This document shows, piece after piece, positions 1-64,000 of a stretch of 64,000 nt of DNA. The stretch is taken from positions 1-64,000 of the IMG/VR virus record IMGVR_UViG_3300009502_000026. One strand, written 5' to 3'. The position numbers were made by a program, and so were the translations under genes. This stretch comes from a virus. The stretch's first letter is position 1; the number at the start of each line of letters is the position of its first letter. The notes below the pieces were generated by a model. The model was not told where the DNA came from. It did not search any database and saw nothing but the letters and a program-made list of their open reading frames with translations.

Positions 1-344
1 CCATCCACACCACCGGCATATCCCGTGGCCTGCCAGAGATTCGAAAGGTAAAGGAGAGCCCGTTCCATGTTGCCAGTCGTTGGCTCCGTCACGGACGGAA
101 CCAACTCAGCAATCACGTCCCCAAAGCCAATCCCACGGACAGGATCAATTGTCCTGGACTGGCTGGGGTTGAACTGGCTCACTACACCCATCTGAGTGAG
201 TGCCTTGTTCCCCTGCCCATACGAGGGTGCCAAAAGACGGACCTTCTGGCTTACCGCTGTCCTTGTATTCGGGGTAGTCCCGTAGTCATAAATATAGGAA
301 CTTCCCTGGAGTCCATTTTGTGGACGGCTATCAGTGTTAGGCAT
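1..344 (-). CDS. Probable tail tube protein (5' part; runs off window)
   Basis: Not in the ORF track. ATG at 344 reads MPNTDSRPQNGLQGSSYIYDYGTTPNTRTAVSQKVRLL...GVVSQFNPSQSRTIDPVRGIGFGD open to the window edge. Lies directly downstream of the tail sheath, the usual sheath-tube order. Confidence 0.7.
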   Translation of the reverse strand, partial: MPNTDSRPQNGLQGSSYIYDYGTTPNTRTAVSQKVRLLAPSYGQGNKALTQMGVVSQFNPSQSRTIDPVRGIGFGDVIAELVPSVTEPTTGNMERALLYLSNLWQATGYAGGVD

Positions 345-392
345 ATCAACCCTCTAGGCCAACAAGTTTGAGGCTTTCATAATCCGGCAGGG

Positions 393-407
393 ATAGGGTT
401 TCCAACG
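393..407 (-). promoter_or_regulatory. Putative late promoter motif CGTT-N7-CTAT
   Basis: CGTTGGAAACCCTAT upstream of the tube gene; the same motif recurs before many structural genes. Confidence 0.55.
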
Positions 408-421
408 AAGGGAAGTGGAAT

Positions 422-453
422 CCTACCTGGGGTTGTTTCCAACCCCAGGTAGG
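422..453 (-). terminator. Perfect 14-bp hairpin between sheath and tube genes (terminator or RNA processing element)
   Basis: CCTACCTGGGGTTG-GAAA-CAACCCCAGGTAGG on the minus strand, 14 nt after the sheath stop; weak U-tract. Confidence 0.6.
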
Positions 454-467
454 TTATCCAACGGTTT

Positions 468-3400
468 CTACGCTGCCGCACTCTGGGATCGAAGGAAATA
501 TTGGACCTTGATGTAGATAAGGGGGAATACAGGTACGAAATATCCTTCTACAAGAGCCCCAGTGGGATCAGAAGGATCTGCTGTAACAGAGATTCCCGTG
601 TAGGAAGTGATGAGTTGCTCTGCCACGGCACGCTTGAACATCATGTTCAAGCGTCCTTCCATCTGTGAGAACAGAGCCGGTAGGTACTTCACTCCAACGA
701 AGGGCTGGAGAGTGTCCCTTGTCCGAATCTGCATCTCGTCTGCAATCTGGATGACCGTAGGAGTCTTGGTCAGAACATTGGTCATGTTCGTGGTCAGACC
801 ATGACGGACCTTGATGAACGGAGCATTCGATTCCAGGACGGTCACACCATCCTGGGCGATCTGGTTCATCTGGACCGTATCCAGAATCCGACCAAGAGCC
901 GTGAAGCCCACTACCCTCTTGTTCTCCCAAGGCGTTGCTACGTCATTGAGAGGGCTGAAGGTCAGTGCCCCTAGGGAGATTGCCAAGTACCTACCGTCTA
1001 CCAGATACTCACGAGAAACCCCGTAAGCATCCGTCAACGAGAAGGTTGTCACGTCCGGGTACACGATACGGACACGCATGGAACCCGTGCCCCGTGCCAT
1101 GGACCGAACCGTCTGGGGAAGAGTTCCCGAAGCACACCCGAAGATTGCAGTCCTCTCCGACTGGTACCGTGCCGAGGATTGCACGTCACAGTTGATTGCC
1201 GTGTAGGAAAGAAGCTGTGTGGTTGCCGGTGTCACCGGGAGGATCAACCGAGGCTTGATTCCACCAGGGAGAGAGGCTCCCGAGGAAGCATCAATCGCTG
1301 AAAGGTAATCGTTCTGTGAAGCATCCGAATACCCAGTCTGCTTCCTTACCTGAAGAGTTCCCACTACAGGGCATCCCTGCAAGAAAGCGAAGTACGCAGC
1401 CAGGGACAGGGGGTTGTCAGGACTTACAGGTCCGTACTCCCGAGTTACATCTGCGAGCTTGAAGAAGAGCTTCGGAGTGAAGTCCTGCTTCGTATAGGTG
1501 TAATCCACGTAGTAGACCTGACCGACAGCGGGCTCATCCCCGTTCTTATCGTAGGTATCCACCAGTGCCGTATCTCCTACTGCCACACCGTCAGTATTGG
1601 TGACCGTAGTCTCCAGACCCGGAATGGACAGGTTAGGAATGCTTCCGTTGGTGGTATGCGTAGCAGACACCCGGAAGGTGATCGTGGCATTCGCCCCGGT
1701 CGGATAGAGGAGTCCACCTTCCCTGGGAAGAATCGTGAGACACAGACCCGTCTTGGAATCCCTGTAGGTCTGGCCTACAAAACCGTCTGCTCCACTTCCC
1801 GAGTTGAAGAAGGAAGTATTGGCAGAACCCGTCCCGTTCACCGTATCCGAAGAGTGAACGAAGTAGCCTACCAGTGCCCCCTGTCCCGTTGCCCCGGACC
1901 CAGCCGCAGCAATCAGGTTGGTTCCGATTGCCAGGGCATTTGCAGCCGAAGCATTGTCCACACGGATGCTGGACCCGGCACCTAGAGTCTTCGACTGAAG
2001 GTACAGGTAATCAACATTCGTCGGGTCCTTCTCTGCCTTGGCAAGTGCCTTACCAGCGAAGTAAGTAACATCAGCCGCAGCATTGAAGAGGAAGGCACTG
2101 AGGGTTGCAGGAACCTGTGCATGGCTCATCAGAGCCGAAACCGTCTGCCGTACTGTTACGGAATGCCTACCATCCGTCTGTCCCGAAGCGAACCCAAGGA
2201 TGGTATTGGCAGAATCATTCCCGATTGTCAGAGATGCAGACTGGCCGTACCCACCACCCACGATTCGGATTGATGCACCTTCCTGGACTGCGGATACCCC
2301 AGTGACACCGGATGCTGTAATAGCAGCCGCAAGCTGGAAGAGGGCCGAACCTGCTGTACCCACGGGGCCTAGAGCCGTCAGTGTACCGGGGCCTGAAGCC
2401 GTGAAGGTACAGGTGATCAGGGAATTCTGAACAAAGAACGTGAACCTGTTGTTTGCAGGAGCCGTGGGATCAGAACCATTATAGAAGGTAATGGCAGGCT
2501 GGCTGTCCCTGGCATCACCCCAATGAAGGGCAGGGATCTGTCCACCGGCCCAACCAACTGTCCCCAGAAGGCTGGGGAGCATGACCGTAGCCCCACCCGC
2601 TGCCTCACCCGTCTCACCGTTAGCAATGGCGAACTTGGTGTTGCCCGTGGAAGCCTGCATGGTCAGGTGGCACTGGGCCAAAGCCGAATGTGCCGTCAGA
2701 GTTCCCGCACCAGGGAAGATACGGTTGCGGAGGACCATCCTATCATACGGAAGCCGTCCAACCGTGGTTGCTACCGTGTACCGAGTAGCAATTGGACCCT
2801 GAACCAGCTTGGTCTGGATACCGAGGGTTGCCGCACCAGTATCAATACCTGCCAGGACTGCGAAGTCCCGAGCCCCTGCCGTAGTGATGAACTCCAGGTA
2901 ACCCGCATCTGCGGCATCTGCAACAGCCAGGGTCAGAGTGAACTGAAGCTGTCCTGTTGCAAGAGCAGTACAGTTGACCGTGCCATTCAGGCCACCAACA
3001 CCATTAATCGTGGCTAGCTGGGTCTGAATCTGAGCAGCCAGAAGTGCTGGGGTTGCATAGGTTCCAGGAGTCAGGGTGATAATCTGATTGCCAGAAAGAC
3101 CACTGACACTACCAGTGTAGTGCAGAGTCAGACGGTCATACTCATTGACAGCAATCGTGATAGACCCGAAAGAGGTTGCCGTCTTGTAATGAGGAGCTAC
3201 CAATGCAGCCGCCGCATTCACAGCCGCTACATAGTGAGCTACCGTTGCACCCGCTACCGTGCCCGTAACTGCCGTGAGAACATCACCGTCCACGTTCAGG
3301 GCTACACCATCATCCAGACCCGAAGTGAGGTTGTAAGTCGTCTCACCCGAAGCAGGAGTGTAACCAACCTCATCACCAACGAGATAAGCCAGAGCACCTA

Positions 3401-5417
3401 CCCGGCTAGAACCCGTGGGATGGAGAAGGTCCATACCAGCGGCTAGACCCGTCTGGTCTGCCGCACCATCAAAGGTCACCCTGAGATGGTCAGAAGCCGA
3501 AGGCACGAAGTAGAAGGGCCCAGGGCTCCCGAAAGCAAACTTCGCAGGAGTTGTGTTCGAAGTGGCAAACTGGACCGTGACGAGTTCCTCTACAGGAGCT
3601 CCACCTTCGATCCTGGAATCAGGGAAGAACTCACTCCCCGAGGGGAAGTTCACAGTGATGACCGAAAGGTCCGTTCCCTTGCCAGTCAGGGAAGCCCCGT
3701 AGAGCCTTGCTGCCGTCGAGAGCTTCGTAACCGTGTAAGTACCCGTTCCACCTGGACCTGGGATCACACAGCCCAAGGAGTAGCCCCCAGTGGACCCACC
3801 CACAGAAGCTTCGTCCACCATCACCGAGTAGTAGAAGGTGGCATACACCGAGGCACCCTCTGGGACCGAAGTTGCCAGAGTGATCGTGGAAGTAGTGGAG
3901 TCCACCTTCAGGACCGTGACCGGGCCCCGAGCGAGAGCATCCGTGACGTTGAAGCCCCAGTAGGCAATCACAAGGTCAGGACGGTTCGTGGGGAGGTCAA
4001 TCCTGCCATTGGCAAGAAGGTTGAAATTCGTTGCCCCCAGAGGGTTGCCACGCCCGTTGCCGGTCGTCGGCTGGAATGGAAGCTGGAACTGGGTGAGGCT
4101 GGACACATTCGGGGTCACCGAAGTGTTCAGCACCGGAGTACAAGATGCCATATATGCCCTGGCATCCACCATCAGGGACGAAACCTGATTGGAACCAAAG
4201 GTTGTGGCACCTACCGTGTGTACACCCGGAAGAACCTTGAATGCCGTCCCCCAGATGATTGTGTCATCCTTGAGAACGAAGCTCACACCATCAATGTAGG
4301 TAGACGAGATGGAAGCAGATTCAACCGTGAGAGCACAGCGGTCAATGTTAGTAACCCCAATGTTCTCCAGGTAATCGAAGGTGTCCTGCCATGTGTTGTA
4401 GTAATAGGTGATCGTTACCCTGGCACCCGCAGCCGGGGGCTGAGACAGGATTACGGCACCCGTAGTACCATTGACAGAAACCGGGATGACCTGAACACCA
4501 GCTACACGTACCGTAAGGGTAGCAGGATCAGTAGTAGTCACACCCCCGTTGGAACCGTCTACGATGGGACGGTTGAAGACGTAGAAGGTAGCATTCCTAG
4601 CCGTGCTCGTCCGATCAGTGATTCCAAGTACCGTGTTGGCAGAGCCAGTCCCAATCACGATGCTCTGTGCAGCCGAAAGAGCAATGCAAGTCAGACCCAG
4701 GTTACTGACATAGACCGAAGCCGTCAGAGTCCTGAGTGCAGCCGTATTGATCGCAGCTACCACAGCCGCAGCCGTTACAGCCGTACCAATGGGCAGAGTG
4801 ATGTTGGTCTGAGCCGAACCATCAACAGACACCTGGAGGGTGTTGTTGATGGAGGACATGTTGAAGTTCTGTCCGTTGATCCCGTACAGGATTGCAGCCG
4901 TGGTGGTAACCTGTGCGGAGACATCATCCGTCACCAGGGTATCCGTCCGGTCAAAGTAGTAGGTGCAACGGACTACATCCGTGACTAGGGGGGTAGCTGC
5001 AATCTCTACGATGCCCTTCCGGCCATCCACAGAGAGAACCACCACCGGGATGTTATTGATTTTCACTGACACTGAACCCACGGAGTTCGTGAGAGTGCCC
5101 GTTCCATCACCATTCACCAGAGGACGGTTGCGTACCTGAAGCTTTGTAAGAGTCGCTCCATCCCAGTCACCCAGAGTGACAGAACCATCTGGGTTAATGG
5201 CTACAACAGCCCGACCCGTCTCATCCTCATCCACGATTCTCTGGTCAATGGTAGCAGAGCTACCCCGAACAAGCTGGAGTCCTGTGCGGGACAGAAGCTC
5301 GTTACCAGTCCCAATCAGAATCGGAATCCTGGAAGGAATCGAAGTGGGGGGAGTGGGTACCTCAAACTGAGTCTGAGTGTATACTCCAGGAGGCAGGTAG
5401 CCGGTGTCATCGAGCAT
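468..5417 (-). CDS. Contractile tail sheath protein, unusually large (1649 aa)
   Basis: N-terminal YLPPGVYT and ILIGTG; C-terminal sheath domain (EYGP..NPLSLAA, ERTAIFG, GVTVLE...VRHGLTT, YFVPVFPLIYI); long beta-rich insertions; SD AGGAG. Confidence 0.9.
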   Translation of the reverse strand: MLDDTGYLPPGVYTQTQFEVPTPPTSIPSRIPILIGTGNELLSRTGLQLVRGSSATIDQRIVDEDETGRAVVAINPDGSVTLGDWDGATLTKLQVRNRPLVNGDGTGTLTNSVGSVSVKINNIPVVVLSVDGRKGIVEIAATPLVTDVVRCTYYFDRTDTLVTDDVSAQVTTTAAILYGINGQNFNMSSINNTLQVSVDGSAQTNITLPIGTAVTAAAVVAAINTAALRTLTASVYVSNLGLTCIALSAAQSIVIGTGSANTVLGITDRTSTARNATFYVFNRPIVDGSNGGVTTTDPATLTVRVAGVQVIPVSVNGTTGAVILSQPPAAGARVTITYYYNTWQDTFDYLENIGVTNIDRCALTVESASISSTYIDGVSFVLKDDTIIWGTAFKVLPGVHTVGATTFGSNQVSSLMVDARAYMASCTPVLNTSVTPNVSSLTQFQLPFQPTTGNGRGNPLGATNFNLLANGRIDLPTNRPDLVIAYWGFNVTDALARGPVTVLKVDSTTSTITLATSVPEGASVYATFYYSVMVDEASVGGSTGGYSLGCVIPGPGGTGTYTVTKLSTAARLYGASLTGKGTDLSVITVNFPSGSEFFPDSRIEGGAPVEELVTVQFATSNTTPAKFAFGSPGPFYFVPSASDHLRVTFDGAADQTGLAAGMDLLHPTGSSRVGALAYLVGDEVGYTPASGETTYNLTSGLDDGVALNVDGDVLTAVTGTVAGATVAHYVAAVNAAAALVAPHYKTATSFGSITIAVNEYDRLTLHYTGSVSGLSGNQIITLTPGTYATPALLAAQIQTQLATINGVGGLNGTVNCTALATGQLQFTLTLAVADAADAGYLEFITTAGARDFAVLAGIDTGAATLGIQTKLVQGPIATRYTVATTVGRLPYDRMVLRNRIFPGAGTLTAHSALAQCHLTMQASTGNTKFAIANGETGEAAGGATVMLPSLLGTVGWAGGQIPALHWGDARDSQPAITFYNGSDPTAPANNRFTFFVQNSLITCTFTASGPGTLTALGPVGTAGSALFQLAAAITASGVTGVSAVQEGASIRIVGGGYGQSASLTIGNDSANTILGFASGQTDGRHSVTVRQTVSALMSHAQVPATLSAFLFNAAADVTYFAGKALAKAEKDPTNVDYLYLQSKTLGAGSSIRVDNASAANALAIGTNLIAAAGSGATGQGALVGYFVHSSDTVNGTGSANTSFFNSGSGADGFVGQTYRDSKTGLCLTILPREGGLLYPTGANATITFRVSATHTTNGSIPNLSIPGLETTVTNTDGVAVGDTALVDTYDKNGDEPAVGQVYYVDYTYTKQDFTPKLFFKLADVTREYGPVSPDNPLSLAAYFAFLQGCPVVGTLQVRKQTGYSDASQNDYLSAIDASSGASLPGGIKPRLILPVTPATTQLLSYTAINCDVQSSARYQSERTAIFGCASGTLPQTVRSMARGTGSMRVRIVYPDVTTFSLTDAYGVSREYLVDGRYLAISLGALTFSPLNDVATPWENKRVVGFTALGRILDTVQMNQIAQDGVTVLESNAPFIKVRHGLTTNMTNVLTKTPTVIQIADEMQIRTRDTLQPFVGVKYLPALFSQMEGRLNMMFKRAVAEQLITSYTGISVTADPSDPTGALVEGYFVPVFPLIYIKVQYFLRSQSAAA

Positions 5418-5543
5418 TGGAATCTCTCCTAGTCCTTTAGGCAGGCATCACCAATTCACATCAACCACAGCCCCTCTGGGACTGGGAAAACCCTGGAGTG
5501 ATCCAGGTAGCACAAGGGATTTATCTACATCTTGTCCAGGGCT

Positions 5544-5558
5544 ATTGCCCGGTTACCG
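5544..5558 (-). promoter_or_regulatory. Putative late promoter CGGT-N7-CAAT
   Basis: CGGTAACCGGGCAAT upstream of the sheath gene. Confidence 0.45.
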
Positions 5559-5562
5559 AAGG

Positions 5563-6015
5563 TCAGACATCCTTAGAGAGTTTCTGACCTTCGGCTTTGA
5601 TAACTCCAATGGCGCTAGCATGAACTTTTCGACCTAGTTCGGCTGCTTGACGTTCCACTGGGGTCATCACTCGATAGCTACCATCATCGTTCCGAGACAG
5701 GTCATAACCCGTACTTCCAGGGTTGCTAGCTATAACTCGTCTCTTGTCTTCAACTCTGGAGATAATGCCATTCCACTTCTGTTTGGCATCAATCCCAATC
5801 ACCCGGTCTACATCATGGTCAATCGAGGCCATCCCCGTATCCTGGGGACCCATTCCCTTGACTGTAGATGAGAAGGCAACACTCATCGAAGACGGCACCA
5901 ACCTGGATGCCATCTTCCCACACTTGCACTTGGTCGGAGATTCTGGGGTGGAGGCAGAACCCCTACCAGAGAATCTCAAACCGCAAGCTTCACACTGATA
6001 GCTGTAGGTGGGAAT
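5563..6015 (-). CDS. FmdB-family zinc-ribbon protein (probable ATT start)
   Basis: The frame extends upstream of the listed TTG (5979) to ATT-CCC-ACC-TAC = (M)PTYSYQCEACG...CKCG, preceded by SD GAGAGG; paralog at 51167. Confidence 0.75.
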   Translation of the reverse strand: MPTYSYQCEACGLRFSGRGSASTPESPTKCKCGKMASRLVPSSMSVAFSSTVKGMGPQDTGMASIDHDVDRVIGIDAKQKWNGIISRVEDKRRVIASNPGSTGYDLSRNDDGSYRVMTPVERQAAELGRKVHASAIGVIKAEGQKLSKDV

Positions 6016-6073
6016 GGTGTACCTCTCTGACTATGGGAGAGGTATAGAGGAGATATGGCAGAGAAAAGTGAAC

Positions 6074-6982
6074 CTATCGGGCGTTGTGAGTTAAAGACTC
6101 TGCATTCTTCCTGGTGACATGAAGCATCTCTTCCAAATCTTCAAGCTGCCTGTCATGCTCTTCACGGTCCTTATCAAAGTCCTTCCCGGCTCCTTCAAGG
6201 ACTTTCCCATCCTTCTTATGTTCATCAAGGATATCGTAGAGCTTTTCCTCAAAAGCCCTCAACTTGGGCACATCCTTGATGGTCTTCTTGTTTGTAGCAT
6301 AGATTTCGTCATCATATTCCTTCTTGGTGTCCTTGAAGCGTTTGGATGCCTTATCTTGAGTACTCTTGATTTCTTTGAGCTTCGCTGGAGACACCTTATG
6401 TGTGGTCTTCTTCTTGTGGCTAGTTATAGCCTGCTCAACTTCTCCAATTTTACTCTTCAGTGTTCCCTGAAGGTCAGTGTTCCTCTCAGCGTACCTACCC
6501 TTGGTGCCTTCCTTCTTGTCCTTCTCCACTTGAGCGTTCGTAGCAGAGAGAAGGTCTTCCAAGGTCTTCTTCACTTCTTGAAGTTCAGATACCACATGAT
6601 GGGGGTTCTGACTTGTCCCCACTGAGAAAGTGACTCTGTTATAGTAGGAATTGGGGTCAACTTTGACCTTGCTATTCTTATCACCTTTGAGTTGCTTCAG
6701 TTTGCTATCCAAATCACCACCGGACTCTCCAGTTTCTTTGGATTTCTCTTCAGCCTTATCCGGTGCCCTCTCTTCCTTCTCCGGTGCCTTCTGAGACTCA
6801 GAACCACCCGAAGGAGCCTTCACCGTATGCTTGACATGACTCTTGGGGTGATCCTTCAAGTACTTGTCCAGAGCTTCCTGTGAAGGGAACTCCATAGCTG
6901 TCTTCAGGATAGGAAGCAGATGGGGCCGAAGCTCAAGGTTGGAATGAGCTAACTTGATGAGCTTAGTCCGAAGTGTGTCTAC
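6074..6982 (-). CDS. Leader-tagged, highly charged (K/E-rich) putative virion internal protein (probable GTA start)
   Basis: In-frame extension upstream of the ATG at 6895 encodes (V)DTLRTKLIKLAHSNLELRPHLLPILKTA, followed by the MEFPSQEALDKYLKDHP module and coiled coils. Confidence 0.7.
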   Translation of the reverse strand, partial: VDTLRTKLIKLAHSNLELRPHLLPILKTAMEFPSQEALDKYLKDHPKSHVKHTVKAPSGGSESQKAPEKEERAPDKAEEKSKETGESGGDLDSKLKQLKGDKNSKVKVDPNSYYNRVTFSVGTSQNPHHVVSELQEVKKTLEDLLSATNAQVEKDKKEGTKGRYAERNTDLQGTLKSKIGEVEQAITSHKKKTTHKVSPAKLKEIKSTQDKASKRFKDTKKEYDDEIYATNKKTIKDVPKLRAFEEKLYDILDEHKKDGKVLEGAGKDFDKDREEHDRQLEDLEEMLHVTRKNAESLTHNAR

Positions 6983-7027
6983 CCTAGGTCCTCACCCTTG
7001 AAACGTAATAGGATTTCTACTTGACGG

Positions 7028-8149
7028 TCACTTGATGACTTCGTAGTTCTTGAGGGGATGCTGGAAGTACATGTCCCTGTAGGGCCGAAGTCCCAGAGAT
7101 TCGGCTACCATAGTAGTAGTCCCTGTGAAACCCTCAATGGAAACCGTCAAGGGAACGAAAGCCCCCCATTCAGTCTCTACAGTCACCGAGATAGATGAGT
7201 TATAGAAGTAGTCATCACCATTCTCATCGTAGACTTCTTCGGACTCGCCACCCATGGAAACATCTGTAATCTCAACACCTTGGGAAGATAAAGTAGGCCG
7301 AAGGATGCCCCAGAGATACACGGCTGTCTGATCCGCTATCTCCATCTGGGCATTAGTGTCACGGGTCATCACTGTAATGTCTAGGGTCTGTTCCCACTTG
7401 CCCCCGTACTGGAGGTAAGCATCCTGACGGTAGGGGGTGACAATCACAGCGAACCTATCACCTACCGCTACCCGGTGCCCAAAGGCAAGTACACACCCTG
7501 GAATGGGCTTGTTGACCCCTGTATTGTACTCCAGGGGCCAAGGACCCGAAGACTCCCCAGGATACCTGTAGTCTGCGGTCAAAGACAATCCCCGTGGAAG
7601 GGGCTCCCTCAACGTGAAGACTGACCCGTCTTCGTTGAGGGTGTAGTCCACACCTTCAACCAGTTTCCGAGAACTGGGGAGTTCATAGAGCCGCAGGCTC
7701 CTACGAAGGGGTGTATGGAGGAGTGTCCCCTCTACAGGGGAAGTCATCATCACCTGTTCGGCCTGAACAGTATACAGGGGGTCAACGTGGAACTCTTTCT
7801 CACCTGTAATCTCACAGTAGTAGGCACCTGGGAGAGATGGGAACACCCCCCTATTGTCCTGGATGGCTATGGCATCTTCCCGTACCCACTCACAAGATAG
7901 ACCTGTGTAGTTAGGAACGTAAGCCAAGAAGCAATAGCTCTTGAGAGTTCCCATGAAGTTGTCGGCAGACAACTGTAACTTGTTTGCTTGACCACCCTTG
8001 ACAATGATCCCGTACTGGGGTCTCTCTTTGAAAGAATATTTACCCTGGATATTGTCGGGTAGGTCTGGATAGGCTGGGTGATTCGCCCAGAACTCACGGA
8101 GTTCCAGGATGAACCTACGTTTTGTGGCCTGGGTTAAGTGAAGGAACAA
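7028..8149 (-). CDS. Putative tail completion/terminator-like virion protein
   Basis: 373 aa in the morphogenesis block; C-terminal LDITVMTRD...EIADQ...YNSSISVTVETEW resembles tail terminator topology; SD GGGAG. Confidence 0.45.
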   Translation of the reverse strand: MFLHLTQATKRRFILELREFWANHPAYPDLPDNIQGKYSFKERPQYGIIVKGGQANKLQLSADNFMGTLKSYCFLAYVPNYTGLSCEWVREDAIAIQDNRGVFPSLPGAYYCEITGEKEFHVDPLYTVQAEQVMMTSPVEGTLLHTPLRRSLRLYELPSSRKLVEGVDYTLNEDGSVFTLREPLPRGLSLTADYRYPGESSGPWPLEYNTGVNKPIPGCVLAFGHRVAVGDRFAVIVTPYRQDAYLQYGGKWEQTLDITVMTRDTNAQMEIADQTAVYLWGILRPTLSSQGVEITDVSMGGESEEVYDENGDDYFYNSSISVTVETEWGAFVPLTVSIEGFTGTTTMVAESLGLRPYRDMYFQHPLKNYEVIK

Positions 8150-8190
8150 GTGATCTCCCTACACTACCGGGTTACAGGAGAATCAACGGA

Positions 8191-8511
8191 CTACTTGGAC
8201 ATCTTCTTCAATTCGGTCTTGACCCGCTTGGCAACTTCACCCTTCCAAGAACTCGCATTATTGAGGAAGTAGGCTACAATCCCCTTACCAGAATCAGCAC
8301 CGTAGTTATCTGTAATCTTGTCCAAACCAGACATAGCTTCCAAGTAGGGCTTGGCTGCGAAGTTGACATTCTTCCAGTCCCGACGAATCTCGTCTGCAAT
8401 CTCATGGAGCGGACGTGTGCTATCTGCCGTGAGAATAGGGAGTAGATGTGGGCGTAGCTCAGGATTTGCGTGAGCTAGACGAATGATCTTGGAACGGAGA
8501 GGATCGGTCAT
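8191..8511 (-). CDS. Leader-tagged small helical phage protein (106 aa)
   Basis: Likely start MTDPLRSKIIRLAHANPELRPHLLPILTA with SD AGGAG; body RPLHEIADEIRRDWKNV..AKPYL..YFLNNASSWKG resembles a phage hypothetical family. Confidence 0.8.
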   Translation of the reverse strand: MTDPLRSKIIRLAHANPELRPHLLPILTADSTRPLHEIADEIRRDWKNVNFAAKPYLEAMSGLDKITDNYGADSGKGIVAYFLNNASSWKGEVAKRVKTELKKMSK

Positions 8512-8548
8512 GGATAGAACTCCTACAAGGAGTTCTACCATAGGGAAG

Positions 8549-8980
8549 CTACTTAGGAGTCTTGAGCTTGATGATTCCTTGATGAAGAGCATCCTTGTCC
8601 AGATTGGATTCAGGACGGGGCATGTGAGGTAGACCCCCACGAAGAGCATCAATGTCAATCTTAGGGGATGACTCCCACAAGGTAGACAACTCTTCAACTT
8701 CCCTCTTGGCAAGGACACCCTTGAGCTTGCGGTAAGGCCACAGAGCCGTGTGGATCTTCTGCTTCAGTCTCAAGTAGGGAAGGTAAGCAGGACTGAGACT
8801 AAACTTGCGGTGTAGTTTTGGGGTTTGGAGTCGGAGCTTCAGGAAAAGTAGTGCCTCTACTGACACCATCTTTGAGATGGGGCCCTTCAGTTGCGTCTGA
8901 TAGAAATCCTCTAGGGTCTTGTGGATTCTCTCCACCTTTACCTGAAAAGAATAGATGATCTTGGGGGTCTTGAAAATCAT
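8549..8980 (-). CDS. Hypothetical basic protein
   Basis: 143 aa; ATGA overlap with the stop of the actin-like gene. Confidence 0.55.
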   Translation of the reverse strand: MIFKTPKIIYSFQVKVERIHKTLEDFYQTQLKGPISKMVSVEALLFLKLRLQTPKLHRKFSLSPAYLPYLRLKQKIHTALWPYRKLKGVLAKREVEELSTLWESSPKIDIDALRGGLPHMPRPESNLDKDALHQGIIKLKTPK

Positions 8981-9987
8981 TCTGCGTACTCCTGGAGAGC
9001 TTGTACCAATAGACCTTGTGCTACTGCATTCAGAGGATCAACCGCTGCCCGTACTTCAGAAATCTCGATGGGGAACTTCTTCCTCTTCCGGTCAAACACC
9101 ATATTGAAGAAGTCCAAGAAACCCCCAGCCTTGGATGTCCCACCAGAGACAATCATGGGGATAGGCTTCGGAGCCGAGAACTTATGGGCAATGTTCCCGA
9201 ACTGAAGAGCAATCTGGTCCAGAACGTACTCCACCATTGAACGGTAGTAGAACACCAGTGCCTCTTCCTCCCGACCCTTGGGAGCCATGAGGTCAATGCC
9301 CTTCTCCTTCAGATAGCACAGACGTGCCTGGGTGGACCCGATGGACGTAGCCGCACCATGGTCAATCCAGTCACCCCCACGGGCAACACTGAAACTCAGT
9401 GCCTCAATAGTGTTCAGTGCCAGAGCTACGTTTACCATCCCCGAACCGAAAGAAATCCCAATCCCAGAGAAGCCTTCCTTGGCTGTTTCACTGTAGATAA
9501 TCCCCATGGCTTCATTCGCAGCCGTAGGGGTGTACCCACAGTCCCGAACAATTCTCTCCAGGATTCCTCGATGGTAGATCACGTCCCGGTCTGTTTGGTC
9601 CATAGGTGCCGCAGGGACCGAGAAGTAGCAATGTTCCTTCTCGACTCTTGGGTCACCCAAGACAGACTTGATCAGGAGTGCCAGAATCTCCAGGGCATCC
9701 CCTTCTCTGGAGGAAATCATCCCTGAAGCCAAGGGCCTACGGGCTTCTCGGCCGAAGATGTTGGCTGTCTCCAGAGCAGCATCTCCGAGAATAAGAATCT
9801 CGTTGGGCCTCTCAACGTAGCCCACACCAGTGAGCTTCAACATTTTCTTGGCTTCCACAGGAAGCTCCAGGAAGGCATCCCGGATACGCCTAGTCTCTAC
9901 ACCTTTGAGAGTCTTTCGTGCGGAAACAATATTCATTGTACCAATATCTGCCCCGACCCCTGGAGAAAGCTTCTCAACCATTACCAA
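8977..9987 (-). CDS. Actin-fold ATPase (MreB/ParM/FtsA superfamily)
   Basis: Phosphate-1 GADIGTMNI, connect NEAMG, phosphate-2 ISFGSGMVNV, GGDWID, adenosine VSGGTS, terminal AVAQG. Confidence 0.85.
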   Translation of the reverse strand: MVMVEKLSPGVGADIGTMNIVSARKTLKGVETRRIRDAFLELPVEAKKMLKLTGVGYVERPNEILILGDAALETANIFGREARRPLASGMISSREGDALEILALLIKSVLGDPRVEKEHCYFSVPAAPMDQTDRDVIYHRGILERIVRDCGYTPTAANEAMGIIYSETAKEGFSGIGISFGSGMVNVALALNTIEALSFSVARGGDWIDHGAATSIGSTQARLCYLKEKGIDLMAPKGREEEALVFYYRSMVEYVLDQIALQFGNIAHKFSAPKPIPMIVSGGTSKAGGFLDFFNMVFDRKRKKFPIEISEVRAAVDPLNAVAQGLLVQALQEYAE

Positions 9988-10519
9988 TCCCTCGTTTCTT
10001 CTTGGTAGCCCTCAAGGTATTACTCGCTTCATCCACAGAACCACCCACCAAATGTTCCGTAGGGGCAGTTACTTCGGCCTTAACTTCACCAATAGTGGGG
10101 ATGAAGACCTCTTCAGGCTGTCCTGTGAATACCTGTCTGTCCCTAGCACTTACCCCAACACCCTTGAGTTCATGTACTTCCTTACGGAGTTCCTGAACCG
10201 TATGTGTCAAGGTATCTATCCTCCCTATCAATACCTGAAGTAATTCAGAGGAGACAGTTGTGGGTGGGACAATGACCTTCGGGATAGGTTGTACCAAGGG
10301 TGCCTGGAAAGGCACCCTTATTTCACCCGCTGGCCGAACCTCTCTGGGTTCATCCTCCGCTCTCACTCTTACCTTCCCAGTGGTCTTTGCCAGTCTAAGG
10401 TCCACAGACCGTTCTGCCAGACCGGCTTCAACCCAAATGCTATTACCCCCTGGAACCTTCCCATACCCAAGATCATTGAGGGAAGTGTCTACCAAGGCTG
10501 TGATTGCTACCCTACTCAT
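9974..10519 (-). CDS. Hypothetical protein
   Basis: 181 aa; overlaps both neighbours in an operon; short coiled coil. Confidence 0.6.
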   Translation of the reverse strand: MSRVAITALVDTSLNDLGYGKVPGGNSIWVEAGLAERSVDLRLAKTTGKVRVRAEDEPREVRPAGEIRVPFQAPLVQPIPKVIVPPTTVSSELLQVLIGRIDTLTHTVQELRKEVHELKGVGVSARDRQVFTGQPEEVFIPTIGEVKAEVTAPTEHLVGGSVDEASNTLRATKKKRGIGNG

Positions 10520-11064
10520 CGGAATATGTTGATCTTCTGGAGTGCCTTGGTAATCAACGGGAACATGAGTTTAGCACACTCCACGGCTGCTCTCTTGTAC
10601 CCTCTATTAATGAATGTGTGTTCCAGGATCAGAGGATGCACCCACACCGAATGGGTATAAGGTGCGACCTTCATAATCATTGTGCCATTGCTCTTACGGA
10701 TAGGAATTTGATCCGAGATGTCCACCACATCCCTGGTTACATGAAGGATTCTATCATAGACCTTCTGTTCGGCTTCAGTCTTCCCTCGCTTGGGTCTCTT
10801 GGGCTTCGTCCCAGCTATGATCCTATCCCAATCACAGTAAATGACAATCTCATTGTTGGCAATCTCATACTTAAAGGACTCATAGAACTCAGGGCCACCC
10901 CCGGAGAACCCCTGCTTTGCAGCATCAATCTTGGCTTCCTTTACGATGGAAGCTACAATGACTTCCCCCATCTTTTGAAGGATCGTTAGGGGTATCACCA
11001 TCGTGATGACCCCACCCTTTATAGATGAGAGAGGGGTACTAGACCCCTTCTTCTCTATTGTCAT
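10516..11064 (-). CDS. Hypothetical virion morphogenesis protein
   Basis: 182 aa; WVHP..HTFINRG C-terminal motif reminiscent of neck/HK97-gp10-like proteins; context. Confidence 0.4.
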   Translation of the reverse strand: MTIEKKGSSTPLSSIKGGVITMVIPLTILQKMGEVIVASIVKEAKIDAAKQGFSGGGPEFYESFKYEIANNEIVIYCDWDRIIAGTKPKRPKRGKTEAEQKVYDRILHVTRDVVDISDQIPIRKSNGTMIMKVAPYTHSVWVHPLILEHTFINRGYKRAAVECAKLMFPLITKALQKINIFR

Positions 11065-11169
11065 GGTTCAGCCTAATCGAAAGAATGAGTCAAATCCCAG
11101 CCTTGCCCTCTATGCCCATGGGAACCAAACCTGACTCTTGCTCTTGTAAGCTCCAAATCATGCTCCGAA

Positions 11170-12546
11170 TCATCCATTTACGATGTTCTCCCAAGCCGGG
11201 GTACGTCCTCTTTCTTCAGTGCTAGGATTGTCCCCAGCATCATCTGTCCCCATTGGGAGGGCATTGTCAGGAGTGACAGGGAAGGCAGGATCGGTACGGA
11301 CATCCCTTGGGAGTCTCCAGGGGTAGTATGTGTACCTTGTCCCCGGCCAAGTGATGTTCTCATACCCATCAATGGGAACCAAGTAACGAATGTCATTAGC
11401 TTCTATGTAAGCAATGTTGAAGTGCTGTTGAAGGATGTTTCCACGAGCAGATGGACGCCTGACAGGACCAATTGAGTATCGGTCATTGTTCTGCTTCACC
11501 ATGAAGTCTCTTTGAGACATCACCGGACTGGGGCCCATGAAAACTTCGTAGGTGTGTTCCTTCCTACGCCCGTACTCTGACTGAGAGACACGTCTCTCAG
11601 AGTCATCTGGGGCTACAATCACATCATAGGGACCTTCATAGCCCCCAACCCAACCTGTACCAAAGCAGGAACGGCACCTATTGGAAGGTTGCTTGTTAAA
11701 CTCCAGGGACTTGGGATCGGTCTGATCACACTGGCAAGGAACACCAGCAACCTTCATCACGAAGAGCCGAACACGCTCCCCACCCTGTTCCAAGATCCAT
11801 TGATTCCGTCTGATAGCTTCCTTCCAGATGTAATCCAGGTTCTCAATGTCCATGCTCCCTACAGGATAGGTCTGGTCAAGGGGAGTCTCCCGAAGACCCC
11901 CAGGAACCGTAGGATCTACCGCTACAGTCGTGATTCGGTAGTAGACCTTCTTGTCTATTTCTGGGGCTACCAAATTCCTAAGAGTGTAGTAGGTGATTAG
12001 GACTATTGAATTCTCAGTTGGGAGGGTTGGTCCAACATTCCTCTGTGTACCGGGGTCTATGTCAGGGACATCTACAAGGGTTACTTCCCCGTTAGGGCCG
12101 AAGACAGATGACACCCTTACAGGAATACCGTCAATAGTGACATAGACATCTTCAGGTGAGTTCCCTGAAATTCCCTGAGTACCCCTCTTGTGGATTGGGT
12201 GTGCTGTTTTGAAGGTCCAGCGTCGGTCGTTAGAGGCATCCCCACGGGACTGCCATCCTGTATCCCACGGAATCATCTCTCTGGAAACCAAGGCTACGTC
12301 TGTGAAGTCTCGGAAAAGTGTACCCCCTACAGGAAAAGCATTGAGCCTCTTGTATGGTCCACGATCCGAGCCATCGGATCGGTAGATGTTCACCCCCCGA
12401 ATCACCCAGGAGACGTTAGCATTGAGAATTGTAGGGTCATCCCACCGTACATCCAGCACTCCCGAAAGGAAGGCACTGGTTACTGTCCCGTTCGTGGGAC
12501 ACTGTGGGTAATTGACACCTGGAGGGGGGTCCCAACCAGCCGACAT
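11170..12546 (-). CDS. Putative neck/head-closure protein with FN3-like segments and zinc knuckle
   Basis: VRWDDP..GVNIYRS and YYRITTVA (FN3-like); CQC...CRSCFGTGWVGGY zinc motif; RDFMV..DRYSIGPV; SD AGGAGG. Confidence 0.55.
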   Translation of the reverse strand: MSAGWDPPPGVNYPQCPTNGTVTSAFLSGVLDVRWDDPTILNANVSWVIRGVNIYRSDGSDRGPYKRLNAFPVGGTLFRDFTDVALVSREMIPWDTGWQSRGDASNDRRWTFKTAHPIHKRGTQGISGNSPEDVYVTIDGIPVRVSSVFGPNGEVTLVDVPDIDPGTQRNVGPTLPTENSIVLITYYTLRNLVAPEIDKKVYYRITTVAVDPTVPGGLRETPLDQTYPVGSMDIENLDYIWKEAIRRNQWILEQGGERVRLFVMKVAGVPCQCDQTDPKSLEFNKQPSNRCRSCFGTGWVGGYEGPYDVIVAPDDSERRVSQSEYGRRKEHTYEVFMGPSPVMSQRDFMVKQNNDRYSIGPVRRPSARGNILQQHFNIAYIEANDIRYLVPIDGYENITWPGTRYTYYPWRLPRDVRTDPAFPVTPDNALPMGTDDAGDNPSTEERGRTPAWENIVNG

Positions 12547-12589
12547 GAGAGATTCCTCCTAGTGGAGGTTTCTCATAGTCGAATCAACA

Positions 12590-12898
12590 CTAGGGGGTTA
12601 CGGGGTCGGGCTGAGTAGGAGCAGGAACCGGGGCAGGCTGATCCATCTGGACGATATCACCTTCCTTGGTGATCTGCCAGGGAGTCCCCTCGACAATCCC
12701 TACCCTCTTGGCGGCACCGGACATGACATCATGTGCCTTGGTCTCGATCTGGTCCAGATTGCCCAGGAGACGGGCCTTGCGAGCCTCGCCCTGTCCAATC
12801 TCCAGGAGAACCGTCTGTGCCGTCTGACGGAGACGATTCAGTTCGTCCATCTCCGTCTGTTCCATCTTGCCCATGTTCTTGAAGCCTTCACTCATCAC
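12590..12898 (-). CDS. Small coiled-coil hypothetical protein
   Basis: 102 aa; overlaps the upstream stop codon. Confidence 0.6.
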   Translation of the reverse strand: MMSEGFKNMGKMEQTEMDELNRLRQTAQTVLLEIGQGEARKARLLGNLDQIETKAHDVMSGAAKRVGIVEGTPWQITKEGDIVQMDQPAPVPAPTQPDPVTP

Positions 12899-13251
12899 TG
12901 AACTCCGTTCGGCAGAATCGGGTTGGTAGCCACCAATGGTCTTACACTACCCGAACGCCTAGGAGGGTTAGAAAGATTTGTGAAGGGGCCAGAAGAACGA
13001 ACAGCATACTGAAACTGTTTGGTCTCATCCCTGAGAACCACCATGTCAGCTTGAAGATGAGCCACACTGGAACGCAAATCCCCGATAGCGTTGATCCTCG
13101 TATCGGGGGGTATGGGCCTGATTGTCGGGACTGTAGGTGTACTTCTCACTTGGGATGTCCCAGTAGCAGTACGAACACCCAGATACACCGGAACCGTAGA
13201 AAGGGCCAAGGTGAGCGTTGCCACCATGACCTTAGTGCCTGTTGAGCCCAT
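12895..13251 (-). CDS. Membrane-anchored coiled-coil protein
   Basis: N-terminal hydrophobic helix VMVATLTLALSTVPVYLGV followed by a coiled coil. Confidence 0.5.
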   Translation of the reverse strand: MGSTGTKVMVATLTLALSTVPVYLGVRTATGTSQVRSTPTVPTIRPIPPDTRINAIGDLRSSVAHLQADMVVLRDETKQFQYAVRSSGPFTNLSNPPRRSGSVRPLVATNPILPNGVQ

Positions 13252-13585
13252 TTCGGATCTCCTGTAGAATGTCTCTTATGAAGGTTACCGAAACTCGAAG
13301 CTCACGCATTGAAGCCGAAGTCTCCTGTACCGCATCAACTAGTTCATTGTGTTGACGTGTCAATTGGTCAATACGTGACTCTGCCTGATGAACTCGGTCC
13401 TTAAGTGAGTTCACTTCATTCTGAGCTACAGCGTTGGTAACCTGAAGATGTACACCCCAGAGAACCAACGGAATTACAAGTACTGAGAGAATCTTGAAAG
13501 CCCAATCAGCCCATTTCTGGGCCTCCACGGTTCCACTAGTCTCTCTACCCGCCCCCCCTGCACCCAACCTTTGCTGCTCTGTCAT
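13232..13585 (-). CDS. Single-TM coiled-coil protein (holin-like candidate)
   Basis: TM WAFKILSVLVIPLVLWGV followed by a heptad-rich coiled coil. Confidence 0.45.
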   Translation of the reverse strand: MTEQQRLGAGGAGRETSGTVEAQKWADWAFKILSVLVIPLVLWGVHLQVTNAVAQNEVNSLKDRVHQAESRIDQLTRQHNELVDAVQETSASMRELRVSVTFIRDILQEIRNGLNRH

Positions 13586-13631
13586 TCCTAAGACCTTTGT
13601 GGAAGGTTGTAACCCCCACCACTTAGTTTCT

Positions 13632-13646
13632 ATAGGAACAGGAACG
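13632..13646 (-). promoter_or_regulatory. Putative late promoter CGTT-N7-CTAT
   Basis: CGTTCCTGTTCCTAT upstream of the operon starting at 13585. Confidence 0.55.
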
Positions 13647-13744
13647 AAGGAAGACGCAGCCTCTTACCTCTAAGAGATTATAGAATCAGGATTGAATGGA
13701 ATTTAGGACTGCTAAGAGGATCAGGAAAGTGGGGCGAAGATTCC

Positions 13745-13771
13745 GCATGACCTGAAACACACAGGTCATGC
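13745..13771 (-). terminator. 10-bp hairpin after the vWA gene
   Basis: GCATGACCTG-7nt-CAGGTCATGC, 17 nt downstream of the stop. Confidence 0.55.
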
Positions 13772-13788
13772 AGAGCCTTTGAGGGTCT

Positions 13789-16257
13789 CTAGCTGTACTT
13801 GACAGTGAAGTATTCGCCCTTGATGAATACCGTCAAGAGGATATCACCGGGGAGGACGTAGAACACCCCATCCTCCTTTTCGGCCTTGGCGAGCTTGATA
13901 CCGGGATACTTGGCTTCGATCTGGTCTGCCGTGAGTGCCTTGCTGGCACCCAGAGATTCAGGGATGAGCCCAGTTGCACCGATATAGAACACCAGGGGAC
14001 TGACTTCGACCTTGAAGAGTCGGTCGATCATGTCATCCACCTTGCGGAGGGTGGTGGTCAGAGTCTCCACAGCCTTGTCCTTGTTGGTGGGAGACTGGAA
14101 GGAACTCAGGGTGTCCTGAATCTCTCCCTTGGTCAGACCCGCAAGAGCCAACTGTGCCTGAGCCATCCCGTTGCTCTCCAGCCCCAGGAACTCTGCATAG
14201 ATGGGGTAGCACAGGGCATCCACATCATCCAGAGTGGTCTTGCCAGAGAGCTTCTTGACACCCCAGGGCTCATGGTTCGCAAGAGCCAAGTCCAGAGTGG
14301 GCTTGTCCACTTCCTTCCCACCCACCTTCACTGTGAACCGACGCTGAAGGAAGGCATTCCCGGAGAGGAGCTTGCCCAGGTTGGTGATCTTGGGAGTCCC
14401 AAGCTCGATCTTGTAGGAGAGCCGGGTGTCCACATCACCCTTGGCGATGGCATCATCCAGGTTGGGGTGGATGGAAGTCGTCGGCGGGGAGAAGTACAGG
14501 CTCGACGTGAGAAGGTACGTCTTGAGCTCTGCCACCTGTTCCGGGGTGTACTTGGTGCTCTCCGACTTGAGGACAGCACTCAGGAGCTTGGACACCACCT
14601 GAAGGCCCAGGAGGTTGGGGAACACCGTGGGCTTGATCCCGTAGTCCTGATCGTACTCCACCAAGGGGCACTTGCCGAACGGGAGAACGTAGGTGGTATC
14701 CGGGTTGAAGTCCCCAGTCACCATGCCCATGTCCTTCAGGGCCTTGAAGCACCGCTTGTCCGTGGTACGGATGGGGAACTCTGGGGAATTGCACACCCCG
14801 TCCCCAACCAACGTATAGTTATTGAAAGAGGACAAATCCAGGGTGATCCCGGCAACCTTGGGAATCACGTTCCCCGTCGCCTTCTCGATGAGGTCAACCG
14901 GCTGGAACAGGAGCACGTTGATGGTAGCCGTGTTCCTGTTGAACTCGAAACTTCCGACCTTCACGAACCCAGTGGAAGCCTTCGGCTTGGTCTCATAGGC
15001 AGGCTCCGTCAAGGAGCCGTCCGGGTTGCGAACACCGGACACCTTCTTGAGTCCCCGACGCTTGTACCCTGCCGTGAAGGGCTTCATGTCCACCGTGAGG
15101 GAGCTCCGGTACTCATCCAGGACTGCCAGGACTGCCAGGAGACTCGGGCCCGTGGTGGGGAGCCCCAGGGATGCCGTCTTGGTGAATGCCTTGGGGGTGA
15201 AGATGGCCGTCTCCACATCCGAAGCCATTGCAGCAATCTCGGTGCTCACCAGTGCCCGTGCGTGCTGAACCAGGAGCTCCGTGTGACGGCTGCTCACCAG
15301 GGCATACTTGGCATCGTTGAGCCTGCCCTCGGAAATCAGGGCTCGGCAGTAGGCCAGGACAGGGGTGATCGGAGCCGTATCCCCACAGACCGGAAGCATG
15401 GACTTGTTGTACTCTGCCTCACTCAGGGGGAAGAGCCGGTATGCCGTCTTGTCATCGGCAGGAGCCAACCCCTGGACCGTGAGGGCACCTTCCGCACCCA
15501 GCACCTTCTTGGCCGACGTGCTCACGAAGAGGGCATAGCCTCCACCCTTCGGCATCGGAATCTCCACCACCGGAGCCATTGCACCGGCTACCAGCTTGGT
15601 GGTGTCATACAGGGCCGTGTAGACCTGCTTGATGTCCCGTGCCTGGATACACGTCCCGGAGCACTGGTTGGAGATGTTGCTCAGGAGCCCGAAGTCACAC
15701 CAATCCCGGTAGGCAATGGTGTTCACGAAGCAACAGGGGTGCTTCTTGATCTGGTCCACCGCTGCCTGGATGGCCCGGAACTCACTGGAGGGGCTCCGGT
15801 CATTGGCGAAACCATCGGTGTGCAGGGAGATGGAAGTGGTCTCGCTGTCCTGAACGAGCTTCTCCGCTTCCACCAGGGACTGAGAGATACAGGTCATGCA
15901 GGTTGCCCTGATGGACCGGATCTCCTTGATGAAGGGGCTGTTCGCAGCCATCACGTCCGAGATGAGCTCCCGCTTGAAGTGGACCTTCACATCCCCCATG
16001 CTGGAGTAGGAGAGGAGAGACACCCGGAGCGACGGGGAGTTGAACTCACTGAGAGTGAGAACCTTCTCCACCATCGTCTTCAGGGGGTCCATGTCTCCGT
16101 ACATGGACCCCGACCTGTCAACGATGATGATGTGATGGCTGGGCTTCGGAACTGCCTTCTTGGAGGGGTCTGCCGAGAGATTCTCGGCCTCCACCTGGAA
16201 GTAGGACCGGGGCTTGCCTGCGAACGAACACAATGCGAACTTGCTGGACGTAGACAT
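13789..16257 (-). CDS. von Willebrand factor A domain protein (822 aa)
   Basis: MIDAS motif IIVDRSGSM, T of ATCMT, LHTDG; visibly higher GC than its neighbours. Confidence 0.85.
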   Translation of the reverse strand: MSTSSKFALCSFAGKPRSYFQVEAENLSADPSKKAVPKPSHHIIIVDRSGSMYGDMDPLKTMVEKVLTLSEFNSPSLRVSLLSYSSMGDVKVHFKRELISDVMAANSPFIKEIRSIRATCMTCISQSLVEAEKLVQDSETTSISLHTDGFANDRSPSSEFRAIQAAVDQIKKHPCCFVNTIAYRDWCDFGLLSNISNQCSGTCIQARDIKQVYTALYDTTKLVAGAMAPVVEIPMPKGGGYALFVSTSAKKVLGAEGALTVQGLAPADDKTAYRLFPLSEAEYNKSMLPVCGDTAPITPVLAYCRALISEGRLNDAKYALVSSRHTELLVQHARALVSTEIAAMASDVETAIFTPKAFTKTASLGLPTTGPSLLAVLAVLDEYRSSLTVDMKPFTAGYKRRGLKKVSGVRNPDGSLTEPAYETKPKASTGFVKVGSFEFNRNTATINVLLFQPVDLIEKATGNVIPKVAGITLDLSSFNNYTLVGDGVCNSPEFPIRTTDKRCFKALKDMGMVTGDFNPDTTYVLPFGKCPLVEYDQDYGIKPTVFPNLLGLQVVSKLLSAVLKSESTKYTPEQVAELKTYLLTSSLYFSPPTTSIHPNLDDAIAKGDVDTRLSYKIELGTPKITNLGKLLSGNAFLQRRFTVKVGGKEVDKPTLDLALANHEPWGVKKLSGKTTLDDVDALCYPIYAEFLGLESNGMAQAQLALAGLTKGEIQDTLSSFQSPTNKDKAVETLTTTLRKVDDMIDRLFKVEVSPLVFYIGATGLIPESLGASKALTADQIEAKYPGIKLAKAEKEDGVFYVLPGDILLTVFIKGEYFTVKYS

Positions 16258-16303
16258 ATCTGGGTCATCCTTGGGGCAGGGCTGTTTATGCGTGCCTCAC
16301 GAA

Positions 16304-16332
16304 TACTTACCCCCTCGGGAAGGAAACTTAAC
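16304..16332 (-). promoter_or_regulatory. Putative early/middle promoter GTTAAGTTT-N13-GTAAGTA
   Basis: Same boxes and spacing at 30376-30404 and 60497-60525. Confidence 0.7.
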
Positions 16333-16399
16333 CTAAATTGTGATCGAGAAGTTCAGAATCAGTGAGGGACTACATTGTAGCAGAGTTACACACCCTGTA

Positions 16400-17854
16400 C
16401 TACCACCCCGTAGGAGTAACCTTGTAGTGCTTGAACTTCAACTGAAGGATGTTCAGTTGCTTCGGGGTGAACGATTGCCGTGCCTTGACCCTATCAGCAA
16501 GAGACTTCACGAAAGTCTTAGTCCATTCATCTCTAGCTGCTCTAGCTGCCGTCCAGAGTTCCCGTAGAGAGCCCAGCCTGGGATCTTCTCCTGGAGTTGC
16601 AGGTACCGGAGGCTCGGGCTTGTGCTCTGGCTTAAAATCAGGCTTCGGCTCTGGCGATGGAGGTACAGGCTTGGGTACAGGCTTGGGTTCAGGCTTCGGA
16701 GGCTCTGGTTTCACAGGCTCCGGTTCCTTTACCGTAACGATAGACTGTTCTTCCTGTTCACCTTCAGGAAGCTTCTGGACTATGATCCTCTTGAAAGCTT
16801 CCTCATGCTCTGGGGTCAGATGACTTGTCAGATACCTGGAGAAAGACTCTGCAAAGTGTTCCTCTTGGTCCGTTGCTGAATAGGGTGTGGGGAACTTTGC
16901 AAAAGTCTGCCTCTTACGCAAAATCTTCTGAAGTTCTGTTACCTTAATGAGCCCCCCACCATCAATCTCGACATATACACCTTTGTAAGAAAGAATACGA
17001 GGTTTATTAGTGTAGCCTTTGACATTGATTGGAAACTCTTCACCTACTGCCGGAAGCTTTGGTGACTCTCCACCCTTATACTTGACATCCATGTGGTGTT
17101 TTCCCCACATGGATTTCGTGGCACCATCCATGAACTTCCGCCACCAGCGATGAGCTAATTCATGGAGGAGAGTCTCAACATCATCCACTCTCACACTGGG
17201 ATGTGGACGAAGGTAAACATCATCCTTTGCAACATTGTACCAAGCTAGTGTACTTGCCTTGCTAATCTGCCCTACAATGAAGACATCACCATAGAGAACC
17301 TTGAGAAAGGCAGGCACTTTTCGTAGAAACACCTGGGCTCGCTCCACCACTTCCTTGGTTGAAGCAAGCTCCTTCCCCTGAAGGTGCAAGGTGTTGTGGA
17401 CCTTGAGTTTCCCTATGGTGAAGAGTTCTTCTCTGCCACTGACTACACCCTCAGTCCTCTGGGGCCAATCCGCAGCTTCTACCAGGAGCCGAAGATTGTC
17501 CTCATTCCGCTGATACCAAGTCCAGATATTCCGAGCTACACCAGCTACAGACACAAACATCCGTGCGGCTGTTTCAAGCTTCCTAACCTTGGTAGGTGGG
17601 ATTGACCGTGTGCCTAGAACCCAGTTGGTGTATTCCTTTCCCTTGTTGACAAGGCTCACCCACGGGTTCCGCAAATCATATTTCACGGTCCAATCACTAG
17701 GTTTCCCACCGGAGGCGCTCTGGATAGCACGATACTTCACTAGAAAGTTTTGGTAGGCTTCCATGAAGCTACCTCTGATCCTAGTAGTATCTGCCTCGGT
17801 GTACTCAGCACCGAACAGGAACCTGGAAGCTACCTTATGAGGGGATAGGTGCAT
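16400..17854 (-). CDS. Zincin-like metallopeptidase (HExxH) with Pro-rich linker and conserved C-terminal helical domain
   Basis: LLHELAHRW plus downstream YSATDQEEHFAESF; PEPK-rich linker; C-terminal ~60 aa shared with the 20023 ORF; N-terminal KVASRFL motif. Confidence 0.75.
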   Translation of the reverse strand: MHLSPHKVASRFLFGAEYTEADTTRIRGSFMEAYQNFLVKYRAIQSASGGKPSDWTVKYDLRNPWVSLVNKGKEYTNWVLGTRSIPPTKVRKLETAARMFVSVAGVARNIWTWYQRNEDNLRLLVEAADWPQRTEGVVSGREELFTIGKLKVHNTLHLQGKELASTKEVVERAQVFLRKVPAFLKVLYGDVFIVGQISKASTLAWYNVAKDDVYLRPHPSVRVDDVETLLHELAHRWWRKFMDGATKSMWGKHHMDVKYKGGESPKLPAVGEEFPINVKGYTNKPRILSYKGVYVEIDGGGLIKVTELQKILRKRQTFAKFPTPYSATDQEEHFAESFSRYLTSHLTPEHEEAFKRIIVQKLPEGEQEEQSIVTVKEPEPVKPEPPKPEPKPVPKPVPPSPEPKPDFKPEHKPEPPVPATPGEDPRLGSLRELWTAARAARDEWTKTFVKSLADRVKARQSFTPKQLNILQLKFKHYKVTPTGW

Positions 17855-17869
17855 TGGAGGGGTGCATCC

Positions 17870-18673
17870 TTACAGATTCACGTCTTCCATGTCCCTCACG
17901 AAGTCTGCCCAGTCAGCCTTCCAACCACTTGGACGACCACCCTGACGACCCAGATAGAGAACCGTGCCCTTGGTAGGATTGAAGGTTGTTGGGTGCCCTA
18001 CTCTCTGAACGGCATACATCCCAAAGACAAGATTACCTTCCTTGGTCATTCTCATCTGGGGGACAAGTCCGCTGAAATAGACACTGTAACGGCTCTCCCC
18101 CTGGGCGGAACCAGCCTCAACATAGTCATCTATGATTTCCATGTGAGTCTTAGTCGGAAGCTTGCCATTCTTGTCCTTCAGATACACACACTCCATGTGT
18201 ACCTTGCCCTCAGTGCCCTTCTCCACACCGGAGCCAATCGGGGTGAACCTACCAAGGCCAGTTTCCTTACCGGGCTGGACACCATAGAAGAAAATCTTCT
18301 TATGGTCCTGGTCCATTTCAATAGTGTAACCCTTGTGGTCCTTGTCTACCACACGCCCCGTCTGACGGTGATACTCACGGCAGGTTTCCTCATTCTGTTC
18401 ATTAGTGTTGACATTCACGTCAACACTAACAAGTTCACCTACGGACAAGGGGCCCCGACGAGCTTCTACTGAACCCAACAGAGGTACACCCTGCTTTTCC
18501 AAAATCTCCTGAACCTCATCCGGGGTGTACTTCTTAGCCCTGAGCATCACCCATGCTACGAAGTCCTCAGAGGTAGGGGAGAAAGCCGTCTTCCCTAGAA
18601 CCGGAAGAAGCTCATTCCGAAACTCAGGGTGTTCGTGGGCTAGCTTGATGACCTTGGACCGGAGAGTTTCCAT
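17870..18673 (-). CDS. Leader-tagged hypothetical protein
   Basis: Starts METLRSKVIKLAHEHPEFRNELLPVLGKTA. Confidence 0.8.
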   Translation of the reverse strand: METLRSKVIKLAHEHPEFRNELLPVLGKTAFSPTSEDFVAWVMLRAKKYTPDEVQEILEKQGVPLLGSVEARRGPLSVGELVSVDVNVNTNEQNEETCREYHRQTGRVVDKDHKGYTIEMDQDHKKIFFYGVQPGKETGLGRFTPIGSGVEKGTEGKVHMECVYLKDKNGKLPTKTHMEIIDDYVEAGSAQGESRYSVYFSGLVPQMRMTKEGNLVFGMYAVQRVGHPTTFNPTKGTVLYLGRQGGRPSGWKADWADFVRDMEDVNL

Positions 18674-18717
18674 TGCGGGATTCCTTTGTCTCTTGTAACT
18701 AATCAGAGGAGTAGTGG

Positions 18718-19161
18718 CTACTCTTCATCTTCCAGGATAGCACCAAGCATCTTCACGAAGTCAGCCGGGGGCAGACCCTTCATGCGTTCCTTGGTCTCAG
18801 GCTTGGCATTCTGAAGGAACTTCCGCATGAGTTCTGCATCCGAGAGCTTCACACCACTCTTCGGCTTGTCCTTCTTGAACTTCTTGACCTCATCTGCATC
18901 ATCATCCTTGAGCTTGTGCTCATCCATCACGGACTTCACATTCTCATGGTACTTGCCAGCGTAGGTCTTGTTCTTCCAGGAGCTACCCTCGGGGAGAGCA
19001 CCCTCACTACCAATGTCCTCACACTTCCGGGTTCCATCATCCCAGTTAGTGCCATCTTCACACCGCTCATGGGGTGTGGATGCCAGGATGGGGAGGATGT
19101 GGGGACGAAGCTCAAGGTTGGAATGAGCTAGACGGATCAGTTTGCCACGTAGGGTTGTCAC
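18718..19161 (-). CDS. Leader-tagged charged hypothetical protein
   Basis: Starts MTTLRGKLIRLAHSNLELRPHILPILA; SD GAGGAG. Confidence 0.8.
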   Translation of the reverse strand: MTTLRGKLIRLAHSNLELRPHILPILASTPHERCEDGTNWDDGTRKCEDIGSEGALPEGSSWKNKTYAGKYHENVKSVMDEHKLKDDDADEVKKFKKDKPKSGVKLSDAELMRKFLQNAKPETKERMKGLPPADFVKMLGAILEDEE

Positions 19162-19173
19162 TGGAAATCTCCT

Positions 19174-19980
19174 CTACTTCTTAATATCCTGGGATTCATT
19201 CCTAGACTTCTTCTCATGCCAGTCAGACCACTTTTTATGCCTAGCTGCTTTTTCCTTGTGAGTCTTAGCCTCTTCGTGCTTACCCGCCTTGGTAGCAGCT
19301 TCGGCAGCTTCTTCATGAGCTTCAGTAGCTCGCCTGTGGCTACTACCCGCTATATAGTGGTCATCCCCAGTATTCTGATGCGTCTCTTCATAGTGCTTGG
19401 CAGCTTTTGAATTCTCTTCAGCACCTTCAGTTCTATCTTCAGCATAGTTCTTGGCATGGGAATAGGCATCATCTAATGCCTTCTGCTTGTGATGCTTGGC
19501 CTTTTCCTCATGGTGCTGGGCCTTCTCAGTATTTCCACGTTCCTTATGATGCTTGGCTGCATCTTCATGTTTCTTTGCAACATCATTATGGAGCTTCTCC
19601 CCCTCCCAATGTTGGTGTCCAGTGTCATCCAGTTTCTCGGAAGCCTTGTCTGCGGTAGAAGAGATGGCATCATCTTCCTGCTTCTTCTTCTTCTCAATGC
19701 CTTCATGGTGTTCCTTGGCCTTATCCTCCTTCCCCTTTTCATGCTTCTCTAGGTCACCATTCTTCTTGTCGAACATCTCTCGGATGTGCTTCTGCTCATC
19801 CTTGGGGAGAGAATCGAAATCGACCTTGTTATGTGTCTCAGGATTGGTGAACTTCTTGGTTTCGATATAGGCATCAAAACCCCCACCCATAGCCGTCTTC
19901 AGGATAGGAAGAAGATGTGGACGAAGATCGAGATTGGAATGGGCCAGACGAATCAACTTGCCACGAAGAGTGTCAGTCAT
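19174..19980 (-). CDS. Leader-tagged His/Lys/Glu-rich protein
   Basis: Starts MTDTLRGKLIRLAHSNLDLRPHLLPILKTA; NPET motif; HHE/KAK-rich helical repeats. Confidence 0.8.
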   Translation of the reverse strand: MTDTLRGKLIRLAHSNLDLRPHLLPILKTAMGGGFDAYIETKKFTNPETHNKVDFDSLPKDEQKHIREMFDKKNGDLEKHEKGKEDKAKEHHEGIEKKKKQEDDAISSTADKASEKLDDTGHQHWEGEKLHNDVAKKHEDAAKHHKERGNTEKAQHHEEKAKHHKQKALDDAYSHAKNYAEDRTEGAEENSKAAKHYEETHQNTGDDHYIAGSSHRRATEAHEEAAEAATKAGKHEEAKTHKEKAARHKKWSDWHEKKSRNESQDIKK

Positions 19981-20022
19981 AGATAGATCCTCTCTGTCTA
20001 CAGCGTATAAGACGGCTACCGA

Positions 20023-21669
20023 TCAGAAACCCTTACCGGGTTCTATCTTGTATTGCTTGAATTTCCTACCAAGGATATCTGTCTGCTTGTAGGTGAGCTT
20101 CTTACCAGCTTTGATCTGATCCCCAATAGACTTCACGAACTTCATGGTCCAGTCATCGGACCCTGCCCGTGCAGCTTTCCAAAGATCCCGGAGGGACCCC
20201 AACCTAGAGTCTTCCTTGGGTTCATGGACTACAGGCTCGGGAGCTACAGTCTTAGGGGCTACCGGGAATCTACTGGGTGGGAGAGGGCTAGAGAGATGAG
20301 TAGCCTTGTATATCTCCACCAGTGCCTTCCGGTACTTCCCTGCGGCATCTGGCACCCTACTGAGTGTGCCGAAGAACTTGTCCTGGTAGATTCCAGCATA
20401 AGGGCCGTAATTTGCCTCTTCATAACTAGGACGAGGCAGTAATCCTACGAATATCTTGAGTGCCCTCTCCGGGTCTGCATCCGGTAAGAGTACCAGCATT
20501 TTCTTGAACTTATAGATGGAGTCCGTCAGTCGAGTCTGGAACTCGATGTCATCCAAAGCATGAATATCTGTTTCCTGGAAATTCTGTACTCCCTGATTCT
20601 TCAACTTCAGGAGTGCCTTCAACCTTTCCTGTCTCTGCTTACCATCTTCCTCTGTCTTGGCATTAGCAGGAAAATCCTTCATCATCCATTGCTTGTACTG
20701 GGGTGTCTTCATCCTCTGCCCTGGAAGCCCTGCTACAGGAGCCGTCCAGTTGTCCATATTCACAGAGAATGACAGGTATGCTTGAGCTAGATGCTGGAGT
20801 TCATGCCGAATCGTTTGACGGAACTGATCCTCCAGTTGCTTCGGGTTCAACTCCCGGATACCCCCTTCGGCCTCAACAGGAAACCATAGGCTCAGGGTCT
20901 TCAATGGGGCTTGCCATTGTCCACCTGGATTCTTGCCCCCACCATAATCCCCATTTAGTTTAACGTGAATGATCTTCCAGGATTTGATACCCCCTGCAAT
21001 ACCCTCCCGATACATCTCCAGGAGACTCTCATTTGCCTTGTTTTGCTTGGGATCATCTGTCTTACCAAGATTCAGTGTTTTGATTGTATCTTGAATCTTC
21101 TTCTCCATGTGGGCTTCAAGGTCAATCTTGTAGCGCCAACCGGACAAGTCCAAGTTAAAATCCTGCTTGATCTGCCCGTTCCTCTCAATACCGTGTGCAG
21201 ACCCCGCTATGCCCTTTAACTTGCCCCAAGCTTCATCATACTTCTTCTGATCCCCTTCGGCATTCCGAATGTTTGCTTCCACCATTTCTATCGTGAAGTC
21301 AAAGCTCTTCTTCAAACTCTCAGGGTCAGACTTCAAGAGTTCATTGAACTTACTGAACGTAGCCCCACCATGACCATATCCCAACCGAGACATGGCTAGA
21401 AGAGAAAATTCCTGGTAAGCCTTGAAGGCTTCCCTGGACTTCCCCTTGTCAATGGTATCTCGGGCAGTCTTGATGGTTTTCTCCAGGTTAGTCTTCAGTA
21501 ACTTTTGATCCGCAATGTAGCTCAAGTAAGCACCGGGACCATTCCATTGAAGAACTGAAGCTATGACAATGGGGAAAGCCCAGTCAAAGATAGTAGACAC
21601 CATCGCTGGAGGGGCTTCAAGAGTCCCTGCTAGGTGCTCCAAGACAACTTTGGTAGGTGAGGGTATCAC
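20023..21669 (-). CDS. HExxH metallopeptidase-like protein with shared C-terminal domain
   Basis: TIRHELQHLAQ and downstream DDIEFQ; C-terminus RLGSLRDLWKAARAGSDDWTMKFVKS similar to the 16400 ORF. Confidence 0.7.
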   Translation of the reverse strand: MIPSPTKVVLEHLAGTLEAPPAMVSTIFDWAFPIVIASVLQWNGPGAYLSYIADQKLLKTNLEKTIKTARDTIDKGKSREAFKAYQEFSLLAMSRLGYGHGGATFSKFNELLKSDPESLKKSFDFTIEMVEANIRNAEGDQKKYDEAWGKLKGIAGSAHGIERNGQIKQDFNLDLSGWRYKIDLEAHMEKKIQDTIKTLNLGKTDDPKQNKANESLLEMYREGIAGGIKSWKIIHVKLNGDYGGGKNPGGQWQAPLKTLSLWFPVEAEGGIRELNPKQLEDQFRQTIRHELQHLAQAYLSFSVNMDNWTAPVAGLPGQRMKTPQYKQWMMKDFPANAKTEEDGKQRQERLKALLKLKNQGVQNFQETDIHALDDIEFQTRLTDSIYKFKKMLVLLPDADPERALKIFVGLLPRPSYEEANYGPYAGIYQDKFFGTLSRVPDAAGKYRKALVEIYKATHLSSPLPPSRFPVAPKTVAPEPVVHEPKEDSRLGSLRDLWKAARAGSDDWTMKFVKSIGDQIKAGKKLTYKQTDILGRKFKQYKIEPGKGF

Positions 21670-21692
21670 ACTGGAACGTGTGAATCGGAGGT

Positions 21693-22262
21693 CTACCGTA
21701 GACCTTCCAGAAGTGCCGCTAGGATGAAAGCGTGTCCCATCTTCCGGTCAGGACAGTTCACCACATCTTTGAGAGTCATACCCAGTGCTAGATGGTCATA
21801 CCCATCAAAGTCCCAGAGAGTGAGAGACCCCCGTTCCTGGTACAACTCCCTGAGCTTCCAGAAAGCCCAAGTCTCTGCTACAGTGTGGGCATAGAGAGGG
21901 ATATAGACCTTCTTCCTGGCCTCCAGGTAAGTGAGCTTCTTCCCTCCCCAATAGGTATAGAGAGGTAAAACACCCTTCCCCATCGGGTACCGTTCGGCTC
22001 TTGAATTCTCCCAACCTTCCTTAGCCCAATCGAAGTAGGCTTGGGTGGGATTCTGGTCACTGTCTACATGTTGGAGATATACTTTGGCATGTTGCCAAGC
22101 ATTCTCCATTGTCCTGGATTCTGGGACAACGGCACCTTCATAGAGGGGTACGGGTCCGAGAAGGAACGGACTGAGCCCTCTACTCCAATTTCTGGACCTG
22201 GAAGTGGTATCTATGGTGTCTTCGGGACGAGGTTCTTTGAACCCAATGACTCTGACTGGCAT
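21693..22262 (-). CDS. DUF6939-like (possibly NADAR-related) protein
   Basis: DTTSRS..LSPF..GPVP, ENAWQ..KVY, YLEARKKVYIPLY, LWDFD, GHAFIL motifs; family recalled from memory. Confidence 0.55.
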   Translation of the reverse strand: MPVRVIGFKEPRPEDTIDTTSRSRNWSRGLSPFLLGPVPLYEGAVVPESRTMENAWQHAKVYLQHVDSDQNPTQAYFDWAKEGWENSRAERYPMGKGVLPLYTYWGGKKLTYLEARKKVYIPLYAHTVAETWAFWKLRELYQERGSLTLWDFDGYDHLALGMTLKDVVNCPDRKMGHAFILAALLEGLR

Positions 22263-22274
22263 CCCCTAGTTACG

Positions 22275-23090
22275 CTACCAGATGAGGGGACGGTCCTTCA
22301 GATCGTTAGCACCCTCAAGCTGGGGCACCTGTGAGTAGTGGGACTGACACAGGAACTTGTCCATCTCAGGGACGATTTTACTGAGTGGGGTATTGAGAGG
22401 GTTGTTCTTCAACACATGAAGAAGAGCATAGGTCATTGCCCCATTGTACCTGCCCTGGAAATTGGCATCAGCCGAAGTCTGATTACTCTTGCATCCAGAG
22501 ATATAGGCTAAATTGAGTTCAAGACCTGTAGGTGTAGACCTTCCCGTGATCTTGGTAGCCCTTATTCCCTTCTCCCTAGCCGTCTGGAGTCTCCAGTCAA
22601 TGTCAGCCGGGCAAGGATAGAGCTTGTGCAAGTCAGTAGCATGGTCGTGAGGCATCATCTCCTTCGTGAGATCCCCAGAGTGACAGCTATCACTGAGCCA
22701 CACTACGTTGGTCCCGGCAGGAATGCCCTGGAAAATGGCATTGAACTCCTTGTCCCGGAGCATGTGCAGATCAGTCCAATCGAAGTCTACAGGACAAATT
22801 GCCTCATCAAGACCATCTACCTCACCTTGCGGATTCCTGGTAGGAACCTGGGCACCATGTCCTGAATACTGGAAAACCACATGGTTCCCAGGCACCATCG
22901 CTTGCTTGAGCCACAGGAGCCTCTCTACGATGGCTTGCTTCGTAGCACGCTCATCCACCAGGAGTCGGATTTCCTCCCTCTTGAAACCCCTGGAAACAAG
23001 GTAATCTGCCATGTCTGTGACATCATCAACACATCCCCGAAGAGGACATCCTATGTACTTGTTGATGCCTACTAGCAATGCACGGTTCAT
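22275..23090 (-). CDS. Metacaspase (peptidase C14)
   Basis: Start MNRALLVGINKY; LRGCVDD, YSGHG (catalytic His), DGLDEAICPVD, DSCHSG (catalytic Cys), QTSAD, GAMT, QVPQL. Confidence 0.92.
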   Translation of the reverse strand: MNRALLVGINKYIGCPLRGCVDDVTDMADYLVSRGFKREEIRLLVDERATKQAIVERLLWLKQAMVPGNHVVFQYSGHGAQVPTRNPQGEVDGLDEAICPVDFDWTDLHMLRDKEFNAIFQGIPAGTNVVWLSDSCHSGDLTKEMMPHDHATDLHKLYPCPADIDWRLQTAREKGIRATKITGRSTPTGLELNLAYISGCKSNQTSADANFQGRYNGAMTYALLHVLKNNPLNTPLSKIVPEMDKFLCQSHYSQVPQLEGANDLKDRPLIW

Positions 23091-23113
23091 CTTTGACCTC
23101 CAAGACACCCTAC

Positions 23114-24670
23114 CTACGGGGGAGGAGCAGTAAGGGGAGCATAGTAGATGTCCCACCTAATGTCAGTAGGGATTCCAAGATTGTTCTGAATAACAGGGTA
23201 ACCTACACCGAAGATGCAAAGATAGCCCACAGAGGGTGTATTAGCCACATTGGCTGTATTCTCCTTCAAAGTGACAACACCACCAGCCGTAAATGTAAAT
23301 CTTGCAAACCCCAGGTCATTCCCAAAGGAAACAGTCCCCCAACCGGCCATACTATTAGGGATGTAGGGGAGTACATCTTGACCATTCAACACATATTTAC
23401 TCCCACAGAAATGAAACAACCCGTAAGAGCACTCTACGGTAATTGGGAATGTTGTAGCGTCGAGGTCTAACGCAGTACAATCATAGATTGCTCCCCGAAG
23501 GTCAACATCAGTGTATGTCCCGATCACCACATTGGGGGAAGGGATATTGTAATCATTGTTGAACCTAGTGCCCCGGCAAAACACCATAGAGTTGCCTGAA
23601 CCGGCACCGGCAGTATAAATAGAAAGGAACCCAGGAATCACGGCACCTGACAAGTCTACAACACTATTGGGTATCCCTGCCTGTGCAGGGAGAGCGAGCA
23701 TTACAGAGCCACTCAACCCAAATGAGTTATCAAAAGTGAATCCCCCATGAATGACTATTGAAGGAGCAAGACCCGTCCCATTGAACAGACCAGGGCCCAT
23801 GTAGTAATCTGAGCTTGTAACAAATCCAACTACCCCACAGGTAGTGTCCATCTCAAAAGAAGGTTGTCCTTGCAAGTAAATGGAACCTGTAGTGATTACA
23901 CCATCAGAAACGGTTCTGGTACCATTACAGAAGAGGTACTTCCCACGACCCATCACCGGAACCCAGGTAACGGAATCATCGTAAGTGAGAACAGTATCGT
24001 ACAGAACACACCCGTTGAATTCGGTGTAGGTGACGTTATTTGCTGAAATGAGTCCCTTACAAATCACATCGTAGGCAAAGATCCTCCCTGCTTGCTTGAA
24101 AAGAATAGCTTCATCAGGAGGAGCCGAAACGTCATCCTTTATACATAGAACATTAGAAATCTCACACCAATCGGTGAGGAAGGTATTCACACCATTCCCA
24201 TCGAGCCTCAGACACCATGCAGAAGCACCAGAAGTAGCATGTAAGGTAAGGTTTCTCATGGTGAAGAAACCAATTGCTATGCCTGCCAAAGGTGCCCATT
24301 CGAAGGCACTCCCAGATGCAGGCATTATGATCGTAGACTTGGCATCCAGACCTACCAATGCTGTGTTATCATAGGGTGCCCAAACCACATTCTCAGCATA
24401 AGCACCAGGGAACACTACAATGGTAGTCCATGTAGTCAGGTTCCCTACAGCATCCATGATGGTTGTGAAGGGTGCCCCAAGAGAACCATCTGAAGGTGCC
24501 CCTCCTGAATAGGAACCGTCTACGAACAGGACATGAGCATAGGGGGCAATGCTTCCTCCAGCACTTCCAGTAACCCAGTTGACCCCATCAAAGACCGGAA
24601 CTTGCCCAGCCGTAGCTCCCGGCCAAATGGATTGGAGAATCTGATCAATGCGTCGTCTCAGGACGGACAT
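23114..24670 (-). CDS. Beta-helix fibre/spike protein with shared N-terminal anchor
   Basis: N-terminus MSVLRRRIDQILQSIWP..GQVPVFDG..W shared with collagen genes; VLFVDG..DGSLGAPFTTI..VFPGAYAE typical of pectin-lyase-like beta-helix starts. Confidence 0.7.
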   Translation of the reverse strand: MSVLRRRIDQILQSIWPGATAGQVPVFDGVNWVTGSAGGSIAPYAHVLFVDGSYSGGAPSDGSLGAPFTTIMDAVGNLTTWTTIVVFPGAYAENVVWAPYDNTALVGLDAKSTIIMPASGSAFEWAPLAGIAIGFFTMRNLTLHATSGASAWCLRLDGNGVNTFLTDWCEISNVLCIKDDVSAPPDEAILFKQAGRIFAYDVICKGLISANNVTYTEFNGCVLYDTVLTYDDSVTWVPVMGRGKYLFCNGTRTVSDGVITTGSIYLQGQPSFEMDTTCGVVGFVTSSDYYMGPGLFNGTGLAPSIVIHGGFTFDNSFGLSGSVMLALPAQAGIPNSVVDLSGAVIPGFLSIYTAGAGSGNSMVFCRGTRFNNDYNIPSPNVVIGTYTDVDLRGAIYDCTALDLDATTFPITVECSYGLFHFCGSKYVLNGQDVLPYIPNSMAGWGTVSFGNDLGFARFTFTAGGVVTLKENTANVANTPSVGYLCIFGVGYPVIQNNLGIPTDIRWDIYYAPLTAPPP

Positions 24671-24800
24671 AGCTTCACCTACCTAGTCGAGAGGTACTAT
24701 CGGGAAAACAGTGAGAGCAACTCCACAGTAAGTGGTAGAACACCCCTCAATGGCTTCTTCTAGTACTATCGGCAGTAACTCTGCTATAAACTGAAGGAGT

Positions 24801-25844
24801 ATGTCCTCCTTCTTCAGGTACAAACCACCATACACCAGGACTACATTCAACCCCAGGGCACCGACCCCTACAGGTATCTACCTGTTTGAAACCCCAGCCA
24901 TGATCTGGGTAAAGGGGCCTAGGGAACTCCTGGATAAAGCAGGGCCATTCCTGAAGAAACTAGGACTCGCCAGAAGCCATACGGGTGAGGGTGAATGGTT
25001 CACTGACCCTGATATGAACCCTGACTACTTTGCCCCCAAACTCAGAGAGTTTGTCAAGCAATTCAATACAGAGAATACACAAGACAAGACAGCTACATCC
25101 ATAGCAGCCCGCTTTATGGCCGCTTACAATCCCTACAGGACCCACACTCATCTCCCAGGCTCCCACCGGGACAAGGAATGGGATGAGAATGTCATAGCCC
25201 CTAGACGTGTTCCCCAAGGCAAAATCTCATATAGTACTGAAGATGATGGTTACGGGCACTTCACTGTCTATGTGCAAGGCCCTCTAACCTCGATGGAATA
25301 CCTCATCCCAGACTTGAAGAAGATGGGATTTACTGAGAAGCACAAAGACTCCAAAGACACCATTTGGGAAAGACCTGATGAAGGTAGAAACTTGAAGTTC
25401 TGGGGTGACAATGAGGAAATGGCTCTCCATTTCCTCATTGAAGACCTAGAGAAAGAACTCAAGGTGCCCGAGGCACCGGAGCCACCACAACATCGAGAAC
25501 CCCCAAAGGATGAGATCACTCAGAGATTTGAACAGAACCTCTGCATCTCCATTCCCTTCAGCCTCAAGGATGAGGCCAAACATCTGGGTGGACGCTGGGA
25601 TCAAGCCCGCAAGCTCTGGTGTATGCCCGACAAACGTTCCCTGGAGAAACTCCAGGAGATCCAAGCTGGCTTGTGTGTCAAGATCCCCTATGAGTACAAG
25701 GATGAAGCCAAGAAGCTAGGAGGCTCCTGGAACCCCACTGAACGCAAGTGGTGTCTACCCAGCCCCGAAGCCGTCGAGAAGCTTCTAGCAATCATCCATG
25801 CAGGGTCATCTCAAAAGGTAGCCAGTCTGTACCTGTCTCGCTAG
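24801..25844 (+). CDS. Protein with two tandem DUF5710-like repeats
   Basis: IPFSLKDEAKHLGGRWD..RKLWC and IPYEYKDEAKKLGGSWN..RKWC; SD AAGGAG; late-motif variant at 24773-24787. Confidence 0.7.
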   Translation: MSSFFRYKPPYTRTTFNPRAPTPTGIYLFETPAMIWVKGPRELLDKAGPFLKKLGLARSHTGEGEWFTDPDMNPDYFAPKLREFVKQFNTENTQDKTATSIAARFMAAYNPYRTHTHLPGSHRDKEWDENVIAPRRVPQGKISYSTEDDGYGHFTVYVQGPLTSMEYLIPDLKKMGFTEKHKDSKDTIWERPDEGRNLKFWGDNEEMALHFLIEDLEKELKVPEAPEPPQHREPPKDEITQRFEQNLCISIPFSLKDEAKHLGGRWDQARKLWCMPDKRSLEKLQEIQAGLCVKIPYEYKDEAKKLGGSWNPTERKWCLPSPEAVEKLLAIIHAGSSQKVASLYLSR

Positions 25845-26221
25845 GATTTCCCACGATTGGACTTGGGCATCAAGAGATTCCCGTCTGCATCTACCAAATC
25901 TGCATCAAATCCAGAATTCCTAAGACTCTCGACCTCTCCGAAGAGGGTCAACGGAGAATTCTCTGGATACTGAGCCCTCAACCGACTGATGATGATAGCA
26001 AGTGTCTTCTTGCTATCCAATTCCAGGTTCCAGCGGGCATAATTGTCTGCCCACATGCACAGAATCCTGAGTTCATGCCAATTGATCCTGAGAGTGATAT
26101 CTTCCTTGATAAGACAGGGTACACCCGTAGTGCCACATTTAGGACAGGAAGATGCCCCCCGTAGCTCCTCATCTGTGAACTCTGCCGAACAAGAAGTACA
26201 CCTGATAGTCTTCTCTTCCAT
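25841..26221 (-). CDS. Zinc-ribbon hypothetical protein
   Basis: CTSC...CPKCG. Confidence 0.6.
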   Translation of the reverse strand: MEEKTIRCTSCSAEFTDEELRGASSCPKCGTTGVPCLIKEDITLRINWHELRILCMWADNYARWNLELDSKKTLAIIISRLRAQYPENSPLTLFGEVESLRNSGFDADLVDADGNLLMPKSNRGKS

Positions 26222-26224
26222 AGA

Positions 26225-26515
26225 TCACTCCAAGTACATCCCCAGAGAACCACCGTCCACCAGGAAATCCACAAGGTCTTGGATATCCTTTGTGTATTGA
26301 AACCACTCCCCGTGAATGAGAGAGCCACGGAATAAATAGTGAAGAGCAGCCTCATCCTTCTTGGACCCGAAGGTCTCCACAAGGACAAGTAGCTCCGTTG
26401 CATTGTAGGTCTGTGCTTCTCGCCGACGATGATTCCCAGTACGGGTAGTGAAACCTATCTTCACCCTATCTTCATTCAGGGGCTTGAGAAAGTAGATAGT
26501 TGGGGTGATACCCAC
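26225..26515 (-). CDS. GIY-YIG superfamily (T5orf172/Mug113-like) small nuclease domain
   Basis: IYFL..VKIGFTT..R..Q..E..LH..GEWF signature. Confidence 0.75.
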   Translation of the reverse strand: MGITPTIYFLKPLNEDRVKIGFTTRTGNHRRREAQTYNATELLVLVETFGSKKDEAALHYLFRGSLIHGEWFQYTKDIQDLVDFLVDGGSLGMYLE

Positions 26516-26537
26516 GTTAGGATTTACGCTTTACGGC

Positions 26538-27572
26538 TCAGAACTGAGCCATCCACTTCTTGACTTCATCTGATAACTCACTCGGCTTCACAACCCTGGT
26601 AGTCAACAGTTCTGCAAACCATTCCCTAGGGTTCTTACGGGCATATTCCGTAGGCATCCAATCACTCAGCTTGTTCTGGTACAGATTCTCTCGACGCTGG
26701 TATGCCTCTGAAGGGGTATTCTCCCGCTTCACCACAAGGTCATTCATCTCTTTCACCTTGATTTCAATCTCAAGGTTTACAGCCGTAATCCTCTCCTTGA
26801 GTCCTGGAGTAGCTTCCAGTAACTCAGAAGTAGGGTGGTGCCTGATGTATGGAGGCTTCCACCCCTGAGAGACAATGGTAGCCATGTCATTGGGAGATGG
26901 ATTCAAGAGTTCAACCTCTGTGAGCTTCCCACCCTTCCCAGGTACAGGCTTGATGACCCTGTACTTCCTGGTCACCTTCTCATTGTGAGTGAAAGGATTG
27001 TCCCAACTTGTGATTTCTACGATAGCACCCTTGGCTACCATTCTCAGGAGTTTGCCCTTGTCAAGTTCAAGCTTGGCTATCTCTTCCCTGAGAATATCAT
27101 AGGGGTCCACAGCTTGAGCTTTAGTAGGGGCTTCCTCCTTGGCCCAGATGAACTTCTCAATGATCTTCCCGTTGTTGAATTTGCCCGGCACGTTGTTGTA
27201 GTGATACCAGTGAGCTAGCTCATGGATGAACGTGAAATAGTTATCACCGGATTTCAAAGCATTGGGGAGAATCTGAACGTGGTTTGTATTGGGGTCAAAG
27301 AATGACCGTTGAGCGGCACCCTTCCCCTTGACTACTATGTCCACCTTCCCCCTGAGAGGGAACCCAGCACTGGAGAAGTCCCTACTGGCTTTCTCCAGAC
27401 CCTCTCGGATCATGCCCAAGTAATCTATGTAATGATGATAAATGTGAATAACGAAACCCCCTGTCTCGATGACAGTGATGAGTTCCACAGCTTCCTTCAA
27501 GATTGGAAGGAGATGGGGTCTAAGCTCCGGTTGAGTGTGGGCTAGATGGATGAGACTAGATCGAAGAGTCAT
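26538..27572 (-). CDS. Leader-tagged zincin metallopeptidase
   Basis: MTLRSSLIHLAHTQPELRPHLLPILKEA; FIHELAHWY; distal TEYARKNPREWFAE separated by an insertion of about 190 aa. Confidence 0.75.
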   Translation of the reverse strand: MTLRSSLIHLAHTQPELRPHLLPILKEAVELITVIETGGFVIHIYHHYIDYLGMIREGLEKASRDFSSAGFPLRGKVDIVVKGKGAAQRSFFDPNTNHVQILPNALKSGDNYFTFIHELAHWYHYNNVPGKFNNGKIIEKFIWAKEEAPTKAQAVDPYDILREEIAKLELDKGKLLRMVAKGAIVEITSWDNPFTHNEKVTRKYRVIKPVPGKGGKLTEVELLNPSPNDMATIVSQGWKPPYIRHHPTSELLEATPGLKERITAVNLEIEIKVKEMNDLVVKRENTPSEAYQRRENLYQNKLSDWMPTEYARKNPREWFAELLTTRVVKPSELSDEVKKWMAQF

Positions 27573-27598
27573 ATCTGAACATGGAATCGAAGCAATAC

Positions 27599-28399
27599 CT
27601 AATCCCCCGGACGCTGGACCAACAACCCGTGAGGATACCCGTCGCTCTTGAGAGCATTCATGGTATCCCTGCCAGGAACACCATCTGAGGTAAGATGATA
27701 CTTGGTCTGAATAGGCTTCCAGAAGTTCAGGTCTTCATTCTGATCCAATCTGAAGCCCTTGTAGCCAGCCTTTAGAAGAGCATTGAAGATGTAGTCATTC
27801 GGATCTCCAGGACCCTTCTGTGAGTTCTGATTCCGATGCCCATAGATACCTACCACTGACTCAGCCTTCTTGGCATCCACAAGTCTAGCAATGGTGCCCC
27901 TGACTGAAGGTGAGAGTGTGTTAGCAGACGTGACTGGAACCTGCCTCTGGATGGGATGGTTGAAGTCTGCCAAGAGCCGGGTGAGGGTATCCAGGAACTT
28001 GACTGCAACAGCAATCTGTCCCTCATACAAAGACCCGTCATCATCTTGGACCATCTCAATCCCGAGAGTGAAGGGGTTGACGGCTGTAGCGTGCCAAGTG
28101 AAGTTCTTGATAGGGTCATTGGAGACTATGATGGTCCCATCAGTATCCAGGGTGTAGTCCCAGGAAACGTCCCTGGACGTGTGTGCCTGATACTTGGCAT
28201 AGGCTTCGGCCCTTGTGGAAGGCTTGATCCCAGGCTTGAGAGGACCCATCTTGCCATGAACCGTGTGCATGACAATAGCCCGAATCCACAGGGTCCTGGC
28301 ATTGAAGTCAGTAGCCTTGGGTACCTGGGGGTCATCCAACCAGGAGACCGTCTCCAGACCTGGGGTATCTAGCTTCTGACCATTAAGGACAATTGACAT
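27599..28399 (-). CDS. N-acetylmuramoyl-L-alanine amidase (endolysin candidate) with C-terminal PG-binding-like motif
   Basis: IVMHT, WHA, LGIEM, YGHR, KGPGDP motifs of Amidase_2; LTSDGVPGRDT; start MSIVLNG with SD GGAGG. Confidence 0.85.
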   Translation of the reverse strand: MSIVLNGQKLDTPGLETVSWLDDPQVPKATDFNARTLWIRAIVMHTVHGKMGPLKPGIKPSTRAEAYAKYQAHTSRDVSWDYTLDTDGTIIVSNDPIKNFTWHATAVNPFTLGIEMVQDDDGSLYEGQIAVAVKFLDTLTRLLADFNHPIQRQVPVTSANTLSPSVRGTIARLVDAKKAESVVGIYGHRNQNSQKGPGDPNDYIFNALLKAGYKGFRLDQNEDLNFWKPIQTKYHLTSDGVPGRDTMNALKSDGYPHGLLVQRPGD

Positions 28400-28422
28400 A
28401 GAGCCTCCAATGGAGACTCTAC

Positions 28423-28437
28423 ATAGCGAGGACACCG
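28423..28437 (-). promoter_or_regulatory. Putative late promoter CGGT-N7-CTAT
   Basis: CGGTGTCCTCGCTAT upstream of the amidase gene. Confidence 0.55.
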
Positions 28438-28451
28438 GATGGGGGTGGAAT

Positions 28452-30374
<1,923 letters not shown>

Positions 30375-30375
30375 C

Positions 30376-30404
30376 TACTTACCCCACGGGACGGAAAACT
30401 TAAC
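30376..30404 (-). promoter_or_regulatory. Putative early/middle promoter GTTAAGTTT-N13-GTAAGTA (probably leaderless ligA mRNA)
   Basis: Motif ends 4 nt before the ligA ATG, leaving no room for an SD. Confidence 0.7.
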
Positions 30405-30420
30405 TCGAAATCGTACCGGA

Positions 30421-30435
30421 CGTTAGGACACCTAT
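30421..30435 (+). promoter_or_regulatory. Putative late promoter CGTT-N7-CTAT
   Basis: CGTTAGGACACCTAT upstream of the leader-tagged gene at 30450; divergent from the ligA promoter. Confidence 0.55.
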
Positions 30436-30449
30436 AGGCACCGGGGGTT

Positions 30450-30875
30450 TTGACCCTCCGCTCCAAACTGATCCGATTGGCTCACTCTAACACTGAACTT
30501 CGTCCACATCTGCTCCCACTCCTGAAGACAGCCACGGACTTCCCTACACAGGAAGCTCTTGACAAATACCTCAAGGAACACCCGGACGCTGACAAGTCCA
30601 AGCACAAAGTTGTATCCAAGTCATCTGTGGATGCTGACAATGCCAGTGCAAAGGCAGACAAAGCATCACAGACTGCAAATACTACTTGGGGCACCTATAA
30701 GGAGAAGAACCATTCGGATGCTAGGGACCTCCACTGGGAAGCCAAGAACCAGCACAACAAGGCCAAAGAAGAGGCCAAGAAGAATGGTGACACTGACAAG
30801 GCCAAGTACCATGAGGACAAGGCCAAGTACCATGAGAAAAAGGAACTGGGGCACGATAAGGACGCTTATCGTTGA
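30450..30875 (+). CDS. Leader-tagged charged protein
   Basis: TTG start; MTLRSKLIRLAHSNTELRPHLLPLLKTA then DFPTQEALDKYLKEHP module; DKAKYHE duplication. Confidence 0.8.
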   Translation: MTLRSKLIRLAHSNTELRPHLLPLLKTATDFPTQEALDKYLKEHPDADKSKHKVVSKSSVDADNASAKADKASQTANTTWGTYKEKNHSDARDLHWEAKNQHNKAKEEAKKNGDTDKAKYHEDKAKYHEKKELGHDKDAYR

Positions 30876-30921
30876 CCCTTTACTTCCCCTCTCAAAGACC
30901 ACCCTTACCTGGGATAAGACA

Positions 30922-31707
30922 ATGACCCTGACCTCAAAACTGATCCGTCTCGCCAGTCAGAACCCTGCTCTCAAGCCCCACATCGCAGCCATCCTGAAGG
31001 AAGCCTCAATGTCTGAGCCTGACTTCTGGAAGCTCATCGAACCTTATGGCTGGGGGACCAAGACCACAGATTACAAAGCCATCAAGAAGAGCCTGATGGG
31101 GAAACTGTCTCCTGATGAGGCAGAGGGACTCCAGACTACAATGATGAAGCTGGAAGGCAAGCTTTACAAGGCTCTGAAAAACCTGAACATTGTGTCAGGT
31201 GACACCATGGGTGACCTCATTGCCCACATCATAGGGATGGGCAAGAAGGAATTCGAAGCGGTAATCAAGGACCCCCAACTAGCCTACCAGCGTTACCAGA
31301 GCGGTCAGTACACGGAGTCCTTCAGCTACGCTCTCCCACACAAGAGTGACTACAAGAATCTCAACGTCACCAAATTCACTGACTGGGCACAGGAGGTTAT
31401 TGGTAACTACACAATGATCCTCAATGCCTCTGAAGATGACATCCCCTGGAAGTCCAAGCTTGCGGCTCCCTTGAAGAAGGTCATCTCAATCATGGAGAAG
31501 TTCGTTGAGACAAAGGATGTAGCCACCTTCTTGGACAACGAAGCAGAAGCCAAGAAAGAGTCTGAAGAAGTGGGCAAGATTCTCAGTAGGTTGCAGCTTG
31601 GCTGGAGTATACCTAAAGAGGGTTCCCTGGAGAGTGCCGTTCATTTCAGCGGCAATAAGTGGGGTGTCTGGAACCTGTTCACTGATGTGCGGGACTACCT
31701 GAGCTAG
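30922..31707 (+). CDS. Leader-tagged DUF4240-like protein
   Basis: Likely start MTLTSKLIRLASQNPALKPHIAAILKEA; body SMSEPDFWKLIE...SGD..DL.AHIIGMGK.FE..DP..ESFSY resembles DUF4240. Confidence 0.7.
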   Translation: MTLTSKLIRLASQNPALKPHIAAILKEASMSEPDFWKLIEPYGWGTKTTDYKAIKKSLMGKLSPDEAEGLQTTMMKLEGKLYKALKNLNIVSGDTMGDLIAHIIGMGKKEFEAVIKDPQLAYQRYQSGQYTESFSYALPHKSDYKNLNVTKFTDWAQEVIGNYTMILNASEDDIPWKSKLAAPLKKVISIMEKFVETKDVATFLDNEAEAKKESEEVGKILSRLQLGWSIPKEGSLESAVHFSGNKWGVWNLFTDVRDYLS

Positions 31708-32495
31708 TCCTTCAGCAAGTCCAACACCCCAATGTTCTCAATAGGGACTGGTGTTGCTACATCAATCTTGGACTTGATAATATCACAATAGGAAGGCTCC
31801 TTCTCAATCAGGATGGACTTCCTACCCATCCTCTGAGCTACAATCCCTACAGTCCCACTACCTGCAAAGGGGTCCAATACGGTGTCCCCTACGTCTGTGT
31901 AGACCTCCAGAACACGCTGAACCAAGCTAGGTGGGAAAGCCGCAGGATGCTCGGACCTGATGGAATCTTCTCCAACGGTACTCCAGATTGCCCTCTGACT
32001 GATCTTGCGTGCTCGTATCTCCTGGGCACCCCCACCGATCTTACGGAAGGTGTACAAGTGCTCAAACTCAGGTACAGCCCTGGGTGCCGAGATTGCGTGC
32101 TTACCCCCGGTCACTTTTGCAAAATCCTTCTGCCAGATACGCTGTGCCTGAAGTACCAATCCATGAGCCATCCCAAATGCCCAGTACACCCACCCCATAG
32201 GCATCTCACAAGGTTCCTCAGTACCTAAGATGTCCCTACTAGGAATGATGTCTCCAAAATTGAATACTGCATACCCCCCTCTTACAAGCACTCTCTCTAC
32301 CTCAGACATACAACGGTTCAAGAGGCCAAACAGGACACCAATACGGATGTCCGGTTCGTAGTCTTTCCCAACCCCGTATGGAGGAGACGTGAATACCAGA
32401 TGAACTGATTCTGAAGGGAGGGTAGGCAGGACTTCTTCGAACAACCCACAAAAAACCCGGCATTCAGGTGTCATGCTGGGATCATACCCCAACAA
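31704..32495 (-). CDS. Site-specific DNA methyltransferase (N4-C/N6-A, beta class)
   Basis: FTSPPY catalytic motif precedes HPAAFP and VLDPFAGSGT SAM-binding motif. Confidence 0.92.
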   Translation of the reverse strand: MLGYDPSMTPECRVFCGLFEEVLPTLPSESVHLVFTSPPYGVGKDYEPDIRIGVLFGLLNRCMSEVERVLVRGGYAVFNFGDIIPSRDILGTEEPCEMPMGWVYWAFGMAHGLVLQAQRIWQKDFAKVTGGKHAISAPRAVPEFEHLYTFRKIGGGAQEIRARKISQRAIWSTVGEDSIRSEHPAAFPPSLVQRVLEVYTDVGDTVLDPFAGSGTVGIVAQRMGRKSILIEKEPSYCDIIKSKIDVATPVPIENIGVLDLLKD

Positions 32496-32534
32496 AACGT
32501 AGGCTGATTATTCGTCTACCTACAAACGGACCAA

Positions 32535-33494
32535 CTAACTGATGAGGGTGGAGGCATGAGCCAGAAGTGTGCAAAGCCCCAAAACTATTGGGAAAACAAC
32601 GAAATTACGGGGGGACAAAACGCCCCGGCCGACGCTGGGACCGAAGCTTGATCTAATGCCAACTCCGTACTTAGGCTGAGACACACCACGGATGAACTTG
32701 GTAGTCCTTGCCTTCATCTCCGTGGCCTTATCGAACTGTTGCTCAGCATTCTGCTTCAAGGACTCATACTTGGAGGACTTCTCAATCGAGAGTGAGATGC
32801 CTCCAATGCTGTAGTCAAACTCGTCTGCCGTCCAGTTCATTGCCAGGGAAAAGCAAGCATGGGTGATGGCATTCCACAGGATTGCCGTTCTCCAAATAGG
32901 CTTCTTTGCCACCAAGTCATCAATGGTTCTGAGGTCTTCAGTCTCCGGGGGAAACATGTTCCACCAGTCCATGCTTCTCTCGATGTACTCAGCAAGTTCG
33001 GCATCTTCCCATAGCTGCCCGAAGACCCTGTTGTAAGACCCAATGGTGCCTTCATGCTCTGGGGGACGGAAGCGATAGAACTTGTCAGGAGAGTTTTTCA
33101 ATACATTTTGTGTGCTTACACACACGAATCTGTACCAATCCGCAACAGTGAGATCGTACATATACTGTCGCACCGGGAGAGTTTCTACGGACTTCACTGG
33201 CAGGTAAACGACAGCATCCCCGACAACAGACAACACCATATCACCGGGTTTGAGAGTCTCGGCCGGAACCTTATCCTCCAGGCCCAGCCCAAGGTAGACC
33301 GGGTGGCCTCCGGTCAACACCATGGTTCCTACATCGTTGGTGACAGCAACGATATGCTCCCAAGGAACCTCATTGCGAATGACATTCTCAATGCGTTTCC
33401 ACTCGACGTTGCCATCAGGGGATACCGAACGCACTTTGAGTTTGCCCGTATGGTAAGATGACTTGACCCTCACACGCTGCGCTTCGGTCAACAT
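32535..33494 (-). CDS. Split-intein C-half (IntC 134 aa) fused to the C-extein of a putative neck/head-tail adaptor protein
   Basis: Hint-domain motifs: EWKRI, block B LTGGH, LKPGD, block F MYDLTV, block G VLKN/S; then extein SPDKFYRFRPPEHEG...FDYSIGGISLSIEKS. Confidence 0.85.
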   Translation of the reverse strand: MLTEAQRVRVKSSYHTGKLKVRSVSPDGNVEWKRIENVIRNEVPWEHIVAVTNDVGTMVLTGGHPVYLGLGLEDKVPAETLKPGDMVLSVVGDAVVYLPVKSVETLPVRQYMYDLTVADWYRFVCVSTQNVLKNSPDKFYRFRPPEHEGTIGSYNRVFGQLWEDAELAEYIERSMDWWNMFPPETEDLRTIDDLVAKKPIWRTAILWNAITHACFSLAMNWTADEFDYSIGGISLSIEKSSKYESLKQNAEQQFDKATEMKARTTKFIRGVSQPKYGVGIRSSFGPSVGRGVLSPRNFVVFPIVLGLCTLLAHASTLIS

Positions 33495-34261
33495 TCAAGT
33501 TCCCTCTCAGTCCACACCTTAAACGACCATCCCAGCCTATGGGCTTCTTCTTCAGCTACCCCCAAACGTACCCTGACCTTCTCGTACCCACAATAGGCCG
33601 GGTCCAAAGCATAAGAAGGCTTAACCTCGATCAGGGTATGTGTCCCATTCTGATGGGTAACAATGAAATCCGGTAGGATATGCCAGCCATTGGGCAACGC
33701 CAGGCAGTCCTCAAATACGTAGGATATTACATCATTTAGATGGTCTAACAATTCAGATGCCCGTTTTTCGTAAGATGACCTAACCTTAAATCGCCCTCCC
33801 TTGACAGACTGGACCCATTCTGCCTTCCCATAGGGGTAGTTGAACTCAGGGTGGGATTTGATGAACAACACCCTGTTCCGGGAATACTTTGCCCTCGTAG
33901 ATGGCCTGTCAAAGTTCCCGGCAGCCCACTGTGCTTCCAATTGTCCAGGGCGGGATTTCCCCTTCCATGAACGACCAACACGTACACCCACATCATGCAG
34001 CACCCCCCTAGATGCTGGGTTCCACATAGCCCGGGTGAGCCGCTGGATGCTTCCTTGACCTAGCCCTGTCACGACCATCATGTCTGCCCAGGAAGTTCCC
34101 TGGGAGTGAAGTTCAGTGATGATGTCCCGGCGCACGCCCACAATCTTCTCATTGCCCTTCTTGGGTCGTCCCCTCTTAGCGAACTCTACATAGGTCACAC
34201 CATGCTTCTCCAGCAACGGCACGAGTTTAGGGTGCGGGATGGAAACCTGCATACAAGTCAT
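33488..34261 (-). CDS. Free-standing homing-type endonuclease (N-terminal HTH, C-terminal TnsA-like PD-(D/E)xK)
   Basis: RSSYE...ILPDFIV...LIEVKP..WTE motif; lies between the two split-intein halves; exact start uncertain (34273, 34261 or 34252). Confidence 0.75.
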   Translation of the reverse strand: MTCMQVSIPHPKLVPLLEKHGVTYVEFAKRGRPKKGNEKIVGVRRDIITELHSQGTSWADMMVVTGLGQGSIQRLTRAMWNPASRGVLHDVGVRVGRSWKGKSRPGQLEAQWAAGNFDRPSTRAKYSRNRVLFIKSHPEFNYPYGKAEWVQSVKGGRFKVRSSYEKRASELLDHLNDVISYVFEDCLALPNGWHILPDFIVTHQNGTHTLIEVKPSYALDPAYCGYEKVRVRLGVAEEEAHRLGWSFKVWTERELEC

Positions 34262-34266
34262 CGAAT

Positions 34267-34281
34267 ATAGCACAGAAAACG
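34267..34281 (-). promoter_or_regulatory. Putative late promoter inside the insertion (CGTT-N7-CTAT; overlaps extended -10 TGcTATATT)
   Basis: CGTTTTCTGTGCTAT between the IntN stop and the endonuclease gene. Confidence 0.5.
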
Positions 34282-34302
34282 ATAGTGTTTGTCTGGTGGG
34301 GA

Positions 34303-34791
34303 TTAGCTCGTCACGATGGTGTAAAGATCTTCCAAACTCACGATGATCTTCTCCCCATCAGCATCCACCTCGATAGTCTCCTCTCCTCCGAGACATTGAT
34401 CTCGGAGGAGCAACCGGAGTTTCCCCACCATGTCCAGCATTGCCATGGAGAACGGTGGGACAATCGTGGTGCCTGAGACCACGACTGCCCACTCCTGAAC
34501 AACTTGCTGTGTCTGTGCCCCAGCGAACTCCTGGAAGGTCCACCTGATCCTGTAGTCCCCAGCCGTAGCTGAGACAGGGATCTGGAGGGAGGCATAGTAC
34601 TCCCCTACCGTGGGATGGAGGGGTGCCCTGGTTGCACTCCCAATGAGTACCTCCAGGTGGGACACAGGGTCTACATAGTAGATCGCATACGTGATGCTGA
34701 AGGCATCCGATGGGTTACCCTGTGAGTTGGTAAGGAAGATGTCTAGGTCTCCCCTACCAAGTGTCTGATTTGGTGTGAATACAACACCCAT
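34303..34791 (-). CDS. N-extein of putative neck/adaptor protein fused to a 30-aa IntN
   Basis: 132-aa extein (Ig-like GEYYA..GDYRIRW) then intein block A CLGGEETIEV...VSLEDLYTIVTS and TAA. Confidence 0.85.
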   Translation of the reverse strand: MGVVFTPNQTLGRGDLDIFLTNSQGNPSDAFSITYAIYYVDPVSHLEVLIGSATRAPLHPTVGEYYASLQIPVSATAGDYRIRWTFQEFAGAQTQQVVQEWAVVVSGTTIVPPFSMAMLDMVGKLRLLLRDQCLGGEETIEVDADGEKIIVSLEDLYTIVTS

Positions 34792-34809
34792 GGCTACACC
34801 TTTGAAGGG

Positions 34810-35820
34810 TTACTTACCACCCTTGCCCCCGCCATCCCCACCATCCTTACCGCCACCATCCCCACCACCAGTAGGAGTGGAGGTCGTGGAGGTATACGGA
34901 GACGATGTGAAGCCACCGTCAATGAGGAAGATATCGTTGAGACATGCCTCAAAGGACCCACCAGTAAGGGCTTCACTATTGGAGAGCATGAACCCAACAT
35001 GTGTGTATGGGTCCCTACCGTCCCCTGTGAGAGATACATCCAGGGACCTGAAGAGGACCCAATCCTGTGGGAGGCTGTCCGAACTAGATGTACCGTAGTA
35101 CCACTCAATGAGGGTGCCTTCCACCCGAAGCTTCAGGTATGTGGACCCTGGCTGTACCACACCCGTGGCACTAAGGCTACCAATGGACCCAGCCTCCGTA
35201 GCAGCTACCAACATACCCCCACCTACCCCTAGCCAAATCACATGCTTGGCTACGAGGTCTTGTGCTCCACGCCAGGCAAGGAACTGGATGGTAGAGGTAG
35301 GATCTCCATTAACGATAGTCATCAGCCGGATAGCCACAGAAAAGTGCCACTTATCCACAGAGTCAAGACTCACGTAGAAACGTGGCCCATCGAACGTAGT
35401 CCCCAAAGCTACAGCACCTTCAGGAAGGCCCAAATGAAACCCTGTGCCGTCCACACCAACCGTGGCACCGGACACAGTTCCAGGGTCCACGAACACTCCC
35501 GTAGACTGCCAGAAGTCTGGGGAGGACGCAGGGGGGAACCCCTTCTGAGAACCCTTTGTGAAGATGCTGATGTAGAGTTCCAGCAACCCATCATTGTTGA
35601 GGGAATACACTAGGTCCCCTGGGGAATAGTCAGTGTTGGTATCCCACTGACCCTTCAGGAAACCAAGCTTGTTGGAAACAAGGGAGCGGTACCGTGTACC
35701 ATCAATGGCATACCTGGCCTTTGTACCCTCAGCCGCTAGAGCCCCACTCAAGGTGCCATCTGGAGTCTCCAGGGACATCCTGACCATCCTGCTTGTACTA
35801 CCGGAACCACCGTCACCCAT
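34810..35820 (-). CDS. Virion-associated beta-sandwich (lectin-like) protein with Gly-rich tail
   Basis: WDTNTDYSPGDLV (CBM5/12-like), YLKLRVEG..WYY..W (ConA-like), terminal GGGDGGGKDGG. Confidence 0.5.
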   Translation of the reverse strand: MGDGGSGSTSRMVRMSLETPDGTLSGALAAEGTKARYAIDGTRYRSLVSNKLGFLKGQWDTNTDYSPGDLVYSLNNDGLLELYISIFTKGSQKGFPPASSPDFWQSTGVFVDPGTVSGATVGVDGTGFHLGLPEGAVALGTTFDGPRFYVSLDSVDKWHFSVAIRLMTIVNGDPTSTIQFLAWRGAQDLVAKHVIWLGVGGGMLVAATEAGSIGSLSATGVVQPGSTYLKLRVEGTLIEWYYGTSSSDSLPQDWVLFRSLDVSLTGDGRDPYTHVGFMLSNSEALTGGSFEACLNDIFLIDGGFTSSPYTSTTSTPTGGGDGGGKDGGDGGGKGGK

Positions 35821-35824
35821 GGTA

Positions 35825-36121
35825 CTACCCTCTTGTCTGGGACTCTATCCACTGTAAGCAAGTATCAACTAGGTAGCAGAACCCGGCTGAGGCCAATGCG
35901 AACACCACAGCATGGAGGGGTACCCTCCAGAGGGGTACCCTTCCCCACTGTCCTAGAAGGTATAACACCATCCAGGTGAACCACCCGCTATGGAAGCCAG
36001 TGCAGTAGGAGCATTGGAAAAGAGACTTCAGGAACTTCCCACGGTGCAGGAATAGGGTCTTGTTCTGAAGCCCGAAACAGACACCATACGCTACAAGGAG
36101 TGGGAACAGTGACAGTGACAT
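35825..36121 (-). CDS. Small membrane protein (DUF1360-like)
   Basis: Hydrophobic; CSYCTGF motif. Confidence 0.55.
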   Translation of the reverse strand: MSLSLFPLLVAYGVCFGLQNKTLFLHRGKFLKSLFQCSYCTGFHSGWFTWMVLYLLGQWGRVPLWRVPLHAVVFALASAGFCYLVDTCLQWIESQTRG

Positions 36122-36134
36122 CTACCCCTTGCCT

Positions 36135-36371
36135 TCAGGGGGCTCTCCAGAACTGAGTGACTCCCGTTGGGAGTGGTGCCCCTGTGACCGCATTGGTAGA
36201 AGTCCAGGACACCATTCCCTGGGGACCTACACCCTCAAAGGCATAGGTCACAGACGGCGTACCGCCATCAGGTCCCGGGAATAGCCCTGAATATCGGTAG
36301 GTGCCATGAGCACGGTAGGTGCAATCCGTAGCTGGAAGAACACCTGGAAATTCACCATCGTAGGTGGTCAC
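36135..36371 (-). CDS. Small fibre-cassette protein (cassette 4)
   Basis: GTG start overlapping the upstream TGA; VTY.FEG..WTST..P.GVT.FWRA nearly collinear with the 46542 ORF. Confidence 0.7.
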   Translation of the reverse strand: MTTYDGEFPGVLPATDCTYRAHGTYRYSGLFPGPDGGTPSVTYAFEGVGPQGMVSWTSTNAVTGAPLPTGVTQFWRAP

Positions 36372-37390
36372 TGGAGGTCCGTCCCGTCCCATACTAGGGA
36401 CCAATACCCAAGGTTGATGTAATGGATATCCCCCTGTGACAGGTGTGTTGCGTACCCTGGTGTAGTCGTGGGTGCCCTGAAAAACGTACTCATCCCCTTA
36501 TAGGAGTTAGCCCTTTCACTGAATCCCCACCCATCTGCCCTGTAGGCAATCCAAGGAACGGGGATAGCAACATATTTGTTGGGGAAATACATGTGGATAA
36601 TAGTCAAGTCCCCACCCCAGACACCCCAATCCCCATTCCAGCCATAGGGCCTACCCCTACCAACACACCCATTGGCAGAGTTGAACCAACACTTTCCATT
36701 GTGACCCCCGGGATCGGAGTCACCCGCCACCTGACGCCGGAATACATTACCTCCAGTAAGATCACCTGTGTCAGCAAACGACGCTTTCACTACATACTTG
36801 TCCCCAGTGTCTACTGAGCACGTCTCAGTTACAGGGTCCAAATGGATCAGGGTGTGAGAGTAGTTTGCCACTAGGGAGGCATAGCAGTGACAGTAGAATC
36901 CCTGTGGGTCTGTATCCTGCCCGACCGCTGCCATGTAAAATGAAGACCCGTCTGCCAGAAACAACTGCCCATCGCACATGAGCAAGTTAGTGCCGGGTGT
37001 GTAGGTAGGTGGAGTTGTTTCCGTTCCAGTATCTAGCACCCCACTCTTGAGGTACTGGATTGTCCACTGACTCCGGTCGGTTGTGCTCTTCCTGATGAAA
37101 AGCAATGTCTGTGTAGGGGACGTTCCAGCATGGCGAATCGCCACATAGGGGAGAGTACCCACAGTCTCCAGGATTGTAGTCAGCGTAGCAAGGTCTGCGG
37201 GTACAACAACCTGACCCCCAGGACCGCCCGTGCTTGCACTGACGAAGACCCAGCCGCAAGCACCAGTGCTTGCTGGTCTTTGAGCCTGGTCAGACAGAAA
37301 CCAGCACAAGTTAGCAATGACTTGTGCCCCGTTGGACACAAGAGAGCTACCATGGAGAGTATCAAATGGGTGAAGGAACTTGAAAGCCAT
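36368..37390 (-). CDS. ~340-aa Trp/Gly-rich fibre-associated paralog (cassette 4)
   Basis: YKGMSTFF and terminal LVWDG shared with five paralogs. Confidence 0.7.
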   Translation of the reverse strand: MAFKFLHPFDTLHGSSLVSNGAQVIANLCWFLSDQAQRPASTGACGWVFVSASTGGPGGQVVVPADLATLTTILETVGTLPYVAIRHAGTSPTQTLLFIRKSTTDRSQWTIQYLKSGVLDTGTETTPPTYTPGTNLLMCDGQLFLADGSSFYMAAVGQDTDPQGFYCHCYASLVANYSHTLIHLDPVTETCSVDTGDKYVVKASFADTGDLTGGNVFRRQVAGDSDPGGHNGKCWFNSANGCVGRGRPYGWNGDWGVWGGDLTIIHMYFPNKYVAIPVPWIAYRADGWGFSERANSYKGMSTFFRAPTTTPGYATHLSQGDIHYINLGYWSLVWDGTDLQ

Positions 37391-37398
37391 AGAGACTC

Positions 37399-37935
37399 CT
37401 AGGGGGGTGTGGGCATGTGGGCATACGAAACGTTGATGTTCGAAGCACAGTAGAGAGTCCCACCCCCTGTGATGGATTCACAGAACAGGGCTATCCTCAT
37501 GGTGGCGGAAGGCTCAACCCATACGCTGTAGGGAGCAAGGGTGTCACTGACCACGGGCCCAGGGATCGCAAGCAAGTCACCCGTGTCCACATTCCGAAAA
37601 CTCAGGACGGCTCCGTCAACATCAGCAACAGAGATGCGAGCCAGGACTTCCAAGATGTAGTTCGTGGTGAAACCTGTCTTCACGAACTGGGACGGGTCTA
37701 GCAGTATGATGTCTGACACCCGGGTAGGCGTGGCAGGTGCCGAGGACACACCACTACCCAGTAGGAGAACGGATGGACCTGGATCACCCGCTGGACCTGG
37801 ATCACCCGCTGGACCTGGATCACCCGCTGGACCTGGATCACCCGCTGGACCTGGATCACCCGCTGGACCTGGATCACCCGCTGGACCTGGAGGGCCTGGA
37901 GGTCCCCCTGCGGTTAGAGGACTGAAGATAGGCAT
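37399..37935 (-). CDS. Short collagen-like fibre protein with shared C-terminal domain
   Basis: GPP/GPAGDP repeats then SVL.LGSG.S..P...RVSDI...IALFC.SI.GGGTLY domain. Confidence 0.8.
   Translation of the reverse strand: MPIFSPLTAGGPPGPPGPAGDPGPAGDPGPAGDPGPAGDPGPAGDPGPAGDPGPSVLLLGSGVSSAPATPTRVSDIILLDPSQFVKTGFTTNYILEVLARISVADVDGAVLSFRNVDTGDLLAIPGPVVSDTLAPYSVWVEPSATMRIALFCESITGGGTLYCASNINVSYAHMPTPP
37774..37890. repeat. Perfect 18-bp tandem repeat, 6.5 copies
   Basis: TGGACCTGGATCACCCGC x6 plus a half unit; encodes GPAGDP. Confidence 0.95.
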
Positions 37936-38334
37936 TTAGGTACCCTCGGAAACCTGGGCATCCCCAGAGCCACCCACAACATCCTCCCAAACACCATGAA
38001 CTACACCAACGTAGACAGGTGATGGAAACTCATAGTACATCTGATGCCCCAGGGGCACCTTGAAACTCAGGTTGGTTGCACCCGTGCCGAACTTCACATA
38101 AAGGATCGAGTTTGTGGACGCATTGTAGATGGAGGCACTCTTACGGTTTGGGTTTGCAGCTAGAAGCTGCACATCCACAGTAGAATGACCTACAACAGTG
38201 AGACCCTCCAAGGTAGGGGCTGCAAGGCACTCTACAGGGAGAGGATTATCCCTGGTAATTGGATTGCCATCAACATCAACCAATACCTCTGCTTCACCTG
38301 GAATGGGCATTGTCGCATCCTCTGCCGTGACCAT
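37936..38334 (-). CDS. Small beta-rich virion protein
   Basis: LLAANPNRK..IYN..LYVKFG motif reminiscent of phage jelly-roll decoration proteins. Confidence 0.55.
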   Translation of the reverse strand: MVTAEDATMPIPGEAEVLVDVDGNPITRDNPLPVECLAAPTLEGLTVVGHSTVDVQLLAANPNRKSASIYNASTNSILYVKFGTGATNLSFKVPLGHQMYYEFPSPVYVGVVHGVWEDVVGGSGDAQVSEGT

Positions 38335-38346
38335 GGGTGGCTAGAG

Positions 38347-38685
38347 TCACCCTGCCACCTTTTCTACAAGTCGAATGCCTGTGACACCGGGGGGGCCGTG
38401 TGAACCGGACCTATCCGAATCTGTCCAGACAACGGAAGACCCTGACACATAACCTGTCAGAACATACAGATAAGCGACTGACCCACTCTGAGAGAAGGGA
38501 ATAGTATAGTGTGTAAAGGGGTCAGTTGGAGCACTGACGTTAAATGTCCCAAAATGAGCTTCGTAGGGGACTTTGTAGGGTGAGAGGGATACGGGAAGCT
38601 CCGACACAGAAGTATTCGGAGTCGGGGTCTGGTAATGCAGACTTGACGGAGTGAACGCATCGCTGAGAAGTGTTACATCACCCAT
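38347..38685 (-). CDS. Small fibre-cassette protein (cassette 3)
   Basis: TGATG overlap with the upstream gene; YVLTG..WTD..PPGVT similar to the other small cassette genes. Confidence 0.65.
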   Translation of the reverse strand: MGDVTLLSDAFTPSSLHYQTPTPNTSVSELPVSLSPYKVPYEAHFGTFNVSAPTDPFTHYTIPFSQSGSVAYLYVLTGYVSGSSVVWTDSDRSGSHGPPGVTGIRLVEKVAG

Positions 38686-39671
38686 CAGTAGATCGGGTCA
38701 ATCCCGCCCCATGGAAGCCAGAAGTCACCCATTGCAATCAGGTTCTTGGTCCCACCATTCTCGTCAGCAGTGGCCCCCTGGAAGATCGGGGTGTTGTACT
38801 GCATCCTGAAGAGATGGCTCATTCCCTTGTATGGATACCGGAGCTTGTCAACCATCTTGGGCTGACCATCGGGGGGCATGGGGAAGACATACCAGGACTC
38901 ACAGCCACCATTGTAGTCCCCATTGGGTACCCACCCCATCCAGAGACCTGGAATCGTGGTAGCTACACCATTGACACTGGTACGACCCCCAATAGAGCCA
39001 TACTGTGTGTTGGTACGCCCGATCATGTACTGGTATCTGAGGGTGATGTAAAGCCCGTTATCGTAGGTCTTCCAATAGGCATGGTGAAGAATGTAGGGAT
39101 TGGTGTCCCAATTGAAGATGGGAGTCCCCTTGTCCAGGCCAAAGAAGAAGAGAGGATTACCCCCCAGGTAGAGAGGCCACCCACTCATCCAGAAACAGTA
39201 ACCCTCAGCAGCATCACCTACCACTGCATGGAAACGATAGGTCCCATTGTCAGGGATCAACCGCCAATCCCAGTTGGTGGAATCGGACCACATATCCCCA
39301 TCCGTGGCAGTGGGTACCTCAGTGGGAGAACCCCCAGTGACGAACCCAGCGGACAGAGACCAGTAGACCTTGAAGGTGTTGTAATTGTATGGGTAGTGGT
39401 AGACAAGGAACTCAAACTTGTTCCCATACGAATCTGTAGGCATCCTGAAACGAATCCAGGAATTGTTGTTGTTGAACCCCAAGGCACCAGGCTTCCAGGT
39501 ACTTACAGGACCGGGGACAATAGTGCCATCCACTGTATTCCCCCAGCCATTAACACCATCCCCAGATCCAACCTGAGTCCAGCCCGCTGCAACAAGACGT
39601 TCGAATAGCAGCCACCAGGCATGGAAGCAATCCGTAGGGTTCTTGTTGGTGTTTGTTGTATCCCAAGCCAT
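38685..39671 (-). CDS. ~330-aa Trp/Gly-rich fibre-associated paralog (cassette 3)
   Basis: GW.Q.GSG.G, YCFWMSGW, YKGMSH, FWLPWGG; close paralog of 39687. Confidence 0.75.
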   Translation of the reverse strand: MAWDTTNTNKNPTDCFHAWWLLFERLVAAGWTQVGSGDGVNGWGNTVDGTIVPGPVSTWKPGALGFNNNNSWIRFRMPTDSYGNKFEFLVYHYPYNYNTFKVYWSLSAGFVTGGSPTEVPTATDGDMWSDSTNWDWRLIPDNGTYRFHAVVGDAAEGYCFWMSGWPLYLGGNPLFFFGLDKGTPIFNWDTNPYILHHAYWKTYDNGLYITLRYQYMIGRTNTQYGSIGGRTSVNGVATTIPGLWMGWVPNGDYNGGCESWYVFPMPPDGQPKMVDKLRYPYKGMSHLFRMQYNTPIFQGATADENGGTKNLIAMGDFWLPWGGIDPIY

Positions 39672-39686
39672 TGTCCTACCTCACCC

Positions 39687-40703
39687 TCACATCACCGGGT
39701 CGGAACCGTTCCAAGGAAGCCAGAATTCGTGTAGAAGCATCCAGTTCTTGGTGCCACCATCCATGTTGGCAGTTGCCCCTGTTGGGAGAGTGCCAGACAT
39801 GAGAAGTCTGAACATGGTACCGACACCCTTTGTGGTGTAATGACACTCCAAAGCCTGATCAGGTGTTCCCGGAGGGAGTGCTGGGTACGTGTACCTGGCA
39901 CCGTACAGGCCGTAGATGTTCCCATCGGCGTAGTACATGGGAACCAGGATAGGCAGGTAGGTCATGGTCCCTGGCAGGGTGCTGGTCCTACCCATGAGGG
40001 TCTGACCCATCACGTTGCAGTTGTCGTGATGTGCAGCGTTCATGCCTAGGTGCCTGTAGGCAGTCAAAATGCACGGGTTATCCGCCCAGCCGTTGTGTAT
40101 TCCCCTCTCGCCCACATGGAAGACGTAGGGGAACGTGTCTCCTGCCAGACGGGTGCTGTCAGCAAGCTTGTCCAGCCCAAAGAAGAACAGGGGCCGATCA
40201 CCAACGAACACGTACCAACCACTCATCCAGAAGCAGTAGCCTTCATCAGCCCCACCAGCCACGACATGCTGCCGATAGGTCCCTGGCCCAGGGAGGAAGG
40301 TGTAGTTCGTTGGGTAGAGACGACGGACTTCATCCGTTGCACTGGGTCGAATGGTCACATCAGGAGTACCCGAAACAAAGCGGTCAAAGGGTGACCAGTA
40401 CAGGTACCAATTGCAACTATCCCCGCCACGCTGGATGATGATCTCAATCCTGTTGCCGTCAGCATCACCTTCATCAGGGACAGGCATTGCCAACCGAACC
40501 CAACTACCATCCGTATGGTAGTCAGCCGCACTTGCTACAGGGCCGGGTACAACGGTGCCACCATTGGCAGTGTTGGCCCATGTGGCACCGTTACCAGAAC
40601 CCTTCTGAATCCAACCAACGTTCTTGAGTGCAGAAACGAGGTTCCACATGGTCTCGTAGCTGTCAGCGGGAAACAGATTGGCGTAATCAAAGTTCCAGGC
40701 CAT
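39687..40703 (-). CDS. ~340-aa Trp/Gly-rich fibre-associated paralog (cassette 3)
   Basis: GWIQKGSGNG, EGYCFWMSGW, PLFFFGLDK, TKG, FWLPWNG. Confidence 0.75.
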   Translation of the reverse strand: MAWNFDYANLFPADSYETMWNLVSALKNVGWIQKGSGNGATWANTANGGTVVPGPVASAADYHTDGSWVRLAMPVPDEGDADGNRIEIIIQRGGDSCNWYLYWSPFDRFVSGTPDVTIRPSATDEVRRLYPTNYTFLPGPGTYRQHVVAGGADEGYCFWMSGWYVFVGDRPLFFFGLDKLADSTRLAGDTFPYVFHVGERGIHNGWADNPCILTAYRHLGMNAAHHDNCNVMGQTLMGRTSTLPGTMTYLPILVPMYYADGNIYGLYGARYTYPALPPGTPDQALECHYTTKGVGTMFRLLMSGTLPTGATANMDGGTKNWMLLHEFWLPWNGSDPVM

Positions 40704-40711
40704 GACTTCCC

Positions 40712-41449
40712 CTAGGTGTACGCAACACCCACCTGTGCAGTGAGTGTTGTCGTATCTGTTGGGCTGCTTCCGGTAGCCTTAGTTGCCACCATTGACAACC
40801 AATAGGTTCCAGGAGACAGAGTGATCAGGGGGACCGTGAACACAGCCCCCGTAGTTGAGGAGATTGTGGTTGGGTAGGGTGGGTCAAGAACACTCAACCC
40901 AGTTGTCCGGTCAATTAGGTCTACCTTCCAACTGCAACCACTTGATACCTGACCAAACCCTTGGAACTCAAGGTACAAGGTCATTCCAACAGGAACCGTG
41001 TACCAGCCTGTTAGAAGAACTGTAGCCCCAGCCTCAACAGATCCCGGGTCCATGGTTGAGAACAACGAACAGATCGGGAGAGGTCCAACACTTCCATCCG
41101 GGCCTGAAGGCCCCCTTGGGCCTGAAGGGCCAGATGGACCCTCTGGACCAGATGGGCCCTCTGTGCCCGACGGTCCGGGACTACCTGAAGGACCCTCCGG
41201 TCCTGGTGGTCCTGATGGCCCACCGGGAGATCCCGAAGGACCCTCTGGTCCTGACACTCCACGGGGACCTGAAGGACCAGAGGGACCTGATGGTCCCAGT
41301 GAACCTGATGGTCCAGGCAATCCTTGAGGCCCTTGACGAGGATAAACAGGTACCCACGAAGTACCATTCCAGACTGGCATCTGACCGGGCAACGCACTCG
41401 GCCAGAGTGTCTCCAGAACTTGGTCTAATCTCCTTCGTAGAACCGACAT
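40712..41449 (-). CDS. Collagen-like fibre protein
   Basis: Shared anchor [29 protein letters not shown] triplets, C-terminal beta domain. Confidence 0.8.
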
Positions 41450-41529
41450 TTGGAACTCTTACCTCACAAGAGCATCAAAGGAATACCGGAGACTAAGCAA
41501 TAAACCTAAACTCCGAAAGACATGAAACT

Positions 41530-42474
41530 CTATGGGGTGGTGTAGGAGACGTTGACGTTTGCAGATGTGTACAGAGTCCCACCCCCAGCAATACTCAAAC
41601 AGAACAGAGCAATACGCCTAGGAGTGATCAACGTGAACGTAGTGATGAATGTAGTAAGAACGTCACTCACTACAGGCCCAGGCACCGCTAGGATATCTCC
41701 TGTATCCACATCCCACAAAGACAAGACGGCCCCCGCAGAATCAGCTACAGTAAGCCTAGCCATGACCTCAATACTGAACTCAGTGGTATAACCTACTTTG
41801 GTGAACCTAGAGGGGTTCACTAAAGTGATATCAGAGACTCTCTTGATAGTGGCAGGTAGTGAAGAATCACCACTACCCAACTCAACAACACTAGGTCCAG
41901 GATACCCTACAGCACCTGTTGGACCGGATGGCCCTAATGGACCTGATGGACCTGATGGACCTGACGGACCAGGATCACCTTGGGGACCCGAGGGACCCGA
42001 AGGTCCAGGGTCGCCTTGAGTGCCTGATGGACCTGAAGGCCCAGGGTCACCTTGCAGTCCAGAAGGTCCCGAAGGTCCTGATGGACCCGAAGGCCCAAGG
42101 TCACCCTGCGGGCCTGACGGGCCTGATGGTCCCGATGGACCTGTACTACCCGTTGGACCCGAAGGACCCGAGGGTCCTGTGGGGCCTGTTAGACCTACGG
42201 GGCCTGATGGACCTGATGGCCCGGAGGGCCCCGAAGGGCCTTGAATACCCTGAATACCTTGGATGCCTTGGATACCCTGGGGTCCGGTAGCTCCCCGCAA
42301 GCCTATACCAACTGGACCTGGAGGACCACTCGGCCCACTTGGTCCACTTGGACCTATGGAACCTGGAGGGGGATACCCGGGTACCCATTGAAAACCATTC
42401 CAGACAGGAACCTGCCCTGGTTGTGGGTTCGGCCAAAGTCTCTCAAGGATTTGAGTCAGGCTATCGGAGGGCAT
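41530..42474 (-). CDS. Collagen-like fibre protein
   Basis: Anchor [18 protein letters not shown]; about 50 GXY triplets; C-domain shared with 37399 and 47804. Confidence 0.85.
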
Positions 42475-42503
42475 TGGTTCCTACATTCCTCAACCATAAG
42501 ATG

Positions 42504-42995
42504 CTAAGTGAGTTGCCTCACGTAGACAATGGAACCTGCCCTCAAAGCCCCCCCATGCCATTGTAACCCTGTAGGATCAGGTGCATCATTGGCACTCCAG
42601 TCTACAGGTTTACTGTCACTATCCCGAATTGCCGTCATCAGGAAGGTAGAGACAGTTGGGATAAGACCGTCCTGGGGGAGGGCAATAGGTTGTGAGGACA
42701 CCATGAAAAGTGTAGCTTCAACAAAGCTAGTGTCATCCAGAGTAACCGTGTAAGTCCTTACCGGAACGACAAGAACACTAGAGGGTGTACGGTCTGGAAT
42801 TATGACAGGTTTGAGAAGCCCCACATACATCACAGGATCATTAAAACTAGTATCTTCAGGTTCTACAGGATGAGTGACTGTAGGAATCAACTGAACAGCC
42901 GGGGTCAAATTCGGCAGAACAATGTACTTACTCCTGATAGGGAACAGAGGAGCACACGGATTGGTGTCAGGAAGATTGATCCCGTAGTCAGTCAT
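42504..42995 (-). CDS. Small fibre-cassette protein (cassette 2), with internal duplication
   Basis: EDTSF/DDTSF duplicated segment; terminal FLMTA..W..DP.G. Confidence 0.6.
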   Translation of the reverse strand: MTDYGINLPDTNPCAPLFPIRSKYIVLPNLTPAVQLIPTVTHPVEPEDTSFNDPVMYVGLLKPVIIPDRTPSSVLVVPVRTYTVTLDDTSFVEATLFMVSSQPIALPQDGLIPTVSTFLMTAIRDSDSKPVDWSANDAPDPTGLQWHGGALRAGSIVYVRQLT

Positions 42996-43007
42996 CGAAC
43001 CCTCCCG

Positions 43008-44030
43008 TTACGGGGGTGGGAGACAGATAGGTTGTGTGCTGTTCCCAGACCATGGGAGGATGACCTTATTGAAAACCACCCAGTCCATGATTGGTGGGGG
43101 AGTCAGGTCTGTGGAAAGAGCCGTTCCAGAAGCGAACAGAGGAGCATTCCACATCACCGATGCAAGCACTCCCTTGGTACAACTGTAGGAGTAGACAGTA
43201 GACCGAAGAAGAGTCACCTTCAAGGGATTGTACATCCCATGAACATCAGGTCCAGTAGCCTGATCACTAGCAGGAACACTGAGACTGTTTGCATTCCCAC
43301 TGAAGGGCAACATTCTCCAGTTGCCTCTAGCAGCAATGGTCTTATCAATCCAACCGCTACCTGTCCAAGAGTCTGTACCACAACAAGAGGCATAACCCCC
43401 AGGTCCACCATAAGGAGTATCAGTACCCTGGGATAGAGTGTAGTAGGGGTCAATGTCATCTGCCCTGGAGATGTTCACCTTTGCCAACATCAGGAGAACT
43501 AGGTTCTCCCAAGCTGTACCCCACAGGAACATGTAGAAGTCCTGGATGTCACTACCTGCCTTGTCAAATGCAATCAGGTTAGCTACATACGTCCCGTTGG
43601 CAGGGAAGACAACATGGTATTCTGAAACCCAACCGGGAGGGCCAGACTCTCCATTTACATCTCTCACACAGAAGGGCCGAGCATCCTCTGGTTGGTCCGG
43701 GAGAGAACCATCTCCAGCGGTGTAGCCGAGGGACTTCCAACCTTCAGTGGTGTACCAGACTTTCCAGACGTTGCTACCCTGGTTGAAGAAGCACACCCCA
43801 CGGGACAATCCATCAGTACCCTGTTGGATCTCCACGTATGCGTATTGGCTCTGGAGGGAATCTGCCATGAAGCCAGCCCCACCTTCAATTCTTCCTCCAG
43901 GAGTCCCAGGAGTCCCATCTGACCAAGCACAGATAGTGTAGCTACAGTTGGCAACTAGATATAGAACTACCTGTTCAAACCAACCATGGTCGGTGGCAGG
44001 GAACTGATTGATTAGACTATGCTGTGCCAT
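43008..44030 (-). CDS. ~340-aa fibre-associated paralog (cassette 2)
   Basis: INQFPAT, GLSRGV, QDFYMFLW, TKG, ILPWSG; close paralog of 44040. Confidence 0.75.
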   Translation of the reverse strand: MAQHSLINQFPATDHGWFEQVVLYLVANCSYTICAWSDGTPGTPGGRIEGGAGFMADSLQSQYAYVEIQQGTDGLSRGVCFFNQGSNVWKVWYTTEGWKSLGYTAGDGSLPDQPEDARPFCVRDVNGESGPPGWVSEYHVVFPANGTYVANLIAFDKAGSDIQDFYMFLWGTAWENLVLLMLAKVNISRADDIDPYYTLSQGTDTPYGGPGGYASCCGTDSWTGSGWIDKTIAARGNWRMLPFSGNANSLSVPASDQATGPDVHGMYNPLKVTLLRSTVYSYSCTKGVLASVMWNAPLFASGTALSTDLTPPPIMDWVVFNKVILPWSGNSTQPICLPPP

Positions 44031-44039
44031 GACAGACTC

Positions 44040-45074
44040 CTAGACCGGGTTCCGGCAGAGAGGTTGAGTTCCATCTTCCCAAGGGAATACCAGACGACCC
44101 TGGACTACATAGTCCCTGGAAGGAGGGGGTCCGAGGGTTGTAGAGAAAGATGTACCTGTGCCGAAGTTGGTGGCATTCCAGTACATATTCTTGAGAGACC
44201 CCTTGGGGAGGTTAGGGTAGTTACTATCACCGTTACGTCCAATCAAAATTCTTGAAGGGTGATATCTACCATGGGCATCTTGTGTGTAACCACATCCAGG
44301 ATTACCAATAGCCCCATTACTCCATGTTGTATTAGGGGCAAAGTAAGCTGATCGGTATGTACCATTGTTGATAGGATTGTTCCTATTGAACCATGCAGAC
44401 CCAGTATGCCATTCATTCTCACCCGTAAGATTCAACATAGAATCAAGACCGTAAGAAGTATCAACCCCAAGGTGCATGGGATAATACGGATCAACGTCGT
44501 CAGCTAGAGCAATGTTGATCCTTGCCAACATCAGGAAACCTTGGGAAGACCAATTTATGTTCCACAGGAACATGTAGAAGTCCTGTGTGTCCCCCCCGGC
44601 TGTGTCATAACCAATGATGCTAGCTGTATAGGTGTTGTCCCCAGGCATCGTATAATTTCTCTCATTAGTGTATGCAGGAGGGGGTGCATCCACATTCCAA
44701 GAAGTCATGTTGAAGGGTCGGCAATCATTGGGTGCATCCGGTACGTTGTAGGTACCCAAGCCACCCCCCGTACTGTTCCAACCACTCACTGTGTATCGAA
44801 CTACCCAGTAGTGAGAGGCATTACTGATGTTCTGGAAGAGCACCCCACGAGAAAGACCTCCAGGGCTCTGTTGAAGCTCAACGTAAGCACCTTCAGTACT
44901 GAGGTCTCCTACAACCACCCCTCCCAGGATACGTCCATGGGGAGGTACAGCATCAATCCCATCACTCTGGGCAAAGATGGAGTACCCACAGTTATCCACG
45001 AGGAACTGAGCTACCGTTCTCATCCAACCTACGTTGGTTGCTGGGAACTGATTGACTAGTGTGTGCTTTGCCAT
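44040..45074 (-). CDS. ~340-aa fibre-associated paralog (cassette 2)
   Basis: VNQFPAT, GLSRGV, QDFYMFLW, PKG, VFPWED. Confidence 0.75.
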   Translation of the reverse strand: MAKHTLVNQFPATNVGWMRTVAQFLVDNCGYSIFAQSDGIDAVPPHGRILGGVVVGDLSTEGAYVELQQSPGGLSRGVLFQNISNASHYWVVRYTVSGWNSTGGGLGTYNVPDAPNDCRPFNMTSWNVDAPPPAYTNERNYTMPGDNTYTASIIGYDTAGGDTQDFYMFLWNINWSSQGFLMLARINIALADDVDPYYPMHLGVDTSYGLDSMLNLTGENEWHTGSAWFNRNNPINNGTYRSAYFAPNTTWSNGAIGNPGCGYTQDAHGRYHPSRILIGRNGDSNYPNLPKGSLKNMYWNATNFGTGTSFSTTLGPPPSRDYVVQGRLVFPWEDGTQPLCRNPV

Positions 45075-45084
45075 CGAAATCTCC

Positions 45085-46185
45085 CTATGGGATCAGCCCG
45101 AAATCAACATGAACCTCTGCCGAAACAAACACCCTATCCGCCGATGTGCTCCCACCAGACAATGACCTAGAAATAAGCACCATCCTCTTGGAACTATGAG
45201 AAGCTGGGGGGTCAATGAAACTACGGTTGAGGTTTACTATGTACAAAGTGGGTGTGGTAGCCGACGTAGTTATGGGACTAACGGAGAGAAGAGACGTTGA
45301 AGGGTCTTCAGGTCTCACAAGGTCCAGGGTTGCATCAGTCAGAGTGCCTGTGATGTAAGCTATCATCCTAAGAGTCAGTACAATTCGATATCCAAAAGGA
45401 GGGATATAGTCATCTAGGGTAATCAAAGGAGAATACCCTAGCTGGGTAGTACCATTGAAAGAGGTATCCCCAGAACCCATGGAGATAGAAGTAGGCCCCT
45501 GAAAACCTCTTGGTCCAGAAGGTCCTAATTCACCTTGAGGACCGGATGGCCCTAATGGACCGGATGGACCCGAAGGCCCAAGGTTACCTTGTGGACCAGA
45601 TGGACCCAAGGGGCCTGAAGGACCGGATGGACCCGAGGGTCCTATAGTCCCCTGCGGGCCTGATGGTCCTGACGGGCCCAAAGGCCCAGATGTACCTTGA
45701 GGGCCTGATGGTCCCGAAGGTCCAGTTGGACCTGATGTGCCTGGATTACCTTGTGGACCTGAAACACCTTGGGGACCGGAAGGGCCTGTAGGCCCCGAGG
45801 GACCGGGATAACCTCTTGGACCTGATGGACCTGACGGACCTGACGGACCTAATGGTCCTGACGGGCCAGGATCACCTTGAGGGCCTGATGGTCCAGAAGA
45901 TCCTATTCCCCGTGGACCTCTTGGCCCTGTAGGTCCTTCAATTCCTTGGATACCTTGAATACCCTGCGGTCCAGAAGGACCAGAGACACCTGGGTCACCT
46001 TGAATACCCTGTGGACCACTTGGACCCAAAGGCCCACTAGGTCCAATTGGACCTGTCGGTCCCGAGGAACCTCCAGGATATGCCGGAACCCATGCAGTCC
46101 CATCCCATATTGGAATCTGACCGGGTAACGCATTCGGCCAGATTGTTTCCAAAATCTGGTCTAGCTGTCTCCGTAGGACCGACAT
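45085..46185 (-). CDS. Collagen-like fibre protein
   Basis: Anchor [25 protein letters not shown]; about 60 GXY triplets (GPS-rich); C-domain begins SMGSGDT. Confidence 0.85.
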
Positions 46186-46208
46186 TAGGACTCCTACTCC
46201 ACGAGTTG

Positions 46209-46223
46209 ATCGGGGAACTATCG
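46209..46223 (-). promoter_or_regulatory. Putative late promoter CGAT-N7-CGAT
   Basis: CGATAGTTCCCCGAT upstream of cassette 2. Confidence 0.45.
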
Positions 46224-46466
46224 TTACAGGTGAGTGAGTGACTTCATGGATCGAATTTCATCCACGAAACTCAAAGCACTTACCTTAGCTACCCGATTGA
46301 AGTAGTCCCGTTTCAAGTCCTTGATGGAATCAATCTTCTCGAAACAGAAGTATACCCTATCTCCTTCTCGGACTGTCTCCTTGAATGGAACTCCTGCTAC
46401 CTTGAGGTATGCAGCGTAGTAAAGGTCTGAAGTCTTGTAAAAGGAGTCATCAAAGGGAGAAGCCAT
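46224..46466 (-). CDS. DUF5659-like small protein
   Basis: [13 protein letters not shown]...RVYF.F...Y pattern. Confidence 0.6.
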
Positions 46467-46541
46467 GTCTGGACCTATGCTCCTCTGAATACTACCCAGT
46501 TTATTACTGAGTAGGGTAGGTTCAGAGAAGACATTAGGATT

Positions 46542-46775
46542 TCAGTTGGCACGCCAGAAGATAGTGATGCCAATAGGTTTTGGGGTGCCCCCTGTAGGGT
46601 CAGTGGATGTCCATGCCTTGAAGCCCACAGTCAGTCCTGAGCCTTCCCAACGATAGGTGACAGTAGGACCACTTGACGGAAAAGCACCCTGGAATGATGT
46701 CAGCATACGGGTGCTTGGCACCATTCCAGGCAGTACTGGAGGGGAGACAATTGGTTCCATGTAAAAATCAGACAT
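46542..46775 (-). CDS. Small fibre-cassette protein (cassette 1)
   Basis: VTYRWEG..WTST..P.GIT.FWRA; paralog of 36135. Confidence 0.7.
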   Translation of the reverse strand: MSDFYMEPIVSPPVLPGMVPSTRMLTSFQGAFPSSGPTVTYRWEGSGLTVGFKAWTSTDPTGGTPKPIGITIFWRAN

Positions 46776-46783
46776 ACTATCTC

Positions 46784-47770
46784 CTACGGGGTTGCCAGGG
46801 GAGCCGTGGTGTCACCAGTCCAGGGCATGATGAATTCGCTGAAGCACACCCCGATCTTATTGGCAGTCCCCAAGGCTACTAGAGGCTGCCCAGTACCAAT
46901 CACATTTACGTTTGGATTGATACCCACGTTGGGGATATACCCCTTGGTCTCTGTATCATTGATAACACCGGAACCACCATAGTTATAGGGTCTGGCTAGA
47001 TGAACCGAAGGGGGATGGTAAGCTCCATTCACGTCCGCTCCGAACCATGTTCCGGCGAACATGTCCTGGTTTTGAGTAATATAGAATTGTGTCGTGATGG
47101 TTCGATAGTTACCTCCAACAACCTTCCTCCCACACCATCCCGTAAAACAGAGGGTAGGAGTGTAGAACATGTCCGATGAACCCGTACTTTCGGCACGGGC
47201 ACAATTAGTCCCAGTTGCCATCCGGTACACAAATGGTTCCGAATCATTAGAACGCTCGATCACAACGGCAAACATCCCAAACATGAAATGGGGGTTCCAC
47301 GAGGTACCCCAAGCGAAAGACATGAATCTCCCATCAGTGGAATCCACGAAAGCGTGACAGGCACTTGTACCATCTGCCGGGAATGCCATTGCCACAACAG
47401 GAGTGTCAGCATTATAGATATTGAGTGTAAAGGACTTTGCTAAAGTGTCCACACCCATACCCGGTGTGGTAATGGTTTCAGTTATACCATCCCATCCCTT
47501 AATGGCATTGAGCATCTTCCATGCAGTAGGGGAAACAGCATTGGTACACCAAAATGCAACCCCACGAGAGGACACCGTATGTGTCAATTCCACCCAGGCA
47601 TTTGTGTGTGCTAGGGTTCCCGATGGAAGGGGTCCACCAGTATATTTACTAGTACCATCCGAATAATATGATACTTCATACCCCCCAGACGTGACTAGGA
47701 GACCAACCACAGTCTCCATCCACTCAGGAATCGTTGAGGGAAACTGATTGACTAGGTACACCTGAGACAT
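46784..47770 (-). CDS. ~330-aa fibre-associated paralog (cassette 1)
   Basis: VNQFPST, SRGV, TKG, IMPWTG. Confidence 0.75.
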   Translation of the reverse strand: MSQVYLVNQFPSTIPEWMETVVGLLVTSGGYEVSYYSDGTSKYTGGPLPSGTLAHTNAWVELTHTVSSRGVAFWCTNAVSPTAWKMLNAIKGWDGITETITTPGMGVDTLAKSFTLNIYNADTPVVAMAFPADGTSACHAFVDSTDGRFMSFAWGTSWNPHFMFGMFAVVIERSNDSEPFVYRMATGTNCARAESTGSSDMFYTPTLCFTGWCGRKVVGGNYRTITTQFYITQNQDMFAGTWFGADVNGAYHPPSVHLARPYNYGGSGVINDTETKGYIPNVGINPNVNVIGTGQPLVALGTANKIGVCFSEFIMPWTGDTTAPLATP

Positions 47771-47803
47771 GGCTTGACCTACCCCTCACTATGGGTGTTA
47801 CTA

Positions 47804-49441
47804 TTAGGTGTAAGTAACCTTGACGTTGGCTGAAGAGTAGAGAGTACCACCACCAGCAATTGACACACAGAACAGGGCAATACGCCGAATGGCAGCAACA
47901 GCAAACGTAGCTGTGAAAGTTGTAAGTGCAACTCCCAACACGGGACCCGGAGCAGCAAGAGGGGCCAATGTATCTACATCCATTAGAGACAATACTGCCC
48001 CAGCCGGGTCCGCTACGTCTAGTTTAGCAAATACCTCCAAAGTAAAGACAGGGGTGAAACCTACCTTAGAGAACTGGGCAGGATCAATCAAGAGAATGTT
48101 AGATACCCTAGTCAAAAGTGCCGGGGCTGCACTATCCCCACTACCTAGATCAAGGACACTAAATCCCGGATCGACAGGAGCACTAGAGGGGCCAGAAGGA
48201 CCCAGGAAGAGAATCTTACATAGGGTTCCAACACCCCCCCAAGTTTCAACCGAGTAACCTACAACAACTACAGAGTTAGTAGCACCCGGAGGGGCCGTAG
48301 CTGTAACCGTGCCTGCCGTTGTGGCAGACATATAGAGCTTTGTACCAGGAAGAATTGCTCCATGCCCTGCTTCAATTGCTACAGAGCACATAGTCCCTGC
48401 CATTGCAACCTTGTCAATGCAAGGAGAAGAAGCTACACACGTTGCTGTGATCAGAATACCCGCACAATTCTGACCAGGGGCTGTTGCATTAGACAAAGCA
48501 ATCCTGCCAACACCTACAAGATCAAGGAGACTGACAACACTCCCAACTGCCATTGGAGTATCAGACATAACAGAGAAGTTGGCAGACATGGTATCACCCT
48601 TGAGATGGGTTTTACCACCATTCCCGTCCACCACAACCCCAGTACCCGTCAGAGTGCCTACCCCTGAAGTTCCATCTACGGTGGCTGCTACACCAGAGAC
48701 CGAAGCGAGACCCGCAGTTCCCGTCAACGAGGCTGTGGAAGCTCCGGTTACCGAGACACTGTTTCCGGTGGATGTAACCGAGATGGGCTGGACAGACTGC
48801 ATCGTGAGGGATGTACCCCCCGTGTGATTGATCAGTGCAACAGCCGCACTGAGAACCAAAGATCCTGCCCCACTAAGGGTCATGTCACTAGCAAAGATAG
48901 GGACATCTGCCCCTACCGTTATATCATCTGCCCCGGTGTTGTAGGCAAACCTGAACCCAGTTGCTTCCTGCCAGAAACAACCCGCTGTATCCCTAGCAAC
49001 ACCAGCAATATCTCCACGATGAATGGAGAAGCCAGTAATCAGAGCCGGAACAGGAGTTCCAGGACCCGCTGCCCAATTGAAGTGGACTACTCGATCAGCA
49101 ATGTCTACAACCGTAGAGTTTACGGTAGTAGTTGTGCCATTGACAGTAAGATCACCTGTAATGGTGACCTTACCAGAACCCAGGAATTCATAGGTTGGAT
49201 TGTCTACACCATTACCGAAGCTGATCTTCTGAGCAGCCGGTGTCAAGTCAATATGAAAATAGGGCTTGACCCCTCCAGAGAAGATGTAGAAGGAGTTAGC
49301 CAGACCAACTCCAGTCATGTTGAAGTAAATCTGGTCAAACGTCATGCCGAACAGAGGACCAGAATCCACCGGAGCAAGAGTCCCAAGAGCGGAACCACCA
49401 GGGAACCTACCAGCGAGGAGTTGTTCTACGGACGTGGACAT
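47804..49441 (-). CDS. Fibre/decoration protein (545 aa)
   Basis: ITGDLTVNGTTTTVNS fibre motif, LYMS..AGTVTATAP module, vestigial GPSGPS, then C-domain shared with the collagen genes. Confidence 0.7.
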   Translation of the reverse strand: MSTSVEQLLAGRFPGGSALGTLAPVDSGPLFGMTFDQIYFNMTGVGLANSFYIFSGGVKPYFHIDLTPAAQKISFGNGVDNPTYEFLGSGKVTITGDLTVNGTTTTVNSTVVDIADRVVHFNWAAGPGTPVPALITGFSIHRGDIAGVARDTAGCFWQEATGFRFAYNTGADDITVGADVPIFASDMTLSGAGSLVLSAAVALINHTGGTSLTMQSVQPISVTSTGNSVSVTGASTASLTGTAGLASVSGVAATVDGTSGVGTLTGTGVVVDGNGGKTHLKGDTMSANFSVMSDTPMAVGSVVSLLDLVGVGRIALSNATAPGQNCAGILITATCVASSPCIDKVAMAGTMCSVAIEAGHGAILPGTKLYMSATTAGTVTATAPPGATNSVVVVGYSVETWGGVGTLCKILFLGPSGPSSAPVDPGFSVLDLGSGDSAAPALLTRVSNILLIDPAQFSKVGFTPVFTLEVFAKLDVADPAGAVLSLMDVDTLAPLAAPGPVLGVALTTFTATFAVAAIRRIALFCVSIAGGGTLYSSANVKVTYT

Positions 49442-49604
49442 TGCAGGGACTCCCTTTCAGGATGTTGCTCAGGTGTCAATCTAACTGAGAGGATCAAATA
49501 GCTATTGAACCAAAGCACCCCTGTATGAATACAGGAGAGTGCCTTCTTGGGGCAATTTGCCCACGTTTAGGTTAGATTATGAGGGAGAGAAGAGGAGAAA
49601 CTAG

Positions 49605-50306
49605 TTACGGAAGGAGAGCGCCCGTGTTGTCATACACGGTGATTGCCGCACCAGCCGTATTCCGGTAGGTGAAAGTAGCCTGGAGAAGTCCGAAGATGTT
49701 GCCCTCTGCATAGCTGATGTAGAACGAGGAGTCAGCCGTGAGGATGTCCTTGAACTTCCGGTAATCGAACCTGGAAGCATTCGTGACAGCCGGGGTTACC
49801 ATCGGAATGAATGCAGCAGCAACACGCACCTGATAATTGTTGGGGCAAGTGTAGATCGCCCCAGCACAGATACGGAGAACGTCAATCACCGTACCGGACG
49901 AGTTTCCAGCACCCGTCAGGACCGTTCCACCGTTCACTCCAGGCTGTGCCTGAATGACCGTATTGATGTCACCAACAGCAAGAGACGACCCTGCACGCAT
50001 CCGAGCAATGATGCCCAGTGCCGCACCATTCGCCTGTGCAGCCGTCAGAGACGGGGTACCCGCACCCTGGTCTTCTACGTTACTGATGAGATACGCTGCG
50101 AGTCCACGGGTCACACCCTGGACGTACAGAGTTCCCGCACCACCAACACGGGTAACAACGATGTCCCCAACCGGAGCGTTGACGTACCGAGGGCCCTGGG
50201 GATGGGGCTCATTCGGGACATTGTACTGGGACTTGTTCGGCCAGAGATCCTTGATCTGGAGGATCGAATCAGGGATGTCAGTCCTACGCTTGCACACGAA
50301 CGGCAT
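49605..50306 (-). CDS. Putative structural protein
   Basis: 233 aa, Ala/Gly/Thr-rich; SD GAGG; late motif at 50374-50388. Confidence 0.55.
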   Translation of the reverse strand: MPFVCKRRTDIPDSILQIKDLWPNKSQYNVPNEPHPQGPRYVNAPVGDIVVTRVGGAGTLYVQGVTRGLAAYLISNVEDQGAGTPSLTAAQANGAALGIIARMRAGSSLAVGDINTVIQAQPGVNGGTVLTGAGNSSGTVIDVLRICAGAIYTCPNNYQVRVAAAFIPMVTPAVTNASRFDYRKFKDILTADSSFYISYAEGNIFGLLQATFTYRNTAGAAITVYDNTGALLP

Positions 50307-50373
50307 GGGAAACCTCTCTTCTTAGGGACCTAGGTGATGAAGTAAGTGGGAGTCTACAATCTTATAGAGGATA

Positions 50374-50388
50374 ATAGGAACTCCACCG
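50374..50388 (-). promoter_or_regulatory. Putative late promoter CGGT-N7-CTAT
   Basis: CGGTGGAGTTCCTAT. Confidence 0.55.
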
Positions 50389-50395
50389 AAACAAA

Positions 50396-51160
50396 TTACG
50401 GGGAGTGGTTCACGATTGTAATGAGTGCTGTGAAGGGAGGGTTACCTCCGTCCGCTGCCAGATTGATTTCTGGGGGACATGACCCCGTTATCTGGATATT
50501 CTCTCCAGGCATAATGATAGTCGGAGGCATACCAAGGTTGAAGCTCATGTAGATAGGTGTTCCACGGGGAGTATCTATGTTGAAGAACTGAAGGGTACAG
50601 GCAAACGCTGGAAGCTGGAGACTCATCACCCCTGTAGTATCCAGCGTATCCGGGTATACACCAGCAGCATATCCCCAAGCTAGGTTAGGAACTACTCCAG
50701 TAACCGTGAACACAGGGGCCGAAGTCACATAGAAGTCCGGGGGTGCAATCACCGTGATTGGACCTTCGGCTTCATACAGACCCGTAGACTTGTTGAAGGG
50801 TCGGATACGAACGTACTGGACATTCTTGTCCGGTGGAAGAGAGCTTGCCACACCTGGATTACTGGCAGTCGTGAACTCATCCGGGTCATAGACAAATCGG
50901 GTGAGGTTCCGGTCATTTTCTCCCGGAAGCATGTTCCGTTTGGAAATCAGGTTCTTGGAAATCCAAAAGTTATTGACAGTATCTTCGTGGATTAGAAGGG
51001 TCCCAAACCCAGGCACCCCGAACCCTGCCCCATAGGCATCATTCAGACAAGATGCTCCCCGAAGCTGCAACTGGCTAATGTTTGCACGGGTGGGAATCGT
51101 GAGGTTGATCAGGTTCTCAGACCTGTACTGAACACTGGGAACATCTCTCGGACGTGACAT
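50396..51160 (-). CDS. Putative structural protein
   Basis: 254 aa, beta-rich, in operon context. Confidence 0.55.
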   Translation of the reverse strand: MSRPRDVPSVQYRSENLINLTIPTRANISQLQLRGASCLNDAYGAGFGVPGFGTLLIHEDTVNNFWISKNLISKRNMLPGENDRNLTRFVYDPDEFTTASNPGVASSLPPDKNVQYVRIRPFNKSTGLYEAEGPITVIAPPDFYVTSAPVFTVTGVVPNLAWGYAAGVYPDTLDTTGVMSLQLPAFACTLQFFNIDTPRGTPIYMSFNLGMPPTIIMPGENIQITGSCPPEINLAADGGNPPFTALITIVNHSP

Positions 51161-51166
51161 GGGCTT

Positions 51167-51544
51167 CTACCCCTTCTTTTCCTGCGTAATCATTGGCTCA
51201 TAAGTGGAAGTGTCTTTCCCCTTCTCAGCCGCAAGTTTCTTGGCTTCCTGCCAAGTACCTACTTGCTCCCCACCTACATTCGGGACTAGCTTGGCTACAG
51301 GGGCTTCCTTCTTACGTTCGGCTTGCTTGGCATCCAGACGGGCATTCTTCTCCCGCATCTGTCCACCAATTCGATTCACTTTCCCAGGCCAGTCATCCCC
51401 CTTGAGGATAAAACTAGCCACTGAAATCTGTCTATTTGCGGTAGCCCCACACTTCTCACAAGTCTGGGGGGTGTCATCATGGATGGAAAGTCTCCGTTCG
51501 AACTCATCGTGACACTTGGAGCACTTGAAATCATAGGTAGGCAC
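51167..51544 (-). CDS. FmdB-family zinc-ribbon protein
   Basis: MPTYDFKCSKC...CEKCG..RQIS..FILKG.DW. Confidence 0.85.
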   Translation of the reverse strand: MPTYDFKCSKCHDEFERRLSIHDDTPQTCEKCGATANRQISVASFILKGDDWPGKVNRIGGQMREKNARLDAKQAERKKEAPVAKLVPNVGGEQVGTWQEAKKLAAEKGKDTSTYEPMITQEKKG

Positions 51545-51558
51545 TTGGACTTCTCCTG

Positions 51559-52902
51559 TCAGTCCACATTACCCCCGAAAGCTACCTCTTTGAGAACTCT
51601 TAGGGTTGCCAAAACATGCTTGCAAACCTTGTGATTCCCACCAGGGTCCCGAACAGAGGGGTCTGAAGCAGTCCCCCTGGGCTTCCCATACAGGTAGCCA
51701 CCCACCATTGCCCAATGTTCCGGTCCTTGGAACTGCCAGTAGTCACAGGAACAATCCACCTGTATGTGAAGCTTGCTAAGTGACTTGATGTTACCTTTTC
51801 TCAATGCACGAAGCCGAACTCTGTAGGGTTGACCCTTGCTTCCGGGTACTGCGAAATGCCAGATGCCGTTCTTGGCATCGAACCTCTTGAGCTTGGGTGT
51901 GATCCTTCGGGACTTCTCCACTACTTCTATGGGAAGGTCACTTTCAAGGTCTGCCATCTTAGCTGCAACCCTTGACCCAAACGAAGCCTCCAGGGCGGAT
52001 TCCGTCAAGATAGACAACACCACCATAGCCTGATGGTCGGAAGCCTTCTTATTTTCGTAGTCAAAACCTTCCGGGATCACCTTTGCAGACCCAGGAGCAC
52101 CCCTAGTCTCCTCACCCCGATCCAAGGTATGCCCTGGCATCTTGGCATCATCTTCAGGGTAAGTGTAAGGCTCCCCATAGGTAGGGGTGGGAAGGTCTAG
52201 GGTATCCCCTGGACGGTCATCCTGGGGTTTCCTCAGAGGGGGGTCAGTTTCCCGGTAGAAGTCAGCTAGGACCCTGTGGACAGAGGCTTCATGGGTCTCT
52301 CGCCACTCCTTGGCTCGATCCGCAGGGTTCCTCACACCACCCCCAGGAACCCGTTGGAACTTACCCTCAGTCTTCGGGTTTTTCCGGTCTTCTTGATCAA
52401 CTGAATACCATTGTTCCCGGTTGATGAAGTCATACCGGACTTTATTTCGTTCTTTGATTTCAGACTTGTTCTTCTCGTAATAACGATGGGAGTAGAGCTT
52501 GGCTTTGTCTCCCTGTGCCTTCTGCTTGGGTATAGGGAATCGTTGCTGCTCTCCAGCTAAAGCTTCGGCTTCCACTCTCCGTGGAGTGATGTTATTCTTG
52601 TAGGGGTGACCGTATTCCTCCCCAGGCTTACCTAAAGTCCTGATAGGTACCTTCTCCCCCTCACTGGGGTTGGAAGGTCCAGGACCATTGTAGTTAGCCT
52701 CTGGAAGTACGTTGTCTCTACCCTTACCATGTTCCTTCGGGAGGGGGAGTACATCCCTTTCCGCAGAGCCAGGGGTATAGGAATCGCCTGGAAGAGTACT
52801 CTTACCACCTTCTTCAATGCCTTTGTCACTCCTCTCATCTACATAGGTCTTTGTGGACCACTCATTCACGGGAGGACGGACGGCTGTTCTAGGTGTAGTC
52901 AC
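51559..52902 (-). CDS. Protein with C-terminal SWIM-type zinc finger and low-complexity N-half
   Basis: VDCSCDYW...VCKHVLA. Confidence 0.65.
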   Translation of the reverse strand: MTTPRTAVRPPVNEWSTKTYVDERSDKGIEEGGKSTLPGDSYTPGSAERDVLPLPKEHGKGRDNVLPEANYNGPGPSNPSEGEKVPIRTLGKPGEEYGHPYKNNITPRRVEAEALAGEQQRFPIPKQKAQGDKAKLYSHRYYEKNKSEIKERNKVRYDFINREQWYSVDQEDRKNPKTEGKFQRVPGGGVRNPADRAKEWRETHEASVHRVLADFYRETDPPLRKPQDDRPGDTLDLPTPTYGEPYTYPEDDAKMPGHTLDRGEETRGAPGSAKVIPEGFDYENKKASDHQAMVVLSILTESALEASFGSRVAAKMADLESDLPIEVVEKSRRITPKLKRFDAKNGIWHFAVPGSKGQPYRVRLRALRKGNIKSLSKLHIQVDCSCDYWQFQGPEHWAMVGGYLYGKPRGTASDPSVRDPGGNHKVCKHVLATLRVLKEVAFGGNVD

Positions 52903-52921
52903 GGTACTACTTCCCGTACCT

Positions 52922-52957
52922 ATTGACTAGGAACCGGGCAACCGATAGAATCACTAT
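52922..52957. promoter_or_regulatory. Divergent pair of putative late promoters
   Basis: Minus strand CGGTTCCTAGTCAAT (52922-52936) and plus strand CGATAGAATCACTAT (52943-52957). Confidence 0.55.
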
Positions 52958-52974
52958 CCCCAACGGGAGTTAGT

Positions 52975-53535
52975 ATGACCAACCTCCTGAATGTCCTTGA
53001 CCGAGATTTGGTGATCCTTCACAAGGGAGACACTATCCCTGTAAAGATCAGTGATGCCTTAGCTGCTTCCGGTTGGGCCGGTGGACAGTTCTGCCGTTGG
53101 ATTGATGACGGTTCAGGAGACCTTACTGTAGCACTTGCTGATGGTAGGTACTGCGGATTCATGCCATTTGGTAGCAGCGAATCCGGGGACCAGTACACCG
53201 CAATGACCAATCAGAACCCAACGTATAAGTACGTTGTGATGTTCTTTGGTGGCAACGTAGTCTACACCAAGACCTATGAGACTTACGGGTACTTGGCCCG
53301 TCATGGTCTGGGCCCCCTTACACCCATTGTCTACATCCCAAACCAATCTCTCTACATTTCAGAGAATGGTAAAATCACAAATGAGGATGAGTCAGATTTT
53401 GCAATCTTCCCTCCCCACACCTTCCCAGATGGTTCACCAATTCTAGTTAGATTTGTATTCTTCGGTGTATGTGCAGTTCCCCCGCAAACATCCACCAAGT
53501 TCTATCTGGCTACCCAGACCAACTTCGGGGTCTAG
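52975..53535 (+). CDS. Putative capsid decoration-like protein
   Basis: 186 aa; Y.PNQSLYISENGKIT and GVCAVPP pattern resemble beta-tulip decoration proteins; SD GGGAG. Confidence 0.45.
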   Translation: MTNLLNVLDRDLVILHKGDTIPVKISDALAASGWAGGQFCRWIDDGSGDLTVALADGRYCGFMPFGSSESGDQYTAMTNQNPTYKYVVMFFGGNVVYTKTYETYGYLARHGLGPLTPIVYIPNQSLYISENGKITNEDESDFAIFPPHTFPDGSPILVRFVFFGVCAVPPQTSTKFYLATQTNFGV

Positions 53536-54209
53536 GGGTTCTTCGGAGTCTTAGCTGGGGGTTCAGCAATGAACCTATTGAGAAGCGATAGCTCCATGGC
53601 ATGGGGTTGCTTCAGGATATCATCTACATCCGGGGGTGCCTTGCGTGCCTGAGCCCTTGCCTTAGCAACGGACACATCTGCATTGTCCATCTCTTTGACA
53701 GCCTTCCCAGCTATGTCTGAAGTGTTGGACAAAGCCTTTGTCTTGGCTAATTCCTCGACTTCCCGCTTCTCAGGGTTGTCAAAGAACATATTTTCAGCAG
53801 AAGGGGCACCGGAATTATCCGAGACCCCATGCTTTGCCATGTACTGACTGACAACTGACGTTGCAGAGGGCATCTTCCTTGAAGACCGGAAATGAGATCC
53901 TTGCACAGCATTATCCACTTTCTCACGGTCTGATATTGTCAAAAGGCCCTTCAAGAAATCCTGCCCCATGACTGCCAGAGCATAAGAAGTACGATCCAAA
54001 GATCGTTCCAACTCTTCCAACTGCTTTGGAGTAGCCTCAAGGATATCCCCAGCAACCTGATAGAAATGGTCCTTGTGCTCGGACCTATCTACCAAAGTCA
54101 TAGCTCTATTCAGAAGATGACTGAGACGATGGGCTCTTACCCTGGCATCCGTGACACCTTCAGTCAGGATTGCCCAGGCAGCTTGACTAGATGCAGTACG
54201 TTGGGTCAC
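53532..54209 (-). CDS. Hypothetical helical protein
   Basis: Likely GTG start (MTQRTASSQAAW) after SD GGGAG. Confidence 0.6.
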   Translation of the reverse strand: MTQRTASSQAAWAILTEGVTDARVRAHRLSHLLNRAMTLVDRSEHKDHFYQVAGDILEATPKQLEELERSLDRTSYALAVMGQDFLKGLLTISDREKVDNAVQGSHFRSSRKMPSATSVVSQYMAKHGVSDNSGAPSAENMFFDNPEKREVEELAKTKALSNTSDIAGKAVKEMDNADVSVAKARAQARKAPPDVDDILKQPHAMELSLLNRFIAEPPAKTPKNP

Positions 54210-54244
54210 AGGTATCTCCCTAACAGGGAGATAGCATAGCAAGA

Positions 54245-55378
54245 TTACTCACTAGAAATGAGTCTGCCCTGCTTCTTGGCAACACCCATCTCAATGTTCT
54301 TCCAGACCATCAGGGGTTCCACAGCCTTGATCCTTGCCAGGATGCCGGGGTTGTCCGAGTACATGTCAATTGCTTCCTTGACCCGGGTCTTCCAGTGCCG
54401 AACCTTCATCTCCCAGATGAAGTCACTCTCCTCCTGGACCACAGGGGGATTGTCTCCAGAGGAAGCAACAATCACCCTAGTAACCTCCGGGGGTCGGGCT
54501 GCATTGGGGAGAAGCCCTTCCAAGGTATCTGAAGCCCTGGGGGATACTACATCACCAGTAGCAGACTCGTAACTGAGGTCTGCACGGGTAGTAACCGGGG
54601 GCTTCGGTTTGGCTTCCAGCCCAATTGCCTTGGGGGGTGGAGAGTTATCGAGCCTGGAAGTCTCCCTCATAGCAGAAGAGGAATCACTCACCACTGTAGC
54701 CTGCTTTGCAGGAGTGCGAATCTTCCCTACCGTCCTACCAACGGAATCAGGAAGTTCCACCGGGAGAGGCTCAGACATGGAAACCGTTACTGTGGGCTCA
54801 TGGAACTGAGGGGTTGCAGAAACCTTGACCTCATCAGCCTTGGGAACTGAAGCTACCTTCTCCCTGTATGCCTGTGCCGGGGTTACCGGCTTGACTGAAA
54901 CAGGGGGAGGGGTGACATTCACCTGAGCTTGTGCCTCAAACTGTGCTCCCTCTGCCTTTTCCCGTGCAGCCTTGGTAGCAAAACCCACATACCGATCTTC
55001 CTCAACGATCACCTTGGAGGGGGAAACCGGGGGTGCCTCCTTCTTGACAGAACCCACCACCCGTTCATCATCCGTCACAGTATCCACCGACATGGAATTT
55101 GGCTTCTTGGCAGGGTCCTGACCCTGTGCTGGACGGACCTTCACCCCAGCCGCAACGGGGAGAAGCTCTGTCATCTCCTCACCTACTGGAATGAACCACC
55201 CTGCCTTCAATGCAGCATTGAACTCAGGGTAGGCAATCTCCTGACCCTGAAACTTCAGGGTCACACCATCGAACTGCACAACCTCATTCTGGTTCAAGTC
55301 CTTCTGAACCTTGCCCAGATGAATCTTGGTTCTAGCCTTGTAGGCCACGAAAGTTCCTGTCATGAACTCACTCATCAT
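54245..55378 (-). CDS. Hypothetical protein with Pro/Val-rich linker
   Basis: 377-aa ORF; SD AGGTGAG. Confidence 0.65.
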   Translation of the reverse strand: MMSEFMTGTFVAYKARTKIHLGKVQKDLNQNEVVQFDGVTLKFQGQEIAYPEFNAALKAGWFIPVGEEMTELLPVAAGVKVRPAQGQDPAKKPNSMSVDTVTDDERVVGSVKKEAPPVSPSKVIVEEDRYVGFATKAAREKAEGAQFEAQAQVNVTPPPVSVKPVTPAQAYREKVASVPKADEVKVSATPQFHEPTVTVSMSEPLPVELPDSVGRTVGKIRTPAKQATVVSDSSSAMRETSRLDNSPPPKAIGLEAKPKPPVTTRADLSYESATGDVVSPRASDTLEGLLPNAARPPEVTRVIVASSGDNPPVVQEESDFIWEMKVRHWKTRVKEAIDMYSDNPGILARIKAVEPLMVWKNIEMGVAKKQGRLISSE

Positions 55379-55386
55379 CTCACCTA

Positions 55387-55671
55387 TCAGTTTTGGGGGA
55401 GCTTCCCCTCAGTATGTCTCTTCAACAATACCAAGGGTTGAACTGCTTCAGCTAGTCTTTGTTGTAAGGCTACCAGAAAATTAGCACTTACCCTTACCCT
55501 AGCTACCACTTCAGCCGATGAGTCTACAGGTGAGTACAATAGAAAGTCAAGAAGTGTTTCTTGATCACTCTCTGTGATGACCCTAATGGCATTGGTATAC
55601 ACCCCTCTTGGATTGACTCCAACAGCAAGGGTAATCCTATCCGGGTCAAGTTCTACTTTGGTATCACCCAC
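55387..55671 (-). CDS. DUF3467-like small protein
   Basis: GVYTN.....ETLLDF.....VVARV..S...L..L pattern. Confidence 0.6.
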   Translation of the reverse strand: MGDTKVELDPDRITLAVGVNPRGVYTNAIRVITESDQETLLDFLLYSPVDSSAEVVARVRVSANFLVALQQRLAEAVQPLVLLKRHTEGKLPQN

Positions 55672-55731
55672 AAGGCTCTCCGGTAGCTTTACTGTACCGA
55701 AGCAATCCTAGTGTTCTCGGCTGGAATGAAA

Positions 55732-57474
55732 CTAGACGTAGATACCAGTCAGATTCTCTGCCATGTTCTTACCCGAAAGGGTGATCTGGAGTCCTACCCC
55801 AGTCAGCTTGACCAGACCCTCACCTAGAAGCTTCACAATGATAGGGTTCTTGGGGTCATACTTCCCAAGCCCCTCACGTCCAAAAGCCTCTCCTCGGGAA
55901 CCCGCCTTGTAGGACTTGATGATCTTCAGTGCCTTCTTCTCATCCTCCGAGAGCTCAACCTGTGTCTCAGACGGGAGAAGCTTCTGAAGGTTGTCAGGAT
56001 TTACATAAACAGAGGCATAGGGTGTTCCCCCAATGAAACCCTTCACAACAGCACCATTCATCGGAATGGGGTAGTTCTTGTCATCCAAGTCTACCTGATT
56101 CTTGGGGTTGAACATGTTTGCCCCTCCCCAGGAACCCCATTCAAGCTTGTAGCGTCCCGTCCCTAGGTCAACTACAGCCGTGAAACCTCTACGGCCCTCA
56201 CCACCGGGATCTACTGGAGAGTAGGTATTTGAAGGGATCACTCTGATGTCCCTACGCCCGTAATCCACTTCTTTCAGAACATTCCTGATACCTTGGGGCA
56301 AGTCCTTTGTCAACATGTACTGACCCGAAGCTTCCTTGATAAGAGGAAGAAGGTCCCCACGGAACTCAGGATGGGAGTGGGCGAGCTTGATGATCTGGGA
56401 CCGGAGGCTAGCTCTCTTCTGCCCCTGGAAAGGAACATCCATATCAGACATAGCAGCATTGTAAGCTCTCCATACCTGATACATCTTCCGCATGGGGAAA
56501 CGGTACTGATCAGCTTCCTCATCGGTCTTGGCACTCATCTGCTTTTTGACAAGATCACTCTTAATATCATCAACAGCATGGAATTCCTTCTGAACCTTGT
56601 CCTTCTCCCCACTCTTCATCCTCTTCACAAGGTCTTTCTGAAGAGCTTTTACTGCCGGATGGCGATATGCCTTGTCCTTGTCCAAGTCTGCATCTGGCAT
56701 CTTTTCCATAGCATCCTGAAGATGCTTGGGCATTGCCTTGACCTCTGGGGGAACCTTCAACCCAGGAGGGGCCTTTTGAGGATAGTAACCGTTCTTCCTC
56801 TCATTCTTGTAAGTATCAGACTTGTGGTGCTCATCGTGATTGAAAGCTACTGAATGATTTTCTGGCTTGGCCTTGGGATGAGCCTTGAGGTACTCATCCA
56901 TAGCTTCCTGGGTCTTGAACTCCATAGCTGTCTTCAAGATAGGGAGAAGGTCTCCTCGGAACTCAGGGTGAGCATGGGCGAGCTTGATGACCTTAGACCG
57001 GAGAGATTGTGTGTTCACGTCTGCATTCCTCTGCTTGAGAAGGTAGATGTTCGTCTCATGTGCATTGGCTAGTGCCATGATGAAGTCATCCAAACCGAGA
57101 GTCATCTCCCCAGAACCCTTGATGGCTTCATAGAGTTCCTTCAGAATCACCTGAAGTTTCTCTTCCAACATCAAGGCCCTGAAAGGGATGTCACCTGACT
57201 TCCCATAGTATTTCCTGAGTGCCCGCATTGTGAGGGCTTCAATCCCAAGGGGCTCCACGGCTCCTGGACCAAAGTATGAGACGATCTTCTCAGCTAGACC
57301 ATCAACCTCATCTGACACACTCACATAGAGACGGTTGAAAAGATCATGGTCAGAGTAAGAGATAGCCCCATTGGTCTGCCAATGTGAGGTCCAGTGGGAC
57401 CAATGCAAAGCCTTCAGAAAGGCTAGGGCCTGTACCAGGAGACTCTTGGTGCTGTCGGAGGAAGGGGTTCCCAT
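55732..57474 (-). CDS. Putative polyprotein: ferritin/Dps-like domain plus two internal leader-tagged domains
   Basis: HWSHWTSHWQT..YSDH.LF.RLY..EVDGLAE..DDF..HE..YLL (Dps-like); internal leader copies at 56926-57003 and 56329-56406. Confidence 0.75.
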   Translation of the reverse strand: MGTPSSDSTKSLLVQALAFLKALHWSHWTSHWQTNGAISYSDHDLFNRLYVSVSDEVDGLAEKIVSYFGPGAVEPLGIEALTMRALRKYYGKSGDIPFRALMLEEKLQVILKELYEAIKGSGEMTLGLDDFIMALANAHETNIYLLKQRNADVNTQSLRSKVIKLAHAHPEFRGDLLPILKTAMEFKTQEAMDEYLKAHPKAKPENHSVAFNHDEHHKSDTYKNERKNGYYPQKAPPGLKVPPEVKAMPKHLQDAMEKMPDADLDKDKAYRHPAVKALQKDLVKRMKSGEKDKVQKEFHAVDDIKSDLVKKQMSAKTDEEADQYRFPMRKMYQVWRAYNAAMSDMDVPFQGQKRASLRSQIIKLAHSHPEFRGDLLPLIKEASGQYMLTKDLPQGIRNVLKEVDYGRRDIRVIPSNTYSPVDPGGEGRRGFTAVVDLGTGRYKLEWGSWGGANMFNPKNQVDLDDKNYPIPMNGAVVKGFIGGTPYASVYVNPDNLQKLLPSETQVELSEDEKKALKIIKSYKAGSRGEAFGREGLGKYDPKNPIIVKLLGEGLVKLTGVGLQITLSGKNMAENLTGIYV

Positions 57475-57507
57475 ACTGCCACCTATTGATAGAGGAATGA
57501 GTGAGGT

Positions 57508-59682
57508 CTAACTGTCAGCACTTATGCTTAGAGCCAACCTTCGGAGGAGAGAAGCTAGGATATGCTTCTCATTCAATCTGGCAAAGAGACGGTCCATGAT
57601 CGGCATGATTTTCTCTTCGAAGGTCTTCTCCTCAATGTACATATCATTATCGTAGGTCATCCAGTTCAACCATGGATTGCTGATCCCAGACTTGCAGAGG
57701 CGATGGTAAACATACTGTTCACAGACCCGTGCCCATACCTCAACGGAAGAAAAGGCATAGCTCAACTTCCGACTATCCCCACCATTCATCTTGGTGTAGT
57801 ACTTATCCGCTGCCTCCACTAGCACTGGAGAAAGTTCTGTCTTGTACTTTGCTTCTGTAACAGTTTTGTAGTAGTATGGATGATCTTTGGGAAGATCATA
57901 CATGCTCTGTCCTGTAAGTTCCTTGATGGCACCTTCCAGAGAGAAATCGTAAACCCCTGGAACCCTATTCTTCCATCGGGTGTAGTCTGGGGTAACCAGA
58001 ATAGTTTCTATCAGTTCAGGTATCTCAGGGAAATTGCCTGCTATACGGCCAAAATAGGCATTGGGGGTTTTGAACCATGTTGCAGCATAGTCCAGGGTCA
58101 CTCCAGTCCTACCAAAGATATTCCCGTCTGGGGATCTCCTAGCTTCCTCGGGGTTATCCTGAAGGTTTATCCGGTAGGCTAGAAGCTCATCCAAGTAGTG
58201 ACTGAGTTCATGTGCCAGGACACCCTCATAGTCCTCCCCAAATGTCACCCTTGGTTGCCATACGTTTCGATCCTCCCAAGCAAAGTAGCTAGCCTTTGCC
58301 ATGAAACCACTAGATCCCCCGAACCTGAAAGCTAGACCCTTCTTGTGCTTACCGCAGAAACCCTTCCCAAACACCCTCTCCAGGTCTGAGATAGCTCTGG
58401 ACACCCTGCCAAGGGTCTCTCTTTTCGATTCTTCAGTGTAGCTCCCCAGGAACTCCACATCACCTGTGTCATGTGTAGTCTGGAATTCCTCTACAGACAT
58501 TGGCTTCCAAGTCAGAGGTTCCAAAGGGATACCATCTCTGATAGCCTTGTTCTTCCCCAACTCATCCATGGACTCCTTGATGTTGTCAAGGAAATACCCG
58601 TTAGGGAGAATCTTCCTGTCTACAGCTTCCTGGATGACCCTCTGGAACGAGGGGAGAGTTTTCACCTGATTGAGAACCGTGAGTACCTTCCGCTGCTCAC
58701 GAGGGATGTTCTTCTTGCCCTCACTGACCATCTTGACATAGTACTTCCGTAGATTGCTGAGTACAAAGTCAGTGGGACCGTCAACTTCCACCTTGGCTTC
58801 TCTCTTCAGGATATCCTCAATAGGTTCCTGTACCTGTCCACCCTTGATGATATTGACATGAACTCCAGCCCTACGTTGGGCCTTCAGGAGTATAGCTTGT
58901 GACTTCAGCCAGTAGTCACGCTTTTGCTCCAAAGGGATTGTATCATCGTTTGCAGCATCCTTCCAAGCCTTGTCACTACGGATAACCTCACCACGAATCT
59001 CGGTTTTCTCCTCTTCGGGCATATCAAACCATGCCCCAGGATTCTCTTCCTCATGGGGGGTGAGTCCCAGACTCCTACCATCCCCTTTACCGAGAAGGAT
59101 TATCTTGCGGAGAAGTACCTTGACCCCCGTAGGGACTGCCTCCAGCCGAAGAACACTCTTGAAGAAACCAGGGTAGTCAATGTCATACTGAAGGCTTGGG
59201 TCACGCTCCTCATCATTGATGTCCATGCTGATTGCTTGTCGAACCACACGGAGCACCAATGGAGATACTTCTTGCCAATGCAATCCTCGGAGCCCCCGAA
59301 GGATCTTGGTTACATAGACAAGTGCCTGACGGTCCTGAGTAGGTAGGAGCTTGGCTACCCCACGTAGGGGAGTAGCAATGATCTTGACCCCTGGACCGTA
59401 CTCCCCAGCTTCACATTCATCTGCGAACTGAAGGCAAGCTACAACGAATTCCTTGTGGAAGAATCTCCGAACGGAAAGAAACTTCCGAACTTCACCCTCA
59501 GTGTAGAACGGGTTATTCAGGATGGCAGACTGAGCAATCTGGAGTGCAATACCTGCCGTGACTACTTCCAAGGCAGGAGTAGGCTGCTCTTTCTCAGTAG
59601 ATGCAAGCACAGGTAGAAGATGCACCCGTAGAGATGGGGTTTGCTGGGCAAGATGGATGAGACTTGACCGGAGGTTCATCAT
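57508..59682 (-). CDS. Leader-tagged protein with HExxH metallopeptidase and LPD1-like C-terminus
   Basis: MMNLRSSLIHLAQQTPSLRVHLLPVLA; LAHELSHYLD; SY..S.VEVWAR.CEQYV. Confidence 0.7.
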   Translation of the reverse strand: MMNLRSSLIHLAQQTPSLRVHLLPVLASTEKEQPTPALEVVTAGIALQIAQSAILNNPFYTEGEVRKFLSVRRFFHKEFVVACLQFADECEAGEYGPGVKIIATPLRGVAKLLPTQDRQALVYVTKILRGLRGLHWQEVSPLVLRVVRQAISMDINDEERDPSLQYDIDYPGFFKSVLRLEAVPTGVKVLLRKIILLGKGDGRSLGLTPHEEENPGAWFDMPEEEKTEIRGEVIRSDKAWKDAANDDTIPLEQKRDYWLKSQAILLKAQRRAGVHVNIIKGGQVQEPIEDILKREAKVEVDGPTDFVLSNLRKYYVKMVSEGKKNIPREQRKVLTVLNQVKTLPSFQRVIQEAVDRKILPNGYFLDNIKESMDELGKNKAIRDGIPLEPLTWKPMSVEEFQTTHDTGDVEFLGSYTEESKRETLGRVSRAISDLERVFGKGFCGKHKKGLAFRFGGSSGFMAKASYFAWEDRNVWQPRVTFGEDYEGVLAHELSHYLDELLAYRINLQDNPEEARRSPDGNIFGRTGVTLDYAATWFKTPNAYFGRIAGNFPEIPELIETILVTPDYTRWKNRVPGVYDFSLEGAIKELTGQSMYDLPKDHPYYYKTVTEAKYKTELSPVLVEAADKYYTKMNGGDSRKLSYAFSSVEVWARVCEQYVYHRLCKSGISNPWLNWMTYDNDMYIEEKTFEEKIMPIMDRLFARLNEKHILASLLRRLALSISADS

Positions 59683-59703
59683 CCTCCGGTGAACATAGGA
59701 AAG

Positions 59704-60492
59704 CTACTCAGTGGTCAGAGAAAACCCCACAGGAATATCAGTGATATCAGTGATAGCCCCACCATGCCAAACAAAGTGGAAAGGTCCGGCTCCATAGGTA
59801 TCTTCCCCAAGACACTTCTCGGTGATAGCCTTGGCATCACCCAAACCCATCCCAGAGACAGTTCGAACGAATTTGATGTAAGTGATCTTGTTGTGATGAA
59901 CACTACCATCAAGGGTCTGTGCAGGATTCAAGTGACACAAGAGTCCAGTATCACCACGCTTCCTCTTGGGAAGCGGTGCTGAAATCACAAGATCAGGGGC
60001 TACAGGTGAGAATGACTGTGCTAGAACAGGGGTGCCCACATTAAGGGTACCCGGTACACCCTCTGGTCCCGTCATTCCTTGAGAACCCTTGGGCCCTGGA
60101 GGTCCCGCCACACCTTGAGGACCCTTGGGTCCAGGAGGTCCAGGGGGTCCCTTGAAGTTCTTGGTATTGATCAGGATAGCCAGATTGTCGAGCTTGGTTT
60201 CCAGTGCCCTCTGTTGGGTCTGGACAGCCTCCACCACCCCAACCATCCGGTCCACGGTACGAAGGATCAGCAAGGTCTCATCATGCCGAGAACTCAATGC
60301 CTCGGTAACCAAAGCCTCCAGAGTCTCCAACTGAGCCTGAAGAGTTACCCAGTGAGGGTCTTCCTTGAGTGTGACATTCGTTTCAGATGTTACACTAGGA
60401 TTAGCAGCATTATCCTCAATATCCAGAAGTCTGAGAGCCACATCACCGGGTAGGTTAGAGTGTAGGATGGCAGGGATATCCTTTGGGTCCAC
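59704..60492 (-). CDS. Coiled-coil, short collagen and ribosomal L7/L12 CTD-like protein
   Basis: Heptads; about 12 GXY triplets; NKITYIKFVRTVSGMGLGDAKAITE resembles the bL12 CTD. Confidence 0.65.
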   Translation of the reverse strand: MDPKDIPAILHSNLPGDVALRLLDIEDNAANPSVTSETNVTLKEDPHWVTLQAQLETLEALVTEALSSRHDETLLILRTVDRMVGVVEAVQTQQRALETKLDNLAILINTKNFKGPPGPPGPKGPQGVAGPPGPKGSQGMTGPEGVPGTLNVGTPVLAQSFSPVAPDLVISAPLPKRKRGDTGLLCHLNPAQTLDGSVHHNKITYIKFVRTVSGMGLGDAKAITEKCLGEDTYGAGPFHFVWHGGAITDITDIPVGFSLTTE

Positions 60493-60496
60493 ACCT

Positions 60497-60525
60497 TACT
60501 TACGGCATGGACCTGGAATCTTAAC
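60497..60525 (-). promoter_or_regulatory. Putative early/middle promoter GTTAAGATT-N13-GTAAGTA
   Basis: Third copy of the motif; ends 4 nt before the GTG start at 60492. Confidence 0.7.
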
Positions 60526-60554
60526 CCAAAATCGTAGGGACTACAGGTAGGTGT

Positions 60555-60737
60555 TTAGTCTACACTAGCATCCACCACGTCAATGCTCGGGAGCACATCC
60601 ACCGGAACCGGGGGGGCATCCTGGGCATCCGTGGCATCCACCTGGGCATCCGTGGCATCCACGGTAGCATCGGTAGTGTCAGGAGTTTCGGAACAGCCGA
60701 GGGAGAGGACAACTAGGGTGAAGAGAAAGTACTTCAT
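60555..60737 (-). CDS. Small acidic lipoprotein
   Basis: MKY + hydrophobic core + lipobox LSLG-C; VDATDAQ repeats. Confidence 0.7.
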   Translation of the reverse strand: MKYFLFTLVVLSLGCSETPDTTDATVDATDAQVDATDAQDAPPVPVDVLPSIDVVDASVD

Positions 60738-60850
60738 GCCCCAAGGTGTAGAACAGGCAGACTATTGGTGCAACCCGAATCTGAGAGGGAGATACCGATT
60801 TCTCAGTGACCGTACATAGGATGTCTACTTTTGAAGACTCCACCCCTTCA

Positions 60851-61495
60851 CTAATGTCCCTGACCCCAAGGGGTCACATATAGAGGTTTACCATCCCACT
60901 TATGGACACTTACAACAGAATTGATCCTAGCACCCCCGGGTCCTGGGGCTTTTCGGATGACAGGTCCAACATACTTCCCCGGAACAGGCATCACATGATC
61001 ATCACTGACAGACTTTTGAGCAATCTCACGAAGTTCTACCATCTTTGGAGAGGGCAAACCTACAACCTCATAAGTATCAGTCTGTGTTTGATCATAGCCC
61101 CAGGAACCAACCAGGATGTCCCCCACTTGAAGGCCATGCTGGAAGTTCTTTCTGGCATCTACCTGCTCTTGCTTGTAAGCTAGAGTCTTCTTTCGGTCAT
61201 CAATCGTATCCTGGATGTACTTGTCTCTGGGTGTCTCACCCATGAAGCTGTTGTACCACAAAGGCTTCTGAGACTTACCCATGAAGGCAACCGCACCGGG
61301 CTTACCCCTGGGAGTGATATAGGTATAGATTTCCAGATCCGTTCCCTGTGTATCCACAGAGACAGCATCCTTTGGGACATAGATACTATGGGGCACAGGC
61401 ACCCTTCGCATAGCCTTCTTCAGGAGAGGAAGAATCCTGTGACGAAGCTCAGGCTTCTCATGGGCTAGCTTGACGAGTCGGGTACAGAGGGTCAT
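60851..61495 (-). CDS. Leader-tagged protein with SWGYDQT domain
   Basis: MTLCTRLVKLAHEKPELRHRILPLLKKA; VGDILVGSWGYDQT..YEVV motif recalled from phage/plasmid hypotheticals. Confidence 0.75.
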   Translation of the reverse strand: MTLCTRLVKLAHEKPELRHRILPLLKKAMRRVPVPHSIYVPKDAVSVDTQGTDLEIYTYITPRGKPGAVAFMGKSQKPLWYNSFMGETPRDKYIQDTIDDRKKTLAYKQEQVDARKNFQHGLQVGDILVGSWGYDQTQTDTYEVVGLPSPKMVELREIAQKSVSDDHVMPVPGKYVGPVIRKAPGPGGARINSVVSVHKWDGKPLYVTPWGQGH

Positions 61496-61531
61496 TGGAA
61501 TTCCTTCATGGAATATGAGGCTAGAGACTAT

Positions 61532-61993
61532 CTACCGTGAAAGGGTCTCAACCAGAGCAGTCCACAGTGGATACCTGTGTTTCACATCCCCATCAGTATG
61601 ATAACTGGCAAAACTATCGGCAAAAGCTTCTTCCATGTTGTGTTGACCAAATGGAAGTGTGGATGTCTCCCAAGGATTGATACCCAACGCTTCGGCTGAC
61701 TCTATCAGATTCGAAAGACCAGCCTCGGATTCTACATGGTGCCCAAACTCATGGGTGAGAACAAAATCCTGGACAACTGAGGGCAACTCCCAGAACTTTG
61801 GGTAAAGCTCGATTCCCTTAGATGTGTACCTAGCTTCGGGATGACTGCCAGCCCCAGGATGGTCAATCTTTGTAATCCTCACCCTTGAATACTTACGAAG
61901 GGCAGAATGACGGGTGAAATACTTCTTCAGCCATGTCTCAAGATTGACTTCACGAAGAGCCCACAGAAATCTGGTTGCTACTCTGGTGTGCAT
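61532..61993 (-). CDS. Small HExxH metallopeptidase
   Basis: LTHEFGHH, NMEEAFADSF; N-terminal RVATRFL motif. Confidence 0.7.
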   Translation of the reverse strand: MHTRVATRFLWALREVNLETWLKKYFTRHSALRKYSRVRITKIDHPGAGSHPEARYTSKGIELYPKFWELPSVVQDFVLTHEFGHHVESEAGLSNLIESAEALGINPWETSTLPFGQHNMEEAFADSFASYHTDGDVKHRYPLWTALVETLSR

Positions 61994-62374
61994 TTATCTT
62001 GCCCTTGTGTAAGAGCCTAACATGATCTTACTGACTTCTTTCAAGTCCAATCCAGGATTCAGACTTCCCAGCCGTACCCAGATTCTCCCATAGGCACCCT
62101 GAAGCCATCTCTTGAGGTCTTCATCGGAAACACCTAACCGCTTTGCAGTAGCTCCCGCAGATACCGCTAGAATCTCGGCTCTCTCGGCTGCAATGGCTGT
62201 CTTGTCACCACCCTTTGCCCGTGCCATCTCATCAGCTTGACCAAACATCCTAATAACCATGGCATCCAGCTTCTCTACCAAAAGATTACCTGCCTCTTTC
62301 AACATAGGGAGTAGGTGGGGTCGGAGAGAAGGCTCATTGTGGGCAAGTCGAATAATCTTGGAACGGAGAGTCAT
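61994..62374 (-). CDS. Leader-tagged small helical protein
   Basis: MTLRSKIIRLAHNEPSLRPHLLPMLKEA; SD GAGG. Confidence 0.8.
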   Translation of the reverse strand: MTLRSKIIRLAHNEPSLRPHLLPMLKEAGNLLVEKLDAMVIRMFGQADEMARAKGGDKTAIAAERAEILAVSAGATAKRLGVSDEDLKRWLQGAYGRIWVRLGSLNPGLDLKEVSKIMLGSYTRAR

Positions 62375-62417
62375 AGAACCTCAACGATTGACAGAGATAG
62401 GGCAACTAGGGTAAGGT

Positions 62418-62978
62418 ATGACTATGAGCATTCTACTCCTCCAGGCAAACCCTGACCACACTTCATCTTTCAGCTATGTGATGTGTGATTCCATCCACCT
62501 ACAGGGAATGAATGCCAGAATCTCTGTAAGAGAAGATGACAGTATAGTAGTCTGTTGGAGGTCTGGCACTGAGAAGCTACATCTAGTCCTGAGAGGGGAC
62601 AACAATGTAGAGTGCCTGTCTGACAAGAATGTGTCGGAGGTAACAGGTCCCATAGAAGTCCTGGGTGTCCTTACCAGGGTCACCATTGGGGGAACCTGCA
62701 TCCTACTCCATGACCACATAGCCCGTAGGACTCACGGGATTCTCGTCTTCAAAGACCCTGATAACTTTGACTCCAAGGGTCTAGTCATCAGAGCTTTCAG
62801 AGATGCTTGCCAAGGGCCCTTCAAGTTCTATGAGAGTGCCCTGTCTCCCCCTCCATACAACAGGCAGGAACTCAATCGGGCTCTGGAGGCTTGGTTGACC
62901 AAGCCTTCCAACCTTGAGGACCAAGCTCCGAAGGTAGTCAGTACCCTGAAGAGTGCATGGGAGACAAGTAGGGCCTGA
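62418..62978 (+). CDS. Hypothetical protein
   Basis: 186-aa ORF filling the gap between minus-strand genes. Confidence 0.55.
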   Translation: MTMSILLLQANPDHTSSFSYVMCDSIHLQGMNARISVREDDSIVVCWRSGTEKLHLVLRGDNNVECLSDKNVSEVTGPIEVLGVLTRVTIGGTCILLHDHIARRTHGILVFKDPDNFDSKGLVIRAFRDACQGPFKFYESALSPPPYNRQELNRALEAWLTKPSNLEDQAPKVVSTLKSAWETSRA

Positions 62979-62984
62979 TGGAGA

Positions 62985-63836
62985 CTAACCTGTAGGTGTG
63001 GATTGCAGCAAATCCAACAGTCCGGTCGATTCTGTAAAAGGTCCGTAGTACCCTACATATTCATATCTAGGTTGGGTACTTCTCCCTTGTGAGGGAGTAT
63101 GGTGCATCTCGGATTGCTTCAGCACATAGTCCCACAGTAAGTGCAATGTTCCGGGGTTGCACACCAAGACAGCAACCCCATCGGGTATCGCTTTATTCTT
63201 CACCCAATCATACATCAGCGACCAATCTTCCAAGTCCCACTTTGTTGACCCGTAGCCTGCTGTCTCTGGATAAGGAGAGTCCAGGTACACCAAGTCCCCT
63301 GGACGGGACCTGCTAACCGTCTCTTTCCAATTACCCCGAACATACTCCTCACAACCCCAGCCGGAACCATAAGACTCCTGCAAGCGTCTTAGCAAGAAGT
63401 AGGGGTCCCCACCATTCCTGGCTGTGTTGATTGGGGTTGCAAAAGAACCGTCATCATTGGTCTGCCATCTATTCCCCCAAGCTGAATAAAGGCACACCAT
63501 GAATCGAAGTGCTTTGTCCCTATCGGACAAACCATCAAAGTCTACATCTTTCAAGTCACGGTAGTACTGGATACGTTCAGGGGTGACATCTTCCAAAGTG
63601 GGTGCCTGCACCCTCCCCATAAGCCAATACTCTTGGGCTGACATCAACCAAGGATTCAGGTCACCTACAATCTGTGGGGTACTTGGAAATAGACTGCGGA
63701 CATAACGGGAAACTACCCCTGAACCCACAAAGGGTTCAATCCATCTACCAGACCCTCCCCAACCAAGGATGTAGTGCTCTAAGACAGACAGCATCCTAGT
63801 CTTTGCCCCGTTCCAGGGAAAGGGTGGGGGTTTCAT
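62985..63836 (-). CDS. Dam-like (D12 class) DNA adenine methyltransferase
   Basis: PFPWNGAK, IEPFVGSG, GDLN, VYLDSPY (DPPY variant); start likely MKPPP at 63836. Confidence 0.8.
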   Translation of the reverse strand: MKPPPFPWNGAKTRMLSVLEHYILGWGGSGRWIEPFVGSGVVSRYVRSLFPSTPQIVGDLNPWLMSAQEYWLMGRVQAPTLEDVTPERIQYYRDLKDVDFDGLSDRDKALRFMVCLYSAWGNRWQTNDDGSFATPINTARNGGDPYFLLRRLQESYGSGWGCEEYVRGNWKETVSRSRPGDLVYLDSPYPETAGYGSTKWDLEDWSLMYDWVKNKAIPDGVAVLVCNPGTLHLLWDYVLKQSEMHHTPSQGRSTQPRYEYVGYYGPFTESTGLLDLLQSTPTG

Positions 63837-63867
63837 GTTCTGTACAGTACCCTGGAACCCCAAATAG

Positions 63868-63904
63868 CCGGGAGCCCGGCTCCTTTTGAGAACCGGGCTT
63901 CCGG
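63868..63904. terminator. Imperfect GC-rich hairpin
   Basis: CCGGGAGCCCGGCTC-loop-GAGAACCGGGCTTCCGG upstream of the Dam-like gene. Confidence 0.4.
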
Positions 63905-64000
63905 GGGGTTCTACTCAGTTAGAGAAACTAGGCAGGTATTCCGCTATCAGCGGGTTACCGTGAGCCTTACGAGGCCCCTGGGGTTGTACGCCCCAATACC

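Follow-up and report, generated by a model that had tools for sequence, protein, structure and literature searches.

A portable peptide tag on diverse proteins of freshwater phages and its putative role in head loading

The window analysed here, a stretch of 64,000 nucleotides, belongs to a 94 kb contig that is a fragment of an uncultured lake phage of roughly 0.45 Mb. Its genes share a tag of 26-28 residues with the consensus [ST]-L-R-S-K-L-I-R-L-A-H-x-N-P-E-L-R-P-H-L-L-P-L-L-K. A first-pass annotation had counted 13 copies. We built a profile HMM from 12 of these, leaving out the copy at 30922. The profile found all 13 in the window; 11 are at the N-terminus of an ORF and 2 are internal, both within 55732-57474. 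Domain E-values were 1e-14 to 1e-18 for 12 of the 13 copies, reaching 1e-19 across the contig. The weakest copy was the one absent from profile building (27 bits, E 2e-7). With the same profile, other frames of the window gave nothing better than E 0.6. Running the profile over the contig and a database, as had been proposed, added 2 copies beyond the window (N-terminal at 87737, internal in 89487-90653) and matched 3,214 protein clusters. The features of the window are listed below. Module E is a segment of about 20 aa (EFPxQEA.D.YLK.HP), arrows mark candidate cuts, and tagged frames end at the lower coordinate on the minus strand and at the higher on the plus strand.

T1, 6074..6985, minus strand: tag 6896-6979, module E, Lys/Glu/His-rich protein; 63 bits
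T2, 8191..8511, minus strand: tag 8422-8505, 75-aa globular domain, phrog_13953
T3, 17870..18673, minus strand: tag 18587-18670, 236-aa unknown domain, no Pfam family above threshold; 58 bits
T4, 18718..19161, minus strand: GTG start, tag 19075-19158, small charged protein ending in an 'AKPETKERMKG' module
T5, 19174..19980, minus strand: tag 19891-19974, His/Lys/Glu-rich protein (11% His)
T6, 26538..27572, minus strand: tag 27489-27572, HExxH (HELAH) zincin-like protein
T7, 30450..30875, plus strand: TTG start, tag 30450-30533, module E, Lys/His-rich protein
T8, 30922..31707, plus strand: diverged tag 30922-31005 (27 bits), DUF4240-like domain
T9, 55732..57474, minus strand: Dps/ferritin-like domain, tag 56926-57009, module E and charged domain, KRA↓S, tag 56329-56412, C-terminal domain
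T10, 57508..59682, minus strand: tag 59596-59679, 694-aa protein, HExxH (HELSH), weak C-terminal LPD1 match
T11, 60851..61495, minus strand: tag 61412-61495, 'SWGYDQT' domain, phrog_37844, LPD-like
T12, 61994..62374, minus strand: tag 62291-62374, 97-aa domain; 64 bits
Major capsid protein gene, 3' end, 63947..64000 (63947-64825 on the contig), minus strand: phrog_2522 'major head protein', E 1.7e-48

The terminal module of gene T4 also occurs in 14 multi-tag database proteins. T6 has only 1 distinct homolog among 5.8 billion proteins. The DUF4240 match of T8 (E 0.002) is under Pfam's cut-off, and the database holds a tagged DUF4240 protein, P0237. T9 is a polyprotein-like frame with two tag domains (62 and 56 bits) and a weak DUF5856 match; at locus L056, its Dps-like part is a stand-alone gene adjoining a tagged gene. 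Homologs of T11 without the tag are present in Vibrio phages and a 39.6-kb siphophage, and the Atlas cluster that it resembles (score 0.95) is labelled 'large polyvalent protein associated domain'. Directly after T12 is an untagged zincin gene (61532-61993) with a weak ATLF match.

Two details of the first reading need correction. The ORF said to start at 6982 (T1) has no ATG, GTG or TTG start in this sequence. Its codon at 6985-6983 is AGG in this strain but ATG in contigs from 3 other sequencing runs (X1-X3) of 2 studies, the change being 6984 C>A. Most tagged genes were also said to follow a late-type motif or a variant of it; strict TAG-N5-YTAT precedes only 6 of 14. TAG-N5-CTAT is located 37 nt upstream of T1, 26 nt upstream of T7, 24 nt upstream of T10 and 34 nt upstream of T12, and TAG-N5-TTAT 38 nt upstream of T5.

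On average, tag copies are 58% identical in amino acids and 60% in nucleotides. Where two copies share a residue, they also share its codon in 43% of cases; codon usage by itself would give 32%. Synonymous sites are close to saturation. Hence, selection acts on the tag peptide, in agreement with the first-pass annotation. A repeat functioning as DNA or RNA, be it a recombination site, a regulatory sequence or an assembly artefact, would account for the repetition itself and nothing further. Against it stand the codon figures alongside a conserved peptide, the position of every copy in frame within a long ORF, and the same tagged genes in contigs of 3 differing runs (2 studies). The near-saturated synonymous sites refute this explanation, and we give it virtually no credence.

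The tag matched no Pfam family, and its motif strings did not occur in the literature searched. It is amphipathic and basic (R4, K6, R9, R18, K26) and lacks a hydrophobic stretch of Sec-type signal length. AF2 predicts the two-helix shape that had been proposed, with pLDDT 72-90. In the T2 model, tag helices span residues 4-15 and 17-28; pLDDT dips to 69 around residues 21-30, at the tag end, and exceeds 95 in the cargo. The tag is probably a position-tolerant docking peptide, with a proline kink between its two predicted helices.

The cargoes are essentially unrelated, as first supposed. In an all-against-all BLASTP of 17 cargo segments, T1/T7 and T5/T7 were the only matching pairs. Similarity does not always stop abruptly at the terminal Ala, however, since module E is right behind the tag in the copies at 6979, 30450 and 57009. 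A Met directly behind the tag, previously read as a trace of recombination, is found in just 18 of 445 tags in the wider family, mostly as part of module E. That the tag was set in front of pre-existing domains is supported by the T2 cargo family, which is without a tag in 116 of 120 relatives. The untagged proteins that we read start at the boundary or within about 10 residues of it; this portability favours head loading. In actinophages, the same family is found among unannotated small genes at the genome's far end, away from virion genes. Domains on tagged proteins comprise ART-PolyVal, 2H-SAK, RelA/SpoT, DUF2958, DUF3846, pentapeptide, zincin and LPD-like types. Among these, ART, 2H, RelA/SpoT, zincin metallopeptidase and LPD-like domains match types found in polyvalent proteins, consistent with the suggestion that cargoes resemble injected effectors. 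Replication or transcription domains were absent from the few cargo domains recognised.

The tag is confined to a clade of freshwater phages with genomes of roughly 0.45-0.5 Mb. Where a source is recorded, the matching clusters derive from metagenomes, on contigs of up to 530 kb. A tblastn search with a tagged protein against 50,697 phage records matched only one uncultured huge phage. The N-terminus is preferred, but internal and C-terminal copies also occur. Many proteins carry 2-6 tags spaced by charged, predicted-disordered linkers. Such internal, C-terminal and multi-copy tags fit poorly to a simple cleaved-leader model and count against head loading. So does the scatter of 11 tags over at least 6 regions in a 92%-complete relative. 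Likewise, our own tally over 12 contigs gave about 14 tags within 10 kb of the capsid gene, against 13 expected. Nor is any of the listed sequencing runs registered as RNA.

The contig encodes a head operon on the minus strand. In order, this comprises TerL, portal, a Tad5-domain protein, a 1345-aa polyprotein, a scaffold-like protein, a protease, an acidic EF-hand scaffold, a 237-aa protein and the capsid protein. The capsid gene is followed by a methyltransferase-like gene, a plus-strand ORF and then the tagged genes T12, T11, T10 and T9; the capsid gene marks where the head module begins, a few genes upstream of T12-T9. The capsid protein is 87-94% identical in 12 tag-bearing contigs and is unusually conserved. 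The head operon of four relatives is interrupted by unrelated tagged genes, in the arrangements portal-[tag]-polyprotein, protease-scaffold-[tag]-237aa-capsid protein and 793aa-Dps-[tag]-TerL. Of 66 tag loci, 33 contain a homolog of one of the untagged genes in this contig's virion-gene block. In relatives, a part of the head-operon scaffold-like protein (70541-71185), termed module C, is fused immediately behind the tag, and frequently a second tag comes after it (tag-module C-tag). No family assignment was possible for the protease. Hence, no known specificity can be applied to it, which counts against head loading.

We then considered the junction behind the tag, where cleavage after K-x-A had been proposed. 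Across 15 head-module proteins, the motif [KR]-x-A-[SAGT] is present 53 times where 20 occurrences would be expected (z 7-8); the remaining 82 proteins contain it 59 times, against an expectation of 51 (z 1.2). When all 20 residues were tried at P1 in the head module, Ala alone was enriched. Sites are found at the capsid protein N-terminus (LKTA↓T, KLA↓A), with many in both scaffold-like proteins, and their positions are kept in the ortholog from LR745208.1. Among 445 tags, the motif falls exactly at tag columns 26-28 in 46%, compared to a background rate of 2.1% per position, and within 7 residues in 74%. The junction therefore follows the tag more often than not, but the remaining 26% have no [KR]-x-A within 7 residues, and these tags count against head loading. 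K-x-A-S also occurs in front of internal and C-terminal tag copies. Cargo domains do not significantly avoid the motif (38 observed, 43.5 expected, z -0.9), again arguing against head loading.

Several known systems offer precedents. The phage T4 capsid targeting sequence (CTS) of IPI-III and Alt sends proteins into the prohead scaffolding core, is removed by the prohead protease, and the cargo is injected (PMC3012670, PMC5694885). T4 propeptides are 10-20 aa long (PMC5694885), and Alt is an injected ART (PMC5512222). Like the CTS, the tag is a short peptide common to otherwise diverse proteins, and its cargo includes ADP-ribosyltransferases, as with Alt. However, tblastn against the 50,697 phage records revealed no sequence similarity between the two. 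The tag is longer at 26-28 aa, predicted to form two helices, and also internal, C-terminal and multi-copy. The T4 cut falls after Glu, whereas the candidate cut motif here is [KR]-x-A followed by a small residue. In giant phages of the phiKZ/SPN3US type, the prohead protease recognises a short motif and cleaves off propeptides thought to target proteins into the prohead (PMC5694885). Many inner-head proteins are concerned, as may be true of the tagged proteins. Those propeptides differ from the tag in their length of 80 to over 100 aa, in lacking a single portable sequence conserved among them, and in being cut after (A/S/G)-x-E.

The C-terminal helix-turn-helix of the P22 scaffolding protein is described in one preprint as essential for coat-protein binding (bioRxiv 10.1101/2022.12.13.520362). 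The tag is predicted to be a similarly short helix-turn-helix and, in relatives, is found at the ends of Lys/Glu-rich scaffold-like proteins. Cargo fused to P22 scaffold gets loaded into particles, and the scaffold leaves intact, without proteolysis. In P22, a single scaffold protein bears a single domain of this kind, whereas the tag is on thousands of unrelated proteins, mostly at the N-terminus. Encapsulin cargo-loading peptides are short and terminal, serve diverse cargo, typically including ferritin-like proteins, and dock on the inside of an HK97-fold shell. The peptides are not removed by a protease, and encapsulins are cellular compartments rather than virions. T9 likewise combines a Dps/ferritin-like domain with a tag behind it, but the motif and length of the tag differ from those of encapsulin peptides. 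Polyvalent proteins are effectors encoded among virion genes and predicted to be packaged and delivered with DNA; their domains include ART, 2H, RelA/SpoT, metallopeptidase and LPD types (Iyer et al. 2017, PMC5512222). Tagged cargoes carry ART-PolyVal, 2H, RelA/SpoT, zincin metallopeptidase and LPD domains. Polyvalent proteins combine 2-15 domains in one polypeptide, whereas here the domains are mostly in separate genes, each with the same tag. The contig also encodes a classical polyprotein in the head operon (71236-75273), which is untagged.

Other roles for the peptide can be envisaged. It might be a general docking module, or sticker, whose target is built by the phage but is not the capsid interior, for example a compartment for replication or assembly, a condensate, a membrane-associated complex or a hub or chaperone protein. 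Multi-tag Lys/Glu-rich proteins would then be a multivalent scaffold, with single-tag enzymes as clients. Proteins with 2-6 tags on charged, predicted-disordered linkers, the position tolerance of the tag and its scatter over the near-complete relative's genome all suit this idea, and none of the tests made names the capsid as destination. It sits less well with tagged genes inside head operons, a junction motif enriched specifically in head-module proteins, and effector-type cargoes among which no replication or transcription domain was recognised. AF2 also gives no confident tag-tag packing (pTM 0.23), although this is weak evidence. We regard a sticker as possible but doubtful.

Alternatively, the tag could act in the host after delivery or expression, as a localisation or binding peptide common to effectors and directed at the membrane, the nucleoid or a conserved host protein. 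Its amphipathic, basic character and the effector-like cargoes would agree. Such a role would not explain why scaffold-like proteins of the head module carry tags, why a protease-like junction motif flanks the tag on both sides or why tagged genes lie in head operons; a Sec-type signal is further opposed by the short hydrophobic stretch and by internal and C-terminal copies. We consider a host function unlikely. A regulatory element, either a degron or a chaperone or protease recognition site that times or limits activity without targeting, seems very unlikely. The preference for termini is in its favour, as is the strain that lost the T1 start codon before an intact tag, where the next in-frame ATG is the Met right behind the tag. 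Unlike known degrons, however, 26 residues are conserved over more than 3,000 protein clusters, with 2-6 copies per protein, and neither the fusion to the scaffold-like module nor the head-operon context is explained.

We return to head loading, for which we judge the chances to be about even. The case rests on tagged genes within or beside head operons, enrichment of the junction motif in the head module, scaffold module C fused behind the tag in relatives, effector-type cargo domains, portability of the tag in the T2 family, and a predicted two-helix tag joined to a confidently folded cargo. Briefly, tagged proteins would be produced late, along with head proteins. The tag would dock on one common receptor inside the assembling prohead, either the scaffold core or the inward-facing surface of the capsid protein. 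The prohead protease would cleave [KR]-x-A↓[S/A/G/T] where the tag meets its cargo, as well as immediately ahead of internal and C-terminal copies, setting the cargo free. The cargo would remain in the head and reach the host together with the DNA. Binding to the prohead, cleavage, retention and injection are all inferred. The capsid-targeting interpretation of the first-pass annotation thus keeps its portable, peptide-selected, predicted two-helix element in head-operon context, but that element is not strictly an N-terminal leader. In this clade of phages, the same tag is attached both to effector-type accessory proteins and to scaffold-like proteins rich in Lys and Glu. It may well be an address label that brings the accessory and effector proteins into the phage head before being cleaved off.

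With a profile derived from 12 tag copies, we identified 13 copies in the window; the tag is a 26-28-aa peptide predicted to form two helices. Of the tagged ORFs (T1 to T12), 11 have an N-terminal copy and T9 (55732-57474) contains two internally. Domain E-values ranged from 1e-14 to 1e-18 for 12 copies. The copy at 30922, absent from the profile-building set, scored 2e-7 and the best non-tag frame in the window scored 0.6. This agrees with the 13 copies counted in the first-pass annotation. Two more copies lie further along the 94,090 bp contig (CheckV completeness 22%), of which the window covers the first 64 kb: one at the N-terminus of its ORF (87737), the other inside an ORF (89487-90653). 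In consensus, the tag reads x-[ST]-L-R-S-K-L-I-R-L-A-H-x-N-P-E-L-R-P-H-L-L-P-[IL]-L-K-x-A, with Arg or Lys kept at columns 4, 9, 18 and 26.

Most tagged ORFs start at an ATG 1-4 residues ahead of the L-R in the tag. Unusual starts are GTG for the T4 ORF and TTG for T7. T1 had been assigned a start at 6982. However, in the window strain ATG, GTG and TTG are all absent upstream of the T1 tag, and the in-frame codon at 6985-6983 is AGG. In contigs from three other runs (two studies) position 6984 is A, not C; a fourth run matches the window. Hence, the start codon in those contigs is ATG and T1 normally begins M-V-D-T-L-R. The polymorphism spans window positions 6983-6985 (and 6999), and the tag behind it is intact in the AGG strain. 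The first usable ATG in the window strain, at 6895, encodes the Met directly behind the tag. Hence, this strain may produce T1 without a tag.

On average, the 15 tag copies are 58% identical in amino acids and 60% in nucleotides. Where residues are shared, the same codon is used in 43% of cases versus 32% expected from codon usage alone. The peptide is thus conserved with synonymous codon variation, as proposed previously, and on these figures a DNA-level explanation of the repeat was excluded. The alignments indicate that the copies are old and that selection acts on the peptide.

The tag is widespread in metagenomes. A 30-column profile, compared with 1.84 billion cluster representatives, gave 3,214 matches at E ≤ 1e-3 and 326 at E ≤ 1e-10. 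All matches with a recorded source derive from metagenome collections, with contigs of up to 530 kb, and none has a functional name. A tblastn search of 50,697 phage records, expected to include T4-like phages, with one tagged protein returned a sole match: LR745208.1, an uncultured 485-kb relative with 11 tag copies. A scan of 185,579 species genomes (GTDB) found two small MAG contigs; this used one narrow pattern and so is weak evidence of absence from cells. IMG/VR yielded 64 tag loci, and 20 of the locus contigs carry 1-15 copies each. The phage itself was detected by at least two studies, in metagenomes of lakes and fresh water; lake samples contain it at about 20-30x depth, and none of the listed sequencing runs is registered as RNA. 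As a unit, the tag is matched by no Pfam or PHROGs model in 12 tagged proteins or 107 relatives. One phrog_13953 alignment reaches back to residue 12 of T2, but BLASTP homology begins at about residue 22-27. The tag motif strings were absent from the literature searched, and no description of such a tag was found in the literature on huge phages.

The first-pass annotation described the tag as an N-terminal leader. This holds for 112 of 124 tag-bearing ORFs at IMG/VR loci, but copies are internal or C-terminal only in the other 12, and multi-copy proteins also occur. Among the best 241 database matches, which are biased toward multi-copy proteins, 81 have N-terminal and internal tags, 65 an N-terminal tag only and 36 N- and C-terminal tags. 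Single-copy proteins in this set number 65 N-terminal, 7 internal and 0 C-terminal. C-terminal copies stop directly after L-L-P-L-L-[K]. Lys and Glu abound in many multi-tag proteins, which also have further short recurring modules.

AF2 predicts a helix, a Pro kink and a second helix. In T2 the tag helices span residues 4-15 and 17-28 (block-mean pLDDT 77-90; 69 over residues 21-30) and the cargo, the protein part attached to the tag, has pLDDT >95. In the database match P0049 the helices span 3-16 and 18-29 (block-mean pLDDT 72-83), the remainder is disordered and pTM is 0.23. At a pTM of 0.23, the AF2 model of a protein with two tags around module C, part of the scaffold-like protein at 70541-71185, gives no confident tag-tag packing. 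Mosaic proteins (P0025-P0049 and others) have short recurring modules between charged linkers, for example GCEKLPEGxMRDNC, ADPTxNMSxED..W, FPPDSIG...EFTQQE, AKPETKERMKG and KFxNPxTxxxVxFxSLP. Two such modules are present in window proteins T4 (18718-19161) and T5 (19174-19980).

All-against-all BLASTP of 17 cargo segments matched only T1 with T7 and T5 with T7. The latter match is His/Lys-rich sequence. The former is module E, a ~20-aa stretch (EFPxQEA.D.YLK.HP) found too behind the first internal tag of T9. Hence, cargoes are unrelated in most cases, as had been claimed, but similarity does not stop at the terminal Ala for T1, T7 and the first T9 tag. Window cargoes include the two HExxH proteins and DUF4240-like domain recognised at first pass, together with Dps-like, phrog_13953 and phrog_37844 members.

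Cargo domains also exist without the tag. For T2, 116 of 120 cargo relatives are untagged, mostly stand-alone proteins of 75-95 aa. Those read start at the tag/cargo boundary or at most ~10 residues from it. For example, T2 residue 27 pairs with the first residue of gp93 (80 aa, 60% identical) from Mycobacteriophage Iwokeuplikedis. Vibrio phages and a 39.6-kb siphophage encode the T11 domain without the tag. A Met right behind the tag, taken earlier as a sign of recombination in front of existing genes, follows only 18 of 445 tags, mostly within module E, and is not general. Phages of Gordonia and Mycobacterium commonly encode members of the T2 cargo family (window 8191-8511; 49-60% identity), and one of the two genome-collection tag matches lies on a MAG contig from Actinomycetota. 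Both observations hint, though weakly, at an actinobacterial lake host.

Pfam searches of 107 tagged ORFs from relatives identified DUF2958 in three members, ART-PolyVal in two, and pentapeptide repeats, DUF5710, 2H-SAK, DUF7007, DUF3846, WGR and RelA_SpoT in one each. Tagged database matches contain RelA_SpoT (2), DUF2958, DUF4240 and two others. T11 resembles an 'LPD' cluster in the Atlas, and T10 has a weak LPD1 match in Pfam. A PDB fold search with the T2 model gave no matches. Three untagged window genes were noted. The first (window 61532-61993) encodes a 153-aa HExxH protein with a weak anthrax-lethal-factor-type zincin match. It begins one base past the T12 stop codon, so the tagged protein and the zincin may form a coupled pair. 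The others, among virion genes, encode a complete NAD-dependent DNA ligase (LigA-type, with BRCT; 28452-30371) and a DUF5710/SUKH-like protein (24801-25844).

The capsid gene marks where the head module begins:

Contig 63947-64825, minus strand: major capsid protein (phrog_2522, E 1.7e-48)

Pfam Gp23 and Phage_capsid models did not find this protein, which has only 292 aa. The Atlas gave no capsid match for a 447-aa candidate. The capsid was found by PHROGs. Minus-strand gene order is TerL, portal, Tad5-domain protein, 1345-aa polyprotein, scaffold-like protein (70541-71185), 181-aa protein, intein-bearing protease, acidic EF-hand scaffold (65795-67114), 237-aa protein and capsid protein. Beyond the capsid gene are a methyltransferase-like gene, a plus-strand ORF (62418-62978) and then tagged T12, T11, T10 and T9. 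In relatives, the head operon itself has tagged genes inserted, which differ from one another: between portal and polyprotein genes (L037, L068), between those for scaffold and 237-aa/capsid proteins (L022, the 485-kb phage) or beside TerL (L056). In other phages module C immediately follows the tag, and the order tag-module C-tag is frequent. The motif TAG-N5-YTAT is upstream of the scaffold-like and Tad5 genes and of 6 tagged genes here; in this strict form, it does not precede most tagged genes as stated at first pass. Among relatives, 12 of 96 tagged ORFs have it upstream versus 11 of 560 controls.

The capsid gene is present in 12 of 20 tag contigs at 87-94% identity. Identities on the same contigs are 59-70% for portal, about 43% for protease and about 50% for the scaffold-like protein. 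For a phage of roughly 0.45 Mb, such capsid conservation points to an unusually strong constraint.

Other features of the head module were noted. The scaffold at 65795-67114 (L005:3795-5114, minus) is an acidic 439-aa protein with an EF-hand match just under the Pfam cut-off (E 3e-5). A plus-strand ORF at 65735-67132 (465 aa, Leu/Gly/Arg-rich, L005:3735-5132) was dismissed as its shadow. Beside the portal gene, a 309-aa protein (L005:13275-14204, contig 75275-76204) has a C-terminal Tad5 domain (E 1e-31). Its gene follows TAG-N5-CTAT and is untagged; as Tad5 is a type I Thoeris inhibitor, this is a predicted anti-defence gene inside the head operon. The protease (67199-69958) contains an intein with a LAGLIDADG domain (Pfam); it has no PDB sequence matches, and no Pfam matches outside the intein. 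Portal (76246-79266) and TerL (79875-83168) align to relatives in two blocks around a long insert, consistent with inteins. Repeats in a 793-aa head protein (VRDRISKLAHEGLL) are tag-like to the eye and were discarded, having no score with the tag profile. A second portable N-terminal module of ~55 aa (..VT.NLD.LA..FQ.HH.SLGI..KVA.DF..RCDLL.D..) ends K-x-A|G/S. It is found at contig 70541-71185 and at ~401.9-404.1 kb in LR745208.1 (L074, L075), where it heads the scaffold-like protein and a paralog with a different C-terminal domain.

A candidate cleavage motif, [KR]-x-A-[SAGT], is enriched in head-module proteins. In 15 such proteins we observed 53 sites versus 20 expected from shuffles (z 7-8); for the other 82 proteins there were 59 versus 51 (z 1.2). 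When all residues were tried at P1, only Ala was enriched. Sites occur at the N-termini of capsid (YLKTA|T, KLA|A) and portal and at many positions in both scaffold-like proteins. The 793-aa protein has 12. Site positions are kept in the LR745208.1 ortholog. Behind the tag, where a K-x-A junction had been proposed, 46% of tags have [KR]-x-A precisely at columns 26-28 and 74% have it no more than 7 residues away, versus a background rate of 2.1% per position; the remaining tags lack it. The residue following is mostly A, G or S. Internal and C-terminal tags are preceded by K-x-A-S (K 36-50%, A 35-45%, S 39-45%). Significant avoidance of the candidate motif was not found in cargo domains. As a protease specificity, [KR]-x-A|small would resemble the Ala|Ser cleavage sites of herpesvirus assemblin. 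R-T-A occurs near the N-terminus of five head-module proteins and of a sixth encoded just outside the module (51559). These genes start at contig 51559, 65795, 67199, 69963, 79618 and 86351, and the N-termini are MTTPRTA, MAFLRTA, MQDRTA, MNRTA, ..MSRTA and ..TDRTA. In four, R-T-A falls in the first 7 residues; it may be a very short propeptide ending in the same Ala site.

By sequence, the tag is not a T4 capsid targeting sequence (CTS), and probably neither a P22 scaffold helix-turn-helix nor an encapsulin peptide. Encapsulin loading peptides would be a functional parallel only; the tag, by reading, presumably does not resemble an encapsulin-type motif, and the shell is here encoded by a phage capsid gene that shares an operon with portal and terminase. 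The P22 element shares a ~30-aa basic helix-turn-helix, here predicted by AF2 (T2, P0049). The tag flanks scaffold-like module C in relatives; both scaffold-like proteins of this contig lack it. The T4 CTS may be a functional parallel (PMC3012670, PMC5694885). However, the tag is unrelated in sequence (tblastn, 50,697 phage records). From all three systems it differs in length, internal and C-terminal positions, copy number and candidate cut motif. Polyvalent proteins share with the tagged proteins an effector-type domain vocabulary located among virion genes: ART-PolyVal, 2H-SAK, RelA_SpoT, DUF2958 and DUF3846. Iyer et al. list ART, 2H, RelA/SpoT, metallopeptidase and LPD as domain types of phage polyvalent proteins, for which packaging and injection are predicted; among ARTs, injection is experimentally established for T4 Alt (PMC5512222). 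Polyvalent proteins have 2-15 domains per polypeptide, whereas most tagged proteins have one cargo domain and only T9 and some database matches are polyprotein-like. The tag complements the polyvalent theme: the same domains, but in separate genes under one tag.

The tag is very probably some form of common module for docking or addressing. In the best-supported mechanism, for which we judge the case evenly balanced, it would dock proteins to one prohead receptor. Being position-tolerant, it would bring late-made effector-type proteins and scaffold-like linker proteins there, and the prohead protease would then free cargo at Ala-specific sites. The capsid-protein inner face, as receptor, would fit the extreme conservation of the capsid. 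A destination other than the capsid interior is possible though unlikely. In favour of the head, half of tag loci (33 of 66) have a homolog of an untagged gene from this contig's virion-gene block; against it, tag density around the capsid gene is not above chance, and tags are scattered in a near-complete relative. Sec/Tat signals are N-terminal only, have a hydrophobic core of at least 10 residues or twin-Arg and are cut after A-x-A. In contrast, the longest hydrophobic run of the tag is LLPLL, and copies are also internal and C-terminal. Replication, transcription or metabolic enzymes were not seen among tagged proteins, with any Pfam match in only ~15 of 107. Action of the tag on a host target is improbable, and a regulatory role very improbable.

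Extending the prohead-docking mechanism, half-megabase phages might build head contents by a combinatorial peptide code, which we consider speculative and doubtful. The tag and other modules (among them GCEKLPEGxMRDNC, FPPDSIG...EFTQQE and EFPxQEALxxYLKxHP) would be multivalent stickers that gather dozens of client enzymes, along with linker proteins rich in Lys and Glu, in a protein body inside the head. Cuts by an Ala-specific prohead protease, at K-x-A|S ahead of each sticker and at K-x-A|G/A/S behind it, would then remove the stickers and leave the cargo free and injectable.

If the tag loads the head, it would provide a sequence-readable list of proteins injected with DNA across a whole clade of uncultivated half-megabase phages. 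The list would cover 5-15 tag copies on each contig and thousands of protein clusters overall, and single out many domains of unknown function as candidates for early-acting or counter-defence effectors. [KR]-x-A|small would be a new maturation-protease specificity, and the tag could serve as a natural, modular handle by which cargo is loaded into a very large capsid.

Follow-up and report, generated by a model that had tools for sequence, protein, structure and literature searches.

A phage gene probably fractured within a short-IntN split intein by a TnsA-like endonuclease gene

Introduction

To our knowledge fractured genes and split inteins with a short N-terminal part (IntN) amount to only a handful of cases, and the genes concerned code for enzymes of DNA metabolism or packaging. 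Fractured genes with spacers of 27–51 nt have been described in environmental phages (Dassa, London, Stoddard, Schueler-Furman and Pietrokovski 2009, NAR; PMC2677866). In the atypical split of the S2 type the IntN comprises 15–37 aa and ends after helix α1 (PMC13014065). AceL-TerL, with an IntN of 25 aa, and GOS-TerL, with one of 37 aa, are split at this site (PMC13014065, PMC11766414), and VidaL (UvsX, IntN of 16 aa) and PolB16 OarG (15 aa) are split at S1, after β2 (PMC13014065, PMC10189870).

Here we present a computational analysis of a locus in a window of 64,000 nucleotides, this being the whole stretch of DNA that was analyzed (positions 1 to 64,000 of the IMG/VR virus record IMGVR_UViG_3300009502_000026). 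An earlier note on this DNA had proposed a fractured structural gene with a split intein flanking an endonuclease. We conclude, with a probability of roughly 0.85, that the locus is a fractured gene in which a class-1 mini-intein at LLRDQ^(N)PDKF (the caret marks the splice junction) has been broken by an endonuclease gene and whose halves are joined by trans-splicing. That it constitutes a new example of a known arrangement and not a new kind of system is well supported.

Results

Organization of the locus

On the minus strand of the window there are three co-directional open reading frames, coding for the N-extein with IntN, for the endonuclease and for the C-terminal intein part (IntC) with the C-extein (Table 1). 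Their starts fall at 0, 1 and 2 modulo 3, so that the three lie in three different frames, and the coordinates and sequences given in the earlier note proved to be correct to the base. The spacer shortens to 29 nt if the endonuclease starts at GTG 34273 and extends to 50 nt if it starts at ATG 34252. Within the 41-nt spacer no Shine–Dalgarno-like sequence is evident upstream of the endonuclease. Upstream of the ATG of IntC there is the Shine–Dalgarno-like sequence GAGAGGGAA, and the start of IntC overlaps the stop codon of the endonuclease in the sequence ATGTTGA (33488-33494). The upstream regions of 24 minus-strand genes showed, by eye, no motif shared with the endonuclease leader.

Table 1. 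Features of the fractured locus, in positions of the window
Feature	Position	Strand	Size and description
N-extein and IntN ORF	34303..34791	(-)	162 aa, i.e., 132-aa N-extein and 30-aa IntN; ends ...LLLRDQ^CLGGEETIEVDADGEKIIVSLEDLYTIVTS-TAA
N-extein	34396..34791	(-)	132 aa; ends ...LLLRDQ; from alignment to uninterrupted homologues and homologue model
IntN	34303..34395	(-)	30 aa, CLGGEETIEVDADGEKIIVSLEDLYTIVTS, then TAA stop; Cys1, β1, β2, helix α1; aligned to the L003 intein
Spacer	34262..34302	(-)	41 nt, non-coding; from IntN stop to first endonuclease ATG
Free-standing endonuclease gene	33488..34261 (33488..34273 from GTG)	(-)	254-261 aa; 257 aa from ATG 34261
IntC and C-extein ORF	32535..33494	(-)	319 aa, i.e., 134-aa IntC and 185-aa extein
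IntC	33093..33494	(-)	134 aa; HINT domain from α2 onward; TGGH (block B), MYDLTVADWYRF (block F), ...VLKN at the end
C-extein	32535..33092	(-)	185 aa and stop; first residue is the +1 Ser (SPDKFYRFRPPEHEG...); from homologue alignment

A comparison of the region window:32400-34900 with Logan contigs from three runs of two studies gave 0 differences and 0 gaps at a depth of 18–31. Both studies are of lake samples, taken years apart. A further run contains only short pieces of this region, and among the runs listed with the locus none is of RNA. Since these contigs were assembled separately and are identical, the stop codons and frame changes are not assembly errors. The identical IntC–extein protein is on record in 39 contigs, and the source of the DNA is a very large freshwater phage.

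It might be argued that the insert is removed at the RNA level as a self-splicing intron with an endonuclease, or that the locus is an assembly or sequencing artefact, and group I introns with homing endonuclease genes are indeed frequent in phage genes. However, an Rfam scan of the region found no intron family at E <= 1, and each flank of the insert is read in one frame with its extein and codes for one of two complementary HINT-domain parts, whose boundaries at the protein level are exact to the residue. Together with the agreement of the three separately assembled runs and with five other contigs which have the same layout, this leaves practically no room for an intron or an artefact.

The exteins and the uninterrupted host gene

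For the exteins Pfam, PHROGs, and NCBIfam gave no match and for IntC sub-threshold HINT matches only, and identity was therefore established through relatives. As a finding that would speak against its own reading the earlier note had named a lack of contiguous homologues of the joined exteins. We found at least 16 distinct uninterrupted homologues (42–76% identity) with which the joined exteins are collinear, the gap or overlap at the junction being 0 (alignment A1). The junction in the homologues reads LLRDQ^NPDKFYHF, and the consensus of alignment A1 is RDQ^(N/S)PDKF. Taken separately, the N-extein aligns end-to-end with residues 1–134 of the uninterrupted homologues (53–66% identity) and the C-extein with their C-terminal halves (57–76% identity), collinear from the junction on. 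The family of the host protein is large (1458 matches), and more than 1400 relatives have the protein in one piece.

A structural model of the host protein was built on the homologue L006 (pLDDT 64.6). It has a β-sandwich at residues 1–105, and the N-extein corresponds to this N-terminal domain and the first helix; the C-extein corresponds to the helical half of the protein and carries a hydrophobic tail of about 22 aa at its C-terminal end. The helical half is modeled poorly, with a pLDDT below 50 at residues 132–159, 220–239, and 260–298. The insertion at residue 132 is located inside this half, in a low-confidence stretch between helices, and the boundary between the domains is at about residue 105–115.

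The two structural halves of the model, β-sandwich and helical region, could also be taken to mean that the two reading frames simply code for separate proteins, or that the allele is defective, belongs to a genome which is decaying or not viable, and retains the intein motifs as relics. It would fit this explanation that the endonuclease is shortened. On the other hand, all three reading frames are intact, the break lies within the helical half and off the domain boundary, and the relatives contain the protein as one chain. The presence of the identical protein in 39 contigs and the recurrence of the locus in the two lake studies likewise argue against a decaying allele. We consider separate proteins or a relic very improbable and hold on to a fractured gene with a predicted spliced product.

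As to the identity of the host protein, the earlier note had suggested a virion neck or adaptor protein. Searches of the model with Foldseek (PDB, BFVD) and VIA-align wide returned for residues 1–108 mainly generic Ig/macroglobulin-like β-sandwich matches (N-domain Z 9.6), and there was no convincing adaptor match in these searches. The model, with its pLDDT of 64.6, gave weak fold matches to the portal-adaptor chains 8gtd_M (E 8e-3) and 8i4m_G (Z 7.5, residues 116–221), and sub-threshold ESM feature leads (0.82–0.89) pointed to Mu gp36, T4 gp13, the gp6-like connector, and the SU10 adaptor. The uninterrupted orthologue gp319 of the Tunturiibacter phage Tunturi_5 bears the label "head-tail connector", which probably stems from prediction with Phold or DRAM-v, with which the phage paper made its annotation, and not from an experimental result. 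The neighbors of the host gene are tail or virion genes. The exteins have no match in Pfam (E <= 10), PHROGs, or NCBIfam. A match to GEVED, the sole one in the Pfam scan of alignment A1 (E <= 10), was dismissed as a chance match. The earlier suggestion thus keeps its weak leads and finds no backing from the family databases; an association of the host protein with the virion is probable, and a role as head-to-tail adaptor is possible.

The intein and its catalytic residues

Cys1 follows directly on ...LLLRDQ, and all site-1 alleles have kept Cys at position 1. For block B the window has TGGH. All 25 relatives whose IntC is full-length have T(G/A/S)GH, and P0147, which is shorter at the N-terminus, has TGSH. 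In block F of the window (MYDLTV) the Asp is present and the His is replaced by Tyr (WYR instead of NHN/WHR). The C-terminal end reads ...VLKN^S; in the relatives the junction is always N^S or N^C. A further 25 IntC proteins have without exception kept TxxH, Y/F-D in block F, Asn as the last residue, and Ser or Cys at +1.

The replacement of the penultimate His by Lys, to which the earlier note had drawn attention, is present in the window and is common in this intein clade: the penultimate His is missing in 23 of the 25 database relatives, most of which have K, G, or S instead. Among the window and these 25 relatives the F-block His has been lost only in the window, P0123, P0124, and P0139, with Tyr or Ala as natural replacements, and P0123 (81% identity) has the same variant WYR...KN^S as the window. 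The loss of the F-block His, on which the earlier note is silent, appears to us more notable than that of the penultimate His.

IntC alone gave weak matches to Pfam Intein_splicing and PT-HINT and stayed below the curated cut-offs of PF14890 and TIGR01443; the contiguous intein of L003 is above the curated cut-offs of TIGR01445 and TIGR01443. The two can be aligned with 34% identity (E 5e-28). The model of the L003 intein is a HINT domain (pLDDT 93.7), and its top Foldseek matches are nearly all inteins, the rest being other HINT domains (TM 0.65–0.79); the fold matches also include the VidaL structure 6vgv (E 4e-8). Among solved structures the closest match by sequence is the Pyrococcus PolII mini-intein (5bkh, E 2e-5). 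Carried over from L003 via the 34% identity, the HINT fold is also predicted for the window intein. IntN aligns to residues 1–30 of the L003 intein, in whose model α1 extends from 21 to 29, and according to this model the window split falls just after helix α1, i.e., at the S2 position. The charge is −7 for IntN and +4 for the first 45 aa of IntC. Between the window intein and the L001 intein the identity is about 42%, and the synonymous sites are saturated.

With both assisting histidines missing and IntC below the curated cut-offs, C-terminal cleavage could be slow or impaired. In the extreme case the intein halves would associate without splicing, and an impaired HINT domain would be retained which holds the host fragments together non-covalently. 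The loss of the F-block His and of the penultimate His in the window allele is in line with this explanation, and a precedent is the NrdA of phage Aeh1, which is reported to be fragmented by a homing endonuclease and assembled via interaction domains (PMC3045599). However, more than 30 alleles, those with a penultimate K, G, or S among them, have without exception kept Cys1, TxxH, Asp in block F, Asn at the end, and the +1 nucleophile, and such complete retention of the catalytic set would not be expected if the chemistry were dispensable. Moreover, fast natural split inteins such as Npu DnaE likewise have no penultimate His. Judging from the model, a retained domain of 164 aa between helices of the host protein would also be a large obstacle. 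An association without splicing is therefore unlikely in our opinion, and the catalytic residues suggest that the allele of the window splices.

The endonuclease

The free-standing endonuclease noticed earlier between the intein halves could be assigned to a family: it matches PF08722 (TnsA-like endonuclease N-terminal) with 28.0 bits at a cut-off of 26.5 bits, and its relatives in L001 and L004 score 39 and 36.4 bits, respectively. Further matches, to NF033179 and T7 endonuclease I, are weak. The family comprises 81 related clusters, most of them with PF08722. An N-terminal helix-turn-helix-like region is followed by a C-terminal TnsA-like PD-(D/E)xK core (E...ILPDF...IEVK), in which E183, P196, D197, and E211 do not vary across alignment A3. 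The four intein-borne copies also have K213, and the free-standing paralogue of L001 has E-A-Q. On the strength of these motifs we classify the protein as a putative TnsA-like PD-(D/E)xK enzyme. It presumably acts in homing, and its activity and target are presumed likewise. A literature search found no paper which calls this TnsA-like family a homing endonuclease. Compared with its relatives in L004 and L001 the window enzyme is short by 30–90 aa, and a ribosome-binding site is not obvious; it may therefore be weakly expressed or decaying.

Alleles in related phages

Contigs of related huge phages display four states at one and the same site. The site is empty in L006–L026 and others, and L003 has a contiguous mini-intein. 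[quoted passage not shown] Finally, in L039 the intein is split and the endonuclease is reduced to a remnant of 34 codons.

The dN/dS ratio of the intein pieces is 0.06–0.11 and that of the extein 0.09, both determined on sister alleles and not on the window's own; in these sister alleles the intein is under purifying selection. Between L004 and L027 the cassette of IntN, endonuclease, and IntC is 93–100% identical at the DNA level, except for one 90-nt stretch with 70%, whereas the flanking exteins are only 68–81% identical, and the level of identity changes abruptly at the splice junctions. For this pair of sister alleles, as distinct from the allele of the window, the identity pattern indicates that the cassette as a whole moved laterally.

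In relatives the same gene has a second intein site, and there the enzyme is Vsr-like. The inteins of site 1 and site 2 are paralogous (33% identical) and both are broken at the same structural position, and the endonuclease families, TnsA-like at site 1 and Vsr-like at site 2, are unrelated. We tentatively put forward, as a possibility with the odds somewhat against it, that in this intein family the α1–α2 loop repeatedly receives free-standing homing-endonuclease genes, as a second site apart from the canonical one of the endonuclease domain, and that the S2 inteins originated in this way. If this is true, the series from empty to contiguous to split to remnant would document in natural alleles the gene-breaking pathway that was put forward in 2009, and it would be a source of new short-IntN inteins, including Ser1/Ser+1 inteins and inteins which splice with neither assisting histidine.

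Proposed mechanism

We propose that a free-standing gene for a TnsA-like PD-(D/E)xK homing endonuclease is seated in the α1–α2 loop of the intein. The inserted gene brings along a stop codon and a new start, and in consequence two polypeptides of 162 aa and 319 aa would be made. The acidic 30-aa IntN would dock on the 134-aa IntC at its N-terminal part, which is basic, and so complete the HINT fold, and trans-splicing would be carried out by Cys1, Thr and His of block B, Asp of block F, Asn at the end of IntC, and Ser at +1. The predicted product has 317 aa, with Ser in place of Asn at the junction as the sole difference from the intein-free orthologues. The endonuclease would benefit the spread of the element by homing and not the phage. 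Virion assembly may then depend on trans-splicing, as supposed earlier.

Discussion

With this locus the known arrangement is extended to a gene of huge phages that is conserved, non-enzymatic, and probably virion-associated, and a third type of endonuclease is added. The series from the empty site to the endonuclease-free split is unusually complete, and the proposed origin of split inteins can therefore be tested on natural alleles. For application, an IntN of 30 aa is within reach of peptide synthesis, and the variants that occur in nature, with Lys, Gly, or Ser as penultimate residue and Tyr or Ala instead of the F-block His, form a panel for Asn cyclization in the absence of those histidines. 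In databases the three reading frames should be annotated as one spliced product and a mobile endonuclease.

With the fractured genes of environmental phages (PMC2677866) the locus shares the order of N-host with IntN, short spacer (41 nt here), free-standing endonuclease gene, and IntC with C-host on one strand, as well as the overlapping ends of reading frames and the occurrence of endonuclease-free alleles, gp41-7 there and L039 here. The terminase locus described there is also split near the N-terminus and has an IntC of 122 aa, whereas most of these inteins are split at the canonical site with an IntN of 88–105 aa. The hosts are eight kinds of DNA synthesis, repair, and packaging enzymes, in contrast to the non-enzymatic, probably virion-associated protein without family match found here, and the endonucleases are GIY-YIG or Vsr-like and not, as here, canonical PD-(D/E)xK of the TnsA-like type (PF08722).

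By the published descriptions the intein resembles AceL-TerL and GOS-TerL in its short IntN, long IntC, break directly after α1, and phage origin. The class-1 chemistry with Cys1 is a further likeness, yet the residues of GOS-TerL are given as Ser1/Cys+1. In contrast to both, the host is not a terminase large subunit, the +1 residue is Ser (AceL-TerL being Cys1/Cys+1), and the window has a penultimate Lys and Tyr in block F. As in VidaL and PolB16 OarG the IntN is in principle short enough for semisynthesis, but the split is at S2, after α1, and the IntN is about twice as long.

The endonuclease finally shares with I-Ssp6803I and the Vsr-like/EDxHD enzyme I-Bth0305I (PMC3239194) the restriction-endonuclease-like fold in a mobile element and the order of N-terminal DNA-binding module and C-terminal nuclease core. 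Unlike these, the window enzyme has its match in the TnsA N-terminal nuclease family, and its motif is the classical E...PD...ExK in place of a Vsr-type His site.

Layout of the fractured gene

The earlier note had described two halves of an intein-containing gene flanking a free-standing endonuclease gene, and this three-ORF layout on the minus strand was confirmed when the sequence was re-examined (see table). The three ORFs lie in three different reading frames. The endonuclease stop codon overlaps the IntC start in the sequence ATGTTGA, and 41 nt separate the IntN stop from the first endonuclease ATG. No Shine–Dalgarno-like sequence precedes any of the candidate endonuclease starts in the window.

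The window represents the first 64 kb of a 94 kb IMG/VR contig, whose completeness of about 22% (CheckV) points to a phage genome several hundred kb in size. Logan contigs from three runs of two studies (freshwater 2017 and lake water 2020; at least one run may be the source sample) match positions 32400–34900 with 0 differences and 0 gaps at a depth of 18–31. Since the identical sequence was recovered from two studies, the stop codons and frame changes are real. The split-intein locus is a real feature.

Features of the fractured gene, its alleles and its surroundings (a slash marks a splice junction)
Feature	Locus and position	Strand	Remarks
N-extein–IntN ORF	window 34303–34791	-	162 aa; ...LLLRDQ then CLGGEETIEVDADGEKIIVSLEDLYTIVTS, TAA
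Endonuclease ORF between both halves	window 33488–34261; start GTG 34273, ATG 34261 or ATG 34252	-	254–261 aa by start choice
IntC–C-extein ORF	window 32535–33494	-	319 aa; first 134 aa with TGGH, MYDLTV, terminal ...VLKN; then SPDKFYRFRPPEHEG
Hydrophobic C-terminal extension	window 32538–32603	-	also L007, L010–L013, P0129, P0130, P0133, P0134, P0142, P0146
Gene adjoining the N-extein ORF upstream	window 34810–35820	-	glycine-rich tail ...PTGGGDGGGKDGGDGGGKGGK
Collagen-repeat fibre-like genes	window 37399–46185	-	Gly-X-Y, e.g., GDPGPA x7
Site 1, empty			uninterrupted gene
Site 1, contiguous mini-intein	L003		154 aa, without endonuclease; one 450-aa ORF, CIGGEEK...ILVHN/C
Site 1, split with endonuclease gene	window; L001 (485-kb GenBank phage LR745208.1); L004/L005; L027/L028
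Site 1, split with remnant only	L039:3030–3135		endonuclease cut to 34-codon ORF (MLEGLL...KEIVEKELGL, stop)
Cassette IntN–endonuclease–IntC	L004:3041–4387; L027:3041–4387
Site-2 inteins	L027:4664–5170; L039:3796–5257; L034, L035/L037, L038; P0123, P0127, P0136–P0139, P0143–P0145
Flanking endonuclease-like genes	L001:1841–2965, 5459–6892; L038:5477–7072; L007:4539–5870

The exteins as parts of one protein

A tblastn search with the two extein halves gave 40 related loci (L numbers) from phage records and IMG/VR contigs, and at the majority of these the two halves adjoin in a single frame. The contiguous homologues of the joined exteins for which the earlier note had called do exist: 16 distinct uninterrupted proteins of 296–325 aa align with the window halves without gap or overlap at the junction (alignment A1). 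Most uninterrupted genes read ...LLRDQ/NPDKFYHFRPP... at this point, with a different residue preceding the junction in a few and Asp instead of Asn at +1 in L033 and L034. The window reads ...LLRDQ/[intein]/SPDKFYRFRPP..., so that the 317-aa product predicted to result from splicing would differ at the junction solely by the exchange of Asn for Ser at +1. In its gp319 the cultured jumbo myovirus Tunturi_5 of Tunturiibacter has an uninterrupted homologue that is more distant (32% identity, ...ELLSDEDPDRNYHFRPP...). The family comprises 1458 database proteins at E ≤ 0.001, and the source names among the best 120 of these are all "hypothetical protein."

About one third of the family members, including the window's protein, carry a hydrophobic C-terminal extension of about 22 aa (VVFPIVLGLCTLLAHASTLIS) after a conserved ...SPRNF motif, directly after which the remaining members end. 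This extension could serve for membrane insertion or in assembly.

Identity of the intein and its alleles

Across the related contigs four allele states are found at exactly the same codon (site 1). The contiguous mini-intein of L003 scores above the curated cut-offs for both TIGR01445 and TIGR01443, and among solved structures the closest to it in sequence is the Pyrococcus horikoshii PolII mini-intein (5bkh, E 2e-5). Its structural model (pLDDT 93.7, 25-row alignment) retrieved nearly throughout inteins as top Foldseek hits, the remainder being other HINT domains; among the matches, at TM 0.65–0.79, are NrdJ-1, PolII, TFIIB, DnaB, VidaL, gp41-1, and Npu DnaE. The window's own intein pieces match families below threshold only, and its membership therefore rests on a homology chain through L003: its IntC is 34% identical to residues 36–154 of the L003 intein (E 5e-28), and its IntN aligns with residues 1–30.

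The endonuclease remnant of L039 joins the first ~29 codons of the L004 enzyme to its last ~5, and this form thus arose by internal deletion. At site 1, L039 carries a split intein that is naturally free of an endonuclease.

With the IntC region as query, 25 further IntC–extein proteins (P numbers) were retrieved; all of them keep the T-x-x-H motif, the aromatic-Asp pair in block F, the Asn at the end of the intein, and Ser or Cys at +1. Most of the 25 have Lys, Gly, or Ser in the penultimate position, and the lack of the penultimate His in the window is therefore a feature of the clade; this His is found only in P0145, P0147, and the IMG/VR and GenBank alleles L001, L003, L004, L027, and L039. 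The F-block His is mostly retained in the relatives (WHR, WHN, NHN). The window and P0123 (81% identical, with the same ...VLKN/S) have Tyr instead, and P0124 and P0139 have Ala. In the sister alleles dN/dS is 0.06–0.11 for the intein pieces, much like the 0.09 of the extein, and 0.37 for the endonuclease, and the low intein value holds with the inclusion of L039, which has already lost the endonuclease. Residue retention and these ratios argue for a working intein, which for the window's allele is a prediction. With both assisting histidines lost, C-terminal cleavage could be slower in this allele.

In the L003 model two β-strands (residues 7–12 and 15–20) are followed by helix α1 (21–29), a loop, and helix α2 (35–42). 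Mapped onto this model, the window's IntN ends one residue past α1 and its IntC starts in the loop before α2. The net charge is −7 for IntN and +4 for the first 45 residues of IntC, and an acidic IntN and a basic IntC start are likewise present in L001, L004, and L039. These charges would fit electrostatic capture between the intein fragments.

The endonuclease and the mobility of the cassette

The enzymes of the window, L001, and L004 exceed the cut-off of Pfam PF08722 (TnsA-like endonuclease N-terminal); weak matches to NF033179 and T7 endonuclease I were also obtained. Alignment A3 shows Glu183, Pro196-Asp197, and Glu211 as invariant, and Lys213 in the four intein-borne copies, where the free-standing L001 paralogue has E-A-Q. 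From its sequence the enzyme is predicted to have a classical PD-(D/E)xK core, preceded at the N-terminus by a segment resembling a helix-turn-helix. None of the 81 database clusters of this family bears a name other than "hypothetical protein." The window's enzyme is devoid of a central segment of 30–90 aa present in those of L001, L004, and L027, and short forms like it (242–262 aa) are among its closest relatives.

Between L004 and L027 the whole cassette is 93–100% identical on the DNA level, except in a single 90-nt stretch (70%), whereas the flanking exteins are 68–81% identical, with an abrupt change at the splice junctions, and the upstream DNA is unrelated. Such a pattern, seen here in two sister alleles, is the expected signature of a recent lateral copying of the cassette into a diverged genome.

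A second intein site is present in the same gene at C-extein residue 92/93 (...ADEF/DYSIGG), where the window has no insert. The site-2 intein, 33% identical to that of site 1 (E 7e-18), is contiguous in L027/L028 (169 aa, Ser1...ILAHN/Ser+1) and split after an IntN of about 33 aa in L034, L035, L038, and L039, enclosing a Vsr-like endonuclease gene of 317–345 aa (..DGCYWH..WEH(D/E)..). With both sites split, phages that include L039 and the P0123/P0127 sources encode the protein as three pieces, which two atypically split inteins would join. In relatives the host gene has additional free-standing endonuclease-like genes on its flanks. Just upstream of it, L001 encodes a distant paralogue of the TnsA-like enzyme; downstream, both L001 and L038 encode long proteins that contain repeats and have a Vsr-like C-terminus; and L007 has a PHROG "homing endonuclease." The host-gene locus has the appearance of a mobile-nuclease hot spot.

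The host protein

The designation as neck/adaptor protein was the weakest part of the earlier note. Pfam, PHROG, and NCBIfam gave no family match for the host protein. In the model of the uninterrupted homologue L006 (pLDDT 64.6), residues 1–105 form a confidently modelled β-sandwich (macroglobulin/Ig-like, Z 9.6), and the C-terminal half is helical; the intein site (residue 134/135) falls into a low-confidence stretch between helices. Four leads point to an adaptor: a Phold-based label on Tunturi_5 gp319; weak structural rows to the portal-adaptor complex chains 8gtd_M and 8i4m_G (Z 7.5); ESM-Atlas neighbours below the 0.9 reliability line, with Mu gp36, T4 gp13, gp6-like connector, and SU10 adaptor domains; and the neighbouring genes, namely the upstream collagen-like fibre series in the window, a strong minor-tail match in L006, and a virion-protein match in L030. 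However, the downstream genes in the window encode a DNA methyltransferase and a ligase, and the Tunturi_5 neighbours are RecT and NUDIX genes. A virion-associated protein, possibly an adaptor, is probable but unproven.

The fibre-like genes directly upstream of the fractured gene alternate with ~335-aa proteins of unknown family. For the product of the gene adjoining the N-extein ORF no family match was obtained.

Comparison with known systems

The arrangement is the same as in the fractured genes of Dassa et al. 2009 (PMC2677866), whose one terminase locus is also broken near the N-terminus; the endonucleases there are GIY-YIG or Vsr-like, whereas the window's enzyme is neither. In the literature searched, naturally atypically split inteins were found only in TerL, UvsX, and PolB, and fractured genes in enzymes of DNA metabolism and packaging and in one additional protein of unknown function. 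For phage virion genes, a precedent exists in the contiguous inteins of mycobacteriophage portal genes (PMC5050341). Rather tentatively, and with the odds somewhat against it, free-standing endonuclease genes might target the α1–α2 loop repeatedly, and S2-type split inteins (split after α1) would then have arisen in this way. The locus is relevant mainly for research on intein evolution and for users of short-fragment split inteins. Its split lies at the same S2 position as in AceL-TerL (IntN of 25 aa) and GOS-TerL (IntN of 37 aa), in contrast to VidaL and PolB16, which are split at S1, after β2 (PMC13014065).

What the first reader, a model, noticed from the sequence alone, without database searches (positions are those of the whole stretch)
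55732..57474. Apparent phage polyprotein: Dps/ferritin-like domain and two payloads separated by internal tags
One 580-aa frame holds a ~150-aa ferritin-like domain, then SLRSKVIKLAHAHPEFRGDLLPILKTA, a charged domain, then SLRSQIIKLAHSHPEFRGDLLPLIKEA and a third domain. The two internal tags resemble each other (PEFRGDLLP) and the 18673 tag. Cleavage after each K-x-A would release three proteins. This would show the tag works away from the N-terminus, arguing against a secretion signal, and would co-package a possible iron-binding/DNA-protecting protein.
Basis: partly seen in the sequence, partly recalled or inferred. Interest (0 to 1): 0.75.

Follow-up and report, generated by a model that had tools for sequence, protein, structure and literature searches.

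The report
Tag-punctuated Dps fusion protein, huge phage
A gene of an uncultivated lake-water huge phage joins a Dps (iron-detoxifying, DNA-protecting) domain to two other modules through two internal copies of a 28-residue helical tag that heads a dozen other proteins in the same phage. The tag is most likely an address label for loading proteins into the capsid, but neither loading nor cutting has been shown.

Summary
ORF 55732-57474(-) is one open 580-aa frame with a good Shine-Dalgarno site. It is identical and gap-free in contigs assembled independently from two studies, so it is not an assembly error.

**Modules**
- Residues 1-155 are a confident Dps fold with the four ferroxidase ligands (H31, H43, D58, E62).
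- Residues 156-183 and 355-382 are two copies of a 28-aa helix-break-helix tag.
- Residues 184-354 are a charged module of unknown fold.
- Residues 383-580 are a beta-rich module ending in a winged-helix-like part.

**The tag**
- It occurs 15 times in the 94-kb contig: 12 N-terminal, 3 internal.
- It matches 3,404 protein clusters in public data, at N-terminal, internal and C-terminal positions.
- [KR]-x-A sits exactly at both tag borders, about 27-fold over background upstream.

**Relatives**
- In the closest complete relative (485 kb) the three modules are separate genes.
- Another relative has Dps-tag-D3.
- Related phages without any tag carry an untagged D3.

**Reading**
- Best reading (about 0.5): a position-independent capsid-addressing tag, possibly excised by an Ala-specific head protease.
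- Cleavage and packaging are untested.
- Other first-reader notes on this same genome had already flagged the tag.

The parts
57479..57484 (-). Shine-Dalgarno-like AGGTGG, 4 nt upstream of the ATG at 57474
   Evidence: Read directly from the sequence. It supports the full-length start over the gene caller's truncated start at V53 (P0001).
57010..57474 (-). Dps-like four-helix-bundle domain, residues 1-155, with ferroxidase ligands H31, H43, D58, E62
   Evidence: AF2 pLDDT is mostly above 90. Foldseek's top 48 hits are all Dps, TM by target 0.74-0.78. phmmer finds Dps PDB chains aligning HW31-32, H43, D58, E62. There are 101 shorter relatives, many carrying PF19174 or PF00210. The four ligands are at least 90% conserved across 62 sequences.
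56926..57009 (-). Internal tag A, residues 156-183, helix-break-helix; R-N-A lies 5 residues upstream and the tag ends in K-T-A
   Evidence: Tag HMM 61.3 bits. Model helices 156-168 and 170-184, pLDDT about 83. [KR]xA positions.
56413..56925 (-). Middle module, residues 184-354. It opens with a conserved EF..(S/T)..EA..YL..HP.A.P..H.V box, followed by a charged, partly disordered region (pI 9.1)
   Evidence: The box directly follows the tag in 12 of 161 tag-bearing proteins. Paralogs of tag plus box lie at 6074-6991(-), 30438-30872(+) and 19174-19980(-). No fold or family match.
56329..56412 (-). Internal tag B, residues 355-382; K-R-A ends at its first residue and the tag ends in K-E-A
   Evidence: Tag HMM 57.6 bits. 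Model helices 357-367 and 369-382. [KR]xA positions.
55735..56328 (-). Third module D3, residues 383-580: a beta-rich N-terminal part plus a winged-helix-like C-terminal part (about residues 504-579)
   Evidence: 26 IMG/VR loci, mostly huge phages. It is a stand-alone tagged gene at the syntenic place in LR745208.1, and untagged and about 200 aa in tag-less phages. VIA-align gives Z 7-8.6 to MarR-type and other winged helices over model residues 123-198. The Atlas structure rows agree.
59596..59679 (-). N-terminal tag of the upstream neighbour, a 724-aa protein with an HExxH motif and a weak LPD1 match
62291..62374 (-). N-terminal tag of a 128-aa ORF
   Evidence: 62.3 bits
61412..61495 (-). 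N-terminal tag of a 214-aa ORF
   Evidence: 28.5 bits
27489..27572 (-). N-terminal tag of a 344-aa ORF
   Evidence: 58.5 bits
18587..18670 (-). N-terminal tag of a 267-aa ORF (the '18673 tag'), same HPEFR subtype as tags A and B
19891..19974 (-). N-terminal tag of a 268-aa ORF that also resembles the middle module (32% identity over residues 154-289)
19075..19158 (-). N-terminal tag of a ~150-aa ORF
8422..8505 (-). Tag at the probable true start (M-T-D-P) of the phrog_13953 protein
6896..6979 (-). N-terminal tag plus EF-box paralog of the middle module
30450..30533 (+). N-terminal tag plus EF-box paralog on the + strand
30922..31005 (+). Diverged tag at the probable start of the 30559-31707 ORF
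   Evidence: 22.2 bits
53532..54242 (-). Downstream 236-aa gene. Its C-terminal FFDNP...STLNR domain is fused to Dps-like domains in other phages, which suggests a functional link

Best explanation
**Shown**
- The gene is a real, lineage-specific fusion of three modules that are separate genes elsewhere.
- The modules are a Dps-type ferroxidase/DNA-protection domain, a charged 'EF-box' module, and a beta-plus-winged-helix-like module (D3).
- They are joined by two copies of a portable 28-aa basic helix-break-helix tag.

**Inferred**
- The tag is a position-independent address module. It docks its bearer to a common partner during prohead assembly, either the scaffold/core or the inner capsid surface. 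Tagged proteins would then be enclosed with the genome.
- The [KR]-x-A motifs at both tag borders would be sites for an Ala-specific maturation protease: either the head protease or one of the tagged zincins.
- That protease would excise the tags and free Dps, the middle module and D3 inside the head.
- By fusing upstream of an already tagged D3, the Dps domain would piggy-back into the virion. Dps is untagged when it stands alone.
- Inside the virion, a Dps dodecamer would guard the packed genome against iron/peroxide damage. The basic middle and winged-helix-like modules would contact DNA.
For: **The fusion is real**
-.

**Dps identity**
-.

**Modules are separate genes elsewhere**
- LR745208.1 has tag-D3 at the syntenic locus, an untagged 161-aa Dps about 90 kb away, and tag+EF-box genes elsewhere.
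- P0002 is Dps-tag-D3. P0003 and P0005 are tag-middle-tag-D3. P0085 is Dps with a C-terminal tag.

**The tag is portable and system-specific**
- 15 copies on unrelated proteins in 94 kb.
- 3,404 clusters at E<=1e-3.
- Tag-bearing phages have 7-19 copies. Three relatives that are 94-100% complete have none, and their D3 is untagged.

**Processing hints**
- [KR]xA ends exactly at tag position 1 in 34% of non-N-terminal tags, against a 1.3% background. It closes 40% of tags.
- 4 of the 7 [KR]xA motifs in this protein sit at tag borders.
- [KR]TA is 8-fold enriched in the first 30 residues of this contig's genes, including the capsid-candidate and protease genes.

**Context**
- The gene lies about 6-7 kb downstream of the terminase-portal-protease-capsid block, on the same strand, among other tagged genes.

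**Precedents**
- The T4 capsid-targeting sequence and SPN3US propeptides (PMC10052503).
Against: - There are no proteomic, structural or expression data; no RNA run was listed.
- The protease's family and specificity are unresolved.
- A close protease homolog (53% identity) exists in a tag-less phage, so the protease alone does not define the system.
- Only 12% of internal tags have [KR]xA on both sides.
- Tag A in this protein has its upstream site 5 residues away, not adjacent.
- Some proteins are little more than strings of tags with short charged linkers. That fits a functional binding or scaffolding repeat better than a disposable propeptide.
- Tagged genes are also found far from the head module, for example next to a DNA ligase at about 27-31 kb.
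- A folded Dps dodecamer could not pass a tail channel, so any role after ejection is doubtful.
Confidence: 0.5

Rival explanations
1. The tags are permanent docking or cross-linking modules, not propeptides. The 580-aa protein stays whole. Its two tags, and the many tags of 'beads-on-a-string' proteins, bind a common hub multivalently. The hub could be the capsid interior, DNA, or other tags. Together they would build an inner protein body or scaffold-like network. A Dps dodecamer would then display 12 basic arms.
For: - Multi-tag proteins have 2-6 tags and short charged linkers.
- C-terminal tags exist.
- Tag residues are basic and strongly conserved, with many synonymous DNA differences.
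- Only a minority of tags have [KR]xA on both sides.
- In the model, tag A's first helix continues the last Dps helix.
Against: - The positional [KR]xA enrichment at both borders (27-fold upstream) has no obvious reason in an uncleaved linker.
- Similarity stops right after K-x-A.
- The same motif closes short N-terminal leaders of head genes.
Confidence: 0.3
2. The tag addresses proteins to something other than the capsid. Candidates are a host or phage chaperone, a replication or assembly compartment, an export route, or a common modifying enzyme in the manner of conserved RiPP leader peptides. The fusion simply brings three co-working modules to that place.
For: - One conserved leader on many unrelated bodies is also the logic of Nif11/NHLP-type leaders (my own knowledge).
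- Some tagged genes sit in non-structural surroundings, near the ligase.
- The stand-alone Dps of LR745208.1 lies beside chaperonin-like and other non-structural genes.
Against: - The cargoes are large folded proteins, not short core peptides.
- Internal and C-terminal tags argue against Sec/Tat-type signals.
- Tagged genes are densest just downstream of the head genes.
- No modifying-enzyme genes were recognised nearby.
Confidence: 0.13
3. The long frame is an artefact: a chimeric assembly, or a decayed fusion that is not translated as one protein.
For: The public gene call (P0001) starts at V53 and cuts the Dps domain. No RNA evidence is available.
Against: - The sequence is identical and gap-free in separately assembled contigs from two studies, at depth 8-21.
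- A strong SD precedes the ATG.
- A 68%-identical relative (P0002) has the same Dps-tag-D3 junction.
- All modules are conserved at protein level.
Confidence: 0.02

Closest known systems
T4 capsid targeting sequence (CTS) of internal proteins IPI-III, removed by the gp21 prohead protease (Mullaney & Black 1996, cited in PMC10052503)
   Same: A short portable leader sends unrelated proteins into the prohead and ends in a protease motif. The cargo stays in the head with the DNA.
   Different: - The T4 CTS is about 10 residues, strictly N-terminal and ends in L/I-x-E.
- This tag is 28 residues and a predicted helix-break-helix.
- It is found N-terminally, internally and C-terminally.
- It is bordered by [KR]-x-A and shows no sequence likeness to the T4 CTS.
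- Its function is untested.
Propeptides of phiKZ/SPN3US-type giant-phage head and ejection proteins, cut at A/S/G-x-E by gp175/gp245 (PMC10052503, PMC5694885)
   Same: Giant phages load many proteins into the head and process them by a head protease, sometimes at several sites per protein.
   Different: - Those propeptides are 20-254 residues and are not a shared conserved sequence.
- Their cleavage is Glu-specific.
- Here one conserved tag is reused on at least 13 gene products, and the candidate P1 residue is Ala.
Encapsulin cargo-loading peptides and encapsulated ferritin-like proteins
   Same: A short peptide docks cargo, often a ferritin-like iron-oxidising protein, to the inside of an HK97-fold shell.
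   Different: - Encapsulin loading peptides are about 10 residues, usually C-terminal and not cleaved.
- There is no sequence similarity.
- Here the shell would be a DNA-filled virus capsid, and the iron protein is a Dps, not an EncFtn/Flp.
Helix-loop-helix coat-binding domain of P22-type scaffolding proteins
   Same: A small basic helix-turn-helix that binds the inner capsid surface. Strings of tags with charged linkers look scaffold-like.
   Different: - No detectable homology.
- The P22 domain is a single C-terminal copy on the scaffold itself and is not proteolysed.
- The comparison rests on predicted secondary structure only.
Polyvalent proteins of phages and conjugative elements (Iyer et al. 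2017), and the 1,345-aa head polyprotein noted earlier in this genome
   Same: Multi-domain proteins thought to be packaged and processed into separate effectors. The upstream neighbour has a weak LPD1 match and a zincin motif.
   Different: - This protein is short (580 aa) and has no protease domain of its own.
- Its modules are separated by a conserved structured tag rather than by plain linkers.
Herpesvirus assemblin (MEROPS S21) maturation and release sites, (V/L/I)-x-A|S
   Same: A capsid maturation protease of the same structural clan as tailed-phage prohead proteases cuts after Ala before Ser. That is the pattern seen at K-R-A|S and K-E-A|S here (my own knowledge).
   Different: - P3 is Lys/Arg here, not an aliphatic residue.
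- The family of this phage's protease could not be assigned.

Membership tests
Dps (ferritin-like superfamily; PF00210 / PF19174 DUF5856) | Four-helix bundle with a short BC helix, about 150 residues | tested here: met
   The AF2 model has helices 7-33, 39-68, 75-90, 96-120 and 126-, with pLDDT mostly above 90. Foldseek's top hits are all Dps chains, 144-156 aligned columns, TM by target 0.74-0.78, prob 1.00.
Dps (ferritin-like superfamily; PF00210 / PF19174 DUF5856) | Inter-subunit ferroxidase ligands: two His on helices A/B, and Asp + Glu on helix B | tested here: met
   H31(W32), H43, D58 and E62 align to the same residues of Bacillus brevis Dps 1n1q. They are at least 90% conserved in 62 relatives.
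Dps (ferritin-like superfamily; PF00210 / PF19174 DUF5856) | Pfam model above the gathering score | tested here: inconclusive
   DUF5856 scores 18.1 bits against a cut-off of 34.6, matching residues 31-70 only. Relatives at 45-59% identity carry PF19174 and/or PF00210 in precomputed annotation.
Dps (ferritin-like superfamily; PF00210 / PF19174 DUF5856) | Dodecameric cage, iron oxidation, DNA protection | not testable with these tools
   Needs expression, SEC/EM and a ferroxidase assay.
Capsid-targeting propeptide (T4 CTS / giant-phage propeptide type) | N-terminal position on the precursor | tested here: not met
   The two copies in this protein are internal (residues 156-183 and 355-382). Family-wide there are 122 N-terminal, 162 internal and 53 C-terminal copies. 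Twelve other copies in this contig are N-terminal.
Capsid-targeting propeptide (T4 CTS / giant-phage propeptide type) | Ends in the head protease's cleavage motif | tested here: inconclusive
   [KR]xA closes 40% of tags and precedes 34% of non-N-terminal tags, against a 1.3% background. The protease's specificity is unknown.
Capsid-targeting propeptide (T4 CTS / giant-phage propeptide type) | Bearer is found, processed, in the virion | not testable with these tools
   The phage is uncultivated and no proteome is available.
Polyvalent protein (Iyer et al. 2017) | Very large multi-domain protein with LPD domains and its own processing peptidase | tested here: not met
   The protein is 580 aa with no LPD or peptidase domain. 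Only the neighbouring 724-aa protein has a sub-threshold LPD1 match (21 bits against 27).
Encapsulin cargo (cargo-loading peptide) | Short C-terminal loading peptide next to an encapsulin shell gene | tested here: not met
   The tag is 28 aa and internal. The surroundings are a tailed-phage head module with terminase and portal.
Winged-helix DNA-binding domain (C-terminal part of D3) | H-H-H-beta-hairpin fold matching solved wHTH domains | tested here: inconclusive
   VIA-align gives Z 7-8.6, rmsd 2.3-3.1, 65-75 residues aligned to MarR, F-93, MUS81 WH and others. Such Z values are common for small helical domains. Foldseek found nothing clear. The Atlas structure rows also list WH-like clusters.

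The most novel reading that the evidence does not exclude
Huge phages of this lineage would use a single 28-residue helix-break-helix tag as an address for loading any protein into the capsid. The tag would work from any position and would be bracketed by Ala-specific protease sites. Polyproteins like this one would be cut at the tags into separate cargo. The cargo would include a Dps nanocage packed beside the genome, making this a viral counterpart of encapsulated ferritin.
Probability: 0.35. Interest if true: 0.85.

Novelty: new variant of a known kind. Interest (0 to 1): 0.62.

Why it matters
**If the tag is a capsid address**
- It would be the first conserved, sequence-defined cargo-loading signal for uncultivated huge phages.
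- It would let anyone list the internal-protein cargo of such phages from sequence alone. About 3,400 protein clusters already match.
- It would offer a portable handle for loading foreign proteins into large capsids.

**What this gene adds**
- It is the cleanest natural test case, with a well-understood domain (Dps) followed by two internal tags.
- A single mass-spectrometry or co-expression experiment could tell whether the tag works internally and whether [KR]-x-A is cut.
- A Dps packed with viral DNA would also be a new way for a virus to protect its genome outside the cell.

Tried and rejected
- **Related loci by tag alignment:** I counted tags in whole relatives with the genome search instead.
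- **Expression:** no RNA holder was listed for the stretch, so nothing can be said about it.
- **D3 fold:** Foldseek against the PDB gave no clear match.
- **Middle module:** the ESM Atlas gave nothing usable for it.
- **D3 in the Atlas:** only sub-0.9 feature hits.
- **Head protease family:** Pfam sees only the intein in the protease-like protein. phmmer of its C-terminal extein against PDB sequences found nothing.
- **Literature:** searches for the tag's letter strings found no relevant paper. This does not prove the tag is undescribed.
- **Phage records:** tblastn against 50,697 records found only LR745208.1 at E<=1e-5.
- **Stop-codon readthrough:** I considered that the tagged 128-aa frame (61997-62380) and the in-frame zincin ORF behind it are joined this way. 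The stop is TAA followed directly by ATG, so they are most likely ordinary coupled genes.
- **Recent DNA duplication of tags A and B:** rejected, because they differ at many synonymous positions.
- **RiPP-type leader:** judged unlikely, because the cargoes are large folded domains.
Full report
**What the window is.** The window is the first 64 kb of a 94,090-bp IMG/VR virus record. CheckV rates it 22% complete, which implies a genome of roughly 400-450 kb. Nearly all genes are on the minus strand (86 of 92 by a simple non-overlapping ORF set). Beyond the window's end lie a large terminase (79875-83168), a portal (76246-79266) and a 919-aa protein with a head-maturation-protease match (67199-69958). 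The finding lies about 6-7 kb downstream of a capsid-candidate gene (63947-64825), on the same strand. The DNA occurs in freshwater and lake-water metagenomes from two studies.

**Checking the observation.**
- ORF 55732-57474(-) is 580 aa, starts with ATG and is free of stops.
- AGGTGG lies 4 nt before the ATG. The public gene call (P0001, 528 aa) starts at V53 and would cut the first domain, so I prefer the ATG.
- Contigs assembled separately from run X1 (2017 study, 43-kb contig, depth 21) and run X3 (2020 study) cover 55600-57600 in one piece with no mismatch and no gap. Either sample may be the source of the record, but the two assemblies agree, so a chimeric join is very unlikely.
- A profile made from seven tags finds 15 copies in the six-frame translation of the contig, at 22-62 bits. 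Everything else scores below 9 bits.
- The two internal copies score 61.3 and 57.6 bits.
- Twelve copies sit at or next to likely start codons. Three are internal: the two here, and one at position 153 of the 89490-90698 frame.
- Tags A and B belong with the 18673 tag and an 87.7-kb tag to an 'HPEFRGDLLP' subtype.
- The DNA of the copies differs at many synonymous positions, so selection acts on the peptide.

**The three modules.**

*Residues 1-155.*
- These are modelled with pLDDT mostly above 90 as a four-helix bundle with a BC helix.
- Every top Foldseek hit is a Dps (TM by target 0.74-0.78).
- phmmer aligns H31-W32, H43, D58 and E62 with the same residues of Bacillus brevis Dps.
- These four residues are at least 90% conserved among 62 relatives.
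- By my own knowledge, they are the ferroxidase ligands of Listeria-type Dps. The PDB title of 2bjy (H31G-H43G mutant) fits that.
- 101 shorter relatives were found, most about 150 aa. Many are annotated PF19174/PF00210 and sit on phage contigs of up to 473 kb.

*Residues 184-354.*
- These begin with a conserved box (EF, S/T, EA, YL, HP, A, P, H, V in fixed spacing).
- The box follows the tag directly in 12 of 161 tag-bearing proteins and in two paralogs in this window.
- The rest is charged and partly disordered. No fold or family was found.

*Residues 383-580 (D3).*
- The N-terminal part is beta-rich.
- The C-terminal ~75 residues resemble winged-helix domains at Z 7-8.6. That is a middling score, so I treat it as a lead only. 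The Atlas structure rows point the same way.

**Relatives: fused and split forms.**
- The closest complete relative is LR745208.1 (485 kb).
  - At the syntenic place it has a 351-aa gene that starts with the tag followed by D3. Homologs of the 94-, 377- and 236-aa downstream genes follow.
  - Its Dps is a 161-aa untagged gene about 90 kb away, beside chaperonin-like and other non-structural genes.
  - Its tag+EF-box genes lie elsewhere.
- P0002 (68% identical) is Dps-tag-D3 without the middle module.
- P0003 and P0005 are tag-middle-tag-D3.
- P0007 is another domain followed by tag-D3.
- P0006 is untagged D3 with an extension.
- P0085 is a Dps with the tag at its very C-terminus.
- The three parts are therefore independent modules, and the 580-aa arrangement is a lineage-specific fusion.

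**The tag family.**
- The 15-copy profile matches 3,404 of 1.84 billion cluster representatives at E<=1e-3, and 454 at E<=1e-10.
- The 150 best-scoring hold 122 N-terminal, 162 internal and 53 C-terminal copies, usually 2-6 per protein. This list is biased towards multi-tag proteins because scores add up, and some 'terminal' copies may be contig truncations.
- Some proteins are little more than tags separated by short charged linkers with recurring mini-modules.
- Pfam has no model for the tag, and letter-string searches of the literature found nothing relevant.
- The system is lineage-specific. LR745208.1 has 11 copies, G001 (436 kb, complete) has 7 and G002 (497 kb) has 19.
- G003, G004 and G005 (94-100% complete) have none, and in those genomes the D3 homolog is an untagged protein of about 200 aa.
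- D3 therefore carries the tag only where the tag system exists. That is the behaviour expected of an address label rather than of part of D3's fold.

**Hints of processing.**
- Similarity between tags ends at K-x-A.
- In the 150 representatives, [KR]-x-A closes 40% of tags.
- [KR]-x-A also ends exactly at tag position 1 in 34% of non-N-terminal tags. The per-position background in the same proteins is 1.3%. Both sides carry it in 12%.
- This protein has seven [KR]-x-A motifs, and four lie at tag borders: R-N-A 149-151, K-T-A 181-183, K-R-A 353-355 and K-E-A 380-382. Two more are the conserved K-L-A inside the tags.
- [KR]-T-A is 8-fold enriched in the first 30 residues of this contig's genes. 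It forms short M-x(1-5)-R-T-A leaders on the protease-like gene and on the 181-, 86- and 447-aa ORFs; the 310-aa ORF has M-S-R-T-A at an internal Met (residue 16) that may be its true start, and the capsid candidate carries K-T-A at residues 19-21.
My counts support the positional enrichment but cannot show cleavage.
- Cutting after Ala and before Ser is what herpesvirus assemblin does (my own knowledge).
- The family of this phage's protease could not be assigned, because Pfam sees only an intein inside it.
- A 53%-identical protease exists in the tag-less G004.

**Most likely mechanism.**
- I think the tag is a small basic helix-break-helix that docks its bearer to a shared partner in the assembling prohead. 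Because it is a self-contained module, it works from any position.
- The [KR]-x-A borders would then let a maturation protease remove it.
- On this reading the fusion puts an otherwise untagged Dps in front of a tagged D3, so that Dps rides into the head. There, processing yields Dps (about 17 kDa), the middle module (about 20 kDa), D3 (about 22 kDa) and two tag peptides.
- Shown: the fusion, the modules, the tag's portability and position independence, and the motif enrichment.
- Inferred: docking, packaging, cleavage and the role of Dps.
- Precedents are the T4 capsid-targeting sequence and the giant-phage propeptides (PMC10052503). [quoted passage not shown]
- I give this reading about 0.5.

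**Rivals.**
- The main rival (0.3) is that tags are permanent multivalent binding modules that build an inner body or scaffold. The tag-string proteins and the incomplete bracketing favour it.
- A non-capsid destination gets 0.13.
- An artefact gets 0.02.

**Novelty and score.**
- Capsid-targeting leaders and head polyproteins are known kinds. A conserved 28-aa structured tag that is reused N-terminally, internally and C-terminally across thousands of clusters appears to be an undescribed variant. The same goes for a Dps wired into it.
- Other first-reader notes on this same genome had already flagged the tag. None came from other DNA.
- The finding is a good, testable case but has no functional evidence, so I score interest at 0.62.

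Noticed in passing
G000 67199-69958 (-), i.e. L010:3199-5958: The head-maturation-protease-like gene is interrupted by an intein, with Hint plus LAGLIDADG Pfam hits over residues ~106-525.
   Followed up: partly
window 53532-54242 (-): The C-terminal half of this 236-aa protein (FFDNP...REV.E.A...SN...LNR) is the domain fused to Dps-like domains in at least six other phage proteins: P0008, P0061, P0070, P0086, P0105 and P0085. This is a Rosetta-stone link to the Dps fusion two genes upstream. Its function is unknown.
   Followed up: partly
whole contig; e.g. window 51559-52902, 63947-64825; G000 69963-70508, 79618-79878: Short N-terminal leaders of the form M-x(1-5)-R-T-A occur on several head-region genes. 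[KR]TA is 8-fold enriched in the first 30 residues (0.40 against 0.05 per 100 aa).
   Followed up: partly
relatives G003 and G005 (IMG/VR, 206-212 kb, complete): The protease homolog contains one in-frame TAG in both genomes, which hints at TAG reassignment in these smaller relatives.
   Followed up: no
window 61532-62380 (-): A tagged 128-aa frame and a zincin-like ORF (HEFGH; weak ATLF/Zn_peptidase matches) are in the same reading frame, separated only by TAA-ATG. They are probably coupled genes rather than a readthrough product. A similar tag ORF-TGA-EF-box-Dps arrangement occurs in G002 (L041).
   Followed up: partly
G000 89487-90653 (-), i.e. L011:5487-6653: This is a second protein in the genome with an internal tag (frame position 153-178). 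It has unknown domains on either side and no family hits.
   Followed up: no
proteins P0117, P0119, P0126, P0145 (public metagenomes): These are 'beads-on-a-string' proteins made of 3-4 tags separated by short acidic or lysine-rich linkers. The linkers carry recurring mini-modules, for example a Cys-containing G-C-E-K-L-P...C-E-K-K piece.
   Followed up: no
window 55732-57474 (-), public gene call P0001: The automatic gene call starts at GTG (V53) and truncates the Dps domain. The upstream ATG with AGGTGG is the better start.
   Followed up: yes
window 57508-59682 (-): The tagged 724-aa upstream neighbour has an HExxH motif (H-E-L-S-H) and a sub-threshold LPD1 (polyvalent-protein) match at its C-terminus. 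It is a candidate packaged metalloprotease.
   Followed up: no
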